Assembly (NCBI GenBank): GCA_008632985.1
Contig: QPGO01000190.1
Span: 62,001 to 126,000, forward strand
Direction of reading: 5' to 3'
Origin: Psammoneis japonica
Taxonomy: Eukaryota
DNA length: 64,000 nt
Part shown: one piece after another, positions 1-64,000 of the stretch
How the letters are laid out: every line of letters starts with the position of its first letter
How positions within the stretch are numbered: position 1 is the stretch's first letter
Program-made: the position numbers and the translations under genes
Notes under the pieces: model-generated
Told to the model about the DNA's origin: nothing
The model's input: only the letters and a program-made list of their open reading frames with translations
Database searches by the model: none

Positions 1-727
1 GTGTGCACCATGGGCTGTGCAGAGAAAAAACATGGTTTGAAGGGCTGCGGGGCCTCAGAATGTGGCAAGAAGGGCAAAGGCCAGATGCCAACTGTCAGGT
101 GAGCACCACATGTTTGAAGAGTGTGCTGGATGTTCTTGGAGGATGCATCTTGCTTCTTCTGTCATTTGAGGTTTAGATTTTTGATTGATTGTGGCTGACC
201 CTGACATGTGGATTTGTGCTGCAACACAACCACAGCAGACATGGTCACGAGCACCTTGAAATGCTGCTGGCATGTGTTGACTGTCAAACAACTCAATGAA
301 GTCATGAAGGTCAAACCAGGCAGAGCCAAAGAACTGATGTGTCGTCTGGGATCAGACGTTGAGAAACTTGAAACCAAGGCCAAGCATTCTGCAGCAGAGT
401 CAGCCCCAAACAGGAACAAACACAAGAGTGTGACAAACCATCATGTGGTTTGAGAAGCTGTTGCAGTGGGTGTCATGAAAGGAAGATGGTGAAACTTGGC
501 GGACATTTTGACAAAATTGGAAACAAATCATGGACATTTTCTCTGTTGTTCAGTTTCAAGTTGGACTCTTGTGCTGTTTTGTCGTCCGAAAAACAGCCAC
601 CCGCCCGTGCGTCGTGCGTCTGCACGTGTTCACAGCACGGATGCTTTCCTGACGTCATCCTCATTTTTCTGCTCGGCTTGCTCACATCTCACATTTTTTT
701 GGTTGGCGCTCCTGGCGTCCCGTTCAC

Positions 728-1100
728 ATGAGGCGCCTTCTCACGTTTCTTGTTGTGCTGATCGTGACCTGCACAGTTCACTCCTTTTGTCCGAGTGACA
801 ATGGAGACCCACGAATTGCTTTCACAAAGTCGCGGCTTGAAGCAATTCCGGATGGAACCACCGCTGCCCTAATCGTTTCCGAGGCTTTGGAAGCCTCCCG
901 GACGTCCTTTTTCATTTGTTTTTTTGGTGCTTCCGGTGCTGCTGTCATTGCCAGAAGCGTGTGCAAAAGTGTGGTGGAGATTCAAGAGCTGAAAGATGTC
1001 GGACCGACTCTGGGAGGATGAGAGACGCAGCATGGTCGGGCGCTCTTGGCGCTCCTGCAAGAATTGGTGACACACTGTTTTGATCCGGGAGCATTGCAAG
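728..1100 (+). pseudogene. Degenerate fragment of a secretory/plastid-targeted membrane protein
   Basis: MRRLLTFLVVLIVTCTVHSF resembles a signal peptide and is followed by a hydrophobic segment (SFFICFFGASGAAVIA). The frame ends early at 1021. Confidence 0.35.
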
Positions 1101-2049
1101 GTGTGTGCATGCACCCCCTGGTGGATGCTCATGTGTGTGCATTGCATGTCTTGTGGAAGAGCTGTTCTTCTGACGCTTCCCATTTTCCCTCTTCTTTGTT
1201 TTAAGCAGTTGTTCAAGGCGGCGTGGAAGAAAACAGAGACACTCTTGTAAAAGGAATGATGAACCATTTGTTTGCCGGATCGGAACGTGTTGGAAGTTGG
1301 AATGGCGAGCATGCTGCATGTTGCGCGTGAAAGTGGAGGAATTGCACACGTGTTAATCTTGCCAACTGCTCTTTTCTCTCTCACAAAGATTGAGCCGAGG
1401 AACACATCATTTGGGGCAAAACTTTCTATGTGGGACAAACGTCATGTAAATGGAGTTTTGGAATTTGAAAATGCTGTTCCTGTTGACTTTGAATTGCTGC
1501 TGTGGAACTCATTTCCATTTCTGTTTTTGTAACCAAAAATTAGCGCGTGGCTCCTGATTGCTTGTTGGTGCACGAAAAGCATGCAGACGCCTTGCTCAAG
1601 GAACTCCAGTCCACCAGGCGGTGGAACGGCACGTTTGTGGCTTAAAGAGCCGCATTGCACTGGCACATGCGCATCTCAACTCACTCCCTGTTTATCATGG
1701 CAGTCTTTGTGGCCCTGAAAGTGGTGAAGAACAGTCAAGCTTGCACACAACAAGCAGCTGTGGAGATCAATGTCTTTGGGTGCTGAGTCAAGACAAGGAT
1801 TTCTTGGCCATTAACGTCAAAGCGAAAACCGCAAGATGTGCACCTGCAATCGTGCAGTCCGCATCAGAATCACCTTTGCTTGGTGTTTGAATTGTTGGGG
1901 ATGAACACATGAGAGGTTTTGAATCAGCGGCAGTTCAGAGGGTTGCCCTTGACAAAGGTTCGGCCGCTGCTCATGAAAACAACGGACGGCAGCGTGAAGG
2001 AATTGTGTTGGCGATCAATTGTTCGACCGAGAAGGATTTTGATTCAAGC

Positions 2050-2326
2050 AATGTCAAGTGATTGCTTTCGGTTCGGCTTGCTGTGAAGGACACACGGCTC
2101 ACACCTACATTCGATCTCGGTTTTACCGCAGCCCAGAAGTTCTTCCACTCAAGGGCACCCTGCGATTCCGCTTTTGACATGTGGTCCTTGGGACGCATGG
2201 CGGCAGAACTGTTCCTCGGATTGTCCATTGCCTCACGGTTATGAACACGATCAGGTGAGGCGAATTTGTGAAACAATTGAACCCATTCCAGACATTGCGC
2301 ATGCTTGGCGAAAGGTGCGTGTCATT
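2050..2326 (+). pseudogene. DYRK/YAK1-family protein kinase fragment (subdomains VII-IX), frameshifted
   Basis: Manual translation gives IAFGSACCEGHTAHTYIRSRFYRSPEVL, then PCDSAFDMWSLGRMAAELFLGL. This matches the DYRK consensus IDFGSAC-x-TYIQSRFYRSPEV..PYD.AIDMWSLGC..AELFLG. Confidence 0.85.
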
Positions 2327-3929
2327 CTTTTTATTTGATGCTTTCTGTTGAACGGATGCATGTGCCAATTTATTGTTGCACGCTGCTCGTCGTTGTTCAG
2401 CACTAAATTTGTCCAAGCACTTTGCAAACTCTGTTTCCAAGTCAGAAACTACTTCAACTCCAATGCAGCCACAAACCGGCACAGACAGCGACAAGAAGCC
2501 ATCATGTTCGCCTCCACCCAAACAATTGTGGCGCATCAAGACACAGCAAGAACATGTGCGACCCTCTTTTCCGTCAAGAGTTTTCCAATTGCCATTCTTT
2601 TTGTCGTCATGGGTTGTGGGTAGTCTGGCACGATTTTGCTTTAAAATGCGGCGCCCGTGTTCAACCAAACCCCTCATTGCTGAGCACGACCTTGGATGAA
2701 CACATCTTCCACAACAGCAGTCGCGGCTTCTGTTTCAGATGGATCTTCGCTCGCGTCGGAAAAGCTCTTGACAAGGGCGTCCTGAAGTGGTTTGGGCAAG
2801 TTCCGGTTGCCGCGAACGCAAAGCATGCCGTTGGCACGCTCACGCAACAATGACGGGCATCATCGGCAATGGCAACCAAGTCCTGCACGTGTGTCTTGCC
2901 GTTCTGAGGCACAGCCTGTGTCGTCCACAGCATCAGCAAAAGGCGCCAATGGACAGACGTCGGCAAAGTGTCGAGTGAGGTGTGCAGCATCCCCGATCCG
3001 ACTCAAGCAACACCTTCAAGGACGCGTCCTCCTCGGCACCAAATGATTTGTAACTGGCCGCGAGCTTCTTGGGATGCTTTTTTTCCTTTGTCGGGTCCTC
3101 AACGATTGTTGACATTCTGATGGAGACCGCCCTTAAGATTGTCGACCAAGCCTGAAACGGGCCTGGTGGATTCGTGCGGTGCATGAGATGCTCAATGCTG
3201 ATGGTCGCAACCTGTGTGGCAATCTTTGGACAAAATGGACGCTCTCAACCAATGACCTGGCACTCAATGACAGTCTTAATTACCTCACTTGCACTGTCAG
3301 CGGATGATTGCAAGCAGACGATGTGAAATCGAGTTTTCAAAAGCGCGAAAGAGATGTTCTGATTACAGTGCGTCATCTAATTTTTGTTTTGTTTTCATGA
3401 TCTTGATCTGCAGGCCGATGCTCTACAGCGCGCGCCAACTGATCCCTCTCGAGCCCCAGTCCCAGTCCCACCCCATGCCTGCCATGCTAAACCCAACAAT
3501 CCGTGAGCTTCTACCTTGCACGCAAAAAGCCCGTCCAATGTTTGTTTTCGTTTTCTCATTCTATTCCGCCAGTCCTGCAATGGTTTTCGACTTGAACATT
3601 GGAGCAAGTGTTGCTGCTGTTCAACATTAGCTTTCAGAGGCAATCTAGATCTTGCATTCTCTTCGACCGGTTTACAAAACCAGTTCCGAAACGGCGGCCA
3701 ACTCACATGTGTCCTCTTGACAATGCGTGCCTCAATGCGAGATCTGGACAGCCTCTTCCAACTTTGCTGCTGCAGTTTAAACTTGAGCACCAAGATGCAA
3801 GTGAGTGCACACCACAAGCTGACATCTGAAACAATTTCTGCCCAACACGTCTTCACGACAATGCAGGCCTGAACAAAAAATAAGATGTACAACCACAGAC
3901 GATCTTCTCCACCCGCAACAGCAAAAAAC

Positions 3930-5180
3930 TCAGCCTCGTCGCACTCCCTGCAACTCGGGAGCCGGATGTTCCTCCAGGTGCTTGTCAATCGTCTGCCTCT
4001 CGCTCCCATCCATACATTTAATGTCGTGATGCGCCACGAGATCATCATCAAAGTAAACCCTGAGAATCTTGGCCAACACACGAGTGTTGTTGCGGCAGCA
4101 ATGCACGTCTTGGCCCTTCTCGTACTTGGACGTCGGTTTTTTGGGGGCGGGAGATAGATTCTTTTCTTCTGTCTGTCGCTCTCTGCCGTTGGAGAAGAGG
4201 ACAGTGTAGCACGGAGTTTTGTCGTCAAGGTGAATGCCAATGATCTTGGCAGAAGCGACGTCGTTGGCATTGCTGTTTGTGCACTTGACGTTCTCGCCGA
4301 CTTTGCACTGGGGCTTTGGAGGGCTCGGCTTGTGAGGCGATGCTTCGATGTCGTCTTTTTCTGATGTTGGTGTTTTTGGGATGGGCGATAGATTCTTTTC
4401 AACCGTCTGCCTCTCTCTGTCATTAGAGAAGAGGACAGTGTAGTGTGGAGTTTTGTCGTCGCGGTGAACACTGATGATCTTGGCAGAAGCGACGTCGTTG
4501 GCATTGCTGTTCGTGTACAAAACTCTCTCACCGACTCTGTGCTGGTGCTTTGGAGGGCTCGGCTTGACAGGTGAAGCTTGGACGTTGTCTTTTTCTGGTT
4601 TGACGTTGTAGCGGCACTTTGGAAGGCTCGGCTTGGGGGATGAAGCTTTGACGTTGTCTTTTTCTTTAAAATCGACGGAGGGTGGGGGGTTGTAGTTTGA
4701 AGACGGCTCGTGAGCCACTCCACTGTTGGAAGCAGTGCCGTTGGCAGAGCTGAACGCAAGAAATGGAATGTCAAAGAAAGAAGGTGACGTTAGAAGCAAG
4801 CGTCATGACAATGGGCAGCACAACAAGAGCAACAAAAACTTGCGATGCAAATGGCTCATTGACGTCGTAACGATGCATCTTGCGTTGCGCCTCCACAAAG
4901 TGGCTGCGACGAACGTGGGGAGGCTGGTTAAATTCAGAACAATTCCACCTTGTCTGCTTGGGCAATGCCGTAGCAAGGATCATATGGAGCCAGAGGAGAA
5001 ATGCAACCACAAAGGTTCGGACGACGATCCAGACGTCGATGTTCCTCAACAAGCAACACAAGACGAAGCAGAGCACCGCGCACACTGGGAACTCTTTAGG
5101 ATCCCTGCGCAGGCAAGAAATGGCTCGGCCACAGTCACCAATGAGAAACAAAGCGTTCAAGAAGAGGAAAGCATACAACA
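3930..5180 (-). pseudogene. Partly mutated gene with three tandem SH3/Tudor-like repeats and a probable hydrophobic N-terminal exon
   Basis: ORF 3930..4799 has 3 copies of (Y)xVGExVxY...AKIxxVHxDD..P(Y)YTV.F..GRERQT.E..L, with several expected Tyr seen as His/Cys. The fold assignment is inference. Confidence 0.6.
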
Positions 5181-5642
5181 TGGTGACATTGTTGATGTGA
5201 CACTTTACTTTCTTGCCAGAACTGCGATTGTGAGACGAAGAAAGTGCGTGGGAAAGTGCGTGCTTGCGTGTTTCAGATTTTCGCGTGTGGGGAATTGTGT
5301 CCGCGAAGTGGCAAGTTGGTTTTGACACAATTTAAACCGGTGCTGGGTTTGATCCAAGCAATCATCTTGAACCCAAACTCAGAATGCCGCTACAATCTTC
5401 ATCGTCATGGCCACGGCGTGTTTTCGTTTCTGCTTGTTTGCTCCTGACGACTTCGCCAAAAGTCTGTGTGAGGCAATAAATCTGTGTCGTGCTTTCCGTT
5501 GACACGCGCATGACAGTTAGTTTTGTTCATTGTGGGGCTGTTGAACGACATGTTTTTTGTGATGTTGATCGCTGTTTCGCGCGCACCAGTGGCGGCCAAC
5601 CACACCAACACACACAACACCATGGGCAACACTTTTGCAGTG

Positions 5643-6082
5643 TGCATGCAGACAAAAGGTTATTTTGTCACGCCCTTTGTGACATTTAAAGGCTGCAACA
5701 CGTCACCGTGATGCATCAACTCTCATTGGCAGCTGTGTGTTGCACTCCTCCCCATGTGTCGCACGTCCATGCGGCTCTTTGCTGACGTGTGCTGACACTG
5801 CACGGTTTTGGCGGAACAGTGTGGGTACGTGCGAAGGAACATGCAGAACTGCACAGAGTTTTACGCGTTCGACAGTGATCAACGTTGCTGCAGACAACTC
5901 CCACTCAGGGTTTCGAACCCCTGGCCTCCTGCCCAATGGTTGCGATGAACCACTCCGCTGTGAATTCACAACGCAGCATGCATGCAGACAAAAGGTCATT
6001 TTGTCACGCCCTTTGTGACGTTTAAAGGCTGCAACACGTCGCCGTGATGCATTGACTCTTGTTGGTGGCTGCATGTTGCACT
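5643..6082. repeat. Pair of ~104-bp direct repeats (5643-5746 and 5979-6082)
   Basis: Ungapped alignment by eye shows 7 differing sites, all at pyrimidine-purine dinucleotides. Confidence 0.9.
5897..5968 (-). other. tRNA-like sequence (pseudo-tRNA or SINE head) with Pol III A and B boxes
   Basis: Minus strand reads CAGCGGAGTGGTTCATCGC (A box/D arm) ... CAGGGGTTCGAAACCCTG (B box/T arm). Anticodon arm and acceptor stem are poor. Confidence 0.6.
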
Positions 6083-6299
6083 TTGCTGTTTTGCGGCCTG
6101 GAATCTCTCCCTTGGCTAAACCACCTGACACCCTTGGTTTGCTGTTGCCAGGGGATTGCTGGAAATGACCGTGTTTGGATTTTTCTCAGATGGCCTGCAT
6201 CCTGCAAGTGGCTCGTGAAACACAAGTTCCGCGCTCTTTGTCCAGACAGCGACACCAGGAACTCGCGCACCAGATGCATTGGTTTCGAGCATGCAACAG

Positions 6300-7640
6300 C
6301 TCCAGAACCATCCCGGTCACATGGAGGTCGGCTTCCAGTCAAAAGAATGTTCAAGTCTCCAGATCTGGGGATCTTTCTGTGTGGTTCCACAATCTCCATG
6401 GGACCAGCTGCTTGTGCTGCGGCGGACCCCGTCACTTGCTTTGACGGCATCTCCCATTGCGAGCATGCTGCCAATGCAAAGATTTGTGGGTGCTGCGTGT
6501 TCCATTGCCATTGACCCGGCAACAGGGTCTCGTGTTTCACCACTGTGCACCACCAGTTGCTCAACTTTGTGGAACAAAAAGACCCAGAAACCCAAAATGT
6601 CATGTTTGAAGCTGTTTGGACAGACATCATTCGAGATGGAACATGGCGCAGTTTCACCCTGTGTGTTTCCTGCGATGGAACAACCAACATGCCTCCACCT
6701 CTGCCAAAGGTCCAGGTGGATTGCAGCCACCTGAACGGGGCACTGCGCGGCCTTGGCTTTGCCCTTTCCGCCATCATGATTCTTCTTTCTGTTGCACTTG
6801 GGGTCTGGACCACCTGCCACAGAATGGGCAGAGTCGTCAAGGCGTCACAGTCCATTTTCTTGCTTTTCACATGCGGCGGTGCTGCATGACACAACAGCCA
6901 TCTGTGTTTTGCCACATAAAGTGAAGACAGGGCTCATGCAATGTTTCGGGGTTGCGCAATCTTGTGTGTGTCGCTGAGGTCGGCCATTGTTCCTTTGAGT
7001 TTTGACAACAAAATTGCGGGCAAAGCTGGTTGTGACCTTGCGTGTCAAAGCACACCTTGGCCATTCATCCTTGGTTTTGCTCTTGCCTTTTCTGCGTCAT
7101 TCAGCATGACATGGCGGACAAACAAAATGTTTCACAAGCCTGGTGGCACCGTTGGTTGCTCTCTCTTGCTTGTTGATGCAGCGATGCTTGCAATTTGGAC
7201 GGGGACAGTTCCCTTGGCATGGGAGCGCGAGATGCTCCCAGCGGACGTGTTTGGGAAGACAGTGGAAACAGGAGGAATTTGCAAGTCCGACGCGCTTGCA
7301 GGGCACGTGTCTGTGCTGGTTGTTGCCACATGGGGGTTGGTGGTGGCTTCGTTTCAGGCATGCTGAGCAAGGGATGTCACTGTTGAGTTTGCTGAGAGCA
7401 CGCACACAGGTTGGAGATGCACAATGCTCGAGGCAGGAAATCAAGAAGTGTGTCGGAGTGGCGGTGATGGCTCGCATGCACAGAACGAGATTCACACTAG
7501 AGAAGGAGGCTCCAGATGTGTGCAGTGTCCGCACATTTTTAACATCACTGTGGTCAGATGCCCCAGCGCATGCCAAAATGCCAATGAATGACTGCGCTTC
7601 ATTGTGACTGCGTTTCATCATTCACCCATGCAGATGATGG
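6300..7640 (+). pseudogene. Class C (GABA-B-like) GPCR, 7TM region, disrupted
   Basis: GLGFALSAIMILLSVALGVWT..HRMGRVVKASQSIFL, PWPFILGFALAFSASFSMTWRTNKMF, PLAWERE and FQAC*ARDVTVEFAES match 7tm_3 motifs. Several stops and frameshifts. Confidence 0.85.
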
Positions 7641-8164
7641 CAGAGAGCTTCGAAAATTGTCAGCAAAACAGAAACGCATCAAAGGCATGAGAAAATCTGC
7701 AGTGGTTGCAGGATGAACAACTGGTCAAGGCACGGCACAAAGGGATCCCCACCGCTGCACTGGCATGCCACATGTCTCAATTGGAAGGACTGGCCATCCC
7801 AGATGCACCGGGATGCGTTGACCTTTTGCTTTTCGTCCCATTTGACCAAGCTCCTCTCATTTCCCATCAAGGTCTGGAAATGCGGTCATGCCCACTGCAA
7901 TTTGTTGGAGACACACGTCCACTCTCGGGGTTGTAAAGCCCAAGAGAAACCCAACCATTGCACAGATGGTTCAGTGGTCGGAATCAACCAAACCCCATGA
8001 GCAGACAGGGAACAGAGAGAAGGCGCTCAAGCTCCATGTCAGTGCTGTTGGGGTGGAGACAATTTGTGTGCTTGATGGGATTAGAGGCAAAGTTTGGGCA
8101 TGGTCAAGCCCAATGCATCCACTCTGGTTCTAATGCACGTCAGCTTCTGCATTGCACATCCTGT

Positions 8165-8460
8165 TTGGGTGATCATCAAGAGATGCTCTTGGAAACTGGA
8201 TGCATTGTGTGCCTCACACAACTTCTTCAAACATCTTGCTGCCAGCTGCTGCACCCTGCTCTTGCTCAAGCCCATGGCATCAGCACACTCAGCAATTGAC
8301 AGGGTGAATCCATTGGACAAACAGCACTGCAATCTCATTGACTGCACTTCACGAGCATTCAGGTTTTGCACCAAAGCTGTCACAATGTCCGCATGTCTGT
8401 TCCACCATTTCCACATTGGCTGTGAAATTCTTGCCATTGCCCATGATGTGATGGAGGCTC
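8165..8460 (-). pseudogene. Sigma-70 factor region 4 relic (nuclear-encoded plastid sigma factor-like)
   Basis: LNAREVQSMRLQCCLSNGFTLSIAECADAMGLSKSRVQQLAARCLKKL matches the region 4 pattern L..RE..V.RLRYGL..G...S..E....MG.S..RV.Q....L.KL. Confidence 0.75.
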
Positions 8461-10029
8461 TTGACTCTGTGTCACAGTCAAGAAGAAAGTGTCTTCCACC
8501 CAAATGATGTGTGATCTTTTGACAGCCAACCACATTTGGGTTCTTGCCTTCCCCAATCTGTTCTGGGGTGCCACCGCACCACCTTCACTTTGGGCATCTC
8601 CCTCCTTTTGTCCAAAAGAAGTGTCAACAAGGGCTCCAACTTCAGCAGCAATGTCCGCTCCAGCCATGGCAGATTGTCTGGGTTCACCTGCAAAGGTTTG
8701 TCAGATTCAATTGCCAGCAAAACTCCCTCTGGCAGTTGCAGCAGGGTTGTGACTTTTGTTGAACACCAGGGAAAAGAATGCAGCTGAGAGTGAGAGTGCT
8801 GCTCTTGTCAAGCTTGCAAGGTGCATCATGAACAGCCACAGCACATTTGGGCACAGCTGGCCAAGACACGAGAGCAAATTTTCATCTGGGCCTCAAAGCA
8901 CATGGCCTTGTGGGCTGGCAGCAGGTGAGGTTGACCAGACTTTGGGTCAACCCAGCATGCAGTGGCAGCTGTGCAGGTTGATGCATGTTTCCAAGGTGTT
9001 TGCACTCTTTGGCACATGACAAAATTCTTGGTGCCAGCAGCAGCACCACAAGCACCAGGGCACAAGCCCAGATTGTTGGCAGCCATGCCATCAGCAGCTC
9101 CAGCCAATGAGATGGAGTGGGTGGGTGGGTGTTCATCAAGAATTGTTCACCTGGACAATTGTGCAGCACCAGCTGGTTTGGACAACAACAATCTTGTGCC
9201 ACTGTGCAGCAGAAAACAATGAATTGCACAGCACATGCTGTGTCTGCAGGCTGGCCCACAGGTGCAGCTGATCATGCAGAAGCACCTTGTGAGCCTGCTG
9301 TCATCCACAGGAGTTTTGCACAGGCAAATCATGACCCAGCTGACTGCCCCACAATTGGCACATCTCATTTCATGAAGGAGTGGCACAGAAGCCATGCATC
9401 ACCAAATGCTTGAGCTTGCACAGAACAGTCTCACAATTTTCACAACACTGGAGTTTCTGTCACCACTCAATTGCCCAGACCCTGCTCCTGTGCTTGGGTG
9501 CAAATGTTCATTCCTCAGGTGGAGATGTCTTTCAAGCCTTGTTCCCAAACCTCAGCTGGGGGGCTGCAGAAGCTTCTTGCTTTCCCACAGGCTTCACACC
9601 GTGTCACACCCAACACTTCCAAGTCCTTGGACTTGGCCCTTGGCTTGGCAGCTTGGCATCAGCTTCAGCAGGTTGCTCAATGCCAAATGTTTTCTTCATG
9701 GCATGAACCTCATTGTCAGACTTTGTTTTGTCACAGCAGCAGCAGCCTTGTGCTTGTGTGCTGCACTTTGCTTCTTGTTCACACAGCTTTGCAAGCTTTG
9801 TCTTGCTCTTTTCCATTGAGAGTGTGCCGTGACACTTTCTGCACTTGCTGCTGTTTTTCCACATGAAACATGCAGCCTCGCTGTTTTGTGCAATTCAACA
9901 TTGCTTCTCTCAGCAGTTTGCACAAGAGCTTTGTTGTGCTGCCTCCACTGCCACTTGCAAGAACCACACCCATGCACACAGATGGCTGCCACAGACAGCG
10001 TGAAACAAATTTCAGTCTCCCACACCCCA

Positions 10030-10250
10030 GAACAACAGATCAGAGAAGGGAAGAACTTGGGTGTGGCTGGGCATCAGGACATTGCACATTGCTTGGTCTT
10101 TGATGTCAAAATGGACCTCATGAGGAAAGCAAAATTTGTGGCTGGCACACACACACAACAAAAGCTCTGGTCAGAGTTGCATGTTCAAGTGTTGCATCAA
10201 GAGACGGCGTTTGCACTTTTTTGCTTTTGGCAGCATTGGATGGTTTTGTC
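10030..10250 (+). mobile_element. Ty1/copia (CoDi-like) reverse transcriptase fragment
   Basis: GHQDIAHCLVFDVKMDLMRKAKFVAG then LLAALDG, matching copia RT GYQ.I..H.VFDVK.D..RKAR.VAGGH...LLAALN. Confidence 0.85.
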
Positions 10251-11899
10251 TGGAAAATGTTGTGGCTCTTGTTCAGAACTTGTTTTGCTCTTGTCAAGAA
10301 TCCTGTGTTCTTAACAAGTGCTCGTCAATTGCGCAAAATCAATTTTGACAATTTTTTAACATTCCAAGCAGGCTTAACACTCAATGAAAATGACTCTAAT
10401 TCTTCATTCAATCTTGACAAGATTGTGACCACAATGATTTTAAAATTGTTCAGCTCACGTTCGCAATTAATGCAACCTTCTAAGCAGGAAACAACCATCA
10501 ATGAAGCTTCTTGACAAGGGTGCAACCACGACTGCTTTGCAACATTGTTCATTTCTGACAACTGCAACATTCATTTGTTGCATTGAGATGCTCGTGCATT
10601 GACTGCATGTTTCTTGCAAGGTGATTGTGCCAGCTGTGTTTCATCATTTCTGCAGTGAACGTGTTCTTGCTTCCTGTTTCCTGCTCTTCCCTCCTTGGCT
10701 TTCTCCTGTCTCCTGCCTGCTCTCCCATGCCGCAGTGATGGCATGATGCTTTGCTCATTTTGCAGACCCTTGCATCCGCTCTTGCTTGCCAAGCACAATT
10801 CTGTCATTTGTTCCATGTTGTGACCTTGTCTCTTTTGCTTTTCATGCCAGATTGCCAAAGCTTTGCCTGCAAAGAAGAGAAAAGAGCTTGCAACAGATCA
10901 GAGCACTGTGCGTGTGCTTTGTTTTTGAATGAGCTGCTTGTCTTGACAAAAACAGTGCTTCTGCTCACCTTTGCATGCAACCATGTCTCTTTCAGGCTTT
11001 GCACCAGTTTGCCAAAGCATTGCCTGCAAAGAAGAGAAAAGAGCACACAACAGATGAGAGCATTGTGCTTGCATTGTTTTGAACATGCTTTGCTCACCTT
11101 TGTGTGGCCCCTGCAGGGCCATCTTCCCTTCCGTCTCCCTTTGCATGTCATCAACGTCATGTCTGAGTTGAAAAATTGGCAAAAGCACCAGTTGTTTGCA
11201 TTGTTGCCCAAGCTCTGTGCACTCACCGACTCAGTTCCTGCCTCTCTCTTTCCTTGTGTTCCGCATTGTCCTCCTCCCCCTGATGCTCTTCCATTGCCTT
11301 CCCTTGCTGATGATGTCGTTGTCACGATGTTTGATGAGCCTTGTGTTTTGTGTCTTGTGAGGAAATGATGGTTCGTGTTTTTGCAGCAATGTCAAGCCTG
11401 TCTGCCTGGTGATTCCTGTCAGCATCATTTTTTAAGTGACAGTTTTGTTTTAAAATTCCATGCTCACATCGGCTTTGAAGGTTTGAATGATTTAAAATGA
11501 CTTGACGATGATTCATCCATTCACACAGGTTTTGCATGTTTGTTGGCAGTTGGTCAATTTCTCATCTTTCATTGTGCTAATGTGTTCTTGTCAAGATGCA
11601 AATTTTCACAGTCTTGCTGCACAGCTTTCATCATGTCAATGTGTTCTTGTTGATGCAAATTTTCACAGTCTTTCTGTGCAGGTTGAGCCAGCAAATCTCA
11701 AGCTCAATCTCAGCCACAAGAGCTCAGCAGCAGGAGCCCTCAGAGAAACCAAGACTCTGCTGCTGGAGCTGCTGCAGCACTGGCTGATGGTCCAAACCCG
11801 GCAACTGCCACCACTGCTGCTGCCTTCACAATGACAAAGCTGCGCGCCAATGTGGGCTTGCACCACTCTCCAGCCATTGTTGCAACCAAAAATCTTGAA

Positions 11900-13760
11900 C
11901 TTCTCATGCGCTGGCACAAAGTTCCCATGACTGTTGTTGCATGCCCTGGCACCCAATGGAGTCTCCTCCCACAGCCATCCCAAGACAACTGGCCACTTGC
12001 GCTGTCACACAGATGGCTCAATGGTCTCTGCACAGGTGTGTTGGCTGGGCCAAAGAAGGCCCCAGTCATGTCAGAAAGAAAAGGGGCCACATTGTTGACA
12101 CAAGACAAGCCTTTGCTCCCCAACCAAGGTTGTTGTTGGCTCTCCTGGGACACAATGGAATCACCCAAGGGGCCAGCAAAAGACGTCTGGGCACTTGTGC
12201 TGTCCACAAAAAGCTCCCTTGCCTTTGCAGGTGGGGTGGTGGCTCGGTCACCAAAGCAAGCCGATCACATCAGAAAGAAAAGGGGCTGCATTGGCCCAAG
12301 ACAAGGCTTTTCCTTCCCAACCACCGTGTGTTTTTTGCCTCCTCCTGGACCCAACAAAGTCTCTTGTGCCCACCCTCAGACAACTGAGTGCTTGCACTGT
12401 CACACAGATGGCTCCCTTGTCTTTCTTGCAGGTTGAGCCACCAAAAGCCATCCTGAGACAACGGAGTGCTTGCACTGTCACACAGATGGCTCCCTTGTCT
12501 TTCTTGCAGGTTGGCTGGTGCCTCCACACCTTGTGCAGCTGGGCATTTTCTTGTGTGGAGGAATCATGCAAGGGGCTGCTGCTGCTGCCCATGACATGGC
12601 TTGCAGCTTCCAAAATCAAGAGTGCAAAGATGCCACAGTTGGGTCAAGAACCCACTCAAAAAATGCAGGCTGAGTGCATTCTTTGGGGTCCATGTCATGA
12701 CGCAGGTGGCAGCAACTCAAACGAATGTGCATTGATGGTGATGATGATGATCTGGCTTGGCATTTGGCAAATGTTTGCTGGAACATGGGGGCACCACCAC
12801 TGCATGCTCCACTTCAGTTTCTTGACCAGCCTTGACCTGTGCACCGTTCATGCACCGTGCACCCCTCGGCAAGCCTGTTGCTCCAGTTGGAGACACCAAG
12901 ACATGCAACCAAACTCACAACTGGACAAGGCTTTTCCTTCACAACCACTGTTGTTGTTGCCTCCTTGAGGACCCAATGGAGTCTCTTGCAAATGTCTCAA
13001 GACAACATGGAGTGCTTGCACTGTCACAAGGACAGTTCCCATGTCTTTCTTGCAGCAGGAAGGTCCTTGGCTTGGCCAAACCCAGCCATGCCAGAGAGAC
13101 AAGGTGCTGCGCCAATGCAAGACAAGGCCTTTGCTTCCCAACCATTGTTGTTGTTGCATTCTCTGGGACCCAATCAAGTCTTCCAAGGCCACCCCAAAAT
13201 GACAGAGCACTTGCGCTGTTGCACAGATGGTTTTCTTGTTTTTGCAGGTGGCGCGGCTGGGCCAAGAAACCCAGTCATGTCAGAGAGACAAAGGGCTGCA
13301 TGGAAACAAGACAAAGCCTTTGCTCCCCAACCATTGTTGTTGTTGCATCCTCTGCAATCCACTGGAGTCCTCCAGTGCCATCCCAAGAATGCTGCGAACC
13401 TCCTTTGCCACATCTGTGGGTGCGCTGCTTTCACACCTTGTGCAGCTGGGCATTTTCTTGTGTGAAGGAATCATGCAAGGGGCTGCTGCTGCTGCTGCCC
13501 ATGGCTTGCAGCTTCCCAAATCAAGATTGCAAAGACACCACACTTGGGTCAAGAAACCACTCAACAAATGCAGGCTGAGTGCATTTGGGGTGCATGTCAT
13601 GCAGGCAGCAACTCAAACCAATGTGCGTTGATGGTGATGATGATGTAGAGCACCACCACATGATCCATTTTAGTTTCTCAAGTGGCACTGGCCTGTGCAT
13701 CATGGTGCACCATCCCCCCCAGCAAGTTTGTTGCTCCAACTGGAGACACCAGCAAGACAT
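11900..13760. repeat. Degenerate ~190-bp tandem repeat array with a ~0.9-kb higher-order duplication
   Basis: CAAGACAA(G)GC..TT...CCCAACCA..GTTGTTG recurs at ~12101, 12297, 12922, 13118 and 13307. Segment 12525-12905 resembles 13432-13765. Confidence 0.8.
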
Positions 13761-15674
13761 GTCATCAAACTTGCCACCAGAGTTAACCCCTTGGAACTGA
13801 GGATGTGTGGCTGATGAACTCTGGCCATTGTCTTCATTTGCAGTGGAAGAAGATGAGACATTCTTCCCAGTCTCTGTCATCTGGCAATGGCTTTCCAAGC
13901 AGCAGTGGTGTTGCTTGCTTCATGAGATGCAAAGACCATGCCTTGGCAAGTTTAAATCTGAGCAACTCTTCCTGCTCTTCCCAGTGCTTCTCTTCCTGCA
14001 GCGTTGGGTGGGGATGTGCATGCCAAAGTCATTGTCAGGGTTCAGGCCAAAATGGAGAAAACAGAGCACTGGAAATGCCTTTGAAAAAGTGTTTGGAGAG
14101 TAAAAAAAATGTCAAATGCAAGAAGAAGCAGCATCAATCCATTGTTGCAGCAATTGAGCCAACCATCGGCATCAGATGGTGTCAGCATGCATGCGGCACA
14201 AGCCCTGTTTGGCACCTTCAACATTCCACAGGTGGAGAATGGGGCATTTCCACTGACATGTGTCAATGTCGACAATTTGGTGGAAAACACACCACCCCAC
14301 CACAGTCCCAAGCAGCAGTTCCAGCAGCAGCAGGTGCAGTGCCAAGTGCCTTTCTCACATGCACCAAGCCTTCTCCTTGCTTCCAAGAGCACATCTTTCC
14401 CATTTGTCCAATCTGTTGGACACCAGTCAACTCACAAAACAGAACGGCAACACCAACCAAATTCTTCTGTTGTCTGAAGCTGTCACTTCCTTTTTTTCAT
14501 TGGCGGCATTGTGCATCACACTCCTTTGGACGGTGTCTCTCTGAATTGATGACAGCATTGAAACCACTTGACGAACGTCTTGCACTTCAATTTGTGGCAT
14601 CCAGAAGCTTCTTTGGCTGCTTCAACTGTCCTTGTCATTTCATTGCATTGCCTCTCACTCTTGCACCCACAGCTCCAAGCTTTGTGGCCTTGTTGATTGC
14701 CTTGCATTGGATCTTACAGTCATCACTGATGCCACTGTCTCAGGTGCGCTCCCCACATTGGTGACATCCGAGAGAGTTTGCTTGACCAACACATTCAATG
14801 TCAAGACAAGCAGCCAACCAGTCTTGGATGAGGCCACCCACCTTCTCAGACCAGCCACGGATCCATTGGGAAAAGCCAGGCAGCATGGTTGGCCAGTGAT
14901 CATGGTCGCTGAATGTGCTCAAATGAGTGGCCAGTCATTTAAAGACCAAGTGCGCACTGCTGCTTGATTTGTCAGTGATCTGTTTGTTCTTGGCATTAAA
15001 AAGAACATGTTGTCCTTGCTGTGGCCATTGGGTTTCGGTGGTCACGGCAGCAGCTTTGTCACAAAAGAGCTGCACTTGATTTGATGTGTTGTTGACATTG
15101 TGGCGAGTTTCACAACAATTGTGTGAGATTGTTTTGAGGCCATCAGGAAGGCTCTTCATCAAGAGGAGTCAAGTGCTTTGCTTGGTTGCTTTGGGCCCAC
15201 CCTTGCAGATGACACATGCCAGTGATGGGCTTTTGCATTCCAAGAGAGCACCCATGATGCACTGCAGTTTTGCTGCACATTCCAATCAACCTTGGTTCGA
15301 TGGCATGCATGCCCCATGTCTTTCACATGCAGGATCGCTGCAGACACCAATTTTCTTTTCGTGTCACGAGTCGGTCGCGATTGGCGGGACTCGCGGGCAT
15401 CGTGACTAAAAATTTCTTGCATTCCAAGTTCCCAAACAGAGAACGATGAGCGAAAGTCGATCGGGAATGTTGAAGGGCACTTAGCCTACGAATCGCAAAC
15501 AGAAAAGGTATAAGGTAGGAGTATTTCCCAGTTCCCTTCGCGTCGACGTGATTGTCACTCTGCTGTCTGCTACAGTAAAGAGTTTTCTGTTGGTTGGGGC
15601 TGCCAGCTGCCACCTCGATGTATGCTCAGATCCCGGATCCCGGAAATGATCCGTCTCTGCTTCTCCGTGGTATA

Positions 15675-16300
15675 GGTTGACAACTACGACGCCATTCGAA
15701 AAGAGTTCAGAGATCTCGCTGGAGCAAAAAATAACACCCCGAATCATTGGCCATCTGTAGGATCTGGATATCATCGAGACGGAGCAGGGCAACACGATTC
15801 CACAGTTGTGGATAGAGCCTGGAGAGAAATCATCCTTTTCGGAAGCGGTGCGGCAAACACGAGAAACGTAGCTCCAATAACGTGTGACTTGATTCTAAAA
15901 CACATCCCTGAGGCTGATGGTTTAGCTCAAGCCGGGGGCGGGGAAGTCTTATTTTCTGTACTTGCCCCGAAAACAAGAATACGGCCACACTGCCAGACTA
16001 CAAACTTGTGGTTGACCGCTCACCTGGGCCTGTCCATCCCCGTGAGCGAGGAGACATGTGCCCTTCGAGTAGCTGACAAGTGGTCAATTGGAAAGAAGGA
16101 CGAGTCCTGGTGTTTGACGACTCGTTTGAACACGAGGTTTTTCACGATACTGATTCTAGACGTGCCGTGTTGCCCCTGCACTTTTGGCATCCAGACCTGC
16201 CTCGGGAAGAGCGACAAGATGCGCTTTTACAGATGCTGCAGCACAAGCAGGATGATATTCACTGTCGCTGTAATCCGCCAATTCCGAGTTTTGTTGCCTC
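15675..16300 (+). pseudogene. Aspartyl/asparaginyl beta-hydroxylase-domain protein, frameshifted near 16082
   Basis: FSVLAPKTRIRPHCQTTNLWLTAHLGL, then in another frame WKEGRVLVFDDSFEHEV..FWHPDL. There is an in-frame stop just upstream. Confidence 0.8.
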
Positions 16301-16519
16301 TGCCCAACAAGTTAGACCTCGTGGATTAGAACATTCGTCATGTCCACGATGCCGGAGAACCACAAACGCAACCGCAGCTCCCGCCGCCGATACAATCCAA
16401 ACTCCAAACCATCTTTTTTCACACATCCATTGCCACTGTTCTCGAGGTCGGTCGCAATCATCTTTCCCGATGGGATGATCAAAAAGTCTTTCTTCTGCAA
16501 AAGTATCAACCGCTACTGA

Positions 16520-17720
16520 CTTTTTCATTTTGATTGAAATAGGAAGCGGTAAAGAGGGTGAAAAACTTCATGAGACCCAGTGTTGGTGTGAAACGCACAA
16601 CCACAGGGAGGATTGCTTCGTCTCCTGGAAAAATCGTTGGAAAAGTAAATAAAATGGGTAAGAAAGGCCTAGAGAGGCTCGTCGTACCTGCAGCCACCGC
16701 AAGCTGGTAGTGTCGAAACAGAATTTCTGAGTTTTTGCTTGCCGCCATTCCATATTTTACATTCATTGTCACAATCGACAATGTCTACTGTGAGCGTATG
16801 TTCTTGGGTTTGAAAATTGTATTGAATCAAGAAAACACGTGACTTGGCCCACAAACTTGCCAGATCTGCTTCCGCAGCTTGGCGAGACTTCGATCAAAGT
16901 TAGGCGCTTCAACGGCCATGGTAACTACTGTACTGCTCCCATCCAGCTGACCTCTGTTTCAGGAAACTTTGATTGGAAGAAATCGCGAAACTCAAAAACG
17001 TGACTTGTAGGCGAGCTCCTTTGCGTACTCCTGAAAGAAAATTTCGAACTGTGCTTTCAAACTTGGCGTTCGAGATACTACAAGAGATTGCAATCCTTCT
17101 CGTATGGCACTGATGAAAATGTATCGTAAGGTTTGTCCACCCCCCAATGGCCTCAACATCTAAAAGATTCTCGTCCTTGGAGACTTGAGAGTCATGATGT
17201 TGCGTTGAAGTCCACATCGCCCATCCCTCGTTGAGCCAACATTGCTCCCATGTTGCATGGTGACAAGATTTCCGGTCTGCAACCACGTCGGCAAGAGACC
17301 GATCTCCAGCCAATAGAGTGAGTCGGCATAACAAAAGTAAGACCAGGATTTTCCATCCCTCCTTATGGAAACGGTGGCAAGCACAACATATCGTATCTGC
17401 CCCATAAGATTAACGCATTGTCCTTTTGTTGCTTCCGCCGTCGTCAGAAACTCTTCTGTTTGAGCAAATTCATAAGCAGCCACTTCCACTACGCTGAGTT
17501 CACTTCAGATATACAACACAGTTACGAGATCTTCACACTCTTCAAATCTCCCACTGCCAATGCCAACAAGCGGGACGGTGTAGTGCGACTGGCTGATTCT
17601 TCCATGCCCAGGTCTTTTGTCCGTCTTCAGTCGAGTCCGTACGGATACCCGGGCGACGCCCGGCTGATCTTGACATGGTACCAAGGATCGAGCGTGAATA
17701 GCCTGACACTGCGTGAATAA
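16520..17720 (-). pseudogene. LTA4H: Leukotriene A4 hydrolase-like M1 aminopeptidase, heavily disrupted
   Basis: Fragments AAYEFAQTEEFL, GGMENP, TLLAGDRSLADVVA, TGNLVT, WLNEGW and NSEILFR lie in shifting frames. The HEXXH segment is deleted. Confidence 0.85.
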
Positions 17721-18356
17721 TTATGGACACTTCTTACCAGTAGTTTGCGACGACGGGAGCCACTGCAGAACACTAGCTAGTAGATGCTTTTGTCGTGCTG
17801 CGCGAGAGATTCGTACTCTTGACCCAAGCTACCTCCAATGGACTACGGAGAAAACATGTAGAGTTTGGCGAATACCTCGAGGTAGTCACCAAGTTCAACG
17901 AAGAACATGTGTATGACCTTTGTGGAACATACCAGTATATCCTTTACACTCTTGTTACTTCATACCACCCTTTTGCTTTTGTTGCTTTTTCGTAAAGGCC
18001 TTGAGCGCTTTGGATGCCTTGGTGACATCCTTTTTTTGTCCGCCTTGACGCTCTCGTGTTTTCGAGCACGCTCGCCATGATTTTCGTGGCGGCCACCTTG
18101 AGATCACCGGGATGCAAGGCTTATCGCTGGCAAAATCCTCTTCGATTGCCTCCGTTTTCCGGATTACGAGCAACAACAATTTGGCTTTCCGTAGAAGTGG
18201 GCCCAAAACAACAAGCCAAGACAATGGGAGGACAAAACGAAATGTTGCCCAGTTGACAAAATGCTTTCTTCATTTTGGATTTGCCGCGGACCTAGGCACG
18301 GGTAGCGTGTAAAGTGGGGAAACAAGCACGTGAGTTGTACTAGTCCATGGCGCGAA

Positions 18357-19530
18357 TCACAAACCGACACACACATCGCGTCTTGCCTTTGGATGATCCA
18401 TCAAGTGGTATTTATCATTTTCCGTATTGTAAGCCTCGGATTCCCGTTCTTCTTGCAATGCCAGCAATGATCCATCGCCTTGCAGTACCTGTAGGGACTC
18501 CATGTTGGATCCGGCCAGCTTCTCGGCAAAGGAACACCCAATTGGAGATGCCTCGGTGGCACAGTCGACATTCTTGGCCGACAAGGCCACACTACTCGGC
18601 TCGGGTCCCATGACTTCCGCCACTTGCATTAACCGTCCAACCACATTGACCACGCCATCGTCGTCCTTCATTTCGTGACCAATCACGTCATTCAACACAA
18701 AGTGTCGTCCCGCGTTAATGACACTGATCCAGTAATTAGACGGATCCATCAAAATGACCTGATTCTGGTACACGAATGTGACTTCGTCCATGAGGGCGGC
18801 ATCCGTGGATTTCACCAACACCAATAGAATGGCGTAGTAGGCATCCATCACCTTGGTTCCCGCGTTGCAAGTATTGCGGACTCGTGCGGTCCAATCCGAC
18901 AAGAACAAAAAAAGATGTTGTAGATCATTATTCTTTGGAGAAAGTTTTAGTCAAGACAAAATATCCACAGCTTCTTGTAGCGTCGGTGTGGCGGATGGTA
19001 GTGGCGCAAACACTACAGTACGTGGCAACCAGAAGTAACTTTACCAGCAGTACCAACTCGAGTCGTCGTACTTCGCCAGCAGGGCCGCTGCTGATTCCTT
19101 CTTTTACTGTCGTACCTGTGCGAGCGACGTCTTGGCCTTCTCATCTGCGTCAGAATGAGTCCGGACGGGCTCCCATAGACGATTTAATTCGGTAATGAGA
19201 CCGTCCTTGAGTTGGTCAGGTGAAACGGTTCCCTCCAAGAAATCTGCCTTGACGACGCTGTCCTCCTTGTAGGTATTACCGCCCGCTGCAAAGGTTGCAC
19301 GTGGCGGACTAAAGATACTGTGTTGAATGTAATCCAGGCACGGATTCTTAATGCATCCACGGCCAAGCATCCTCCTCTGCTTCTTCCGTCGAGGGTGTTG
19401 TTGAAGTATCCGCTGCTGCATGGTTCTCTTCTTCTTCTTCCTTGACTGGAAAGTAGGCGGCGTTGAGTTTTGTCAAAATTATCCGCCGTGTCTTCCATAA
19501 AGATGGCACTGGCCACATCAGACTTGACAT
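18357..19530 (-). pseudogene. Hypothetical protein, fragmented
   Basis: Consecutive protein-like ORF pieces (19348-19530, 19104-19421, 18357-18908) broken by stops and frameshifts. No family recognised. Confidence 0.4.
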
Positions 19531-20554
19531 GTTTTCTTGTGATGACTAAATGATGGGTTTTCGTTTCATGTTGGCAGCACCACAGTACTCTCGTGCCAAC
19601 ATGTTGACTTTACGTTGATCGACACTGAGTTGACAAATATTCGCCTTTAAAGAGAAAAGCATCCGTGAATCGCGTGAGTCGATACAAGACTTGTGCCGAC
19701 GTGAATGCACCGTCGAGTCGTCACAACACTTTTCTATGCGCATAACAATGAAGCGACATCCAACATGGTGGGCCAATAGGTGTGGGTGTATTTGGTATTT
19801 TCTTCCGAGGCCCACTAGAATACATGAGTCGGATCCATACCGGCAGCATTCCATGCCTCAACGAGATACTTTCCGAATCTCCGCCCATCTGTATAGAAAC
19901 ACCCACGAGTAAATTGGAAAATGAAATGAGAGGAAATCGTAAGAATACAATAATGCGTTTCATTTTCCTTTTTTTCATTTCGTTTTACCTTAGCATGCAC
20001 GAGAGCAAGCCAGTCGGCAACCCAAAAAACAAAGGTCGAATTGGCTCCATCTACGGTATGCTTGTTGACATGCATGGCCTTGAATATATGACTTGTGCAA
20101 TGTTCATGCGCCCCGACGGATCAAAGCCGTCATAAAAATAAAACCAATAGAAGCAGAACCACGACCCTTGCCAAGCACGAGATTGCGCAATTCCTTTTCC
20201 GAAACACACTCTTCACCAGCAGTAAAGATACGATCCAAATCCTGCGCTGGGGTTCTAATGCGTTCCATGCGGCTGCCTTGCGAATGACGCAAGATATGGA
20301 GCTCTCAATCAGGCTTCGACTTTGCCTTGCTCAACCCTCAAGACCTAAAACGGCAATATACAAGCCGTTACTACTGCAGTCGCTTTGACAGTAGGAAGGC
20401 CTTCAGACAAATTATGATACCAACAAAGCATGGCATCCGTTTCCGTCCATATGCAACTCGTACTCCGATTGACTCGGTTATACCCTTCAGAAACTGGCCA
20501 AGACACAGTGCCAGACTCAATGCAAGACACTGAAAATAGCTTTTAAACAGACTT

Positions 20555-21702
20555 TCTCATGTTTCCCAGGAAAACCCAAGCTTCTCCAGTTTTTCAATGC
20601 GTTCTCGGGGTCAAGCTGACCTTTTCTCCTTTGATTCGTTTTCTATATAGCTGCCGCTGTTTTCGGATCCAGTTCGCAAGCGATGGGTCTTTGGGAACAC
20701 TTCGACCACTGACCGGACCATTTATTCTTACAAATTCCGATAATCTCAGACATTTCTGCATCCAAGCGGCATCATAGGCATTCCAGATGAAATCAATCTT
20801 GTTCAACAACTCAATGCGTTCTTTTGACAACGAGACTGTTTTGCTTCCACCACCTTTTTCATTTGCTTTGAGAAGCCTAAAATTGAAGTCGTTGGTCATC
20901 CACCCAACGTCCGAGTGCAGGATTAGAATCGTGTGCTTTTGGAACCGAACTGAGATGCATGCACGAGACAATGGTGACAACAGTCAGCTCGACCCAACCC
21001 TCAAATGCGGACACCAACAACCAAAACAAATGCGAGTCTGGCAAACATTGCTCGCCAATTGCCGTGGTTGTCTCGACATCTGCAGAGCTCGTTGCAGCAT
21101 TCCATCCAAGACGCTTCGCGTGCATCCCATGTGAATTCGAGCTTGTTGAGTTGTTCAAGCCTTTCATCTGTCAAGGAGCATGGCTCACCCGCCATTCGTT
21201 TCTGGCAGTTTCGTCTCTGAAGGTGAACAAACTTTCCAAGAGGAGATGCACTTACATTCGGTGCAAGCGCACGTCCATGTTCTTTGTAAAACTGTTCGAG
21301 TTCTCGGCAATGCTTGTCCCATGATTGTTCGTGCATGTTCCACACAAAACCCACCAAGTCTAGCTGGTCAATCCGGTCTTCCGACATTGAGCCTGATCCC
21401 GATGGTGTTTGAGAGATTCGACACTGCGTCCTTAGGCTGTCCACCCAACGACCCAATTTAGGATGAGTTTTCGGCACATGGGCGTGTCCGTTTTCTCTCA
21501 CAAACTCTCGCAAGGCGTCCATGCAGCTGTTCCATCGAGACTTACGCAAAGTTTCCCGTGATGTCTTTTCTTCCGCTTGACTGGTCGACAGAAATCGATC
21601 AAAACTGTGGAACTGCGTGAAACCAAGGATGTTGCTCCCTCTCAACCTCACTGAGGATCTCTGAAACGAGGCAACGGATGCCGAAAGTGCCATCATGGTC
21701 AT
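20555..21702 (-). pseudogene. Helicase-associated (HA) repeat protein with about 4 repeats, partly mutated
   Basis: Repeated W......L..F...NGH..VP.....LG.WV...R......RI..L..+GF.W. Probable intron 20950-21055 and frameshifts near 20880 and 20605. The N-terminus ends in RFLST, like a mitochondrial presequence. Confidence 0.85.
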
Positions 21703-22869
21703 AGGGGCCTTCCAATATCACTAATAGGGCACGCTGTGGGTATCAGAAAAGGATCAAAGCGCAATCATTGAATATCCTCAGAGCTAGATATATATTTTAT
21801 GAAGAATTTTGAAATGACCGCGCGCGCGATCGAACTCCCTCCGAGAGCGAGCGAGTGTCCATGTGTGTCGCACGTCATCCATGCTGCACGTGAAAAATCA
21901 GAAAAATCAAAATGAAAATGGCAGATGGCAGCAGAGCACAGCCTGTGAGTAGAGAGGTGCAGTGACCAAGACGACACGCTCATCTGAGAGTCGAGGGTTC
22001 TTACACTGCTGCATCATGTGAATGGAAGCAGGGTCCACATTCTCATCTCGAAGCAACAGGAACTCAGGTGGGGGTGGCATGCAGGAGTGCGCCTCATGCC
22101 TCGTCATGACGGCCTTCTGAAGTGACAGAATGTGTCTGACCTCAGCCCTTGTTTTGAGGATGAAATGTGAACAAAAGGAAGAGTCCAAGTTTGTTGGTCC
22201 TCTGAGTCAGAAGCAAAGTGTGCTCTTTGGCACACGGAATTTTGAGATGATCAGACGATCACACTGATCTTCGGCTGCGTGTGTGATGTTCGACGAGTTC
22301 AATTTTGCGCGCTGATGGTCAACTGCCATTTCTCAATGACTTTGGAAGTCGTTGACCATGCTGTGATGACTGCTGTTGTGTGTTGCAAGCTCTGTTGAGT
22401 TGTCTCAGTCAATCTCTCAAGAGCTTTCATCATGCAAATGAAAGCATGTTTTCAAAGCTGCTGGTGTGGTTGCATTTGGAGTGGGTCATTGTTTGAGTTG
22501 GAATTTGTGAAGGTGCACAAGACTCCATGATGTGTGTCTTTGGGGAAACTGATGTGATGCATTGTTCCATGCAAGAATGGAAGAGCTTCATGCAAACCAA
22601 TGAGGACACTCCATGCTCAATGACGCAATGATGGGAAATGAAGAATCAACTGCAATCGCTCCCCTGAGAAGAATGAGTCACCCTCAAATCGTGGTCTCAA
22701 CACTCTCAACAACCAATCCTCTCATGTTGCTCTGAGTGACACTGCCATGACTGATCAGAGCTCCATCCTGTTGCTCTCACTGGCAAATTCTGGTGCGCAG
22801 CTTTTGTGCTGATGGATGACTCTGCTGATGAGGCATTTCCCCTCCACCTGATGACGACACTCACTTCAA

Positions 22870-24330
22870 TGACTTGAAAGACATGGACAGCAGCCCAACA
22901 GCCAAACCATCTCCCAGCAATGTTGGAAGTGTGGCTCCAAATGAGGCTGACCATTCAACCATTTCAGGAACACAATGGGGTTGCTGCCTGTTGGGATTTG
23001 CCTGCAGACCATCCGGCAAGAAGTCAGTTGCCCCATTGTTCAACAGCACCAAGAAGGCCCAAGAACCATCATTGTCACAGTGATGGTTGTTCCATGTCAG
23101 CGGAGGCTCTCAGAAGAAGAGATGTTTTTAATTCTCCTGCATCATCCAACATCTCCTGGAACAAACAACAACAAGCATCAGCCAGTGGGGAGCACTCTTG
23201 TTCAATGGCCGATGACTGTTCATCCGGCCACTGCAGTCTTGTTTCATCTTTGGTGACTCCCATCCTTCTTTGTTGTTGACTCCTTCGTTCTCACTCAAGC
23301 ATGGCTCATTGGAGCAAGAGCAACCAAAACTGTTTTCTGCATCACAGTCTCCAATTGTTCCCTGCAGCAAGGATGAACATGGGGAGATTTTTCCTCTGGT
23401 GACAGTCAGCTTGTGGGAGAAGAAAAACGCACTCTCTTCTGCTCTTCTCAGGGACAGGTGTGCCAGATCCAATGCTGAGACAAAAAAGTGGAGACTGTTG
23501 ATTGCACCACATTGCAATGGCAGAAGGTTCAGTGAAATGTTGGTGCCAGCAACTCTCATCACAACAAGGCAGACATGCAACTCAGAGAAAGTGCCATTTT
23601 CAGGAAAGAGCCTCTGCACATTTGGTGTCACACCACCCTTGCCGCTCCATGGCTGGATGCTGTTAGACAGAGAAGGTGCTTGAGACAATGTTTGCAAATC
23701 TGGGGCAGTTGCATCCTTGTCTGCAAAGCAGATCACAAATGTCTCCATGAAGTGGAAGAAGTGCACAGCATCAAGAAAAGCATCCAGTTGGTTGCAGCAG
23801 CAAGCCAGGGAGGAGCCCATTTCTGGCGGCACTTTGTTTGTGGTGTGGGACAAGGAAAACTTGCAGCAGCGGCAAAGTGCTTCATGTGAGGGTGCAGCTC
23901 ATTCTGTTTTTGATTTCACCATGACATCAAGGGAGCTGCAATGCAAGAAATCAGCAGGCCATGCCTTCACTGGATTTGATGTTGCATGATTGTCAACCTT
24001 TGATGCACTGAAGTCCAGGGATCTTGCAGCATCGTTGGATGGCTGTGGCCATGCTGTGTCACAATGACTGGGTTTTCAAGATGGATGGCATTCCAATCAG
24101 AACAGCCACCAGGACTCAGTCAGGAACCACTCCTTGTGAGGCTCTCACTGTGATGCACCAAATCACATGGGATGGAACTCTGCTCACGTGGATTTTTTTT
24201 TGGAGAAAGAACAACATGTGTCAAAATCTGGCACTGCCCATGCCAACACATCCTTGGCATCAGGTGGGTCACCAAGGCAAGCAATTGTTGGTGGGGTCCC
24301 CCCAAAGCAAATCTGTCAGAAGCTCACAAG
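22870..24330 (+). pseudogene. Degenerate SNF2-like ATPase fragment, copy A
   Basis: HGWMLLDREG, GGTLFVV.DKE.LQ..QSA, FDV...TFDALKS and MHQITWD follow the order of SNF2_N motifs I, Ia, Ib and II. Confidence 0.55.
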
Positions 24331-27300
24331 CTGCTGCTTTTGAGACAAGAGGGGGACAGGCATCCATTGCATGAGCTTGCAAGCCATGACCACCAAAAGG
24401 TGGTGCATGCCATGCCCACATTGCTCTGACTGCCACCAAAAGAGAGCAAAGAAGACACTGCTCTGGACTGGATTGAGCAGTGTTGCTCATGACCACCAAG
24501 AGCACTGTGGGGAATGCCTGGTGAGACAAGGCAATCGCAAAGTAAAAAATTTCCTCCAGCCAACAAGTGACAGGAGCAAGTGTCTGAAGTGGCAGAGTGG
24601 GAGAGAAAGCATTTTGTCAGTTGGTGGGAAGTCTCCTGTGTCACACAGCTTAGAGTGCCATGTGCAAGCTGAAAAGACTTCAAAGAACAGTGGATTGTTG
24701 ACAGCATGTCAACAAAGAATGCCCAGTGCATCAAAGTTTCTTTGCTTGTTGTGCGGCTCCATGCTCAGCATGCTTGCAGCTGTCACTCTCTTCTTTGCAT
24801 GCAGGAGTGACCATGACTCATCTCATGACCTCTGAAGCATGATGGTGCTGTCTTGAAAGCACACCAACAATGAATGCAAAAGGTGGCAATGGTTTGTGTT
24901 TTGGGTGCGTGTCCTTCTCGTGTGCATGTCCGTGTTGTTTTCTTTGTCCCTGTGCTTGACGTCATCACAGGACCCCATTTTACCTGTCAACCCAAGTGTG
25001 TGGACCACCTTTGGGACAAAGGGCAGCAGCATGGAATTGCATGGGAGGGTGCTGGTGCATGAGATGGTGCAATCAGCAGCCCGGCAAAAAAGCAGCCTGC
25101 AAACACGACCTGAGCGACAATTCAAAAGACACAATTTTCAGAAGAAGCAAGCTCCAATCAAGTGCATCCACAAAAAGTGTTGTGCTGCCTTGGCAAAAAC
25201 CTCTGCCTCTTTCTTGAGAGCAACATCTGCACAATGGGCACAGTCATCTCTTGCACGGCGTGTGATCCTCGTTCTTGCTCCACCACCCACATGCACATGG
25301 GAACAACATTGAGGGTGAAATGCCCAGGTGGCGCTGACATTTCTGTTGCAGAGCAAGACCAGCTCTCAGCATGTGGGCACTGCGTGATGCACCTCATTGG
25401 CAGAAATGCCTGTGTGAAATTCACCACTTTGGGAAAGCTCACCCCCGCACTTTTTCCAAGCAACAGCAAATGGTGTTGGCAACAGGTGCTGTGGACTTTT
25501 TGCAGAAAATCTTGTCCAGAAACAGCAGCAAGATTTGAATCTGATCCAGATCCAGCAGGCTGCTGGATCACTTGCTCTGATGAGCCTCGGTCTGCATCAC
25601 AGACATTCTCTCTTGGTGATGGCGTTTGTGGTGCAGTTTGTGGATTGTTTCAGCCTGACAATTGAGCATGGCAACAGGAATCCTGCAGCTGCATTGTGCA
25701 GACTCCAGCCATGGAGAGAATCTGAATGGTGTGCAGTGTGAGTGTGCTTGCAGTGGACAAGCTCATCTGTTGCACCAAGTGTGGTGTTGCTCCAGCACCT
25801 TGATCAGGCAACCCAGAATGTGGCCGCATTGGTGTGCTCTTGATTTGCACGCCAATTTCTCTGGCAATGTCTCTGACGGCTTTGTCCACTTGCTGAAGTC
25901 TGCCTTTGGGTCAGCATCATGGTTGGCGGGGTTGTCAATCATGATGGTTGACACAATGCCAACAGCTGTGAGCGCATCCAAGCATTGCCTGCTGGCCTGT
26001 TCCAGCTCCATCCAGGCGCACAGGTTCGATTCGCATCACTGGCCGTTTGGTGCAATTTCCTCCTTCAAAATCAAAAGGTGAGTGCACACAAACCTCATTT
26101 TTTTGTGTGCACTCACCTTTTAATTTTCGAAACAATCAAATTTGAAGGAGTTTAATGTGCCAAACTGTGCAGAAAATTGGCCTCTTGCATGATGGAATTT
26201 CTCATCACCTGGGGCTGGAACAGGCCTGCTGCACTGACTGCGGACTTGATGACCCCGCCCTTTTGCATTGGCTTTGATGTGCCCATTTTCTGGAGCTTGC
26301 ACCCAAAGTCTCTACAAAGTGATGAGCCACAGCCTTGGCAAGTCCCTGTCCCATCATGCCAGGTGCAAGAGATGATTTTGCTGTTGTGTCCACCATCACA
26401 ACAAATGTGGCCTTTTTGCAAAACAGAACAAATGTGGTGAGAAGAATGACACTTGGTTCTAGAGCACATTGAGGCAGACACAAAGTGTTCCCACAGAGCA
26501 CAGTTGTCACATTTGTCTTTGTCTCCGCCCCATGAATTGTTCTGCAACATGCCCAGAAGCTGCCACACTTCTCATTCACGCCACTCCATCCACACAATCT
26601 CCTCACCAAGCTGCACCTTCAATCACTTCATTGCTGGCAGCATCCAGTCTTGCCAGTTCAGGATCTTTCTCCCCCATCCACCGCTGGCAACCACAACAGC
26701 ATCTGGTTGTCCTTCATCCAATGTGCTGCCAACTCCCCCAACAAGATGAGTTGCAAGGTCAGCCAGCGTGGGGCTCTGACCAACGTGAGGGGAGTGCCAC
26801 AAAGTCACCCCCCCTCCCAATCAACACTGTGGTCTAATTCCACAAGATCTGTCCCCACAACAGTCATGCCCAAATGTCTTCCCAAATGCTTTGAATGTGC
26901 TTGTCCAAACATGCCCAACAATCCCAGCACCAAAGTGGCCACAGACACAACATCAACTGCCACCAAATTGCCTGGCAACTTCAGTTGGAAAGCACTGGAT
27001 TTGACCTCCCATCACAGTTTTTGTTTTTTTCATGATTTGTGCAACAACATCAAAACAAAACATGCAGAACACTGTGGCTTGCAAAGCTGCAATGCCACAT
27101 GAACTGAGCAAGAGTGGCAGCTGTGTTGGAGTTCAAAATGGAGCTGCCAGGTGAACTCCATCATTGGAGAAGAAATCTGGTGCAGGTCTGATGACTTGCC
27201 ACTTTGTTTGGCTGTGATCTTTGGAGAAAACATGCTGCTTTTTTGTGATTGGTGGTCCATTGGCAGCTTGCTTTGTTTTCCAGCACATGACTCTGCAGAG

Positions 27301-30300
27301 CATGCCATCAAATCACTGTTCTTTTGTTTGTCATTGGAGCAGTGAATCACCTTCACATGAAACCCAAATGCACCAAGGAGAACAAAAGCATTTGAATGTC
27401 ATGTCATGATGTGACTGACACAAAAAGCTGGGCCAAAAGAAAATTCTTGCCTTGCAGTTGGAGCAAAAGTTTGTTCTTCTAAACTTGGTTTGGCAGCGGG
27501 ATCAATTGTCTTTGCCTTGGCAGCATTGATGGTTGGAGTGAAAGTTGTGTGCAGCATTGCCTCCAATGTCTGTGGTGCAATGCCAGGAGGAAGTTTTGCC
27601 TGCTGCTCACATCCATCTCTTGCAACTTCAGCCACAAGGGCTTGACACCATGGTTTCACACACCATGTGTTGAAAGTCAGGGTCACCACCCAGTGGCTTT
27701 TGCACTGCATCTTGCTTGTGATGGACTTCGTTGGTGCAGCAATTTTCCAGGAGACACAGGTGGCTCATCTGCCCCACCTTTTTCTTTCAATGATGTGGTT
27801 TGTTCTTGAAAGTGCTCTTGCACAAAGATTTCTGCCACCTCCACCACTGCACACAATGCCCCTGGACTGTCCAGAGTGCTTTCAGCACAAAGCCCAAGGT
27901 CCATCCCACCAGTCTCCAACTGGGCAACAAGAGCATGTGCTTCTGGTTGACACAATGGATTTTGACAGATGAAACGCCCAGCTTCATTGGCCACGTGCTC
28001 ATGACAAAAATCAAGAGCTTGTTTGTTGTCAGCTCTTGTTGCACTCAATGCTGTGAGCACTCCTTTGGAAATGAGAACACCTCCAGCAGTCTTGCCCATG
28101 AGATTGGAGATCATCTCTTGGCCCAGCTTGAGCCAGGGTGCACACCATGCTTTTTGCAGTCATGGACACCCCATCAAAATGAGTCAAGGTGCAGCATTGT
28201 GCTGTGTGGCTGCTGCACCTTGTGGACTGGAGGCTTGCAAGCTGATCCATTCTTGTGTGATTTGCTGTAAATTCATTCCTGGTCCATGCTGTCTTTCTTT
28301 GCATTGGTGCAAAGCAATGCACGGACAAAACTTCTGGGCACATTGTTTTGAGACCAATTTCAGCATGTGGGCAGTGCATGATGAACTCCATTGGCAGCGC
28401 CGTTGTGAAATTGGCAACTTTTGAGAAAGGTCACTCACTTGCACTTTTCCAATGGCAAATGGTTGTGACCACCAATGGTGACAGGCACTGCAGAGTTTTT
28501 GCAGCACATCTTGCCTGAAACTGCAGCAGGACTTGGGTGCAATCCAGATCTGGCAGGCCAGATCAATTGCTCCAACAAGTCTCAGTCCAGCTGCACTGCA
28601 GAGATGTTCCCTCTTGGTGATGACATTTGTGGCACTGTTTCTAGATAATTTCAGCCTGACAGTTGAGCACATGGTGACAGTCTTGCTTGCATCCAACGGC
28701 CAACGGTGCAGACAAAAGAATCTTCAGCTTCGCAATGATGCAAAGAAGTGCTGTCACATGGCCAACACTGCTCTGAATCACTTTGTTTGTCAAGAGTTGC
28801 CAGAGACATGTCAGAAGACGAAGAGCCATCCATTGTGACTGCAGAGATGTCACCAGCATCCTGCTTTTTGGCAAAACATGCCAGTGACCACCACATTGGT
28901 GTGTTTGTGACAATGCAATGAACGAGGTGATGGCAGCAACCACTGTCAGTGGCAGTGTCAACTGTGCCTTTTGTGTGACAAACAAAGAAAGCAGCCAACC
29001 AGTCTTTGTCAAACAAGCATTGGAGTTTGTTGCTCGCCATTTTTTTGGCCCTGGTGGATTTCCCCTCACATGGGAGTGGGAGCAAAAAGAAGTGAATGTG
29101 TGCAATGAATGAGCAGCAAACCACCACCCATGTTGAGTGAAGCAAATGCCAAAAAGTGCGTCTTTTCCAACAATTCATTGCTCTGATCGCAAGCACATGG
29201 CTGCGGCAACAGATTTCTTTTGTGGCTTTGAATTGCTTGATCATGTCTTGGTGGATGTCAACACGGGTCAAGTTGGCAAGGATGTGGCCAAAGGTTTGCA
29301 GGGGAATTCATGGGGGGTTCAAGTTGGGTCCTGCTTGCAGACTCTGAGTGTGGCAGTGTGGTGCCAGCCACCAACCAGCCGGCTCCTCTGGCCAGCCAGA
29401 GTGGAGCTGGCAGTGGCAGCTCCAGATGGAGAGAGAGCGCAGTGACTTTTGCTTTCTCATTGACGTCTGCCAGCATGCCAGCAAAATGGCATCAAGAGCT
29501 TCAAAGCCATCAACGTCAAAATGTGAGCATGATGACTCTCGCTGCATGACTCCAGTGCCAGACTCTCTGCTTTGTGGCGCAGCTGCTCTTGACCCGTCGG
29601 ATTCTCTGGGAGCATTTTCTTCTTGAGCTGGCGTGTCTCAGCAAGTGACACACTGCTGTCACAGCTGGGAAAAATGGGTCCTTCACAAAGTCACTGTGCG
29701 TGCATTTCTCCAAAGCAGTGCGGGTGCAAATGGCACCCACACAGACACATGGTGAAGCACATCTTGCTCTTTGGTGCTTCTTGACATGCCGCATGTCCAC
29801 AGCTTTCTGGGGAGGCAGCCTTCCTTTTTGATGACATGACAACCTTCCATGGGACTGAATGGTCTTCTTGCAGAGTGTGACAAGTGAGTGGAGCAGAGGA
29901 TTGAAGAACTGCACAACAACTGCACACTCTCTGTTGGGTGCAACAGCATCTGTGGTCATGCATCTGCAAACAACAAAGCACTGAGTCAGTTGCAGCCGCA
30001 AGCTGGGGAGGAGCCCATTTCCAGTGGCACTTTGTTTTTGTGGCACGGGACAAGGAAGACTTGCAGCGGTGGCAAAGTGCCCTGTGTGAGGGTGCAGCTC
30101 ATTCTGTTTTTGATTTTAAAGCATCATTGCCAAAGGAATGGCAGCACATGTCAGCAGGTCATGCCTGCACTGGATTTGATGTCATGTTGTCAACCTTTGA
30201 CATGCTGAAGTCCAAGGATCTTGCAGTTGCACTGGACAGCTGCGGCCATGCTGTGTCACAACAACACCAGAGTTTTCAACACAGATGGAGCTGCTCATCA

Positions 30301-31640
30301 TGAGGCTCTTGCTGTGATGCACAAAATCACATGGGACAGAGTTCTGCTTGTGGACGTGTTTGGGAGAGTCAAGAAAACCTGGCACCACTCATGTCAAGGC
30401 ATCCACAGCATTAAATGGGTCACCAAGGTGAGTCACCATGAGTGGGGTCTCCCAAAGCAAGCCCATCAGAAGCTTGCAAGCTGCTGCTTTTCACAGACTT
30501 GTTTTCTTTTCAAGACAGGAGGGGGGGCAGGCATCCATTGCATGAGCTTGCAAGCCATGACCAAAAGGTGATGCAGGCTGTGCCCAAGGTGGCTGCTCTG
30601 ACTGCCACCAAAAGACAGTGAAGAAGCACCTGTTCTGGACTGCATTGCAGTGCACAAGGATTTGTGACCATTCACAACCAAGAGTCATGCTGTGGGGAAT
30701 GCCTGGCAAGACAAGACAATTGTCAAGCAATGAACTTTCTCTGATCAATGAGCAACGGCAGCATCTGAAGTGGCAGGATGGATGAGAGCACATTTCATTG
30801 GTCGGCAGAAATTGGTTCAAGACAAAGCTCTCCTTTCACGCAGCTTGAAATGCAGTGTGCAAGCTGAAAAGGCATCAAAGAACAGTGGATCAGCAGCACG
30901 TCAATGAAAAGTGCTCAAGGCATTGATGTTTCTTCACTTGTTGCATGGTTCCATGCTCAGCTTGCTTGTGGCTGTCACTCTCTTCTTTGCATCCAGCAAC
31001 CATGATTCATTTCACAACCTCTGCAGCATGATGGTGCTCTGCCCCAAAGCATGTCAACAACAAATGCAAAAGGTGTTGATGGTTTGTTTTGGGTGTGCGC
31101 CCTTCTCATTTCTCGTGCACATCTGCTGTTCCTTGTCCCCATGCTTCACATTGTCATGACCTGGAGCACATTGAGGCAGACACAAAATGTGCCCACAGAG
31201 CACAGTTGTCACACTTGCCTTTGTCTCTCATGAATTGTTCTGCAACATGCCCAGAAGCTGCCGCTGCTCATTCACACCACTCCATCCACACAATCTCCTC
31301 ACCAAGCTGCACCTTCAATCACTTCATCACTGGCAGCATCCAGCCTCACTGTTGCAGGATCTTCCCCCCCCCCCATCCACTGCCAGCAACCACAACAGCA
31401 TCTGGTTGTCCTTCATCCAATGTGCTGCCAACTCCCCCTGACAAGATGAGTCGCAAGAAGGTCAGCAGTGTGGGGCTCTGCTGACCAACATGAGGGAGTG
31501 CCACAAAGTCACCCACCCCGCAACCAACACTGTGACCCAACTCCACAAGATCTGCCCCTGCAACAGTCACACCCAAATCTCTTCCCAAATGTGTCAACAC
31601 TGCTCATCCTGGCAGACCCAATGACCCCAGCACCAGTGAG
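23780..31640. repeat. Internal segmental duplications within block 2
   Basis: 23780-24960 resembles 29985-31150; 26458-26930 resembles 31162-31635; 25495-25680 resembles 28495-28685. Confidence 0.85.
29300..30480 (+). pseudogene. Degenerate SNF2-like ATPase fragment, copy B
   Basis: Paralogous to copy A: RDKEDLQRWQSAL, GFDVMLSTFDMLKSKD, MHKITWDRVLLVD. Confidence 0.55.
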
Positions 31641-33541
31641 GACATGTCATCATCTGCCACCGAGGATGCCATTGTGCACCTGACAATTTCAACTGGAAAG
31701 CTTGATCGATTTTCATTCTCCCATGTCAGACACAAAGACAACTTGTTTGACTCCTCCTCAGCAACTCCAACCCCACCAAACTGCAGTCAGTGCACTGCCT
31801 TGCATCTTGAAAATCCCAGACCATTGCACAACCTGGAAACCAGTGTGTCTCAAAGTTCCACCACACTCTCACCCACTTCTTGTCCACCACACACAGCCAT
31901 CGTGAGGAAATGACAATTCTGTCTCTGTTCATGGGAAGGCAAGAGCAAGGTGAGTGGATGAAGTGCAAAAGAAAAAAGAGCAACACATTGCACAATCATG
32001 ACAGAACACACACACCTCACTCTGCAACAAAGCCGAACGTGCGGAAATGTGAAGTGATCAGTCACTTTGCTGGCATCGTGGGAAAGAATGCCGACAGATG
32101 CGACGTTGGCACGCCGACACCAATGACTTTTGGTGGAAGGCACACTCGCTGCATGCAGTGGGTGTTTAGCCTTCATCCAAATGCAAAAAGTCCTTTTTGT
32201 GCATTGCATTCAGCCAATTCGATGAAATGGTGCCAAAATGACGCACGACAAACAAAGGCACGTATGTTATGGCCGCAATAGCCACGGAACGCCTCGTATC
32301 TCGTTGCGCTAAATCATTCTATCTAAGTTAAGGTACACTTCTAAAAAATGGACATGTTTCTCTCACTCTACTAGAGAGTATTTTAAACTGTGCGAGGGGA
32401 TAATCTAGCTACCGGTAGGCCCGACTGTAGAGTTGATTGCTGCATGCCGCGTTCACCACCCACCCACCCGTCAACATCATTGCTTGAATGATTTTTTGGA
32501 TGCTTGTTTTGATTCATGATCTTTTTACCAAGATAGATCGAGAGTTTTTTCTTTGTTCGGCAGGTGTCAGTACGAATTCACGAGCCGGCAGAAACACCAC
32601 AACAAAAACAACAGCACGACTCTCTCCTTTTTATTGGCAGGATCCAGTGCGCATAAGCGAGCCGGACACATACCAAACAAGTCAAGAGTGCTAACACAAA
32701 TCCAATGTGAATCCATACGTCGTATAATGAGTCAAAAACATCTACAGAAAAAGAGTGTCGTCAGATAGATGATCATTCGCAACCCTTGATCGTGGTGTCA
32801 GTCTCGCATCTGCTTGACTCATTCGCAGATGAGCCACTTACCATCAATAGACAATACAGGCACGCAAGAAATTGTCAATGTTATTGTTGGTATGATTTTT
32901 GGGGAGCTTCTTTTGATTCAAAAGGGACTGTAGGGCACACCGCAGCGCCATTATGGTACGATGAAGAAATCCGATTGCAGCAGAATGGGGCAGATGTAGT
33001 CAGGAAACTATCAGCTATCATTTGTCCTTGGGGTGCTACCTGGCTCAGAAACCTCTGTATATGAGTGATAAAGACGACCATACCAAAGAAAATGAGTGAC
33101 ATAATACATAATGAAACAAAAGCGCAATACTGTACGATTCGATCGCGACAGACAGAGAGAAAATGAGTATCGAATCGTGGTGCAATTACAAAATCCATGT
33201 TTTCATCTTACAATTGGCTGATTACCTTCAAACAAGCAACATAAGTTGATTCTATATGATAGTAAAGACTAGTAAATAGCGTTGATATTGTTGAAAGGAT
33301 TGGCAACAGTCTATTAAACGCCGCTCCGATTCTCATGGTGGGTGTTGTTTGAGGAAATTTGTGCAGACGTGACTGAATGAGTCCCGTCTGACTTCGCGTG
33401 ATGGCCTTGGGGTTTTCATGCGGCTCAGTACCTTTTTCGCGCGAATTTTCGCGTGATTTTACACTCCCCATCGTTCGTGAATCACTTGGTACACATTGGC
33501 ACGCCTTGGCACGCTTGTCCACGAACCACTAAGTACTAAAA

Positions 33542-36426
33542 TACACCCTGGCTACGCAGTGTCCCGTTTGTCCACAGGTGTCCAAAAAAATTCAAAGCAA
33601 AACGATGGAGAGTATAGCTCGAGGACCGAACCGGACCTCGCCTACTAGTAGGGCCCTACCTACCGGCGTACGGTACCGTACCGTACCTACCCGCACGACG
33701 ACGACCCCTCCAGTTGCTGTTGCTGCGGAGCTTATTGTTGTTGCTGTTTCTTTCTCTCTACTCTAGAGATCGGTACTCTACCCGACAAAACTGCAAAGTG
33801 TGAGATGAAAGGAATACATTAGACGTGCATTTTGGTTGAAGCCTCGAGATGGATCATCGCTCAATCAAACAGCCAAGGTCAGAGGCGGCCACGACAGTTG
33901 GTGAGCAGGTATTTTCCAACTTCCAACGTGCTTGAATGTGCTTACACATCGCCTCACTTTCTCTTTCATCCTAAAAATATCTGTTGCTTCAGTCTATCGA
34001 ACCGGAAGAAAAGGGACCTAAGCCTACCAAGCCCACAATAACAAAAAAGAAGCAGAAAAAGTCGAAATAATCGGCAAAGAAAAACAAGAACAGCAACGAA
34101 GAGAAAACGTCCTTGTCTTCAAGAGTATCGTAAGTATCGAGAGGGAATATCACGCCTTGCCTAAAACTTTAATCTTGGTTGTGCTGATGCTTCATCTCCT
34201 CTCTGCACCTTGTGTTGGTATTCAGCATGGCAACAGCCGACGGGCAAGCAATGGCTCAGGTGCTGAGTACGTTTAATCGCATGGAACGGGTTCGTTTTGA
34301 ACCTCTCATGACATCTGATTCTCCAATCCCTCACAAAATTCAACGCGCCGCAAATGCTCAACAACTTTTCTCGAAAGACACAACCCGCACGATACATAAT
34401 ACAGCAAAACATCAATTTGAATCATGGCACCGCAATATTGCAGCAAGAGAGTCCCTTTGACGAGGTGGAAATCAGCAATGGAATATTTATGGAGTCAGGA
34501 ACGGATAATGATGTCTTTGCAAACAAGTCTACTACTCTGCACCAGCATCTGAAAACAACGAGACTACATCCTTTTGGAGACACCGCAAGTTTCACATCAT
34601 CGCCGTCGTGGCGATTGTGATTGGAGGTTTCGTCATTCTAAGGGGTAGTGCCAATCCCAATGCTCTCTTTGTTCCTGTTGATCCACCCGGCAAGGAGAAA
34701 GCGGATCGTTGGGATGCCACGTTGGGATTGCGTTTGCGTGTCGTGAATGCATGCAGTGACGGCGAATGGACGGCTCTGTTTGATGCTTCCCTCAGTGATC
34801 GGAATTCAGATCCATCGCTGCAATTGACGCCGATTCGATCGACACATGATCCGGTTTGTCAACCGGAAATGAAACGACTCAAGGTTTTCAATGGCAATTA
34901 TGGAAATACGGATTGGCAAGGACTCAATGCGATTTTGTTGAGACGAGAAGTGATTGTGTGAAGTACGGTACGACTCAATTATGATCAATCCATGGATAGT
35001 GAGCGAAAGTATTATAATGTGAGTGTGATTAATTTGCTGAGCTTGCTTGGTTGCTTGTGTATCGTGGCTTTTTGGGTGTATATTTTGGTGCTTGTTTGGC
35101 GAAGTGTTGGTATTCTTTCGTCTCTCAAAACGTTCACCTCACCCGTCTACTCTTACTCGATAATCCATCAATTGTAATTTTGGTTTTAGGAGCCACGAAT
35201 AATTGGGTCAAGGATTTGGTTTGCCACATTCCGACGAAAATCATTTCAACTTTGACCGAGAGGATTTCATGGATTACACAACCCGGCCCCGTTCCATCAA
35301 ACTGCCGGGACAGCACAATTTTTATCTCCTCAAAAAGATCCATGGTTCGCCCGACGAGCCACTTGTGTTTGGTTCCGCTGCCGATGTGAGTTGTACTACT
35401 TTGGAAACTTCCGTCCCAATCGAAATGGCAATACTCAATGAATGGACACCCTTGTGGACGAGTCCGTGAACAATAGCACCACCAGCACTATTGTACAAGA
35501 ATCATCCGAAGAAGAAGAGTCGGATGAAGAATCAAGTGACGAGGAGCCTGTTCCAATGGATATTCAACAAGCGGCACTTGGACAATATCTCTGTGCAAGG
35601 AGGATCATTGTACCGCGTTTTTAGGACGAGATTATCGAGTCGAATTCAACAAGTTACGATTCTAACTAACGCTCGCCTACTATAGTAGAGAGTAGAGAGC
35701 TCAATCAACGACGACTCCCTCCAAGTTGAGTGCGAGTTGCTGTTGCTGGTAGTTGGAGCGGAGGTCGTTGCTACTCTTGCTGCGTTGCTTGGTTGTTGGT
35801 GCTGTTTCTGGCTAGAGATACGGTACTCTACCCTACAACAACTGTGAAGTGTGAGTTGAAAGGAACACAATAAACGAGTATTTTGTGTGAAGCCTCACGA
35901 TGGATCATCGCTCAATCAAACGGCCAAGGTCAGCCACGACAGTTGGTAAGCAGGTATTTTCCAACTTCCAACGTTGTTGAATGTTCTTCGTCAAAAGGAA
36001 TGTCAAAGATCTGTACACGTCGCCTCACTTTCTCTTACATCCTTAATATCTGTCGCTTCAATCTATAGAATACCCCCCGCTTCAACAGCTGTTTCGACGC
36101 CTCCTTCTGCTGTTCCTCACGTCGCTAAACTCTGTAATTTCTTACTTATTAGAAAACTATGAACTACCAGATAAGTAACTAACAGTGTTTAGGTATAGCC
36201 GAATGGGGAACACCATAATGAAATGCTATACGATTCTTACTGTCTCCGGTACCTACAGCACGTAGCTTTCTCTACCGGTAGAGAGCATTGTTCTTCTAAG
36301 TAATCGCGTGACTAGGACATTATACTTTGTCACATAAGTACACCCTGGCTACGCAGCGTCCCGTTTGTCCACACGTGTCCAAAAAAATTCAAAACAAAAC
36401 GATGGAGAATAGCTCGATCGAGGACC
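33542..36426. repeat. Two duplicated non-coding modules flanking the 34.2-35.6 kb gene relic
   Basis: 33542-33626 resembles 36339-36426 (TACACCCTGGCTACGCAG...), and 33763-33998 resembles 35811-36066. Confidence 0.85.
34228..35624 (+). pseudogene. Hypothetical protein, multiply frameshifted
   Basis: Chain of protein-like ORF pieces (34212, 34354, 34608, 35203, 35442) with an acidic tail. No family recognised. Confidence 0.45.
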
Positions 36427-36443
36427 TCGCCAGCTGGAGAGCT

Positions 36444-39400
36444 CACGACTCCAAGTTGAATACACAGTGCCACACGCAGACACAAAATGGCGGTGCTGAA
36501 AGCGGGAAAGCGTCAAGCTAGCCCTGCTTTGGATTGCTTGCCATGGAGCTCAACATCTGCAGCTACAAAAAGTGATGGCAACAGTGTCAGGGAGGACATT
36601 TCAGGTGTTGGGAACATGGTTGTGACCGACAACAGAGCGAAGAAATGAACTTTAATTTGTGTCTCTTCAACACAAGCAAAGATGGCGAGGTTCTAGAGGC
36701 TTGCACCTTACACCAAGCACACATGAATCAAAAATCAAATGAAGAGTTCCGTTGAGTGTTGAAGCGCCAAGAGATGTCCACATCCAAGAAACTGGGACGA
36801 GAGGCACGGCGAAACAGAGCAAGAAACAAAAGCGAAGCACGCAAACAAACACCATGCTCGGCACATCATGAGTCCTGTGGAGGAGGAGGAGAGAGGAGAC
36901 AAACCCACACCTGCAATCAACTGCCTTTAGAATGCTTCAAACCATGGGACACTGCCAGTCTGACTCATCTTGAGCCAAGGCAAAAGGCCCTCTAAAACTC
37001 TGCAGACATTGCAGCTTCGGTTTCGATTCTGTCCGAAAATGCAACGACTCCGATTGAGATTGATGTGTGCCCACCAACTGTGCCAGTGGTCCAGAGGTTT
37101 GAGACTTTCTTGGCAAGAGTTCTTGCTGGGTTTCCTCTTGTCATCAAGACTGAACACATTTGCGGTGTGGAGAGAGTGGCACTTGCAACTCAGAATTGTC
37201 CACAATGAAAGGACATGGAATGTTCTTTGAAAGTTCAATGGGAGAGCGGAAAATCACTGTGGCAGAAAGAGAACAACTGTGTTTTTCTACATGACAGCAT
37301 GGCATGAGTCAAATGCTTGTGTGACATCTTTGTTGAGGAGACAGCCATGATTGCCAGAGCCAGCCAAACAGCTCAGGGTCATTCCTGTCATCTTTTGCAT
37401 GTTGAGGCACCAGATTCAACCACTTTCGATTCTGGCGCACACACTGCGGCGGTTGTGAATGGCTCAAAGGCTCACAAACTGACTGACAACCATGCCACAG
37501 ATGTGGCTGTTGAGGTGCTGGATGCTGGATCCTGTGGGCCGCATCTTTTTTCTAAAAAGTGCGAAGTTCACCGTTGTTTGTTGGCAGTGGGGCTCCAGGT
37601 TTGCCACATTCGTTTCGACTTCCAGCTCATTTTACAAGCCTGCAAGTGCAAGCAGTTCCATTGAAACAAGAGTTCGCAATGCCATGTGTGAGGCGGAAGC
37701 AAAATTGCAGCGTGACTTTGCCAAGACAAGACAGCGCCATTCTTGTGTGTTCGACATTCATTCAGCACTTTGGCATGTCAAACCCCAGTCCCAGGTGTGT
37801 GAAATTCATGCGCCACAGCTTTTCGAAGTGGGGCATGCAAAGCCAGGGAAGTTGCGTTTGGTGCAGGGTGCTGTGGAGATTTGGCTTTGACTGCAGCTGC
37901 GATTGTTTTGGTCACGGGTCGACTGCACCTTTTCTCGATGCGGATTCTTCTCTTGCTTCAATCTGTGAACCAGTGCTGAGAGTGATTGTCAATGTGATTT
38001 GACAATGCCTTGGTCTTGGGTGTTGGCTGTGGCACCAAGTGCGCCATTTCCATTCCTGGCGCATGCTGCGAATGAGGTTGGGTTGAGGCTGCTCCTTGCT
38101 GGGCTTGATTTGAGTCCAAAAATGGTGGAAATTGCCAAATGTCAAGCTGTGTGGTTCTTTGGGAACGTGGTGATCAGCATGAGATTGCCGTGGTCAATGC
38201 CGAAATTGCAGAGTGTGTTCTCAGAAAAGAAAAGCCTGTCGATTGAGACACATTGGCCTGTCCAGGTGCCTTTGACGGAGTTGTTGCAAATGATTGCTTT
38301 GAAAAATTCTGCAATGCCGGCAAGTTCGGTTGACATTTGTTGGCATGGCTTGTGTCAGTTTTGCATGCACGACACTTCCAACCAACATCAGTTTTCTTGT
38401 CTTTCAGATTCTCTCATGTCGGCCCTTGCAGAATGCTTTCAAGTGAATGGGGTCATGTTTGTCACTCACCCCCTTGGCGCTAGCTTTGTTTTAAAGTCAC
38501 ACACAGAAGATGAAAGAACTGGTCCAAATCTCTTCCAAAGGAATGAATTTGAGAGACTCACAAGTGGCCAATTGTTGAGAGCTTTAGAATTTGCCAAAAA
38601 GGTTGGATTTCCGGACTAGAATGAAAGGACAAAGGTGGTGTGTGTCTGTTTTGCAAGTGCAGAAAAGGTGGGTTGCTGACGCAAAATGCGTTGTGGCTGG
38701 ACCCCATTCTTGAGACATCTGTTTGAGGGATCTGCCACCCGTGCTGCGAGATTGCTCAAATGCTTTGCATGCTGTGACGGCCGGTGCTCTCTCTCTCTCT
38801 TTCCTGCTCCCAGTTTGAATCTCCCTCAACAGGTCATTCGCCTTTTGTGTCTGCACAATGGCATTGCATGGAGGCTTGGACCATGTCCTTGTTCGAATCT
38901 GAGTCTCCGCGAGAGATTGGCTTTTAACAACGCCCACATTGATGGAAGCGACAGTTTGTTCTTGTCACGCCACGATCTTGACAATCGCCGCCAACAATTC
39001 TGAGGATGCCTGGAACAAAGCTGCAGATCCGTGATGACGTTTGCGGATGACATCAGCTGTTGATGGTGTGTCAGCTTCTTCAAGTGCTTCAGTCCTGAGA
39101 GTGATGCCATGCAACTGTTTTCCGATTCACCGCAGCCATGTCTCTCAATGTGCTTTGCGAGGCATCGGCATCCACAGAGTTCATTGCAGTTGCATTGATG
39201 ACAATGCCAGCATTGCGTGTTGAGCACATTGTGATGAGATTGTTTCTTGCTTCCATTTCTGCAAGTCTGTGGCATGAGACGAAAATTGTTTGGATTTTTT
39301 TTTCTGGTGTGATTTCTACACGTTTCTACACAAAGCGATGGTCGCACTTCGGCTTGTCCCAGGACGCTGTCAAATGCTGCATTTCCTTCAACCAAGTGTC

Positions 39401-41050
39401 CTGCATTCTTTGTTGGTGTCTCCTTGACTTGCCCATGGTGAGAAACTGCAAGTTTCGAGATTGTGTCAACAAGACATTCCTGTTGGCAAAAAAAAGGTCC
39501 TGTTTTTTCGCCCCAAGTTTTTGAGTTAGATGCTCAGATGGGAAAAAGTGTCGAAAGGTGCAGTTTCTTTCACTCAGCAGGAAGCCAAGACAGCAGAGAA
39601 AGTGTCTGCATGCTTGAGTTCACAAGTGTTTTTGTCTTGGAAGTGCCTTTCATGGCCTTTCCAAGATGACACAGAGAACGAGGCGACAAATGAGCGATCG
39701 CCAAAATGGAATTTCCGTTGAGCGACACACTTGCAATCACGCGCATGCCGACCCATGTGATTCACCAACAAGACACAATGCTTTTGTCTGATGACAGATT
39801 CCTGATTCCCGTGATTTTCAATGAAAATGCACGCGGAAACGATTTTCACAATTTTCGTCTCGCACCACCTTGAGAACAAAGGAAATGCTGCTGCGCGGCA
39901 CACCTGATGCTTGCTCCGAGCATGACGCCGTGAACTGGAAGATTGTTGAGCAGGGGTCTTGCTTTTGCCCCTGGGTTTTGGTGGAGAGTTTTTTTTTGCT
40001 CGCTCTGTGGGCCTGAGCCAGGGCAGCTGTGCCCAAGGAGGGGGATGCCGCACTGCTGAGCTTGCCTTTTACACCACTTGGCAGGGTTTTGTGCCCTTTC
40101 TCACCTCAGATGCCATTCACTCCTTTCTTGGTTTGGCCTCTTTTCAATTTTCTTTTGCACTCAACAATGCCACACGGTGTTGACTTTGGCAGGTGACAAA
40201 ATTCTCTGGCCGATCCACCCCTGTCCTGCGGGAAGGCACATCCACAGTGTCATTGACAGAGTCACGGTTCCAGGCCTTGCTTCCTTTTTTCATGTCTCAG
40301 AATGCTCTCAACACCAAGGATTGTTTCGAACTGGAGTCAGAACCCGGTTCACATCATGCGCAGTCACAACAATGAGCTCAACTGCACCAAGTCGAATCCA
40401 GCATGACCCCATCCAATCACCACAATCATCCGTCATTGTGAAATTTTCAATCGCAAGCATTGAACGAAAGAACAGCATCATGGACACTGAGATGCTCCTC
40501 GTCAACCTGCGAATGAAAATGCTCAATCAGACGGATGACATGTGGTGCTCCACAATCGGGGTGTCAAACCGTCGACACAAAACCCTCAATCTCATGCAGC
40601 ACAGAGGTTCTGAAAGTCGAACATGGGCTGTGAACAAATGCCAGACAGAGTCCAAACCCGAGCTTTCAGTTCCTCCATGACACGAGACAGAGAACATTGC
40701 TTCTTTGAGTCGACGGTGATTGTGGTGGCAGCAGGAATCACACAGGCATTGTCTGGCTTGGACGCAGAAAGCACAATGTCAGCAAAGCATGCAGCACAAG
40801 CCGCAACCTTCGTTCTTGCCCCGCGAAGCAACCCTCCTGACAATCCTCTGTTTCGATGAATTGTGACCAGAGCGAGTGATGTTCAGATCAGCTTTCCCTT
40901 TCAGCGACATGCCAGGAATGCGTGGGTTCTACATGAATCCCAGCACACGACCCATTTCACGATTGTGCTGATCAGGTTTTGCCGAGGTTCTGTGTGCGTG
41001 TGGGCGCGCGAGGGAGCGTGCGAGAAACTCAAGTGCGGGTCCCGCTCGTG
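36444..41050. other. TpA-depleted hypermutated block 3 (CpG partly retained)
   Basis: TA is rare and ORFs are nearly Tyr-free. The block begins near CACGA (36444) and ends near TCGTG (41050). Confidence 0.85.
37900..38619 (+). pseudogene. Class I SAM-dependent methyltransferase, disrupted
   Basis: LGVGCGT (motif I, other frame), then FPFL...LAGLDLSPKMVEIAK and NGVMFVTHPLGA. Confidence 0.7.
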
Positions 41051-41304
41051 ACTACTTTCATCGACGTCTGTCAATCTGTCAGCGAAATCAGCAACCGTTG
41101 TCGACACAAAATGGCGGTGCTGAGAGCTGAAAGCTACCGGTACAAGTTGTCCATCTCAGTGTGAAAGATCAGAGCACGCTACTGTAAAACGGCATTAATA
41201 TTCGTGGGGCAACTCTCTGTGTGAATGGGTTGTCGGGACAACGTACAATACGTTTAATGAAATAGAATTGCTACCTGCTACCCGCTACCTACAACCTACA
41301 AACC

Positions 41305-42123
41305 ATGTCGGAAGCTACGAAACCACCAACTCCGCACCAAGCGTCGTCCTTGCAAAACCAAAAGAAAAGAGGCAAACGCCCTCACCCCAACAACAAGTAC
41401 TCTCGTCGCGGTCGTCCTCGTCGACAATATCAGCACGGTCGCAACAAACCTACTGAACCACCATCATCATCGAAGCCAAAGTGCTCCGAATGTCAAGCTG
41501 AAGAACCAAAGTAAGTCGAAGTACTGTACATCATCACTTTGCTTTTACCCCATGCAAAAGAACAACTAACAAAGTCGTTATACACTGTCAGGTACAAATG
41601 CCCAAAGTGCCGTGCTCCCTACTGTAGTATTGCGTGTTGCCGAGCTCACAAGGAGAAACCATGCAACAAGCCAGATGAATCAAACGACGAAACAAAGTCC
41701 GTCAAGAGCAAATATTTACCATTCGATATTGCTGTTTCGGGTGTGACTACGAATAAACAGCACTGTACGGGGAAAGATCAATTCGATGATTTAGACCAAG
41801 AATGGAAAATAACCGACACTATGAAGTTAGCAATGGAACAAACACCGTGGCTGAGAAATGAATTAAAGGATGGTGGCTTGAAGCAAATTATTGGAGATAT
41901 TGTAAGCAAATGCTCCCATCCATCATCGAATGACAACCATGAGTCTTGTACGTATTTGCAGGGTACCGCTTTGGAACAAGCCAAAAAAAAGTATCCAAAC
42001 TTTGAAACCTTCATGGACAAGTTGTTGGTTGTCACGGGCGTCTTGGAGCGTGAATCTCGAGACGAGGATCTGTCCGAGTGGTTGACCAGAAACAGTCATG
42101 ATGATCTGGTCGTCTCGTCATGA
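41305..42123 (+). CDS. HIT-type zinc finger protein (ZNHIT3/Hit1-like); intron 41511-41591
   Basis: The spliced product reads [30 protein letters not shown] with a GTAAGT...CAG intron. An acidic tail in another frame (to 42305) suggests a possible frameshift at the 3' end. Confidence 0.88.
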
Positions 42124-44069
42124 AGTCGGTTGAACGAAAACGAAAGGCACTAAAGAAACAAGTCGAGGAGAAAGAGTCATTAGGATCAATGAGTAATGAC
42201 GATGATGATAATGATGATTCGTCAAGCATAGACGATGATTCGTCTACATCCGATTCTTCGTCGTCATATCAGAGCCCAAGTAACAGTGATGAAGGAAAAG
42301 GGTGAAAACTCTGTAGCACAGATACGGGGTTGCATTGAAAGATTTGTTGCTCTCGGAGTCATGGAGAAAATTCAGTCACCCTCGGCCCAACCCATCACTC
42401 TTGACCCAACCCATGTATTATCGGAAGACTCCTTGGGGCTGGCGTTTTGCTTTCTCTATCTCTCCCTGAACTGGCAACCTGTTGTTGTGGTGTCTGTATA
42501 TCGCTTGGAACAACTTTTTCTTCGTCGTGATGACATCACGTGGAAGTACATGATGGAAAGCCAGTGGTGGTGGACGGCAATAACTCCGCATAGCTACTCG
42601 AAGGGAGGGCAATGGTGCTATCAGGGAGGCGTTTCGAAACGCTGTTTAAAATGGAGCACAAAATGGAAAGAGCTCAACATGGAGGATGATTTTGTAACAA
42701 AGAACACTTGTGACGTGCCATGTCTATTGTTGATAGTGAAGATTTCGTTTCACTGTCGGTTTGGAAGAAGAGGTCTGGGGATGGAAACTTCCTTTTGTTA
42801 GCCATCGTTCTACTGGACGTGTGCTATTGCGAAAAGATATGATTGTATGTATTGGGATATTCTTCTGGGTAGCTACTGTTGATTCAAAGTGCATTGTAGT
42901 CTCGGTTGAGAAATGTGCTGCCGTAGCCCGCTTTTGGAGAGATCGAGTCGAAAACGGCATGTAACGCCGAGTTACACAATACCTATGCCGCCATGGAGGC
43001 CTCGTTCATTACTTTTTCTTTGATGGTTCAAAGAAACGCATGAATACTGGATGCTCAGATGATGGACCTCTTTGCGCTTTCAAAATGTGACGTGGCGAAC
43101 AAGTACCAGAGGTTGTGCGTCTGACAGCTTTGTGAAGTGAGAGATCTCATCACCAGTACGAATCTCCCAATTTTTCTTCCATGCACTATGGACGCACTGT
43201 TGTGTGTGGCACCGGCGATGGTAGCCTCATTGAGTACAATGTGAGATGGAAGACAGGCTCATCGTCAAGGGAGTATTCACAGATCAGTTGTGCACAGGGC
43301 TTTTCATCTTTGTCATGACACGGTACTTGCACTTGGAGAAGACGTGCAGCTGCTCATGATAAGCTATCCTGCGATTGTTCAAGTGGGGGTCTACGTAAGA
43401 TGTCACTCAGAATTATCCTGCAAAACAAAGCTCCCGGTACAACCCTCAAAGAAGTGCCTGGTTCAGTAATGGAAGGAGCACTTTACTCCTTGTCAGTGCC
43501 GGTTACCTGGTCCGAGCTTGTCTGTTCTCAAATTGAAAAGAATAGTATTTCATGTTCATTTCATCCTTTTAGCCATAGATTTCTGCTGCTCGTCAATGTA
43601 GCCCTGCCTCTCGCCTCTATATTTATGATGTGTGTATTGTATACAGGTAGCAGAGTATCTTTCTCTCTTGATACGGTACCGAGTTAGCTACAATTCAATT
43701 CAATCATCGTCACTACGTACTAAAAGGTAACAAAAATGACGGGTTGCTTGCACGTACGCTTGCCAAGTTGGCGCAAGCATCCGTCCGTCATCCGTGCATT
43801 TTCAATTCGGCAAAGACAGACGAAATGTCATGCTCGCTGTATGTACAATGTACGAAGAACTGCAGTACTCCACGTCAGATTTCGTGTGAAGAAGGCTAAA
43901 TCAATCGCACACTTCAAGTCGTTGATGCGAACTCCAATCGAAGCTGATTGGGGTTCTCATTTGCACGTACAAATCCTACACAAAGATTGTACCAGGAATC
44001 CAGCGAATGGCTTCACCGGTCTTGTTCGTCGTCGCTCTCATAAAATCAACAACAACAACGATTGCAACA

Positions 44070-47000
44070 ATGACCATTACAACCATCTTCCCCTTTGGCG
44101 GGTCTGCTCCTCGCTCCAAGAATGAGGACATTGACCGTCAGATTGTTGGAGGCAAGGGCCTTGGCCTTCAAGTCATGGGTAACATTGGCGTGGAAGTGCC
44201 GCCAGGTGAGACTGTGATGAACGAAGAGTGCCGATGTGTGTGTCTCGAAAGATCTAACAGAAATCTTCGTGTCCTACTATACCTACACAGGATTCACCAT
44301 GCCCACAACGCTGTGCCAGGTGTACTCGGAACACGGAGACCTCCCAAAAGAAATCTGGGACGATGTGAAAGCCAACACGAAGCGAGTCGAACGAGACATG
44401 GGCAAGACTTTTGGCGACAAGAAGAATCCTCTTTTGTTCTCCGTCCGATCGGGAGCTGCGATTAGTATGCCCGGTATGATGGACACGGTCCTCAACATTG
44501 GACTCAACGACGAGGCGGTTCTTGGATTGGCAGAGGCCACCAACAATCCCCGTTTCGCGTGGGATGCCTACCGTCGTCTCCTCAACATGTACGGTGACGT
44601 CGTTTTGGGTATTCCCCACGAAGCCTACGAAGAGCGATTCGACGAAATCAAGGCTGCGGTGGGAGCCAAGAATGATCTCGATCTCAACGTGGATCAGTTG
44701 AAGCAGCTATGCGACGCATACAAGGACGTCTACCAGAAACAGAACCAACACTTCCCTCAAGATCCGGAAGAGCAGCTTCGCAACTGCATCAAAGCCGTTT
44801 TCGGATCTTGGAACTCGCCTCGTGCCGTCAAGTACCGAGAAATCAACGGCATCAAGAGCTTGATTGGTACCGCGGCCAACGTACAGACAATGGTGTTTGG
44901 AAACATGGGCGAGAACTCCGGAACCGGTGTTGCCTTTTCGAGATCTCCTGCTACCGGCGAGAACAAGCTCTACGGAGAATATTTGGTCAACGCTCAGGGT
45001 GAGGATGTCGTTGCCGGTATTCGTACACCCCAACCCATTTTACAGATGGAACAAGTTCTCCCAGAAGCTTATGCACAGTTTGTCGACAATGTCAACAAGC
45101 TCGAACGTCACTTTAAGGATATGCAGGATGTCGAGTTTACCGTGGAAAACGGAAAGCTGTGGATGCTTCAGTGCCGCAGTGGAAAGAGGACCGGAACCGC
45201 TGCCGTCAAGATTGCTATTGACCTAGTCAACGAGGGCATTTGCGAAACACACGAGGCAATTCAACGTGTCGAGCCCAACCACGTCAAGCAACTCCTCCAT
45301 CCTTACTTTGCCCCTGAGACCATTGCGTCAGACTCGTACAAGAATGGAGTCATTGCCAAGGGTCTCGATGGAGGTCCCGGGGCTGCCGTCGGTAAGCTGG
45401 TATTTTCTACACAACGTGCCGAAGAGGAAAAGGGCAAGGGCGAGCGCGTCATTTTGGTTCGGGTAGCAACCTCACCCGAAGACGTTGGAGGTATGTGGGC
45501 CTCGGCTGGTATTCTCACGGCCAAGGGTGGCAAGACGTCCCACGCTGCCGTTGTGGCTCGTGGATGGGGAAAGCCCTGTGTCTGCGGATGCTCCGACTTG
45601 GAAGTCAACGAGGCTGAAGGATGTTTCACCGTCAAGGGATCCGGAGAGGTATTCAAGGAGGGTGATATGATTTCCATCAACGGATCTACTGGAGAAGTCA
45701 TTCGCGGAGCGGTCGAAGTTAAAGCTCCCTCGTTTGGTGGAGACTTGGGGAAAGTTCTCAGCTGGGCCGACGAGCAGCCCGACGTACTCAAGGTTATGGC
45801 GAATGCAGATTCTGGAAAGGATGCCGCTCAGGCCGCCGAGCATGGAGCTCAAGGCATTGGATTGTGCCGCACAGAGCACATGTTCTTCAGTCCGGAACGC
45901 CTCCCCGTTGTCCAAAAGTGGATCTTGCAGGGCAAGGGTCTTGAACAAGTTGAAGAATTTCAGCACACGGACTTTGTGGCTATCTTCAAGGCCATGGACG
46001 ACAAGATTGTTACCGTTCGCTTGCTTGACCCGCCGCTCCACGAGTTTTTGCCACATGGCGATCAACTCACGCCTGAATTGGCCGAGAAGCTTGGATACGG
46101 AAAGAGTGTTCAAAAGCTCGAGGCAGAGATTGATGCCATGCACGAGGAAAATCCAATGCTTGGTCTTCGCGGTTGTCGTCTGGGAATTGTTCACGAGGAT
46201 CTTACTCAAATGCAGGTTCGTGCCATTATGAACGCTGCTGCTGACAGCATCGAGGCTGGTGTCAAACCGAGACCGCGTATCATGATTCCCTTGGTCGGTT
46301 CCGTCAAGGAGTTTGAGAGCCAGGCGCTCGTTGTCAAGAAGGAAGCTGAATCCGTCAAGGCTTCCAGGAAGTTGGAGATTCCGTATGAGATTGGGACCAT
46401 GATCGAGGTCCCTCGTGCTGCCTTGGTCTCAGGAGCCATTGCTGGCGCCGTCGACCCGGACGATGGCAAGCCATTGTGCGACTTCTTCTCCTACGGAACA
46501 AACGACTTGACCCAGATGACATTGGGCATCTCTAGGGATGACTCGAGTTCCTTTATTAACAAGTACATGGACAACGGCATCATGGAAGATGATCCCTTCC
46601 ACTCCATCGACGAAATCGGCGTAGGTATGTATTTACACATTTTGTTTCGTTCTAGTATCGGATTTGTGATTGCCGCTCATCCTCACATCTTATCTTTCTC
46701 TATTCTCACCAGGATATCTCGTCAAGAAGTCGGCAAAGGAAGGATCAGAGGCCAATCCAAACCTTTCCTTGTCGGTCTGCGGAGAGCACGGCGGTGATCC
46801 ACAAAGCATTAAGTTCTTCGACTCGATTGGTCTCAACTACGTGTCATGCTCTCCGTTTAGAGTGCCGATTGCACGTCTAGCTTGTGGTCAGGCCGCGGCG
46901 AAACGCTTTGAAAAGGATCATATCAGGGAAATCACCCATCATTCCGAACATAATGATGAAGCTCTGCTCAGCCGCGTCTTCCACATGTGCAGGCTTGACA

Positions 47001-47095
47001 AGATTCCCGGAATTCCGTTTGGTCACCACCGTACTCCCGCCAAGAAGATATCGAGGGTGTCTTCTAACAACGTGATCGCTCAGGCGTCACAGTAG
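44070..47095 (+). CDS. PPDK: Pyruvate, phosphate dikinase; introns 44206-44290 and 46625-46712
   Basis: [42 protein letters not shown] (catalytic His), [29 protein letters not shown]. An alternative in-frame ATG lies at 44007. Confidence 0.97.
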
Positions 47096-47389
47096 AGGGA
47101 CGGGCGGTGAGTTATCACCCCATTGGAGGAGGTTGTCTAGAGTACAATACACAGTATGTCAAAAGGGCAACTAAATAGCAAAACCGAAAATATCTAGCAG
47201 GTTCGTTGCGATACCTACTCTCTAGCTATATAGGTATCATCGGTGGTATGTTTAGCTTGCGCGACTAATTCTGTGCACGTGGTTCTGAACAGGGAGTTAG
47301 GCACATGCTGATGCTGATTCGCAGTTCTTGCGCCAATCTATTCTACTAGAGAGTAGCTAGCTAGTATGCTTGCGCCGCGTAATTGGTGG

Positions 47390-48417
47390 TCACTTGGCAG
47401 TATTCTTTTTCCGAACATTCTTTTTGTATTCTGCCGGTGTCACTATTTGCGATCCGTTAGACCACACACCCTTCTTTCTCTTTTTCGCTGCTTCGATCTT
47501 TTTCTCGAGTACCTCTCGCTTGCCCTGAAGGATAACATCAAAACAAACAAGACTATGAGCATGGGGTGAAAGAAGCGTAAAACATTTGGTAATCGCAAAC
47601 CAATGTCAACATACGTCATACTCTGCCCCACCCCCAGTGTAGAGCGTTGCGAGGCCTCTCTTTGCCAAGCTGATGGATAAGTCTGCTTTCGTGAAAGGAA
47701 TAAACCCTCTGCAATTCGAACAGTACTTTGTGTAGTTAGCAAGTAGTTGTCTTGAACCAGCAACTAGACCTTGTCCTTTTGCTGTTACTCACTTTGTTGT
47801 CACTTTAGCTACTGCACGATTGTATTGATCACGTCGTAAGAGCTTGACACGTACAATCTTGTCTCCCACCAACGATTGAGCAAAATCCTTGGCTTCTTCG
47901 GCCATTGGCATTGACGGATTCCCAAATTTGGCTGTTCCAAGAGAAAGAAAAGTGGGATTCGGACGTATAGAACTCAAGTGTGTTGAACAATTTTTCACGT
48001 ACCAATTTCCGGCGCGTCAACACCATAGATTCGCACCGAAATGGTGTTTTCTGATAATAGGCCTTCATAGCTGGCACGGAAACTCGTAGGATAAAGCGGG
48101 TAATGCCTTACTCGAATCGTATCACCATCAACTACTTTAACTACTTTTCCATATAGAACATCATTGTTCTGGAACTTGGATTTTGGAATATCGGTCGCCG
48201 TGTTGAACTGATTAGCGAAACCAAGGGAGAACGAAAATGTGAGCGGCAGACGTGCGACGTGCTTTTTCTCCAGTACACAAGCACCAGCAGCCTTCTGCGT
48301 TATACATACCTGTTGGAATGGCATACCTGGAAAAGGAGCAATGGTTGAACCAAAGATTGATGCAGCAGTTACCGCTGTCGCTAATGTTGATAACGGTGAA
48401 GCTCCGACGACTCTCAT
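47390..48417 (-). CDS. Staphylococcal nuclease (SNase/TNase)-like protein, multi-exon
   Basis: VVKVVDGDTIRV, VRIYGVDAPE, DQYNRAVA, LAKRGLATLY and AAKKRKKGVWS separated by ~4 short GT-AG introns (first 48208-48309). Stop at 47390. Confidence 0.9.
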
Positions 48418-49569
48418 GGGGGAGCGGCGGTGGAAGCGAGCGAGAAGTGTGGGGGCGCAAAACTAACGGTCATCTCGGTATGTACTGACGACTCGCCGTT
48501 GATTTCTACGAGCACCTTAATTTGAAGGACTGAGTGAGTCATCCAATTTTTCCAATTTTCTGGCTGCCCCTCTTCCTTCACAGCCTGCCTGACCCCCTTC
48601 TGTCTCCCTCCAATCTCCTCACCGGTGCCAGGCCGGCCTGGAGCAAGCTGCCCCCCCCCCGAGCTTGGGCCTCCCACAGGTCCTCACCTTTTGCTCCGTG
48701 CCTCCCTTTCTCATCATCTCTCTTCCTTCACATCTCNGTGCCGCTGCTGTTGACGATGTCGTTTGTCGAAAGTAATGTGTTCAACGCCGATGTTTCGGTG
48801 TAGTATTGCTTTAATGTGCCATTACTAACAATATGTGCAAAAACATCGCCATCATATTGTGCAGGAGACGGGAAATAACAACTCCACTTTGGGCATCCCA
48901 GCAGCTCCGAAGGCAGCCGCCAACAATAACCTGGAAGCCCTCAAAAGGGATATTAACACCGGTATTCGAGTCTTTGTCAATCATGTCCAAGAAAATAATC
49001 GACATATAACATTTCAGGAGGGAAAGAAGTGGTTCCTAGTCTCAACACTGGTGAAAAAGCTCGAGACGAGTGCTCTAACGCCTCTCATCTTCTCGATCAA
49101 GTCGGCGTTGCGGAAGACGGTATGATGCTGGAATATGAACAGAAATGGATGAATATCCTTTACTTCCCTTTCTCTGAGTTGGAAACGAGGCCCATTGGCC
49201 AATGGAAATTTGTTACAGTGAAGCTTTGAGCCACCAAGACTCTGGGCATGGTTACATCTCCATCGCGCCACACTGTCGTGACTTCCTCAAAGGAGATCCC
49301 ATTAATCCATCAAGGCCACAGCTGTGTCAGAAACAAGAGGCAGGAAGGCATCCAGCCGACTCCTTATAGATGTAAATAATGCATCTTCTATTTCTCTGTT
49401 GAAGACTCCTGCAGACAAGGAAACAGCAAAACCGTCAGCAGAGAAAGACCGCCAGTGAGTCATTCCCATTGCTTTCTTTGTGACTAATTAGCTGTAACAT
49501 TTGCTATAAACAACATTTCAATTATCTATGCAATGAAAACTATGCCATGCTGTGTTTACAATTTCCTTA

Positions 49570-50305
49570 GACACTAGGAGCGACCCGCCACCTCCTGCAT
49601 GAAAGACCGAGCGCGTCCAAAACAAACAGTGTTACGGCCTCTTGCTGTACCTCCAAGACTGCAAATTGCAGAAGATCGAATGTGTATCTCGTCATAACGA
49701 TCCAAAGCAATGATGGATACCCTGTTATGACATTCTGTATCGTTTCTAGCCCACGAGCGACCCGCCACCTCCGGCAACAACGACCAAGTGTGCACAAAAC
49801 CTGCAGTGTTCCGGCCTCTTGCCATAGCTCCAAGACCGCAAATTGCAGTAGATTGCACGTGTATCTTGTCATAACGACACAAAGTGATGATTGATGCCCT
49901 GTCTTGTCATTCTGCATCGTTTCTAGCCCCACGAGCGACCACCACCCCCTTACCTTGACGACCAAGTGCGCCCAAAAAAGCCAAGTTCCGGCCTCTCCTT
50001 GTGCCACCAAGGACGCAAAATGTAATGGGTCAAACACGTATCACGTCATGACAATCCAAAGCAATGTTGTATGCACTGTCAAAATATTCTGCACCGTTTC
50101 TAGCCCCACAAGCGTCCGGCAACTGCCGACCGAGAACCAAAGAGCGAAAAAAAAAGTTGTGTTCCGGCCTCTTACTGCACCACCAAGACAGCATGTTGCA
50201 ATGGCTCAAGCACACATCTCGTCATGACGACCCAAAGCAACACTGGATGCCCTTTTACAGTTTGCTACATCGTTTCTAGCCCCACAAGCAACCGGCAACC
50301 AACGA
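49570..50305. repeat. Tandem array of ~177-bp units (about 4 copies)
   Basis: CGTTTCTAGCCC recurs at 49741, 49918, 50095 and 50271. Confidence 0.92.
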
Positions 50306-50307
50306 CC

Positions 50308-50665
50308 GGAGAAAACAAAAAACCACCATGTCGATCTAAATGCCAAAGAAACACGAAAACTTTAGAAGATACCAACAAAACAACTACACCGCCAAACTCA
50401 GCGTATTCGAATTACCTTGTACCAACATTATTTACGCCAAAATATCGTCCCACTGATGGCCGATTAATGACTAGAGTCAAGTTTCGGAGAAAACAACAAC
50501 CACCCTGCCCACACAAATGCAAAAGAAACTCAAAAGCTTTTGAAGATACCAACAAAAACAAAACACTGTCATACTCGCCATATTCGAATCACCTTGTGTC
50601 AATGCTCTTACCCCTGTGACATTGTCCCAGTGACAGTGCATTCATGAACGGAGCCGTGCCGCCAT
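50308..50665. repeat. Second tandem repeat, 2 copies of ~179 bp
   Basis: GGAGAAAACAA..ACCACC...GAAGATACCAACAAAA...TATTCGAAT.ACCTTGT at ~50308 and ~50487. Confidence 0.88.
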
Positions 50666-50919
50666 GGTGTTTTTCTCGGATGAATGAGTTTCATTCGCAC
50701 GAGTCAAGTCACATTTTTGAGGTTATGGGCTGAACCACACTGTGTCGCCTCGCGCGTAGAAAAAAAGCATCGTGCCCTTCTGTCTCCCTCCAATCTCCTC
50801 ACCGGTGCCAGGCCGGCCTGGAGCAAGCTGCCCCCCCCCCGAGCTTGGGCCTCCCACAGGTCCTCACCTTTTGCTCCGTGCCTCCCTTTCTCATCATCTC
50901 TCTTCCTTCACATCTCTCC

Positions 50920-53900
50920 TTCACTGATCAGCCATGGCAAAATTTGCCACAATGACTGCACCCACACCCACAAAGTTGAGCATTGTCAAGCTCCTCATCT
51001 TGCTTGTCTCGCGTCACATGGTGCATGACCAAACTCCATTGTGAGAGCGTTGACAACAAAGCAGACTGCGCCACACCCCTTGTGAGACCCCCCACTTGGC
51101 ATCACTGCCTGTGTTGTTTTGTGCATTGTTTTTGCCCATGAGCCAGAGGAAAAATTGCCAACATTTTTCAAGCCAAAAACACCAGCACACCTGCCAGACA
51201 TCTGCTTGCTGTTTTGCCATCCAAGCACAGCAGCGCGGGTCTTTTCTGGCCTCCTGCTGCTGCAGATGTGGCTTGTGCAGCACACAGAAATGAAGTCACA
51301 GCACAGAAACAGCACAGTGCAATTTGTTCAGCCAATGGCTGCACCCCCCAATCATGAACACTCAAAAGAACAATCTCTTGTTTTCTTCCAAAAACTCTTG
51401 CAATGTGTGGCACAAACACAAAGAGCGTCAATGACCAAGAAAAGTGGCAACAAATGATCACACACAACAACAAGGAACAGCGGGTGCAGCAATTTTGGAA
51501 ACCAGGTGCTTCTTTGGTCTGGAGTTGAGAAGTGAGGAGCGGCGCACCAGCATGTTTTGCCATGCCATTTCTTGCCACAGGCTTGCATTCCACCATGACA
51601 AAAGTGCTGGCATCCCCTTCACTTGGAATGTCCGCCAACCCCAAAATGATGAGCCTGTTGGACAGAAACCAGTTGCTGCTTTCCAAGTCTTGGACAGAAA
51701 TGTGTTTTGCTGTTTGTTGTGTGGTGCCACATGTTCTTGTTTTTCTTTTTTTAATTAAAATTTGCTTCAGCTTTCTTGTGTGGTTGAAACGGCAACTGAG
51801 GCATTGCCAGCTGAGGGGGGCAGAGGCCAGAAAGCAAATTGAGTGTGGCAGGTTTCTGGCCCAGAGCCCATGTTGCTCCTGCCAGCCATCTTTGACCACA
51901 GGAGCTTTCTTCTTTTCACTTGACCTCTGTCTGGCCAAAGCTGCCAAAACAGACAGCAGCGCCCATCCACACAGCAGCAAAGCTTGCCAAGCAGTTGTTG
52001 TGCACTGTTGGCACCCAGACCACAGGATTTGGGATTCTGTTGTGTCAGCAAGGTGGCACAGCAAGTCTTTGCCAGCAGAGAGTGCATGTTCAGCACATGG
52101 TTGACTCACAAGAAGTTTTCTCATTTTGTCTCCACATTGTGTCTCCCTGTTTGCATTCTTGGAGCAAAAATGTTTCACTCTGAAGATGTGCGGCAGCAAC
52201 ATTTGATGCTGGTGTGTTTTCAATTTTGAAACACACTTTGCACCTTTGCAACAGAAGTGGAAACACAAAGAGAGCACAACATGGGGGCAATTTTGTTTGC
52301 ACACAATTCACTCCAAGTGCATGTTGATGGAATGCAACAACAACAATGAGCACAGATTTTGTGGGCTCCAATGCCACATTGTTGCCGTTTTTGCATGTTG
52401 CTCTTGAATCTTTTTTTTGCTTTGGGCCCAAGTTGGAGCTTTCTTTGTGGCACACCCCAGGCTGGTGTGGGCAGAGGCAGTGCATGATTGCCACAAAGTG
52501 ACTCTCTTTCTTGGAGCTGCCAGGGCATTGCCTCATTGAAGTGCACAAAACTTGTTCAGCAACTGAGTGGCTTTGTTGACACCATGCAACATGTCATCAC
52601 CTCTTCTGCTGCATTTTTCAAAGAGACAGCCCAGCGACACCAACAGAAGAGCTGCTGCAGCACCTGTCAAGGTTGGCAGCATTTGTCATTCAGCACATCT
52701 CAAACATGGGTGTGCTGCATCTTCTTGTTGTTGCGCACACCATGAGCTTGCCAGTTGCACCTTGTGTTGCTCTGGACATCAAAAATCAAAGCTCAAAAGA
52801 GCTCCGTCAAAACAGACACATGACAGATTGGCCAAAGTTGCAGTTCCTTTCCACAGCAATGGTCAAACTCAGCCCCCTTGTTCCTGCCTTTCATCTTGCA
52901 CACTTTTTAGACAACCAGGTGTGTTTTTGAGCATGCTGTGGTGCACGTGGCTCTTTTGGAAGCTGGTGCATCTGGTCTCTCTTGTCACACTGTGGCTCAA
53001 GAGTGTGACTTTGACACACAGCCCATCTTTGAAATTTCTTGGAGCAAGCTCTTGAAGAGTGAAGACATCTGTCATGAGCTCCCCATGGCTTGAACTCAGG
53101 CACACCAGCACATTGTCTCCTGCTTGACAAACAACTGAGTTTTTGCAATTTTGTTGCTTTGGGTTTTCAACAAGATTGTTTTGTGGCATTGGATTTCTGC
53201 CCTCATTGATGTCTCAAAGACACATGTTGGAGAAAATGAGCCACTGACCTTTTTGTTTTGCTGGTGCCAGCTCTTCCCCACCCTGGGGTGTCTTCTGGAA
53301 CTCTTTCCACTCTCCCTGAGGCCATCTCAGCTCCTGGTGTGGCAAGCAGCTGTGTGGCTCTCTGCAGATGGCATTTGAAGTGGAGCATCCTGAGGCTTGC
53401 CAAGGAGTGTGCTGCTGGTCAGAAGGGTTGCTGCATGTGTCCAGCTGGCTTGGGCCACACAGCATGGAGGCTCCTCCTTCAGCAGATCTTGGTCATTTCT
53501 TGATGCCACCTCCAGTTGATCCCATGAACTGAGAGCTGCCTCACGGCATTTTGTGCTTCAACAAGAGCCAGAGACAACTTCAGAATTTTAAAAACAGGAA
53601 AGCTGTGGTGATGGCAATCTCAGCCTTTTTGTCACAACAATCTTCTTGTTGAAGAGAGAGCTGCTTTGTTCAAATGATGTCAAGCAAAAGGGGCGCACTC
53701 CAGTGAAAAACAATGGCAGTTTAGACACAAAATTGCAGTTGATTTTTAAGGCTCAGAGTGCAATGGATTGTCAAAATGTGGCCACTCAGTGTTTGGCTGT
53801 CTCACGCTGGTTGTGCTGCACTGATTGCTGGAGCAACAACAACAGCCAGCAATGACAACAACAAACAAGCCACTCTGCACACACACTGAGCAGAGTGTGC

Positions 53901-56900
53901 ACTCTCCTCCATGATCAGTTGAAAAACTGGCTTTTTTGTCATCTTTCCACAACTTTAGAACCACCATGATGTGCTGGTCTGCCAAATCCCCCCCCCCACC
54001 CACCCACCCACACACTCACACACACACATGGAGGAGGCAGGTTGAGCTCTTTCATCATAAAAAAACACATCCATGATGGCAGATCTGAGCTCTTGCTGAA
54101 AGCCCTCACCCAACAACTTTGTGCACCAACTTTGGACCTGCAGCTCCAAGTTGCTCAATCTGCAGAGACTTTTCTCTGTGAAGTGGAAAGCCACACACAC
54201 TCAAGCAAAAGGGGTGTGAGCATGCAAAATCAGATGTGATGCAACAGAGGCAATGCTTGTGGCACAAGCGGTGTTCTTCAGTTCCACCCACATGAAGTTG
54301 AGAGTTCTCACCTGCCTTGTTTGTCTCCAGCAAAATGATGCGCCAAACTCCATTGAGAGCATTTGACAAATCACCTCATGGATTGACCCCCACTCAATGC
54401 CATTGCCCATGTTGTTTTGACCATTGGCAAGAAGAAAATTGCCAACACTTTTCATCAGGGTGCAGTGTGCTGAGTGCACACATGCTTGGGTTGCACCAGG
54501 CCATGCAGAAAGTGAGCAGGCACAAAACACCAGTGCACCATCAGACATCTGCCAGATGTTTTGCTGTCCAGGCACAGCAGCATGGGGGGTCTTTTCTAAA
54601 CTCCTGCTGATGGCACGCGCAGTGCACACAAGAAAAGAAGGCACAAACAAATGACACAACACAATTTGTTCAGCCAATGGCTGCCCCTTGCAATCATGAG
54701 TTCTCAAAATCTTTCCCTCTGGCTTGTTTCTAAAAACTTTTGGAGTGTGCAGCGCAAACCAAAAAAGAGCATCATGACCAAGGAAGGGAGTGATTTCACA
54801 CACAGCAACACAAGGAGTGGTGGGTGGGTGTGGCAACCTTGGAAACCAAGTGCTTCTTGAGTCTGGAGCTGAGAAAAGTGAGAGGAGCAGCACATCAGCA
54901 TGTTTTGTTGTGCCATTTCCTGTCACAGGTTTGCACACTGTTGTGACAAAATTGTGAGTGTCCCCTTCACTTGGAGTGCCCAACCTCAAAATGATGAGCA
55001 CTGTGGAGAGAAATGAGCTGTTGCTTTCCAAGTCTTGGGTGGAAACTTGTTTTGTTTGTGTGCCCCATGTTTTTTTTTTGTTTTGAAGTTGCTTCTGCTT
55101 TCTTGTGCATGCTTGAAATCGTCAACTGAGGCATTGTCAGCTGAGTGGGCAAGAGGCCACCCAGGAGGCAAACCAAGTGTGGCAGGTCTCTGGCCCAGAG
55201 CCCACATTGCTCCTGCTGTGTCTTTGACCACAGGAAGTCTCCTTTTGCTTGACCTCTGTCTGGCCACAGCTGTCAAAAAGCAGATGGCAGCACCCATCTG
55301 CAAAGTGGCAAAAGCTTGCCAAGCAAGTCACTCTGTTTTAGCAGATCACAGGATTTGGGGCTCTGTTGTGCCAGCAAAGAGGCACGGCAAGTCTTTGCCA
55401 GCAGGGAGCATTTGTTCAGCACACAGTTGATTCACATCACAAGTTTTCTCATTTGCTTCACATTGCATTTCCCTGATTGTACATTTGGAGAAAAAAGGCT
55501 TCACTCTGAAGATCCAAGAAAGCTCAAGCACCATCTTTGACAGCGTTTTTTTTGTGCAACATCATGTGCATGACTGCCTGCAGCAGCAACTTTTGATGCT
55601 GGTGTGTTCTGAATTTTGAAGCACACTTTTCACCTTTGCAATGGAAGTGGAGCCACAAAGAGCACAACACCACAGCAATCTTCGTTTGCACCAATTCACT
55701 TTGTGCATGTGTTGACAAACTGCAACAACAACGGGTGCAGTTTTCATGTGCTCTGATGACATGTTGTTGCTGCTTTTGCACATTGCTCTCTTTCTTACAA
55801 ACATCTTCTTTTCAGAACAATTCTTTCTTTGCTTGGTGCCCAAGCTGGACGAGCTTTCTTTGTGTCATGCCCCAAGGCTGGCATGAGTGGCACAGACACA
55901 ACCTGTTCCTCCACAATCATGATTGCCACCACGATGTGACTCTCTTTCTTGGAGCTGGGGCATCGTCTCATTGAAGTGTGCAAACTTGCTTCTCAACAAC
56001 ACCCAGTTGTTTTGTCATCACCATGCAACCACCACCGCTCTTTTGCTGCAGATTGCAAAGACAGCTCAGCCATGCCAACAGAGAAAAGGCTGCTGCAGCA
56101 CCTGTTGAGGTTGGTGGAATTTGTCAGCAAGCATGTCTCAAGCATGGAAATGCCACATCATCTGGTGATTGCCACTGCTCACATCATTTTAGCTTGTCAG
56201 CTGCACTGTGTGGTGCTGCAGATGACAAACATCCAAGCTCAAAAGAGCTCCATAAAAAAAAACACACACACATTGGTCTAAACTCAGCTCTGCCCTCTTG
56301 CTCATGCCCTTCGTGTTGCTGCTTGTTGGACAACAAGGTGTTTGTGTTTTTGAGCATGCTCTCCTGGTGTGTGGCTTTTTGTCCAGCTGGAACATCTGGT
56401 GGTCTCTTGTCATTTTGTGGCTCAAGAATGTGACTTTGCACAGCATGTGTGCCATTTCTTCAGCAGTTGAGAGATTGGAAGATGCTGTGTCAACAGCTGG
56501 TCTTGAAAAAAGAAGAACTGTCATGAGCTCCTCTCATGTCTTGCAAACCTGCACCAGCATCATGTTGTCCTCTGCATGAGCAACAACTTTCACACAATTG
56601 TGTTGCTTTGGGTTTTGACAGGATTTTTTTTTGATGTTTGAATTTTTGCCCTCTTCTTGTTGACAGATCACATGTGTTTGCTGGAGAAAATGAGCTGTTG
56701 ATCCATTTGCTTTGCCGGCACCAGCTCTTCCTTGTGGTGTCATCAAGAGCTTTTTTGCATGCAGTGCTGTGAGGGTGGCCCTTCTCTGTGCAGGGGTGTG
56801 GCAAGCAGCATGGACTTGACGGTTTTCATTTGAAATGGAGCAAATTGAGGCTTGCCAAGCCAGAGGAGTTGCCGCATGTCTCTGGAAGACTTGGGTTCCA

Positions 56901-57420
56901 CCCCCAGCAGATCTTCTTGGTCATTTGTTGATGCCACCTCTGATTGGTCCAATGTAAAAGCAGTGCAAGCCAAACCCTGAGAACAGCGCTGCTCTCTCAG
57001 CGCCTTCTTTCATGTTGTGCTTTTCTTCTTGGGGCTGCTTCTTCGTCCAAATGACATCGAGCATTGTCTCAAAATGATCTTTTGCTCTGGTGAAGACTGG
57101 ATGGGACACCTGCTGATGGCCATGACAGGCATCAACGAATGAACCCCACATGTGCAACGTGATGCAGAAGTGCCAGCATGCAGCGCCAGCCCCCCATGCG
57201 GCAGAAAAAACTCTTTCTCTTTTGCAACCAGACTGATGCTGACCAAAGTGTGGTTGTTGTGCAGATGCAAAACATGTCTTCCTGATGACAGGAGTGTCTG
57301 TACCCCACCTCCCACATCTCAACTTCAAACTGCATTGTCTCTGATCCTTGACTCGACCAGCCACTGACAGAATGAATGAATGAAAAAATTGCAAGGGAAA
57401 AAAGGGTCAAAAATGTTGCA
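50920..57420. repeat. TpA/CpG-depleted block 4, made of a degenerate tandem duplication (~51000-53530 vs ~54330-56950)
   Basis: Colinear anchors at 51150/54435, 52485/55920 and 53480/56905. No recognisable protein. Confidence 0.85.
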
Positions 57421-57523
57421 GCCTGTCCATCGCAGGCAAATTTTCAAAAACGCGTAGAAGCCTACATGATTTGTACTACAAATTCTCCCTCCTCAGCACA
57501 TCCGAGTTCCTGATTCCGAGCTT

Positions 57524-57731
57524 TGGGGGGCGTCTTTGGAAGTGAGATCGTCGAAGGCGGTCTGATCGCCAGTGCGTTTGGGGGTTTTCCCAGTACAATT
57601 TGTACGCACAAGAAAACACGTAGGATCTGTCCAGAGGTCCCAAATACCCAATCGCACTGATTGACAGACTGTTTTAGTACAAATTCTACGTAACTTTCTT
57701 CGACAGTCTCACTTCCGAAGACGTCCCCCAN
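57524..57731. repeat. ~210-bp imperfect palindrome (MITE-like or element terminus)
   Basis: TGGGGGGCGTCTTTGGAAGTGAGATCGTCGAAG pairs with CTTCGACAGTCTCACTTCCGAAGACGTCCCCCA, and inner arms CAGTGCGTTTGGGG / CCCCAATCGCACTG also pair. It ends at an N. Confidence 0.75.
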
Positions 57732-57923
57732 GCTGCCGCTTTTTTCCTCGCAGACGATGGCGAAACATCTTCAATCTCCCGAGTCCGTAGACATCCCCGT
57801 TATCGTATCTATACCCTGTTTATTAGAAACAACATGTGCTCGACAAGTGAAAGAGAGATGTGAAGATACAATCATAGCTTCAAATCTACAATTTGGCTTC
57901 CGGTACATTCACTTGTTGAGGTC

Positions 57924-59618
57924 ATGAGAATCGTGGATGTTGTCGCGTTGTGGATCTGCTTGGGGGCGGCGTCCGTTGCCTCTTTGGCCCCCCTTAATCA
58001 CCGCATCAGTCAGGCAATGCGGCGTACAAATGAAATGTCGGTCAGCAACAACATCACGCAAGCACATCGAGCATGCGCTCACTGGAAGACTCTGCTATGC
58101 GAGTGCCAGCGAGAGCGATTGACAGATCAGGTGCAGTGCATCTGCCAAGCTCTTTACGCTTCATGTCTCTCACGTATCGGTCAAGATGAGCAAGCAGTCG
58201 TTTCGTATGATGCCTCTCTTTCACTCAAGGAATTTCTTACCGAAGAAACACTTCAGGAGGTTCTTCAAGGAAAGGCCAAAGCTCTTCAAAGACTGATGCG
58301 CTACGAGGAAGCCAGGAATGTCTTCTTAGGAGGTAAAATTACGGGAGATAACGTGTGCGCTGCAGCAACTTGCTCCCTTCGATTGGGTGATACAGAATGG
58401 GCAATCCGAGTTTTGAGGGGTTTTTGTGAGGACATAAAGAATAGTAGTAGCTTTCGTGCACAGGGAATGCTCGGAGCCTTATTGGCTGTTGTCGATCACG
58501 AGAATGTCGACCATGAACGAATTGGTAGACAACTTGCACAGGGAGCCGTAGCTGAGCCACTCTTCTCCTGGATACATGCAGTCTGGCAGCTAAAACACGG
58601 TGACAAGCTAGCCCTTCTTAACACGTCCGGCGAACGGCAACATAACGTAGATTGCCACTTGCTTCTGGCAAAGGCCAACCAATCACCATTTGATTTTCCT
58701 TCCTTGATCCAATTGGATAATAAGGTCCTCCTTCATCGGTTGTTAACGAGCAAAGATAATGGTTCGGATGGATATTTCTGGCCCACTGGATTCGTGCTCC
58801 CGGAGGAGTCTGCAAAACTACAGGCGCATATTGCTGATTCTCACGCCATGTCATCTTTGCATAATCTCAAGACGTGGATTCTGAAGAAACCATGTGGATA
58901 CGGATCTCACGGCAACAAGTTGGTTACAAGTACTGAAGCAATCCAGACCTCTGAGAAAATGCTGCCGGGTCAAAGATACCTTTGCCAACTAATGGTAGAG
59001 CCGCCTTTGCTTATTGAGGGCAGGAAGTTTTCATTGCGGATTTACGTTGTATACTTTTCGGAGTCCGCTTCAGGTGACGACCAATGTGGATATCTTTTTG
59101 TCTCGGACCAGGGTTTAGTTAAACTTGCTTCTGTCCCCTACGAAATTGGACAAGATAGAAATGACGATCGAGTTCACATGACGAATTCTGGTCGAGAAGA
59201 GGCCATGACGCAGCAAGACTTGGTGTATCTCCGAGGGAAGCTCGACAAAGCAGGCTTCGATTACAGCAAATTCTGGGACGACACATGCAAATCGATACGA
59301 GCAGTCATCGGAAGTTACGTCAAGAATACAATGGTAGAGGGAACGGTATCCTATCGGTCTCGACTTGCCACTTTTGGAATCCCCAAAATCTTGGGCTTTG
59401 ACTACGTGCTAGATGCTAACGCCACACCGTTTTTGATCGAGGTCAATCGCTTTCCTGGCCTTGAAGCAAGGGATAGACGCGATGAATCTGTCAAGCGTAA
59501 AGTGGTTTTGGATGCATGGTTCTGTGCTGCCGACAGACTTGGTGTGGATCCATGGGATTGCTTAGGGATACAACGACAAGAGGACATCGGACATACGTCT
59601 CTGCATCAACTGCTATGA
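57924..59618 (+). CDS. Tubulin-tyrosine-ligase (TTL/TTLL) family ATP-grasp protein with TPR-like N-terminal helices and a signal peptide
   Basis: Intact 564-aa ORF with WILKKP..YGSHG, PPLLIEGRKFSLRIYV, HMTNS and ILGFDYVLD....PFLIEVNRFP. Confidence 0.9.
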   Translation: MRIVDVVALWICLGAASVASLAPLNHRISQAMRRTNEMSVSNNITQAHRACAHWKTLLCECQRERLTDQVQCICQALYASCLSRIGQDEQAVVSYDASLSLKEFLTEETLQEVLQGKAKALQRLMRYEEARNVFLGGKITGDNVCAAATCSLRLGDTEWAIRVLRGFCEDIKNSSSFRAQGMLGALLAVVDHENVDHERIGRQLAQGAVAEPLFSWIHAVWQLKHGDKLALLNTSGERQHNVDCHLLLAKANQSPFDFPSLIQLDNKVLLHRLLTSKDNGSDGYFWPTGFVLPEESAKLQAHIADSHAMSSLHNLKTWILKKPCGYGSHGNKLVTSTEAIQTSEKMLPGQRYLCQLMVEPPLLIEGRKFSLRIYVVYFSESASGDDQCGYLFVSDQGLVKLASVPYEIGQDRNDDRVHMTNSGREEAMTQQDLVYLRGKLDKAGFDYSKFWDDTCKSIRAVIGSYVKNTMVEGTVSYRSRLATFGIPKILGFDYVLDANATPFLIEVNRFPGLEARDRRDESVKRKVVLDAWFCAADRLGVDPWDCLGIQRQEDIGHTSLHQLL

Positions 59619-59634
59619 GTATCAACGCCTCTCA

Positions 59635-60300
59635 TCACAGGGCCAGATAGTCACCAGACAAATCCCAGTCTTCAATGTGCTTCCCGCTTTCAAACCCTTT
59701 TGCCAATGTTGCCTTTAACAACCTCCTGGCAGTATCTTCCGACTTCACGAGTGTGCTTTCTTGGGAAGTGTGGAAGAATTTTCGTACTTTCTCGTCCAGA
59801 TCATGGCATTCAGTAAGCGCCGTCGTCATGGTTGCCGCTAGTAGGGTGCGTAGTTGAGGTATTCGACACTATATTTACCGCAATCTTCTTGCGATAGCGC
59901 CCGTTGAAACATACTAGCATCTATCTTCGCCTTACCAGCGCAACAAATTGACATTGTTGGAAACGGCTCTATCGCACATAGGGAAGATATGTTGACAACG
60001 ACGAAGACAAAATGTGGAGGCGATGAAGGTGGGGTGCCCGACGACTTCTTGATCTATGATCTCCTGAACGAAACGACACTACTACAAACTCGATCTCACA
60101 TTGAGACCAGTAGCCTCCTGGAAATTCCTTACAGACTCAAGTTTTAAGTAGGAGCCCAGAACGCCAAGCGTCCCTGCTTTGTTTATTACATGTAGTATGA
60201 CAAGTCAAATCGACAGAATGAAGAAGATTCCTCTTCCAGAAATCTATCAATTTACTAAGCCAATCTATCCGGCTCGGACTGGTCAATTGCATTTTCACTA
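59635..60300 (-). pseudogene. Sepiapterin reductase-like short-chain dehydrogenase, disrupted
   Basis: INKAGTLG, VVNISSLCAIEPFPTMSICCAGKA, LNYAP and LVKSEDTARRLL..FESGKHI in shifting frames. Confidence 0.8.
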
Positions 60301-60699
60301 ACTTCGAATGTTTGATGAGCTCGTGTTTCGTTTAGAAGCAGTCGTTCAGTCTCAAACAAATTGTCCTGCGACCACGCCACAAATCAGGATCTACTCTGAT
60401 GCAATCCCAACCATCGTCGAGCACACGCGGCATGTGGCAGGCGGAACGATCATGAACATGGACGGTCGGCATGCGTTTTGTCTGAGTGACGTTTTCGTCA
60501 GTGCATCTTGTTTCTCTAGAAACAAACTTCTCTTCGGAGATTTTGAGTGTGTTTGTCGGGGTTCTTACATTCTCGAACAGCCCGAGGTGAAATTCGATCC
60601 GTTCTTCTCCCGCGTGCTCGCAAAGTCACTGAGCGGTGCTGCCAAATGATCTTCTGTTCTCCCTCTTTCTCACACACCCATTGCTCTTTGGACTTTTGT

Positions 60700-63600
60700 G
60701 CTTTGTGATGCAGGCTTTCGGTTGTCGCTCAAGGGTGACCAACACTGTCTCAATTTAATTTTACCCGACTTGACCAAAACAATGGCCAGTTGCTGGGGCA
60801 TGGACGAATGCTGTCAACGGATTCTTCAGCACCGGTGCAAAAAATCTGTGTAGTGCAAAGTGGTTCTTAAAAACTTGAAGTCTGCAAGGTGCTTAAAAAA
60901 CAAAGGAAATGCTGCTGCACCGCACCCAATGCATTGTTGTAGAAATCCGTGAACTGGATGATGGGTGGTTGTTGGGCAGGCGCCCTGCGTGTGTTTGTCT
61001 GGTTACGATCTGCCTGTTTTCGTGTGAAGAGGACATGGGTTAAATTCCATGGACATTTGGGCGCAACTTTAGAGTGGCACTTGAGACGACACGACACAAT
61101 GTGCCTTGCATTTTCCATCATCATTTTCACAATGCCAGTGTTTCCCTTCATGTTCGAAACCATGAGTGCGGTTTGCTTGTCACAGTCAGCACCATCCTGT
61201 CAAATCCTTGGTCACACATGGAGGAATCGCAGCCGTGTCACCCCAAGATGCGGTGGCAAACAGCGGTCTGGTTGCACGACAATCAAGCAGCTTGCTTGCT
61301 TGTGTGCATCTGCCAAATCCTTGACTGCTGTGAGTGACTTCTTTGTCCATTTGTGCTGAGCTGGGACACACGGCATTTTGTCGCATTTGGCGACATTTTC
61401 TTAAATGAGTTGATGATTTGTCGTGAAAAGACGTGAATTGCGACAAAATGTCCGGGTTGGCGACAAACGGGACAGAAACATTGTTCAATTGAGTTTTAAA
61501 ATGATCAATGTCATTTATGACCAACCTGCACTTTGGCGATGTCGTTTCAACAAGCGGGGCAATTGACAGAATTTGGCGGTCGATGTCATCGACGAAAATT
61601 CATCCGACAAATTTTGTCGCGGACATCCGACAAATTTGTCGGATGTCCGACAAAATTTGTCGGCATGCAACACGACAAGACACAACATGACACGACACGA
61701 CAAGACACGACACGACACGACACGACAAGACATGACACAACAAGACACGACACGACACAACACGTCACGACACGACGACTCACGACTCACGAACGAAACA
61801 CCCACGCCCCCCGCACACACCAACCGCTAACGTCTCCGTTGACACTGTGTCTCTTTTGCATGATGATGCAAAGCGACGATCATGCCGCTCTCGGCGGTCT
61901 CCAATGTTTCATCCACAATCTCGTGGAGACGGCACGTCCACACGACTGGGCACTTCTGAATGTTGGGGAGCGTTGCATTATCGGCATGTCGCAAACGTCC
62001 GTCTGTCGGCGTTTGTCGGCTCTTGTTGGCGTTTGTCGGCTCTTGTTGGCATTTGTCATACGTTGTCGGGGTTTGTCGGGGCTTGTCGGGGTTTGTCGGG
62101 GTTTGTCGGATGCGACAAAATTTGTCGCACGTCCGACAAAATTTGTCGCACGTCTGACAAAATTTGTCGCATCCGGCAAAATTTGTCATTGACAAGTGCA
62201 GTCTTCGCCGAAAGTTAAATTCATCACATGGCACTGCAGTTGACACAACGTTTGTGTTTGGGACACGCCATTGCCAATTAAATGATGTTTTTGTCTCATT
62301 TATCGCCAACGATTGAAATTTGTCTCAAAGGGCGTTTTTCACGACAAATCGTCCAATTCATTTAAGGGAATGTCGCAATTGGCGACAAAATGCCGTGTGT
62401 CCCTGGTCTGGAAGCATGGAACAAGCCATGCCTCACTTCAATGTCATGCGTGGACCCTGCACGGCATCGAGCACATTTGCTGAAAGAAAACACAGCCCAA
62501 ACGCACCACTGTGACTGGCTCTCTTTAGAGACGGGCTTTTTTGGCCAGCTCTGGTCATCCTGAATGACTCGTTGTCCACCCTTTCAGGTTTTGTCATCAA
62601 AATGAATCTCTGGAATGTGTCCCACAAAGTTGGCCACTGCAAAATCATCGTCAGACAGATCTGATGCGGACCCACCCTCTGTTTTCAATGCAGTGCAAAA
62701 ATGAAGATTTAGGTGCAACAGCGGACCACAGTGGGGTGAGGCAGAGGACACCACAGGGCAACCACAGGATTCTGCTGTGCAGAGATTTGATTTTTCGAAA
62801 CTTCCCTCTGACACACCGTGCGTGCATGATGTTGGGGCATGCTGCAAACACACACCATCCCACATGCCATGCCACCAGCAAATCAAAATTGACAAGACAA
62901 ACCCCCATGCTGCACTGCACAAACATTTGCATTTGCCAGCAGTGGCAACAATTTCCATCTGCAATCTTGCAACAGAGAGTGGCGCAAATGCACCTTCTCA
63001 GCACTTCTTGTTTCTCTGCTGAAATTCTGTTTAAAAAAGTTTTGCTGGGTGCAAAGTCAAAAATGAGCAGACAAGTCTTCACTTGCTGCCACAGTGTGCT
63101 CGCTGTGATTCTTGGCATGGTGTGTGGAACAATGGCTCGACTGACAACTGGATGAAAATTTCAGTTCAGCAGAACCACCGCACAGTCAAAAGAAAAGAGT
63201 CATGCCACACCACCACAGCAAAAGAGCTGCTGACAAAAAGACAAACCCAAATTAAATGCTGCAAAGCAACAGTGTGCATTGAAAAAGCACATCATCCAAA
63301 ACAAGCCTCTTTCAATTCACGACGTGACACCACGCAATGTCCCAACATGTCACAGACACAAACATGATGTGCGGTCTCTGGCCACAGTGCCAGATTCTTG
63401 GCTGCCAGCCACTCTGGCTCCTGGCAGTCTCAGCACCACTCCAAGGCCCACCATGCCAATGGCTGGCTTGCCTTCAATTTCTTGTCCCTTTGGTGGGCTG
63501 GACACTTTCTTGATGGTTGGTCAAAACATGAGAGGTGTGGATGAGTCCAAATGAGCAACTGTCCAGCGCGGCTCATTGCCAAAGACCAACACAAAGCTCA

Positions 63601-64000
63601 AGCCACCTCCTCACCTTGAGCACCAAGGCCAAGCCACCCCTTCCAGGAGGCTGACCACAACGGGGTTCAGTTTGCCATCGTTGGACCGATCCTTGACATT
63701 GAACAAATCCATGAAACCCCTGCAGACTCCAAGGAAAGCCAGCGGATGGTTGTGCCAACAAGCACCAGAGCAAGGCAAGCATGTGGCCAGTTCACCCAAT
63801 GTGCTCATCGAGACACAAGTTGCCAAGACACAGATGCTGCATCCCACATGGTGCACAATGCTCAAAAATCAAATTGGCAAAGGCAGCAATGTGCGGCTGA
63901 GACTCATGAGCACATTGGCACTGGAGCAACCGTTGCTGAGGGCCAACCACAAGCTGGTGGGGGGGCAAAGGTCAACAGCCCCAAACTCATCACAATGGCA
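60700..64000. other. TpA-depleted hypermutated block 5 (runs off the window end)
   Basis: TA is rare and survives mostly as TTAA/TTA. ORFs are nearly Tyr-free. Confidence 0.85.
61364..62402. mobile_element. Non-autonomous TIR DNA transposon, PIF/Harbinger-like, with 3-bp TSD CTG
   Basis: Termini GGACACACGGCATTTTGTCGC...GCGACAAAATGCCGTGTGTCC with long imperfect inverted arms. CTG flanks both ends (61361-63, 62403-05). The interior has CGACAAAATTTGTCG palindromes, (ACACG)n and GTTTGTCGG repeats. Confidence 0.85.

Follow-up and report, generated by a model that had tools for sequence, protein, structure and literature searches.

Sharply bounded domains of context-dependent TA loss in a diatom genome: a possible case of adenine deamination at 5′-TA

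INTRODUCTION

RIP, which operates before meiosis in ascomycete fungi and is triggered by duplication, converts C to T at CpA, creates TpA and leaves strand-coherent tracts. ADARs are metazoan enzymes, and the natural substrate of TadA/ADAT deaminases is U33-A34; to our knowledge, no chromatin targeting of TadA or ADAT2-3 has been described. In dinoflagellates, 5-hydroxymethyluracil replaces T, preferentially at TpA, and 5-formyluracil leads to A:T to G:C mutation.

In the chlorarachniophyte Bigelowiella natans, mutation-accumulation lines were shown to undergo de novo TpA to TpG/CpA hypermutation (Mettrop et al., 10.64898/2026.01.13.699255). According to the main text of this preprint, integrated giant-virus and virophage DNA is targeted, and an ADAT2-like deaminase is proposed as the agent. 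The amphioxus enzyme BjADAT2 deaminates DNA: in E. coli DNA it is reported to prefer GAA when A is deaminated and TCG when C is, and in vitro its preference is for hairpin loops; TadA-type domains are described there as flipping into the pocket both the targeted base and the one 5′ of it (PMC10354150).

Here we analysed 64,000 nucleotides of Psammoneis japonica (assembly GCA_008632985.1, contig QPGO01000190.1, positions 62,001 to 126,000, forward strand), referred to as the window. An initial annotation, made from the letters alone, had proposed repeat-targeted hypermutation at TpA and knew of no described pathway for it; the 2026 report of the same signature in B. natans makes the latter statement outdated.

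RESULTS

Blocks nearly devoid of TA alternate with islands of normal TA content

The window was segmented into three states: islands, TA-depleted DNA in which CpG is largely kept (TA-only blocks), and DNA depleted in both TA and CpG (deep blocks). The four islands served as controls, and the one at 41005–50840 also for the taxonomic placement of the organism as a diatom. Segments carry no strand unless one is given:

2..580: TA- and CpG-depleted segment, continuing past the window start (1 TA, 5 CG, 134 TG+CA in 580 bp)
583..7934: TA-depleted segment, CpG largely kept (71 TA, 367 CG, 1395 TG+CA in 7353 bp)
7941..15348: TA- and CpG-depleted segment (21 TA, 74 CG, 1711 TG+CA in 7409 bp)
15360..20775: island with normal TA, Asp/Arg hydroxylase and M1 peptidase fragments (207 TA in 5417 bp)
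20779..21700, minus strand: TA-depleted margin over the HA-domain ORF (8 TA, 49 CG in 923 bp)
21856..32259: largest block, with TA-depleted margins (21856–22310, 32034–32259) and a deep core, 22313–32028, depleted in both TA and CpG (core: 16 TA, 97 CG, 2273 TG+CA in 9717 bp)
32261..36461: island with normal TA, spliced RNA-like contigs, multi-copy (215 TA in 4202 bp)
36463..41001: TA-depleted block between two islands, CpG half kept (20 TA, 148 CG, 912 TG+CA in 4540 bp)
41005..50840: island with normal TA, zf-HIT, pyruvate phosphate dikinase (44221–47092, plus strand) and SNase (382 TA in 9837 bp)
50846..57428: TA- and CpG-depleted block, a diverged tandem duplication (18 TA, 50 CG, 1510 TG+CA in 6584 bp)
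57431..60333: island with normal TA, tubulin-tyrosine-ligase family ORF (57864–59615, plus strand) (127 TA in 2904 bp)
60339..62821: TA-depleted segment with normal CpG (24 TA, 147 CG, 473 TG+CA in 2484 bp)
62823..63999: TA- and CpG-depleted segment, continuing past the window end (2 TA, 17 CG, 280 TG+CA in 1178 bp)

TA-depleted blocks total 41.5 kb, about two thirds (65%) of the 64-kb window. Islands hold 942 TA in 22,512 bp (41.8/kb), compared to 126 in 15,983 bp (7.9/kb) for the TA-only state and 58 in 25,468 bp (2.3/kb) for the deep state. In the core of the largest block, the 16 TA observed compare with about 406 expected from the island rate. Along 1-kb windows, the observed/expected ratio (o/e) of TA is 0.00–0.15 in most of the blocks, with a higher exception at 3001–5000 (0.25–0.30), and 0.28–0.80 in islands. 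TG and CA o/e reach 1.51–2.03 in blocks versus 1.14–1.24 in islands; G+C is similar in both (0.45–0.50), with no overall rise in blocks. Borders are sharp, within about 50–130 bp: at 32260, a single TA in the preceding 600 bp is followed by 20 in the next 170 bp. The multi-kb, nearly TA-free blocks first noticed from the letters alone are thus confirmed (2–8 TA per kb versus 42 in gene islands), and the sliding-window ratios over the 64 kb add CpG depletion in most of them.

TA loss runs ahead of CpG loss

CpG o/e falls to 0.14–0.25 in four segments. Segment 60339–62821 is the cleanest example of TA loss without CpG loss (TA o/e 0.14, CG 0.92, TG/CA 1.55–1.62), and no segment of the window displays CpG loss without TA loss. 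The two losses are separable, and TA loss runs ahead of CpG decay. The presence of TA-poor, CpG-keeping segments and the lack of the opposite kind argue that the TpA process is separate from 5mC-driven CpG decay, in agreement with the distinct A:T to G:C process at TpA postulated earlier, which is limited to separate, non-genic domains. The balance per kb in TA-only blocks is a loss of 32.0 TA and 9.5 CG for a gain of 47.4 TG+CA, and over the 16 flanking contexts TG+CA gain correlates with TA loss (r = 0.81). CpG loss in the blocks would represent a second, slower process, 5-methylcytosine deamination; being slower, it would leave segments that newly enter a silent domain to lose TA first and CpG later.

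Survival of TA depends on its flanking bases and both strands are hit

Survival of each context was estimated as TA in blocks relative to islands, which assumes an island-like ancestral composition. This start is approximate only, as seen from the ratio of 1.29 for TTAA in TA-only blocks. In deep blocks TTAA survival is 0.65; the other values, for TA-only and deep blocks respectively, are 0.41 and 0.22 for CTAA, 0.07 and 0.01 for GTAC, and 0.03 and 0.00 for ATAT. ATAT, GTAC and ATAC are thus the erased contexts, and TTAA and TA between a T-tract and an A-tract the spared ones. TTAA accounts for 23 of the 58 TA surviving in deep blocks versus 34 of 955 in islands, and a T lies 5′ of the T in 76/116 surviving half-sites of deep blocks versus 377/1910 in islands (chi-square, p = 5e-31). 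T protects at −1, −2 and −3, its frequency at −2 being 0.64 among deep-block survivors versus 0.26 in islands. An additive half-site model fitted to four palindromes predicts the remaining six contexts as well as the asymmetry of products per kb (ATAA to ACAA, +2.39, versus ATGA, +0.27; GTAA to GCAA, +2.55, versus GTGA, +0.84). AT o/e is lower and GC o/e higher in blocks, as the context rule predicts. TpA as the target therefore stands only in part: TA is lost, but the site is not plain TpA, since flanking bases matter strongly. Read on the strand of the adenine, the preference would be 5′-T-A-(T>C>G>>A), with ATAT, ATAC and GTAC lost and TTAA kept.

TG and CA occur in about equal amounts in blocks, and strand-coherent clustering in a runs test is not above that of islands (z −0.05 to −2.8 in blocks, −0.33 to −3.18 in islands). 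Both strands are hit, site by site.

The context rule equally describes T to C at 5′-(A>G>C>>T)-T-A, so that A- and T-directed enzymes are indistinguishable by it. A TET/JBP-type dioxygenase could make 5-hydroxymethyl- or 5-formyluracil at this T, which would mispair with G; the symmetric rule fits such a T-centred motif just as well, and the protective T at −1 to −3 is also in its favour. We nevertheless consider a T-directed agent unlikely. Because 5-hydroxymethyluracil forms a good pair with A, converting almost every site requires a far more mutagenic intermediate; no sign of a T-modifying enzyme or modified base in diatoms emerged in this analysis; and the single experimental precedent, B. 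natans, is read by the preprint's authors as adenine deamination, itself a hypothesis.

With no dedicated enzyme, G:C at TA might also be favoured by a bias in mismatch repair or in gene conversion, or by error-prone polymerase activity in late-replicating heterochromatin. Domain restriction and strand symmetry are equally expected from a chromatin-dependent repair bias. However, near-complete removal of one dinucleotide only, with a ~100-fold context spread (from ATAT to TTAA), resembles a sequence-reading enzyme and not a general repair bias, which moreover sits poorly with a block G+C that is not higher overall. We regard this option as quite improbable.

Remnants of host-type genes in the blocks have lost tyrosine

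Affected remnants are of host type: an HA (helicase-associated) domain, a 7tm_3 receptor and a sigma factor. The HA-domain ORF (21004–21717, minus strand; Pfam E 3.6e-30) has nine Tyr-rich columns, defined by Tyr in at least 25% of 195–808 homologous segments. At these columns the window reads C five times, H once, F twice, M once and Y never, in what is a single ORF of 26–47% family identity with F as frequent as Y at several columns. The Cys and His are encoded by TGT, TGC or CAT, and homologues have at most 7% Cys there. Over columns 59–221, Y and C are 0.6% and 5.5% in the window versus 3.4% and 1.2% in homologues. Tyr makes up 0.10% of stop-to-stop ORFs of at least 60 aa in blocks versus 2.16% in islands, the corresponding values being 6.2 versus 3.4 for Cys and 5.2 versus 3.5 for His.

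The sigma-70 region 4 remnant (8084–8584, minus strand) is matched by Pfam (E 1.2e-4) and by sigma region 4 in the PDB (E 0.0011). It has LRLQCC in place of the LRLRFG of solved sigmas, which is compatible with RY to QC, short of proof. The 7tm_3 remnant (6515–7363, plus strand) contains in-frame stops and scores 34.3 bits for a Pfam cut-off of 33.5. A homologue search with the orphan 464-aa ORF at 3398–4789 (minus strand) gave none. Among 462 block ORFs of at least 55 aa, Pfam found no kinase (DYRK), reverse transcriptase, integrase (copia) or any TE domain. Replacement of conserved Tyr by Cys/His, as first suggested, is hence upheld by the HA-domain ORF (six of nine columns); the sigma example is compatible only, and the DYRK and copia examples are not recovered.

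Duplicates and reads place the decay in the chromosome

Four intra-block duplicate pairs carry TG in one copy and CA in the other at 46/402, 38/211, 10/111 and 11/58 sites, the first being the tandem pair 51176–53526 and 54524–56954. This discordance indicates decay in place, after duplication. Diverged pairs occur in the largest block (29975–31149 with 23777–24960; 31161–31701 with 26459–26993). Just 1/54 sites are discordant between 13426–13645 and 12519–12749, so part of the decay is older than some duplications. A 300-bp island duplicate has 1/34 discordant sites and retains 8 TA/TA. Background divergence of duplicates is 13% (550/4131 sites). When 6% divergence per lineage was simulated, TA o/e climbed from a start of 0.025 to roughly 0.19; an observed value of 0.03 despite the 13% divergence suggests continued action and not a burst.

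Read contigs, from runs that are possibly the assembly's own data, reproduce the largest block (21856–32259), and one of depth 58 spans the island/block border at 36462. Eight listed pieces of word depth 58–69 differ from the window by 14 letters over 10,073 block bases. The reads exclude an assembly error; they do not exclude a misreading common to all polymerases. Other copies in public reads have TA at five block sites where the window has TG/CA, the reverse being found at none (among 40 listed of 626 differences). Block allelic differences are mostly CG against TG/CA (11 of 19 dinucleotide-level differences among those listed). Alignment of copies, as initially recommended, thus yielded both discordant duplicates and TA-bearing counterparts.

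Tyr to Cys/His changes, TG/CA-discordant duplicates and TA in other read copies indicate a mutation that arose in place. The same three observations oppose a non-mutational origin, whether an original lack of TA in foreign or ancient DNA, selection against TA, or a sequencing or assembly artefact. Most of the blocks have no outgroup sequence for comparison, which, like the possible identity of reads and assembly data, leaves this view some room. Yet in a control set of 67 bacterial and diatom metagenome loci, no 1-kb window combined a TA o/e below 0.15 with TG/CA above 1.4, and contigs of depth ~60 match the blocks and bridge a border; we give this origin very little credence.

The blocks could also have arrived already edited, through ADAR/ADAT-type A-to-I hyperediting of retroelement or virus transcripts, reverse transcription and integration, with sharp borders as insertion junctions. 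But ADARs prefer a 3′ G, the opposite of the 3′ T>C>G>>A seen here. Moreover, TG equals CA and the two are randomly interleaved with no A to G strand tracts, intra-block duplicates decayed independently in the chromosome, and host-gene remnants and block margins are hit, with no reverse transcriptase or integrase among the 462 ORFs. Although RNA adenosine deaminases typically prefer a 5′ U (10.64898/2026.01.13.699255), the scenario is highly improbable.

Read-contig depth across blocks is near single-copy (about 60–125), except for short spikes (summed depth 1296 at 26003–26669 and 903 at 39343–40009). The highest sustained summed depth, 400–630, lies at 32673–36007, in an island where TA is normal. 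This island (32261–36461) has spliced RNA-like contigs with GT..AG joints at 33908>34126 and 35018>35190, and its multi-copy family has no Pfam domain. A RIP-like burst, in which homology-recognised duplicates underwent a single life-stage episode of TA mutation, or a few of them (e.g. before meiosis), and the blocks are old diverged repeats, could account for the diverged duplications, the short spikes, the further copies of a block piece in reads and, by analogy, the episodic activity reported in the B. natans preprint. It is clearly unlikely in view of the single-copy depth of most block bins, the TA-normal deepest stretch, the TA retained in the island duplicate, the lack of TE domains, the affected host-gene remnants at block margins, the continued action demanded by the duplicates and the absence of strand-coherent tracts; in B. 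natans, too, the NCLDV region that is hypermutated is given as single-copy. The depth, island and TE-domain findings and the affected host-type remnants do not support the 'repeat-targeted' of the initial description.

DISCUSSION

Context-specific hypermutation of TA to TG/CA in place is very probably real. As best explanation of the whole we propose, at even confidence, domain-restricted adenine deamination at 5′-TA in a diatom nuclear chromosome; the chances that the putative agent is an adenine deaminase appear equally balanced. An enzyme acting on either strand would turn the A of 5′-TA-3′ into G, giving TG or CA. A TadA/ADAT2-like deaminase reading the 5′ T may convert adenine to hypoxanthine in DNA, whose pairing with C would fix A:T to G:C. 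It might be recruited to silent chromatin, or have access only to putative silent chromatin, where the process would be domain-restricted, long-lasting and much faster than ordinary mutation. Permanent inactivation would follow, Tyr codons becoming Cys/His and TATA boxes, AATAAA and other TA-bearing signals probably being erased too, and a role in defence can be envisaged.

Like the blocks, RIP involves dinucleotide-specific transition hypermutation, permanent inactivation and aberrant, sharp-bordered blocks; here, however, TpA is destroyed and not created, and neither duplication dependence nor tracts are seen. 5mC CpG decay, known from methylated repeats, shares the blocks with TA loss and likewise produces TG/CA, but 5mC deamination cannot remove TpA. 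TadA, ADAT2-3 and TadA-derived adenine base editors are zinc deaminases converting A to I, as proposed for the blocks, yet BjADAT2, the only ADAT2 whose activity on DNA has been measured, is reported to prefer GAA for adenine and not TA (PMC10354150). ADAR and APOBEC3 of animals offer a parallel in that they restrict viruses and retroelements through mutation by a deaminase, and ADARs favour a 5′ U as the blocks do a 5′ T (10.64898/2026.01.13.699255); they leave one-strand tracts on RNA or single-stranded cDNA, whereas in the blocks both chromosomal strands are hit site by site.

The closest likeness is with B. natans. As far as the preprint's main text goes, the two cases share exclusive TpA to TpG and TpA to CpA change in discrete regions, a long-term footprint of TpA-poor, CpA+TpG-rich clusters, independence from the repeat status of the target, and adenine deamination as the proposed chemistry. 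They differ in lineage (Rhizaria versus a stramenopile diatom), in that mutations were seen de novo there and are deduced from their footprint here, in depth (active regions mildly depleted, Rho TpA 0.45, versus 0.03–0.15 in the diatom blocks), and in content, recognisably viral there and here with host-gene remnants and no viral or TE domain. That main text makes no mention of flanking-base context, TTAA sparing, coupling to CpG decay or diatoms (10.64898/2026.01.13.699255). A targeted A:T-to-G:C footprint at TA had thus been reported once before, in an alga unrelated to the diatom; new here are its context dependence, its site-by-site action on both strands, its apparent long persistence and the advance of TA loss over CpG decay.

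Segmentation of the window into islands and TA-depleted blocks

In 1-kb windows, the observed/expected ratio (o/e) of TA swings between 0.28-0.80 and 0.00-0.15, with intermediate values of 0.25-0.30 at 3001-5000, and G+C stays at 0.43-0.54 across the whole window. The switch can be abrupt: at 32001-32500, a 250-bp bin with 1 TA is followed by one with 19. Segmenting the series of pyrimidine-purine steps into three states separated normal-TA gene stretches (islands, used here as control) from two kinds of depleted block, called TA-only when most CpG is kept and deep when CpG is lost as well.

Segments of the window and their TA content
Islands: 942 TA in 22,512 bp (41.8 TA/kb)
TA-only blocks, TA-depleted with most CpG kept (583-7934, 20779-21700, 21856-22310, 32034-32259, 36463-41001, 60339-62821): 126 TA in 15,983 bp (7.9 TA/kb)
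Deep blocks, TA- and CpG-depleted (2-580, 7941-15348, 22313-32028, 50846-57428, 62823-63999): 58 TA in 25,468 bp (2.3 TA/kb)

Depleted segments make up 65% of the window. TG and CA o/e are raised jointly in blocks (1.51-2.03 versus 1.14-1.24 in islands). The initial annotation had described TA-poor blocks with sharp edges against normal-TA islands, and the segmentation bears this out, with 2.3-7.9 versus 41.8 TA/kb and TA density switching within about 50-130 bp at block borders. As a control, 67 loci taken from metagenomes as pieces around a conserved gene (PPDK) were scanned, on contigs which are short and uninformative on absence in other diatoms; none of the 67 contained any 1-kb window with TA o/e <0.15 plus TG/CA >1.4.

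Read contigs were used to control for sequencing artefacts. Among the 16 of 929 read-contig pieces listed, eight from the public run X1 (contigs built by Logan, word depth 58-69) lie over blocks, with 14 differing letters in 10,073 bases, and one (36307-38438) crosses an island/block border. Since 31-mer assembly at that depth requires accurate reads, consensus or base-calling error is excluded; X1 may be the assembly's own data, so that the agreement is not that of an independent platform.

Four local features were also observed. A 152-bp TA-rich piece (21702-21852, 11 TA) lies between two TA-depleted segments, immediately upstream of the helicase-associated-domain ORF described below; it may have been inserted later or act as a promoter-like element. 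In segment 7941-15348, 7 of the 21 surviving TA, mostly CTAA/TTAA, are grouped within 170 bp (10312-10481), and this grouping may reflect a more recent insertion or local protection. The sequence 48595-48736 is exactly repeated at 50775-50916 (142 bp); the first copy stops at a single N (48737) and the second overlies the border between island and block near 50843. The arrangement resembles a scaffold-gap or overlap artefact, and the placement of 48738-50774 may therefore be unreliable. Finally, 61670-62187 carries a cluster of short tandem repeats rich in CG, with ACACG, CGTTTGTCGG and a 21-mer as units, along with small inverted repeats; the cluster inflates the local CpG count inside this TA-depleted, CpG-normal segment.

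TA is replaced by TG and CA in place

The mass balance per kb relates the loss of TA to a gain of TG and CA. TA-only blocks show -32.0 TA, -9.5 CG and +47.4 TG+CA, and deep blocks -37.3 TA, -42.8 CG and +82.2 TG+CA; over the 16 flanking contexts, TG+CA gain and TA loss are correlated (r 0.81 in TA-only and 0.75 in deep blocks). The coding potential is altered in the same sense: in stop-to-stop ORFs of at least 60 aa, Tyr amounts to 0.10% in blocks versus 2.16% in islands, Cys to 6.2 versus 3.4 and His to 5.2 versus 3.5.

The most direct case is an ORF with a helicase-associated domain (HA ORF, 21004-21717, minus strand), in a TA-depleted, CpG-normal margin (20779-21700). A word-index search recovered no homologue among 307 candidates, and an exhaustive HMMER search 12,430; of these 12,430 representatives, the best 150 supplied the 911 homologous segments that were aligned. 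At the nine columns where at least 25% of homologues carry Tyr, the HA ORF has C five times, H once, F twice and M once, never Tyr, and homologue Cys does not exceed 7% there. The codons at the Cys/His columns are TGT, TGC or CAT, one transition from TAY. Two more Cys occupy Arg-rich columns (CGY->TGY). The initial annotation had read conserved Tyr as Cys or His in DYRK, copia and sigma frames. Such replacement stands with the HA ORF columns and codons; the DYRK and copia examples were not reproduced, as a Pfam scan of the 462 block ORFs of at least 55 aa (stop-to-stop frames) returned neither a kinase nor a reverse transcriptase, integrase, transposase or viral hallmark. Only 7tm_3, Sigma70_r4 and DUF1918 were matched among these ORFs, and heavy decay may mask the origin of the blocks.

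Diverged duplicates within blocks show TG facing CA at 46/402, 38/211, 10/111 and 11/58 sites, a discordance that requires TA or CG in the ancestor and separate decay in the two copies. A younger block pair has 1/54 discordant sites and an island duplicate 1/34, with eight shared TA kept (the island tandem repeat 49578-50313, a self-alignment, was left out). Among the 40 of 626 read-contig differences listed, adjacent ones being counted jointly, other copies carry TA at five block sites where the window has TG/CA, and the reverse was seen at none; they carry CG against TG/CA at eight sites and the opposite at three. Read from these fixed differences, A:T->G:C transitions at TpA would produce the TpG/CpA of the blocks. 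We conclude that non-genic domains of a diatom have undergone hypermutation of TA to TG/CA, in place and specific to sequence context, with slower CpG decay superimposed.

A flanking-context rule for TA loss

Survival of each NTAN tetranucleotide was calculated relative to islands, with manual coordinates for deep blocks (8001-15250, 22001-32250, 50801-57250, 63001-64000).

NTAN survival in TA-only blocks / deep blocks, with islands as reference
TTAA: 1.29 / 0.65
CTAA=TTAG: 0.41 / 0.22
GTAA=TTAC: 0.25 / 0.06
CTAG: 0.25 / 0.05
ATAA=TTAT: 0.17 / 0.03
CTAC=GTAG: 0.17 / 0.01
GTAC: 0.07 / 0.01
ATAG=CTAT: 0.07 / 0.00
ATAC=GTAT and ATAT: 0.03 / 0.00

Half-site rates derived from the four palindromes (-ln survival) are 1.75 for A, 1.33 for G, 0.70 for C and 0 for T, and their simple addition predicts the six mixed contexts (ATAA, 1.75 against 1.77 observed; CTAC, 2.03 against 1.77). 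The products are asymmetric: per kb, ATAA yields ACAA (+2.39) and little ATGA (+0.27), GTAA yields GCAA (+2.55) and GTGA (+0.84), and ATAG yields ACAG (+1.78) and not ATGG (-0.3). Half-site addition and product asymmetry together give the rule A->G at 5'-TA(T>C>G>>A), which can equally be written T->C at 5'-(A>G>C>>T)TA.

Survivors have the corresponding bias. T precedes the T of surviving TA half-sites in 105/226 cases in TA-only blocks and 76/116 in deep blocks, against 377/1910 in islands (p 4e-21 and 5e-31), and T also stands two bases before surviving TA at a frequency of 0.54 and 0.64, respectively, versus 0.26. TTAA makes up 23 of the 58 deep-block survivors versus 34 of 955 TA in islands. 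In agreement with the rule, AT o/e is lowered (0.69-0.88) and GC o/e raised (1.23-1.36) in deep blocks, and the two xTAA sites of other copies among the listed differences are both xCAA in the window. The rule is new, being absent from the initial annotation and from the main text of the preprint on mutation-accumulation lines of Bigelowiella natans (Mettrop et al., bioRxiv 10.64898/2026.01.13.699255). It provides a biochemical fingerprint (TAT>TAC>TAG>>TAA, TTAA spared) for testing candidate enzymes and lets one ask whether the B. natans process is identical.

CpG decay is a second, slower component

CG o/e falls to 0.14-0.25 in deep blocks, so that CpG decay of the 5mC type co-occurs with TA loss. 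It cannot be the cause of that loss, as TA is also gone where CpG is intact: segment 60339-62821 has a TA o/e of 0.14 with a CG o/e of 0.92, and there is no segment with CpG lost and TA kept. TA loss therefore outruns CpG loss, and the A:T->G:C process erasing TpA is separate from 5mC decay, as originally proposed. In deep blocks, CpG survival versus islands was 0.08 for TCGA, 0.12 for TCGC/TCGG, 0.13 for CCGG, 0.14 for TCGT, 0.22 for ACGT, 0.34 for CCGC and 0.79 for GCGC; a 5' T is thus most vulnerable and a 5' G nearly protects. This bias recalls the TCG preference described for ADAT2 on DNA (PMC10354150), and possibly the same 5'-T-reading enzyme also accelerates TCG decay.

Genes and gene remnants

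Island genes are of ordinary eukaryotic types and comprise an Asp/Arg hydroxylase, M1 peptidase pieces, an HA-domain gene, zf-HIT, pyruvate phosphate dikinase, SNase and a tubulin-tyrosine-ligase family ORF. The dikinase ORF is closest to diatom proteins (best match 73% identity; Skeletonema marinoi 67%; Thalassiosira and Cyclotella 65-66%), which assigns the window to a diatom and not to Bigelowiella.

A remnant of a family-C GPCR (7tm_3; 6515-7363, plus strand) with two in-frame stops lies in region 5702-7999 (TA o/e about 0.05, CG about 0.56), and a sigma-70 region 4 remnant sits at the edge of a deep segment. Host-type remnants (HA ORF, 7tm_3 receptor) are found in TA-only segments, which mostly flank deep ones; in our reading this fits silent domains spreading over their neighbours. 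A 464-aa open frame (3398-4789, minus strand), in a TA-depleted, CpG-normal segment, had no homologue among 8000 scored candidates; it may be what is left of a gene, or a frame that stayed open by chance where TAA/TAG stops are scarce. Of the window's 274 stop-to-stop frames of at least 90 aa, 206 lie in blocks, where stops number 260 TAA+TAG versus 1824 TGA (791 versus 920 in islands). A search of the ESM Atlas with block ORF 51171-52307 (minus strand) gave a best score of 0.87 with low recognition and no lead, and tRNA and Rfam scans of the window found nothing.

Erasure of protein and promoter signals, with few TAA/TAG stops in blocks, can leave standard annotation with 'orphan' ORFs only. 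The TA/CG/TG-CA segmentation offers a cheap map of putative long-term silent chromatin in diatom assemblies.

Copy number and persistence

Targeting to repeats, as first suggested, was not supported by read depth. Most block bins lie at a summed contig depth of 60-125. Depth is highest over a sustained length at 32673-36007 (400-630), and both this stretch and an island duplicate keep TA. The high-depth stretch belongs to island 32261-36461, which has no Pfam domain, a summed DNA-contig depth of 400-630 versus about 60 elsewhere, and spliced contigs with GT..AG joints (33908>34126, 35018>35190); it is apparently a multi-copy family that is expressed and has normal TA. Other copies of this island have CA for TA here at two listed sites (ATAC/ACAC, GTAA/GCAA). 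Run X2 is RNA-like, judging from these spliced joints, and leaves most block bins uncovered, which is uninformative on silence.

Blocks do contain duplicates, and a burst of mutation triggered by duplication was considered, next after the thymine-directed enzyme discussed below. Most block sequence is near single-copy read depth. Moreover, duplicates differ at 550 of 4131 sites (13%), pyrimidine-purine exchanges left out, and a simulated change of 6% per lineage brought block TA o/e back to about 0.19, against 0.025 observed; the process must therefore have persisted. We regard such a burst as improbable.

Nature of the agent

TG and CA are about equal in number in blocks and interleaved as at random (runs test, z -0.05 to -2.8; islands, -0.33 to -3.18), which implies that both strands are hit site by site. 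Editing of RNA or cDNA of the ADAR/APOBEC type was rejected, because strand-coherent tracts would be expected and the runs test in blocks is the same as in islands.

A domain-restricted DNA adenine deaminase is the agent we favour, at about even odds. Domains of the TadA type flip out the target base along with the base 5' of it (PMC10354150), in keeping with a strict 5' T. The ADAT2 of amphioxus has deaminase activity on DNA at TCG and GAA and in hairpin loops (PMC10354150); the GAA preference does not match. The main rival is a thymine-directed enzyme, to which the context rule, in its equivalent T->C form, applies as well; we consider the thymine enzyme unlikely. No deaminase ORF with HxE-PCxxC was found within the window. 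We infer, rather than observe, enzyme identity, chromatin targeting and defence function.

Relation to known systems

Directed mutation as a genome defence is known in the form of C-deamination (RIP, APOBEC). For an adenine- or TA-directed counterpart there is a single very recent report, on B. natans, and no enzyme. A literature search on the loss of TpA from diatom genomes and on genome defence directed at TA returned, besides work on fungal RIP and ADAR/APOBEC, this preprint alone. In 15 B. natans mutation-accumulation lines, 302 de novo single-nucleotide mutations were reported, 231 of them in two regions, one an integrated giant virus and the other a virophage; 230 of these 231 are A->G or T->C changes, every one at a TpA, and the rate is about 6e-7 per site per generation (10.64898/2026.01.13.699255). 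They are confined to some lines, the giant-virus region is single-copy, the genome has 124 clusters of TpA-poor, CpA+TpG-rich windows, and a deaminase like ADAT2 is proposed as the agent; flanking context, TTAA and diatoms go unmentioned in the main text (10.64898/2026.01.13.699255). The earlier statement that no pathway was described is thus superseded by this account of TpA-confined A->G/T->C hypermutation.

As far as the preprint's description goes, the diatom blocks are of the same kind, with depletion in discrete regions and the remainder normal, and far more advanced: the footprint covers 65% of a 64-kb window, with TA down to 3% of expectation. The process is hence not peculiar to one alga, and in a group that dominates ecologically it moulds much of a genome. 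A natural enzyme making A:T->G:C in chromosomal DNA would interest base-editing work.

Tentatively, and with less confidence than for the deaminase itself, diatoms and chlorarachniophytes might share an ancient, SAR-wide defence, in which chromatin-guided adenine deamination at 5'-TA(not A) would continuously rewrite silent viral, transposon and heterochromatin-covered host DNA until all Tyr codons, TATA boxes and poly(A) signals are gone. If true, this would make it the first natural editor of DNA adenine for which a trinucleotide motif is defined. Fungal RIP converts C->T at CpA, creates TpA and would leave one-strand tracts, whereas here TpA is removed (o/e 0.03-0.15), CA/TG is raised and blocks are without such tracts; the SAR-wide editor would then be the A-side counterpart of RIP.

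Follow-up and report, generated by a model that had tools for sequence, protein, structure and literature searches.

We found that an open reading frame of a diatom gene with tandem Tudor-like domains carries His or Cys at codons where its relatives mostly have Tyr, and that it lies in a stretch of DNA depleted in the dinucleotide TpA but not, around the frame itself, in CpG. The best reading of these data, and one that we think is probably correct, is a regional mutation process that converts TpA to CpA or TpG and acts on this copy of the gene. The window referred to below is the whole 64-kb stretch of DNA that was analyzed.

An earlier note on this DNA had described near-identical repeats of a domain in the open frame, P0001. 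Two tandem copies, R1 and R2, are present; a repeat search and TRF both returned them as head-to-tail units of 234 nt each without indels (Table 1). Near-identity was a generous description, however, as the units are 82% identical; the codon alignment contains 28 transitions and 15 transversions among 234 bases (43 differences), and the encoded residue differs in 18 of 77 codons. Since dN/dS is 0.30 with a dS of 0.50, the divergence between the two units appears to be mostly ordinary and to have occurred under constraint, and the duplication appears to be old. The sole Met of P0001 is residue 263 and there is no ATG upstream of the repeats, so the frame would be a relic or else a single exon of some larger gene. 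Open frames are weak evidence in TA-poor DNA, because loss of TA deletes the stop codons TAA and TAG. A second minus-strand frame, at 3395-4789, is open for 464 codons and overlaps the P0001 frame in a different phase, and its openness probably results from this loss of stop codons. The upstream ORF at 4771-5331 showed neither a Pfam match nor likeness to the P0001 homologs. When the locus was compared with the 64-kb window by tblastn and blastn, only its internal copies were found, besides one weak match at 62509-62649 (E 0.15), which we rejected as a further copy because its frame is full of stops.

Table 1 Features of the locus and composition of the window (o/e, observed/expected; positions are those of the window)
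Feature	Position	Strand	Description
Open frame P0001	3930..4799	-	289 codons; Ser/Pro/Lys-rich linkers and three predicted Tudor-like barrel domains
Tandem unit R1 (N-terminal copy)	4363..4596	-	Domain itself at 4377-4550; residues at the conserved aromatic columns: His, Tyr, His, Tyr
Tandem unit R2	4129..4362	-	Domain itself at 4143-4316; residues at the conserved aromatic columns: Cys, Cys, Cys, Tyr
Older third domain R3	3969..4133	-	Aromatic columns read Tyr, Cys, His, His
Partial fourth copy, 64 nt	4602..4665	-	Linker and first domain residues; TAC at 4610-4608, site 1
Site 1 (QH/QC)	R1 4541-4539; R2 4307-4305	-	R1 CAC (His); R2 TGC (Cys); codon alignment
Site 2 (LY/KC)	R1 4517-4515; R2 4283-4281; R3 4098-4100	-	R1 TAC (Tyr, kept); R2 TGC; R3 TGC
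Site 3 (TPH/TPC)	R1 4445-4443; R2 4211-4209; R3 4029-4031	-	R1 CAC (His); R2 TGC (Cys); R3 CAT (His)
Two cross-codon CA-vs-TG pairs in nine bases	R1 4467-4475; R2 4233-4241	-	Ancestor TA or CG
Direct repeat, 110 nt	5637-5746 and 5973-6082		88% identical; 1 kb from the ORF
TA-depleted stretch, CG much less so	1..8000		1-kb windows: TA o/e 0.03-0.30, CG o/e 0.56-0.95
ORF	3930..4799		TA o/e 0.29 (14 seen, 48.6 expected); CG o/e 0.95
Both ORF flanks			TA o/e 0.20; CG o/e 0.87-0.90
Three normal stretches of the window			TA o/e 0.56-0.59; CG o/e 0.93-0.99
Window state: normal (1-kb windows)			TA o/e 0.4-0.8; CG o/e 0.7-1.07
Window state: TA depleted, CG partly or fully kept	1-8, 37-41 and 61-63 kb		TA o/e 0.03-0.30; CG o/e 0.50-1.15
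Window state: both depleted	8-15, 22-32, 51-57 and 63-64 kb		TA o/e 0.00-0.09; CG o/e 0.05-0.32

Judged by its homologs, the ORF is most plausibly a copy of a diatom gene whose family encodes Tudor-like beta-barrel domains in tandem. When 1.84 billion representatives were searched exhaustively without a profile, 42 relatives scored E 0.001 or better, the top one with E 8.3e-18 and 35% identity; ten were looked up, and the three that could be named all came from diatoms (Cylindrotheca closterium, a Bacillariaceae MAG and C. fusiformis). A word-index search with P0001 among proteins of near or greater length gave no match, nor did a sequence search of the PDB. In Pfam, P0001 matched DUF1918 (E 5.8e-7; 29.5 bits, cut-off 24), with a Tudor-knot match below threshold. 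Among 15 homologs, P0008 alone matched DUF1918, at 16.9 bits and under the cut-off; nine had hits with E no higher than 0.01, spread across unrelated families, and the other six had none. No Pfam family captured the repeats consistently across P0001 and these 15 homologs, and the diatom repeats differ in this respect from DUF1918 and Tudor-knot domains, to which their matches are weak and inconsistent.

The repeats are predicted to adopt the Tudor/chromo-barrel fold, a five-stranded SH3-like barrel. The predicted model of P0040, a single-domain homolog, is a five-stranded barrel (pLDDT 85.2), and it is in this barrel that the likeness to the Tudor/chromo-barrel ("royal family") domains lies. 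Its nearest PDB entries were 6hq9_B, the Tudor domain of ERCC6L2 (TM by target 0.78, rmsd 1.9), and 4pll_A, the chromodomain of MRG2 (TM by target 0.80, rmsd 1.7), although the Foldseek E-values of these best matches were weak (0.007-0.011). The Tudor-like domain occurs in varied architectures, since the 1122-aa homolog P0041 carries it at residues 128-183 together with Pfam DUF6570 (E 3.1e-10), and P0016 combines it with ankyrin repeats. For the pyruvate phosphate dikinase (PPDK) gene of the same window, the best named relatives were diatom proteins of 64-67% identity and the best match overall reached 73%; because these values are no higher, the searched collection seems to hold no close sequenced relative of the diatom from which the window derives.

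The codon alignment bore out the three pairs of codons on which the earlier note had rested its case, two of them CAC in one unit and TGC in the other and the third TAC against TGC. As it had also stated, the third repeat keeps TAC at the QH/QC position (4124-4122), within KYEKG. We then compared these codons with the corresponding columns in 80 copies of the domain, each with a domain E of at most 0.001, taken from the 42 relatives. The profile used for this purpose was built from the window's own three repeats, so any bias would favor His and Cys. Nevertheless, family column 4, corresponding to site 1, contained Tyr in 27, Phe in 19 and Ile in 1 of 47 copies; column 12 (site 2) contained Tyr in 62, Phe in 1 and Cys in 1 of 64; column 36 (site 3) contained Tyr in 46, Phe in 33 and Ser in 1 of 80; and column 37, the neighbor of site 3, contained Tyr in 77 and Phe in 3 of 80. 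Neither His nor Arg was present in any of the four columns. Only from Tyr can His and Cys each be reached by a single transition; from Phe, a transversion or two steps would be needed. The proposal that the ancestral codon was TAC is thus supported by the Tyr/Phe columns of the family and by the TAC present at site 1 in both R3 and the partial copy. We take sites 1-3 to have been Tyr ancestrally, a reading that the homologs support even though Phe is common at site 1 (19/47) and site 3 (33/80).

All eight aromatic changes that the family allows us to polarize run from TAC or TAT to CAC, CAT or TGC, that is, from TA to CA or TG, in agreement with the claim that the direction of change is the loss of TA. 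Four of them yielded His and four Cys, so both strands have been affected, as had been proposed, with the reservation that this symmetry is counted over only eight events. TpA is its own reverse complement, and hence either strand of one site can be hit. Several other codons of the repeats deserve mention. R3 has an additional His (CAT, 4103) and an additional Cys (TGC, 4097), at columns that are Tyr in some relatives, and it also contains one change in the reverse direction, His to Tyr (CAC to TAC, 4055-4053), which creates a TA at another column. The codon that lies two places upstream of site 1 is TGC in the partial copy (4616-4614), CAC in R1 (4547-4545) and CCC in R2 (4313-4311); the family does not have Tyr at the column of this Cys/His pair.

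Non-synonymous transitions of TAC can give only His or Cys, and the substitutions could in principle reflect nothing more than a relaxed or dead copy of the gene decaying without regard to sequence context. The age of the duplication (dS 0.50), the predominance of transitions (28/43), the lack of an ATG before the repeats and a TA o/e only slightly lower in the ORF than in the PPDK gene (P 0.05) are all compatible with such decay, but the distribution of the changes is not what it would be expected to produce. Five of the eight aromatic cells of R1 and R2 are changed in one copy only, and hence since the duplication, as compared with one of 32 other conserved cells (P 0.00047). When all three repeats are considered, 8 of the 12 cells at the four aromatic columns hold His or Cys, a state seen in 1 of 271 family cells (P 4.8e-12), while at 16 other columns conserved to at least 75%, 12 of 48 cells are off consensus (P 0.0135). 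Gene-wide relaxation would not be expected to single out Tyr in this way. These comparisons establish the Tyr ancestry, the direction of TA loss and the excess of loss at Tyr codons.

The dinucleotide context of the differences also argues against context-free decay. The alignment of R1 and R2 contains four positions at which CA in one unit faces TG in the other, namely the two His/Cys codons and two pairs across codon borders, whereas placing these 28 transitions and 15 transversions 20,000 times without regard to context gave 0.45 and 0.52 on average (P of four or more, 0.00045 and 0.0012). The two His/Cys pairs taken alone were not significant (P of two or more, 0.07-0.09). A two-copy model with one uniform hit rate per TA did not fit the TA-linked tally of two TA/TA positions, two single hits and four double hits, and was discarded. 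We likewise rejected the idea that strand runs (His-His in R1, Cys-Cys-Cys in R2) point to processivity, as the cross-codon pairs are mixed and the numbers tiny.

A 110-nt direct repeat near the ORF provides a further comparison. Its two copies differ by 13 transitions and no transversions, and 10 of the 13 form five CA-vs-TG pairs, as opposed to a single CA/TG pair among the 31 differences of a control pair in normal DNA (33717-34001 vs 35774-36070). The repeat appears to preserve a very clean footprint of a dinucleotide-targeted process that acted after a local duplication. Together with the low TA and retained CG of the ORF flanks, which context-free decay does not predict, these observations lead us to regard that explanation as unlikely, though it is the best of the alternatives.

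The regional composition of the window is in line with a process directed at TpA. The stretch that contains the ORF is depleted in TA without being depleted in CpG around the ORF, and in the affected stretches of the window a TA o/e of 0.00-0.30 is accompanied by a CA/TG o/e raised to 1.3-2.05. The ORF is the least TA-depleted point of the 1-8 kb stretch and its own depletion is modest: the probability of observing 14 or fewer TAs is 0.05 if the TA o/e of the PPDK gene (0.45) is taken as baseline, and 0.002-0.005 for baselines of 0.55-0.59. Tyr codons account for 7 of these 14 remaining TAs, and the CA/TG o/e of the ORF, 1.19, is not raised. No 1-kb window across the 64 kb is depleted in CG alone, and TA loss therefore looks broader or earlier than CpG loss. 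As some stretches are depleted only in TA and none only in CG, the TpA process may be distinct from methyl-CpG decay. The TA-poor blocks occur in repeated form in the window. Pfam scans of 101 ORFs (9, 30 and 62, some of them overlapping), among them ORFs of the TA-poor blocks, returned no viral or transposon domain.

His and Cys are common metal ligands, and it could be imagined that they were selected, for instance because they created a metal site or reshaped the aromatic pocket in a Tudor-like domain. Such functional recoding would suit units that evolved under constraint, as the dN/dS suggests these did; however, hardly any family cell at the four columns contains His or Cys (1/271), the three repeats carry different combinations of the two residues, and TA sites in the surroundings of the gene that are synonymous or non-coding show the same type of change. 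We therefore judge selection for these residues to be highly improbable.

The locus could be compared with other copies through one DNA run, which may be the window's own sample. It contributed 381 short contigs matching 3300-5400, of which 111 were at least 99% identical to the window, 132 were 95-99% identical and 138 were 90-95% identical. Because of the contigs in the two lower classes, related but different copies must exist in that DNA sample, either as paralogs or as other strains. Among the 40 places listed, out of 79, at which such copies differ from the window, all 40 of them outside 3930-4870, the other copies had TA where the window has CA or TG at five places and the reverse at none, and six places made up three CA/TG swaps. 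The same run bears on whether the substitutions arose by A-to-I editing of RNA that was copied back into DNA, or are assembly or base-calling artefacts at TA. ADAR-type editing prefers a 5' U, and modified DNA can give systematic miscalls in long-read assemblies, which would fit changes at TA. Against these possibilities, the two strands are equally affected (four His, four Cys) and the gene shows no sign of retro-copying, and the 111 contigs of 381 reproduce the window at 99% identity or more, with the proviso that the run may come from the same sample. Either origin thus seems very improbable.

The explanation that fares worst, and that we consider barely credible, is plain CpG decay, in which an ancestral Arg codon CGC, upon deamination of methylated C on one strand or the other, becomes TGC or CAC: it predicts exactly the His and Cys observed, but Arg, whose presence in homologs the earlier note had named as the outcome that would point to CpG decay, was searched for at sites 1, 2 and 3 and found in 0/47, 0/64 and 0/80 copies, respectively, where Tyr stands in 27/47, 62/64 and 46/80 and most of the rest is Phe, so that it is contradicted at three codons; moreover, two further copies in the gene carry TAC at site 1, R1 retains it at site 2, and the CG o/e, 0.95 in the ORF, is 1.01 in R1 plus R2. 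Methyl-CpG deamination resembles the process proposed here in giving the same two products, CAC and TGC, and in following the same strand logic of a self-complementary dinucleotide, and differs from it in that the ancestor here is TAC rather than CGC and local CpG is not depleted. Some traces of CpG decay do exist. Other blocks of the window are strongly CpG-depleted, and R1 and R2 differ by CG versus CA or TG at 12 dinucleotides, as against only two differences of TA versus CA or TG; 8 of these 12 fall at synonymous third positions and are ordinary silent drift. In addition, since the other copies have CG where the window has CA or TG at 7 of the 40 places listed outside 3930-4870, vs 2 in reverse, some CpG decay acts on this copy too.

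Given a regional TpA process, the history of the gene was probably as follows. R1 and R2 would go back to an old internal duplication, after which purifying selection governed most of their divergence. A gene-bearing stretch of about 8 kb would afterwards have been exposed to a process converting TpA to TpG, or to CpA when the other strand was hit, and a conserved TAC would have turned into CAC (His) in one of the units and into TGC (Cys) in its partner. The underlying chemistry may be the deamination of adenine in DNA to inosine, which is read as G. The process might be aimed at particular chromatin or at repeated DNA and spill over this gene, and the gene copy may be decaying rather than functional.

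A comparable process has been described in Bigelowiella natans, in which two integrated viral regions show a mutation rate raised about 1000-fold, with almost only A-to-G and T-to-C changes, all at TpA and giving TpG or CpA according to the strand (Mettrop et al., bioRxiv 10.64898/2026.01.13.699255). According to the available part of this preprint, TpA hypermutation targets the DNA of integrated giant viruses and virophages, windows poor in TpA and rich in CpA+TpG form clusters across the genome, and an ADAT2-like adenine deaminase is proposed, DNA adenine deamination being a hypothesis (10.64898/2026.01.13.699255). The likeness to our case, on what that part contains, consists of A:T-to-G:C transitions at TpA, confined to regions that are TpA-poor and CpA+TpG-rich. 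All eight polarized changes at the aromatic columns are A:T-to-G:C, the one opposite change lying at another column, and the copies of the 110-nt repeat differ by 13 transitions and no transversions. A restriction to TpA is less sharp here, as the bias toward Tyr cells (5/8 vs 1/32) stands beside the 12 CG-linked differences, and the cross-codon pairs may descend from TA or CG. By the thresholds in the available part of the preprint, windows 1-2000 and 5001-15000 pass both, that for TpA and that for CpA+TpG (1.52), whereas the windows of the ORF (3001-5000; TA o/e 0.25 and 0.30, CA/TG o/e 1.42 and 1.27) pass only the former.

There are also clear differences from B. natans as portrayed in that part of the preprint. 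Its mutations were measured directly in mutation-accumulation lines, while ours are deduced from substitutions; it is a chlorarachniophyte with viral inserts, while here a diatom gene of a host family and repeats are concerned, and we saw no foreign origin of the target, the named relatives of the gene being diatom proteins. The near-complete erasure of TA and the strong CpG loss in other blocks of the window are likewise particular to the diatom DNA. Repeat-induced point mutation (RIP), known from Neurospora and other ascomycetes, also produces dinucleotide-context transitions on both strands, is confined to repeated DNA, and can ruin reading frames and reach neighboring genes. Its direction is the opposite one, however, as RIP converts CpA to TpA and leaves a TA-rich product, whereas here TA is removed and CA and TG are gained; the TA and CA/TG values of the affected stretches accordingly do not bear its signature. 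The result listings of a full-text literature search contained no report of a TpA process in diatoms, and the word "diatom" does not occur in the available part of the B. natans preprint (10.64898/2026.01.13.699255).

The tandem copies within one gene, with the 80 outside relatives as outgroup, form a small but clean internal control, and it is this control that fixes the direction of a TA-poor, CA+TG-rich signature as the loss of TA and reveals that both strands are affected. If the process is the same as in B. natans, it would extend, as far as the preprint describes it, to a second, unrelated algal lineage and would not be restricted to viral inserts. A targeted A-to-G mutator of DNA would then be a wider feature of eukaryotes. 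It would also call for care in the annotation of diatom genomes, as TAA and TAG vanish from stretches of this kind, long false ORFs arise there and real proteins lose Tyr. More tentatively still, and with somewhat more doubt than confidence on our part, we suggest that diatoms, far from the one alga in which such a process has been measured, possess a region-targeted TpA-to-TpG/CpA editing of DNA that is separable from methyl-CpG decay, recodes Tyr to His or Cys in host genes that had evolved under constraint, and serves genome defence while being a source of protein change.

Several genes of ordinary appearance lie in parts of the window where TA is at normal levels: helicase-associated (HA) domain repeats at 20597-21717 (-), an Asp/Arg hydroxylase at 15676-16329 (+), PPDK at 44221-46797 (+) and a member of the tubulin-tyrosine-ligase family at 57864-59618 (+). 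A class-C GPCR fragment (Pfam 7tm_3, E 2.6e-8) at 6920-7366 (+) contains no TA dinucleotide and no Tyr, and looks like a host-gene relic inside a TA-poor stretch. Finally, a tandem array with a period of about 177 nt (49578-50313) lies in nearly normal DNA and is flanked by a 142-nt direct repeat whose copies, at 48595-48736 and 50775-50916, are 100% identical. Its first listed pair of copies differs or agrees as TA/TG at 5, TA/CA at 6, TA/TA at 7 and CA/TG at 10 positions, as if the array had been caught part-way through conversion.

Follow-up and report, generated by a model that had tools for sequence, protein, structure and literature searches.

Introduction

The closest known system to the one described here is the TpA hypermutation of integrated NCLDV and virophage DNA in Bigelowiella natans (bioRxiv 10.64898/2026.01.13.699255, a 2026 preprint), for which an ADAT2-type deaminase is proposed rather than shown; the preprint reports 231 mutations and a de novo rate raised ~1000-fold, in some lines only, and its main text, the motif panel of Fig. 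2B aside, gives no flank rule beyond TpA. No other report of A>G mutation directed at chromosomal DNA was found. The literature searched, which covered few subscription papers, contained no report of TpA hypermutation in a diatom.

In the diatom genome analysed here, as in Bigelowiella according to the main text of the preprint, A>G and T>C changes occur at TpA on both strands, within region-restricted foreign or repeated DNA that forms clusters poor in TpA and rich in CpA and TpG. Both show almost only transitions (656 observations of isolated TAs in the diatom comprise 492 transitions, 4 other changes and 160 TAs kept, transitions being >99% of changes), and in both TpG and CpA arise about equally (246 TG and 238 CA in the same 656 observations; in the source-to-copy alignment, 111 TG and 106 CA from 255 source TAs, 3 being kept). 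Unlike what is described for Bigelowiella, the targets in the diatom include duplicated host genes and MITEs, CG loss is coupled to the editing, and there is weak editing outside TA. TpA is the dominant target in the diatom, with AAY>AGY seen as well in its old copies (45/206); 231 Bigelowiella mutations may be too few to reveal such changes.

Fungal Tad2-Tad3, in A-to-I editing of mRNA, is described as following the order U > A > G > C at position -1, which matches the diatom mutator; it edits RNA, however, and prefers A or G over U or C at +1, where the diatom mutator favors a pyrimidine (PMC4817773). Escherichia coli TadA and the TadA-derived ABE7.10 are reported to act like the diatom mutator in producing A>G on DNA, best at TA, with TAC named as the preferred motif; the -1 order is given as TA > CA > AA > GA with a smaller effect of the 3' base, and, unlike the diatom mutator, the system is engineered and works on the single strands of R-loops (PMC8065034). 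The A:T phase of somatic hypermutation, attributed to polymerase eta, shares A>G at WA with the diatom (PMC2213188). The diatom departs from it in that TA lies far above AA, transitions are near-pure and strand runs are absent. Fungal RIP makes TpA from CpA and mutates both copies of a repeat; like the diatom process, it ruins repeats by dinucleotide-specific transitions. C>T at CpA is nevertheless not what is seen in the diatom, where 379/455 source CAs are kept in the edited copy and TA o/e falls to 0.028; nor are both copies mutated, the source locus (L034) and eight further copies (L114-L121) being unedited.

Results and discussion

A TA-depleted block made of duplicates and repeats

The window is the whole 64-kb stretch of DNA that was analysed. 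Its block at 21800-32263 has o/e values of 0.028 for TA, 0.22 for CG, 1.84 for CA and 1.85 for TG, against a TA o/e of 0.57-0.66 in four long normal segments. The block, its segments and the copies used for comparison are:

21800..32263, no strand: block depleted in TA and CG and rich in CA and TG, with 19 TAs
22613..24615, + strand: duplicate, edited and broken, of a diatom gene in which an SNF2-related domain is weakly recognised, 75-76% identity
G000:C248, ~85.2-87.3 kb (locus L034): unedited source of 22613..24615, TA o/e 0.52-0.73
24760..25999, + strand: edited duplicate of the next source stretch, L034:3342-4562, 73% identity
25995..26233, no strand: MITE-like element of ~240 bp with terminal inverted repeats
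26229..26944, + strand: edited duplicate of L034:4555-5261 (also present at C305), 79%
27647..28320, no strand: edited duplicate, the source there carrying a COQ7-family ORF (L034:8245-8733; also C112)
29490..29965, no strand: dispersed repeat with edited copies on C75, C98, C9 and C24
29966..31107, + strand: part of the SNF2-like gene region in a second, likewise edited copy, an internal duplicate of ~23777-24967
31161..31753, + strand: second edited copy of ~26459-26941
39269..39871, - strand: MITE-like family B copy of 600 bp, outside the block, used for rates
61361..62405, + strand: MITE-like family A copy of 1.1 kb, outside the block, used for rates

Homologues of the gene at 22613..24615 match SNF2-rel_dom below cut-off. 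The element at 25995..26233 sits between two source segments that adjoin, and contains two of the five TTAAs of the block (26121 and 26153). The source partner is untouched (TA o/e 0.43-0.82) and no viral origin was seen for the block; on these alignments, the block duplicates diatom host DNA, itself unedited, in scrambled form, and the paralogue patterns argue against an assembly artefact. Depleted blocks in this genome have sharp limits, are built from repeats and duplicates, and show near-total rewriting of TA to TG or CA; 164/399 of the 500-bp tiles of a blind sample contain <=3 TAs. Because every stop codon but TGA is erased in such blocks, long spurious frames are expected there, and repeat ages and gene calls are distorted.

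Contexts of the residual TAs

The motifs quoted in the preliminary description were all found in their places: TTTTAATT at 23129 and 26121, GTTTAATG at 26153, TTTTAAAG at 30117, CATTAAAT at 30412, GTTAGA at 23664, AGTAAA at 24543, CTTAGA at 24651, TTTACC at 24981, TCTAAT at 26835, TGTAAA at 28268, CTAG at 26460 and 28642, and CTAC at 26313. As it also stated, most residual TAs have a 5' T or a 3' A (15/19 in 21900-32200), and these contexts do deviate from composition, the expected share being 0.36 from normal DNA (p=0.00015), 0.46 from the block's own TG/CA contexts (p=0.005) and 0.50 from a Markov model of the local composition (p=0.019; n=19 throughout). TTAA accounts for 5/19 (expected 0.04-0.09, p=0.0006-0.02), YTAR for 12/19 (p=5e-6 to 0.004) and RTAY for 0/19 (p=0.0008-0.02).

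TTAA makes up 27/85 residual TAs in the deep blocks across the window, and 95/259 at loci outside it, which belong partly to the same repeat families and hold no ATAT. Twenty blind 10-kb stretches contain 202 residual TAs, with TTAA 53, YTAR 123 and RTAY 3; the corresponding numbers in normal tiles are 132, 452 and 786 of 2639 TAs. The ratio of depleted to normal density in the blind sample is 0.10 for CTAG, 0 for ATAT and 0.02 for GTAC. TTTAAA represents 44/343 residual TAs and is the commonest six-mer of the blind sample (18/202). The three nulls together with the blind sample rule out a composition artefact as the cause of the skew; residual-motif counts by themselves nonetheless mislead.

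Survivors and newly formed TAs

Alignment to less-edited homologues separates the residual TAs of the block as follows:

23129..23130, no strand: residual TTAA, where the unedited source has TG
26121..26122, no strand: residual TTAA, with CG 8, TG 4, CA 2 and TA 0 in 14 homologous copies
30117, 30412 and 26460: residual TAs, respectively CA, TG and TG in the source
24543..24544, no strand: true survivor, TA in the source; likewise 26313, 26835 and 28642

The TAs at 23129, 30117, 30412 and 26460 are, from these alignments, probably new. The residual TAs had been described as surviving, with TTAA, protected on both strands, as the commonest survivor. This holds in part: for 10/20 informative residual TAs the less-edited homologue lacks a TA, 0/7 source TTAAs are kept in the edited copy, and 4/5 TTAAs of the block look new, having no TA in any aligned homologue. 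The odds of a change to TA or TG are 2.9 times higher for source TCA than for other xCA, a bias which feeds new TTA and TAA.

Flank rule and strand choice

The direction of change can distinguish a 5' T from a 3' A of the other strand, which residual counts cannot. Rates were obtained from 408 source sites, with MITE sites used repeatedly across copies and the TA-rich copy taken as ancestral; a locus identical in pattern to another (L123 to L122), four duplicate loci of family A and columns near gaps were left out, as were the unedited sides of L102, L089 and L088 from the rate fit. Patterns agree at 94% between W and L100, and at 92% between L088 and L085.

With one vote per site, the edited strand is the one with the 3' pyrimidine at 129/172 sites (p=4e-11), and the +1 pyrimidine strand is the one edited more often in all four data sets (125:43, 68:34, 92:38 and 82:42). 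Fitted rates relative to A (bootstrap medians over sites) are T 6.3, C 3.8 and G 2.2 at +1; C 0.49, T 0.42 and G 0.28 at -2; 0.23-0.40 at -3 (T 0.23); and T 3.4 at +2. The fastest context is AATATT and the slowest TTTAAA. The negative log-likelihood drops from 1059 to 922 once flanks are included in the model, and rates predicted from paralogue alignments correlate with residual shares (Spearman -0.58, 136 six-base classes), the fastest and slowest fifths of these classes differing ~80-fold. Read from the paralogues, the target of the mutator is T-A-Y with an upstream A helping. The earlier idea of a mutator with a context preference is thus upheld, in that TA>TG/CA depends on flanks and the residual TAs carry the imprint; the motif then proposed, VTAB, is not supported, its V also lumping CTAG with ATAT and GTAC.

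A>G outside TA, which is free of the two-strand confounding of TA, occurs at AAY in 45/206 vs AAR in 12/314, at GAY in 22/229 vs 11/249, and at CAY in 9/266 vs 0/336 (strict A>G: AAY ~0.22, GAY ~0.10, CAY ~0.03); the reverse change has no pyrimidine bias (AGY 14/233, AGR 19/268). In young copies, TAC is edited in 171/276 vs AAC in 12/373, placing TA ~20x above AAY. Differences between four-mers are modest in these copies (kept: CTAC/GTAG 24/53, TTAA 45/104, GTAC 35/97), so that TTAA does not stand alone in its resistance, and amplification over time as well as biased creation is needed to reach the extreme skew of old blocks. In MITE copies TAG is edited about as often as TAC (32/54 vs 171/276; 48/71 vs 34/51).

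Same-strand neighbours are not in excess (295/582 vs null 300+/-9, p=0.75), and processive single-strand tracts were rejected on this count, in which short patches could be masked by old accumulated events. Clustering is seen among the unedited sites (77 vs null 65.9+/-2.9, maximum 76 of 379 samples), at least in part because of domain boundaries. Shielding of TACG by a methylated neighbour, hinted at by family A sites 977-1164, was discarded, as other TACG sites are edited.

CG is lost from the same copies, with 24 of 308 source CGs kept in the edited copy of the block. Across 14 edited copies TA is edited in 494/692 and CG lost in 156/1278, TA loss running ~6x ahead of CG loss; the correlation across 21 copies is rho 0.85.

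Dependence on position

In the three copies where an internal boundary is clear (L102, L089 and L088), the edited end adjoins the TA-depleted flank; two unedited reference copies (L111 and L112) adjoin one depleted flank, with that end unedited. Edit boundaries run through elements. The window stretch 32004-36336 differs at 11 places from a near-identical copy on C175, which may be an allele, and from 32264 onward TA is normal in both. Across the copies compared, editing follows genomic position.

Mechanism and alternatives

A domain-targeted DNA adenine deaminase, acting at TpA in a flank-dependent manner, is probably the best explanation of these patterns. It would turn the A of TpA into G on either strand inside silenced chromosomal domains, most likely by deamination of adenine to hypoxanthine followed by replication. 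On the statistical evidence it would need T at -1, with A as a weak second choice, and would act ~2-6x faster when +1 is T or C rather than A, helped by A at -2 or -3 and T at +2. The outer positions have about the same effect whichever strand is considered, a sign that the enzyme may read duplex shape. Independent hits on both strands would pile up until the TAs are exhausted, as the copies show, and CG would decay more slowly in the same DNA, as is also observed, probably through 5mC deamination, given diatom biology. The TAs left in old blocks would be slow-context survivors joined by new TAs from TCA-biased C>T and G>A, and both of these enrich YTAR.

Polymerase eta-like patch synthesis during repair of methylated DNA, which would put G opposite T after T or A, seems unlikely. 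A is second-best at -1, as in the WA rule given for this polymerase (PMC2213188), and TA editing co-varies with CG loss; the ~20x gap between TA and AAY in young copies, the lead of TA loss over CG loss and the lack of strand runs speak against it. Polymerase eta makes transversions too, whereas >99% of the changes here are transitions. We give slightly less credence still to a modify-then-misrepair process, analogous to methyltransferase-linked RIP, that changes the T in R-T-A or else a methylated A. In formal terms it fits the data equally well, as TAY read on the opposite strand is RTA, and the genome contains 27 C5-methyltransferase-like matches; diatom DNMT4 is described as related to RID, its function not being established (PMC9998398). 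These Pfam matches are, however, cytosine methylases. We also know of no chemistry for a clean T>C from a T adduct.

That the residual TAs are ancestral survivors, with VTAB as the motif and a 5' T shielding its own strand, is very improbable: the 15/19 share fits, and T gives a lower rate than A at -2 (0.42, 95% 0.23-0.75) and is slow at -3, but the direction counts already contradict it, the strand with T at -2 being the edited one at 76/101 source sites, -2 T equals -2 C/G (ratio 1.12, 95% 0.56-1.49), and the fate of source TTAAs and the half of informative residual TAs that are new do not agree with survival. This latter half, the TCA bias and the TTAA ends of family B would suit a mutator blind to flanks, with the skew arising only where new TAs form (TCA>TTA, slippage in T/A runs, TTAA sites of young insertions). 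Such a mutator is hardly credible, given the flank-dependent strand choice in four data sets, the gain in likelihood from flank terms and the success of the fitted rates in predicting residual shares; creation of new TAs is contradicted as sole cause and is still a contributing one. RIP-like mutation of paired repeats triggered by homology would account for blocks made of repeats and duplicates, and can be given very little weight as well, since the source partner is untouched, eight copies stay unedited although the window copy is edited, the possibly allelic C175 pair has normal TA from 32264, and boundaries cut through elements.

The deaminase reading can be widened, and it is possible, if doubtful, that a natural adenine deaminase has double-stranded chromosomal DNA as its substrate, is guided by silent chromatin instead of homology and senses duplex shape (AATATT fast, TTTAAA slow), that it is common to diatoms and chlorarachniophytes, and that it has rewritten ~40% of the genome, being both a mirror image of RIP and a natural editor of adenine in DNA.

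Candidate enzymes

The strand-resolved motif (T-A-Y, upstream A helping, 3' A slowing) is a fingerprint for the enzyme hunt: candidates can be ranked on AATATT vs TTTAAA substrates, and comparison with the 231 Bigelowiella mutations may show whether both lineages share one system. A dedicated deaminase was not found among the 9 CDA-fold matches to PF00383 and the 4 A_deamin matches (2 genes) to PF02137, whose best candidates, those that were scored, look like housekeeping enzymes, and the partial ORFs scanned around deaminase matches contain no chromatin-reader domain. We take these matches, partly from their motifs, to be dCMP deaminase, TadA-like, ADAT2-like, RibD-like, guanine-deaminase-like and ADAT1-like. 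The ADAT2-like candidate lies on C26, the TadA-like one on C38, and the two A_deamin genes on C40 and C79. One deaminase-type match is fused to a 2OG-Fe(II) oxygenase, and an ADAT2-like exon is present in the genome (L138).

Flanking bases of the residual TAs

The window interleaves normal DNA (TA observed/expected ~0.6) with sharply bounded, nearly TA-free, CG-poor blocks, in which CA and TG each reach ~1.8 times expectation. All motifs quoted in the preliminary description are found in the block at 21800-32263, and of the 19 TAs left in 21900-32200, 15 have a 5' T or a 3' A, 5 lie in TTAA, 12 in YTAR, and none in RTAY (Y, pyrimidine; R, purine); measured against three different nulls, these skews have p values from 5e-6 to 0.02. 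The window's remaining deep blocks show the skew again, with TTAA making up 27 of 85 residual TAs, and so do loci beyond the window (95 of 259, the repeat families being partly the same). In a blind sample of 20 stretches of 10 kb, picked without regard to content, 164 of 399 tiles have three TAs or fewer; the 202 residual TAs comprise 53 TTAA, 123 YTAR, and 3 RTAY, compared to 132, 452, and 786 among the 2639 TAs of normal tiles. The skew is thus real and beyond chance; its initial interpretation, as the survivors of a mutator that prefers VTAB and spares TTAA, is half right.

Origin of the block and of its TAs

The block is mostly a host region of another contig (C248, locus L034), copied, rearranged, and partly doubled. 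This source has normal TA and intact ORFs, one for a protein whose homologues weakly match an SNF2-related domain, another of the COQ7 family; the genome is that of a diatom, and named homologues of two of its genes come from Attheya and Cyclotella, and from Seminavis, Cylindrotheca, Pseudo-nitzschia, Nitzschia, and Amphora. Over 5672 gap-free columns, the 255 TAs of the unedited source appear in the block as TG (111) or CA (106), with 3 kept, and its 308 CGs as CA (127) or TG (123), with 24 kept, while CA and TG steps are for the most part retained. Features of the block and of other parts of the window are:

21001-21717 (-), frame with a helicase-associated (HA) domain; TA-poor DNA of normal CG content, left edge of the block
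23129, residual TTAA; homologue TG
25995-26233, inverted-repeat element, 240 bp
26121, residual TTAA; CG in 8 of 14 homologues, TA in none
26153, residual TTAA; TA in 3 of 14 homologues
30117, residual TTAA; homologue CA
30412, residual TTAA; homologues TG and CA
44221-46797 (+), PPDK frame, unedited
57864-59618 (+), tubulin-tyrosine-ligase family frame, unedited
48595-48736 and 50775-50916, exact 142-bp direct repeat flanking a tandem array (178-bp period, ~49578-50647)

Only part of the residual TAs are survivors. Of the 85 in the deep blocks of the window, 23 have an aligned less-edited homologue, 3 of these uninformative; the other 20 divide equally into those with a TA in the homologue (for 32167, solely in a near-identical duplicate) and those without. 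Four of the five TTAAs of the block have no TA in any aligned homologue, and none of the seven source TTAAs is retained. Of 147 source TCAs, 20 become TA or TG, a higher share than among other xCA (22 of 424; p=0.0015), so that new TAs come preferentially as TTA/TAA. Young, partly edited copies keep TTAA (45/104), CTAC/GTAG (24/53), and GTAC (35/97) to similar extents. Because of these homologue, TCA, and young-copy results, the residual pattern, which is a balance between slow removal and biased creation, exaggerates TTAA protection, and the claim that TTAA is protected on both strands was overstated. TTAA also occurs at the ends of several copies of a 600-bp MITE-like family (window 39269-39871; L122-L132), which adds a small share of the TTAAs found in blocks; we take these ends to be a piggyBac-like target site.

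Strand-resolved flank rule

As TA has an A on each strand, residual counts are unable to tell a 5' T from a 3' A on the opposite strand; the direction of change separates the two. Shielding by a 5' T predicts TTAB to TCAB. The opposite is observed: editing falls on the strand with T at -2 by 39:21 in the block and, in three further data sets, by 107:44, 72:23, and 40:18; a tally that gives each source site a single vote places it on that strand at 76 of 101 sites. A 5' T does not protect its own strand, and VTAB is not supported as the motif. Counted likewise, a +1 pyrimidine marks the edited strand at 129 of 172 sites. Outside TA, which provides an unconfounded check, A>G affects AAY (45/206) over AAR (12/314), GAY (22/229) over GAR (11/249), and CAY (9/266) over CAR (0/336); the reverse change outside TA shows no comparable +1-pyrimidine bias.

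A likelihood model fitting retention and direction jointly (1167 observations) yields rates relative to A at +1 of 6.3 for T (95% 3.8-10.7), 3.8 for C, and 2.2 for G; at +2, 3.4 for T; at -2, 0.49 for C, 0.42 for T, and 0.28 for G; and at -3, 0.23-0.40. By these values, a T at -2 slows editing compared with A, but not compared with C or G. The fastest context is AATATT, the slowest TTTAAA. Retention varies strongly with the +2/-3 pair (TTTAAA share 0.28, ATTAAT 0.04, CTTAAG 0/133), and its effect is small when judged by direction alone; the pair thus probably acts in much the same way on both strands, which may reflect duplex shape. An earlier fit gave rates that predict the residual shares of 136 six-base classes (Spearman -0.58). 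The useful outcome is this strand-resolved motif, together with about half of the residual TAs being new.

Domains and timing of editing

At isolated TAs of two MITE-like families, 656 observations include 492 transitions and 4 other changes, with no excess of same-strand runs among neighboring edits (295/582; null 300). TA editing runs ahead of CG loss (494/692 vs 156/1278), and the two co-vary (rho 0.85, 21 copies). Window segments 1000-6000, 36711-41135, and 60394-62500, where TA is gone and CG largely retained (observed/expected 0.5-1.5), are younger domains, with TA editing ahead of CG decay. Both processes plausibly share methylated domains, since diatom repeats are CG-methylated islands according to the accessible text of PMC9998398.

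In three MITE-like copies (L102, L089, L088), editing breaks off partway through, and it is the edited end that borders the depleted flank. Three unedited copies of the 1.1-kb MITE-like family (L107 on C43, L090 on C74, L108 on C1), with 51-54 TAs, lie inside TA-depleted flanks, as later insertions would; they are younger than the last editing and usable as a clock. Window 31752-36336 has a 4.6-kb near-identical duplicate or allele on C175 (L041/L042); of the 37 substitutions between them, 26 fall in 31760-32003 (many TG/CA/CG swaps) and 11 in the other 4.3 kb, a distribution that points to recent editing, separate in the two copies, at the edge of the block.

Possible mechanism and related systems

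Adenine deamination, confined to silent domains, would turn TA into TG or CA, and we regard it as the probable process. Polymerase eta-like synthesis, whose WA context resembles that of the diatom mutator in the accessible part of PMC2213188, is an unlikely source of the changes, and an altered T or modified base a slightly less likely one still. Mutation triggered by RIP-like pairing of repeats is argued against, as source copies and a multi-copy family remain unedited.

Among known systems, the TpA hypermutation measured in Bigelowiella natans matches the diatom process in the portion of the preprint available (bioRxiv 10.64898/2026.01.13.699255), whose text gives no flank rule; the kind of process is thus already known from one preprint, and the diatom case is a variant of it. 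Our literature search found no diatom report of such TpA mutation. Fungal Tad2/3 mRNA editing, as far as the excerpted text of PMC4817773 goes, ranks the -1 base in the same way (T > A > G > C), but its +1 preference is the reverse; the TAC preference of TadA-derived editors is similar to the diatom motif (PMC8065034).

Protein-family searches of the genome yielded no dedicated editing enzyme. A 491-aa frame (L137, C79:87006-90176) fuses a CDA-fold deaminase to a 2OG-Fe(II) oxygenase, and a second A_deamin-family gene (L153/L154, C79 ~344.5-345.4 kb), besides the ADAT1-like gene on C40, is a candidate. C5-methyltransferase matches number 27, including some on C297, C301, C10, and C28 (loci L142-L151 noted); the ORF of L150 has a weak chromodomain match. 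Of nine such loci measured, three (L147-L149) lie in TA-depleted DNA, and several have stops, hinting that these genes were mobile or duplicated, then edited themselves.
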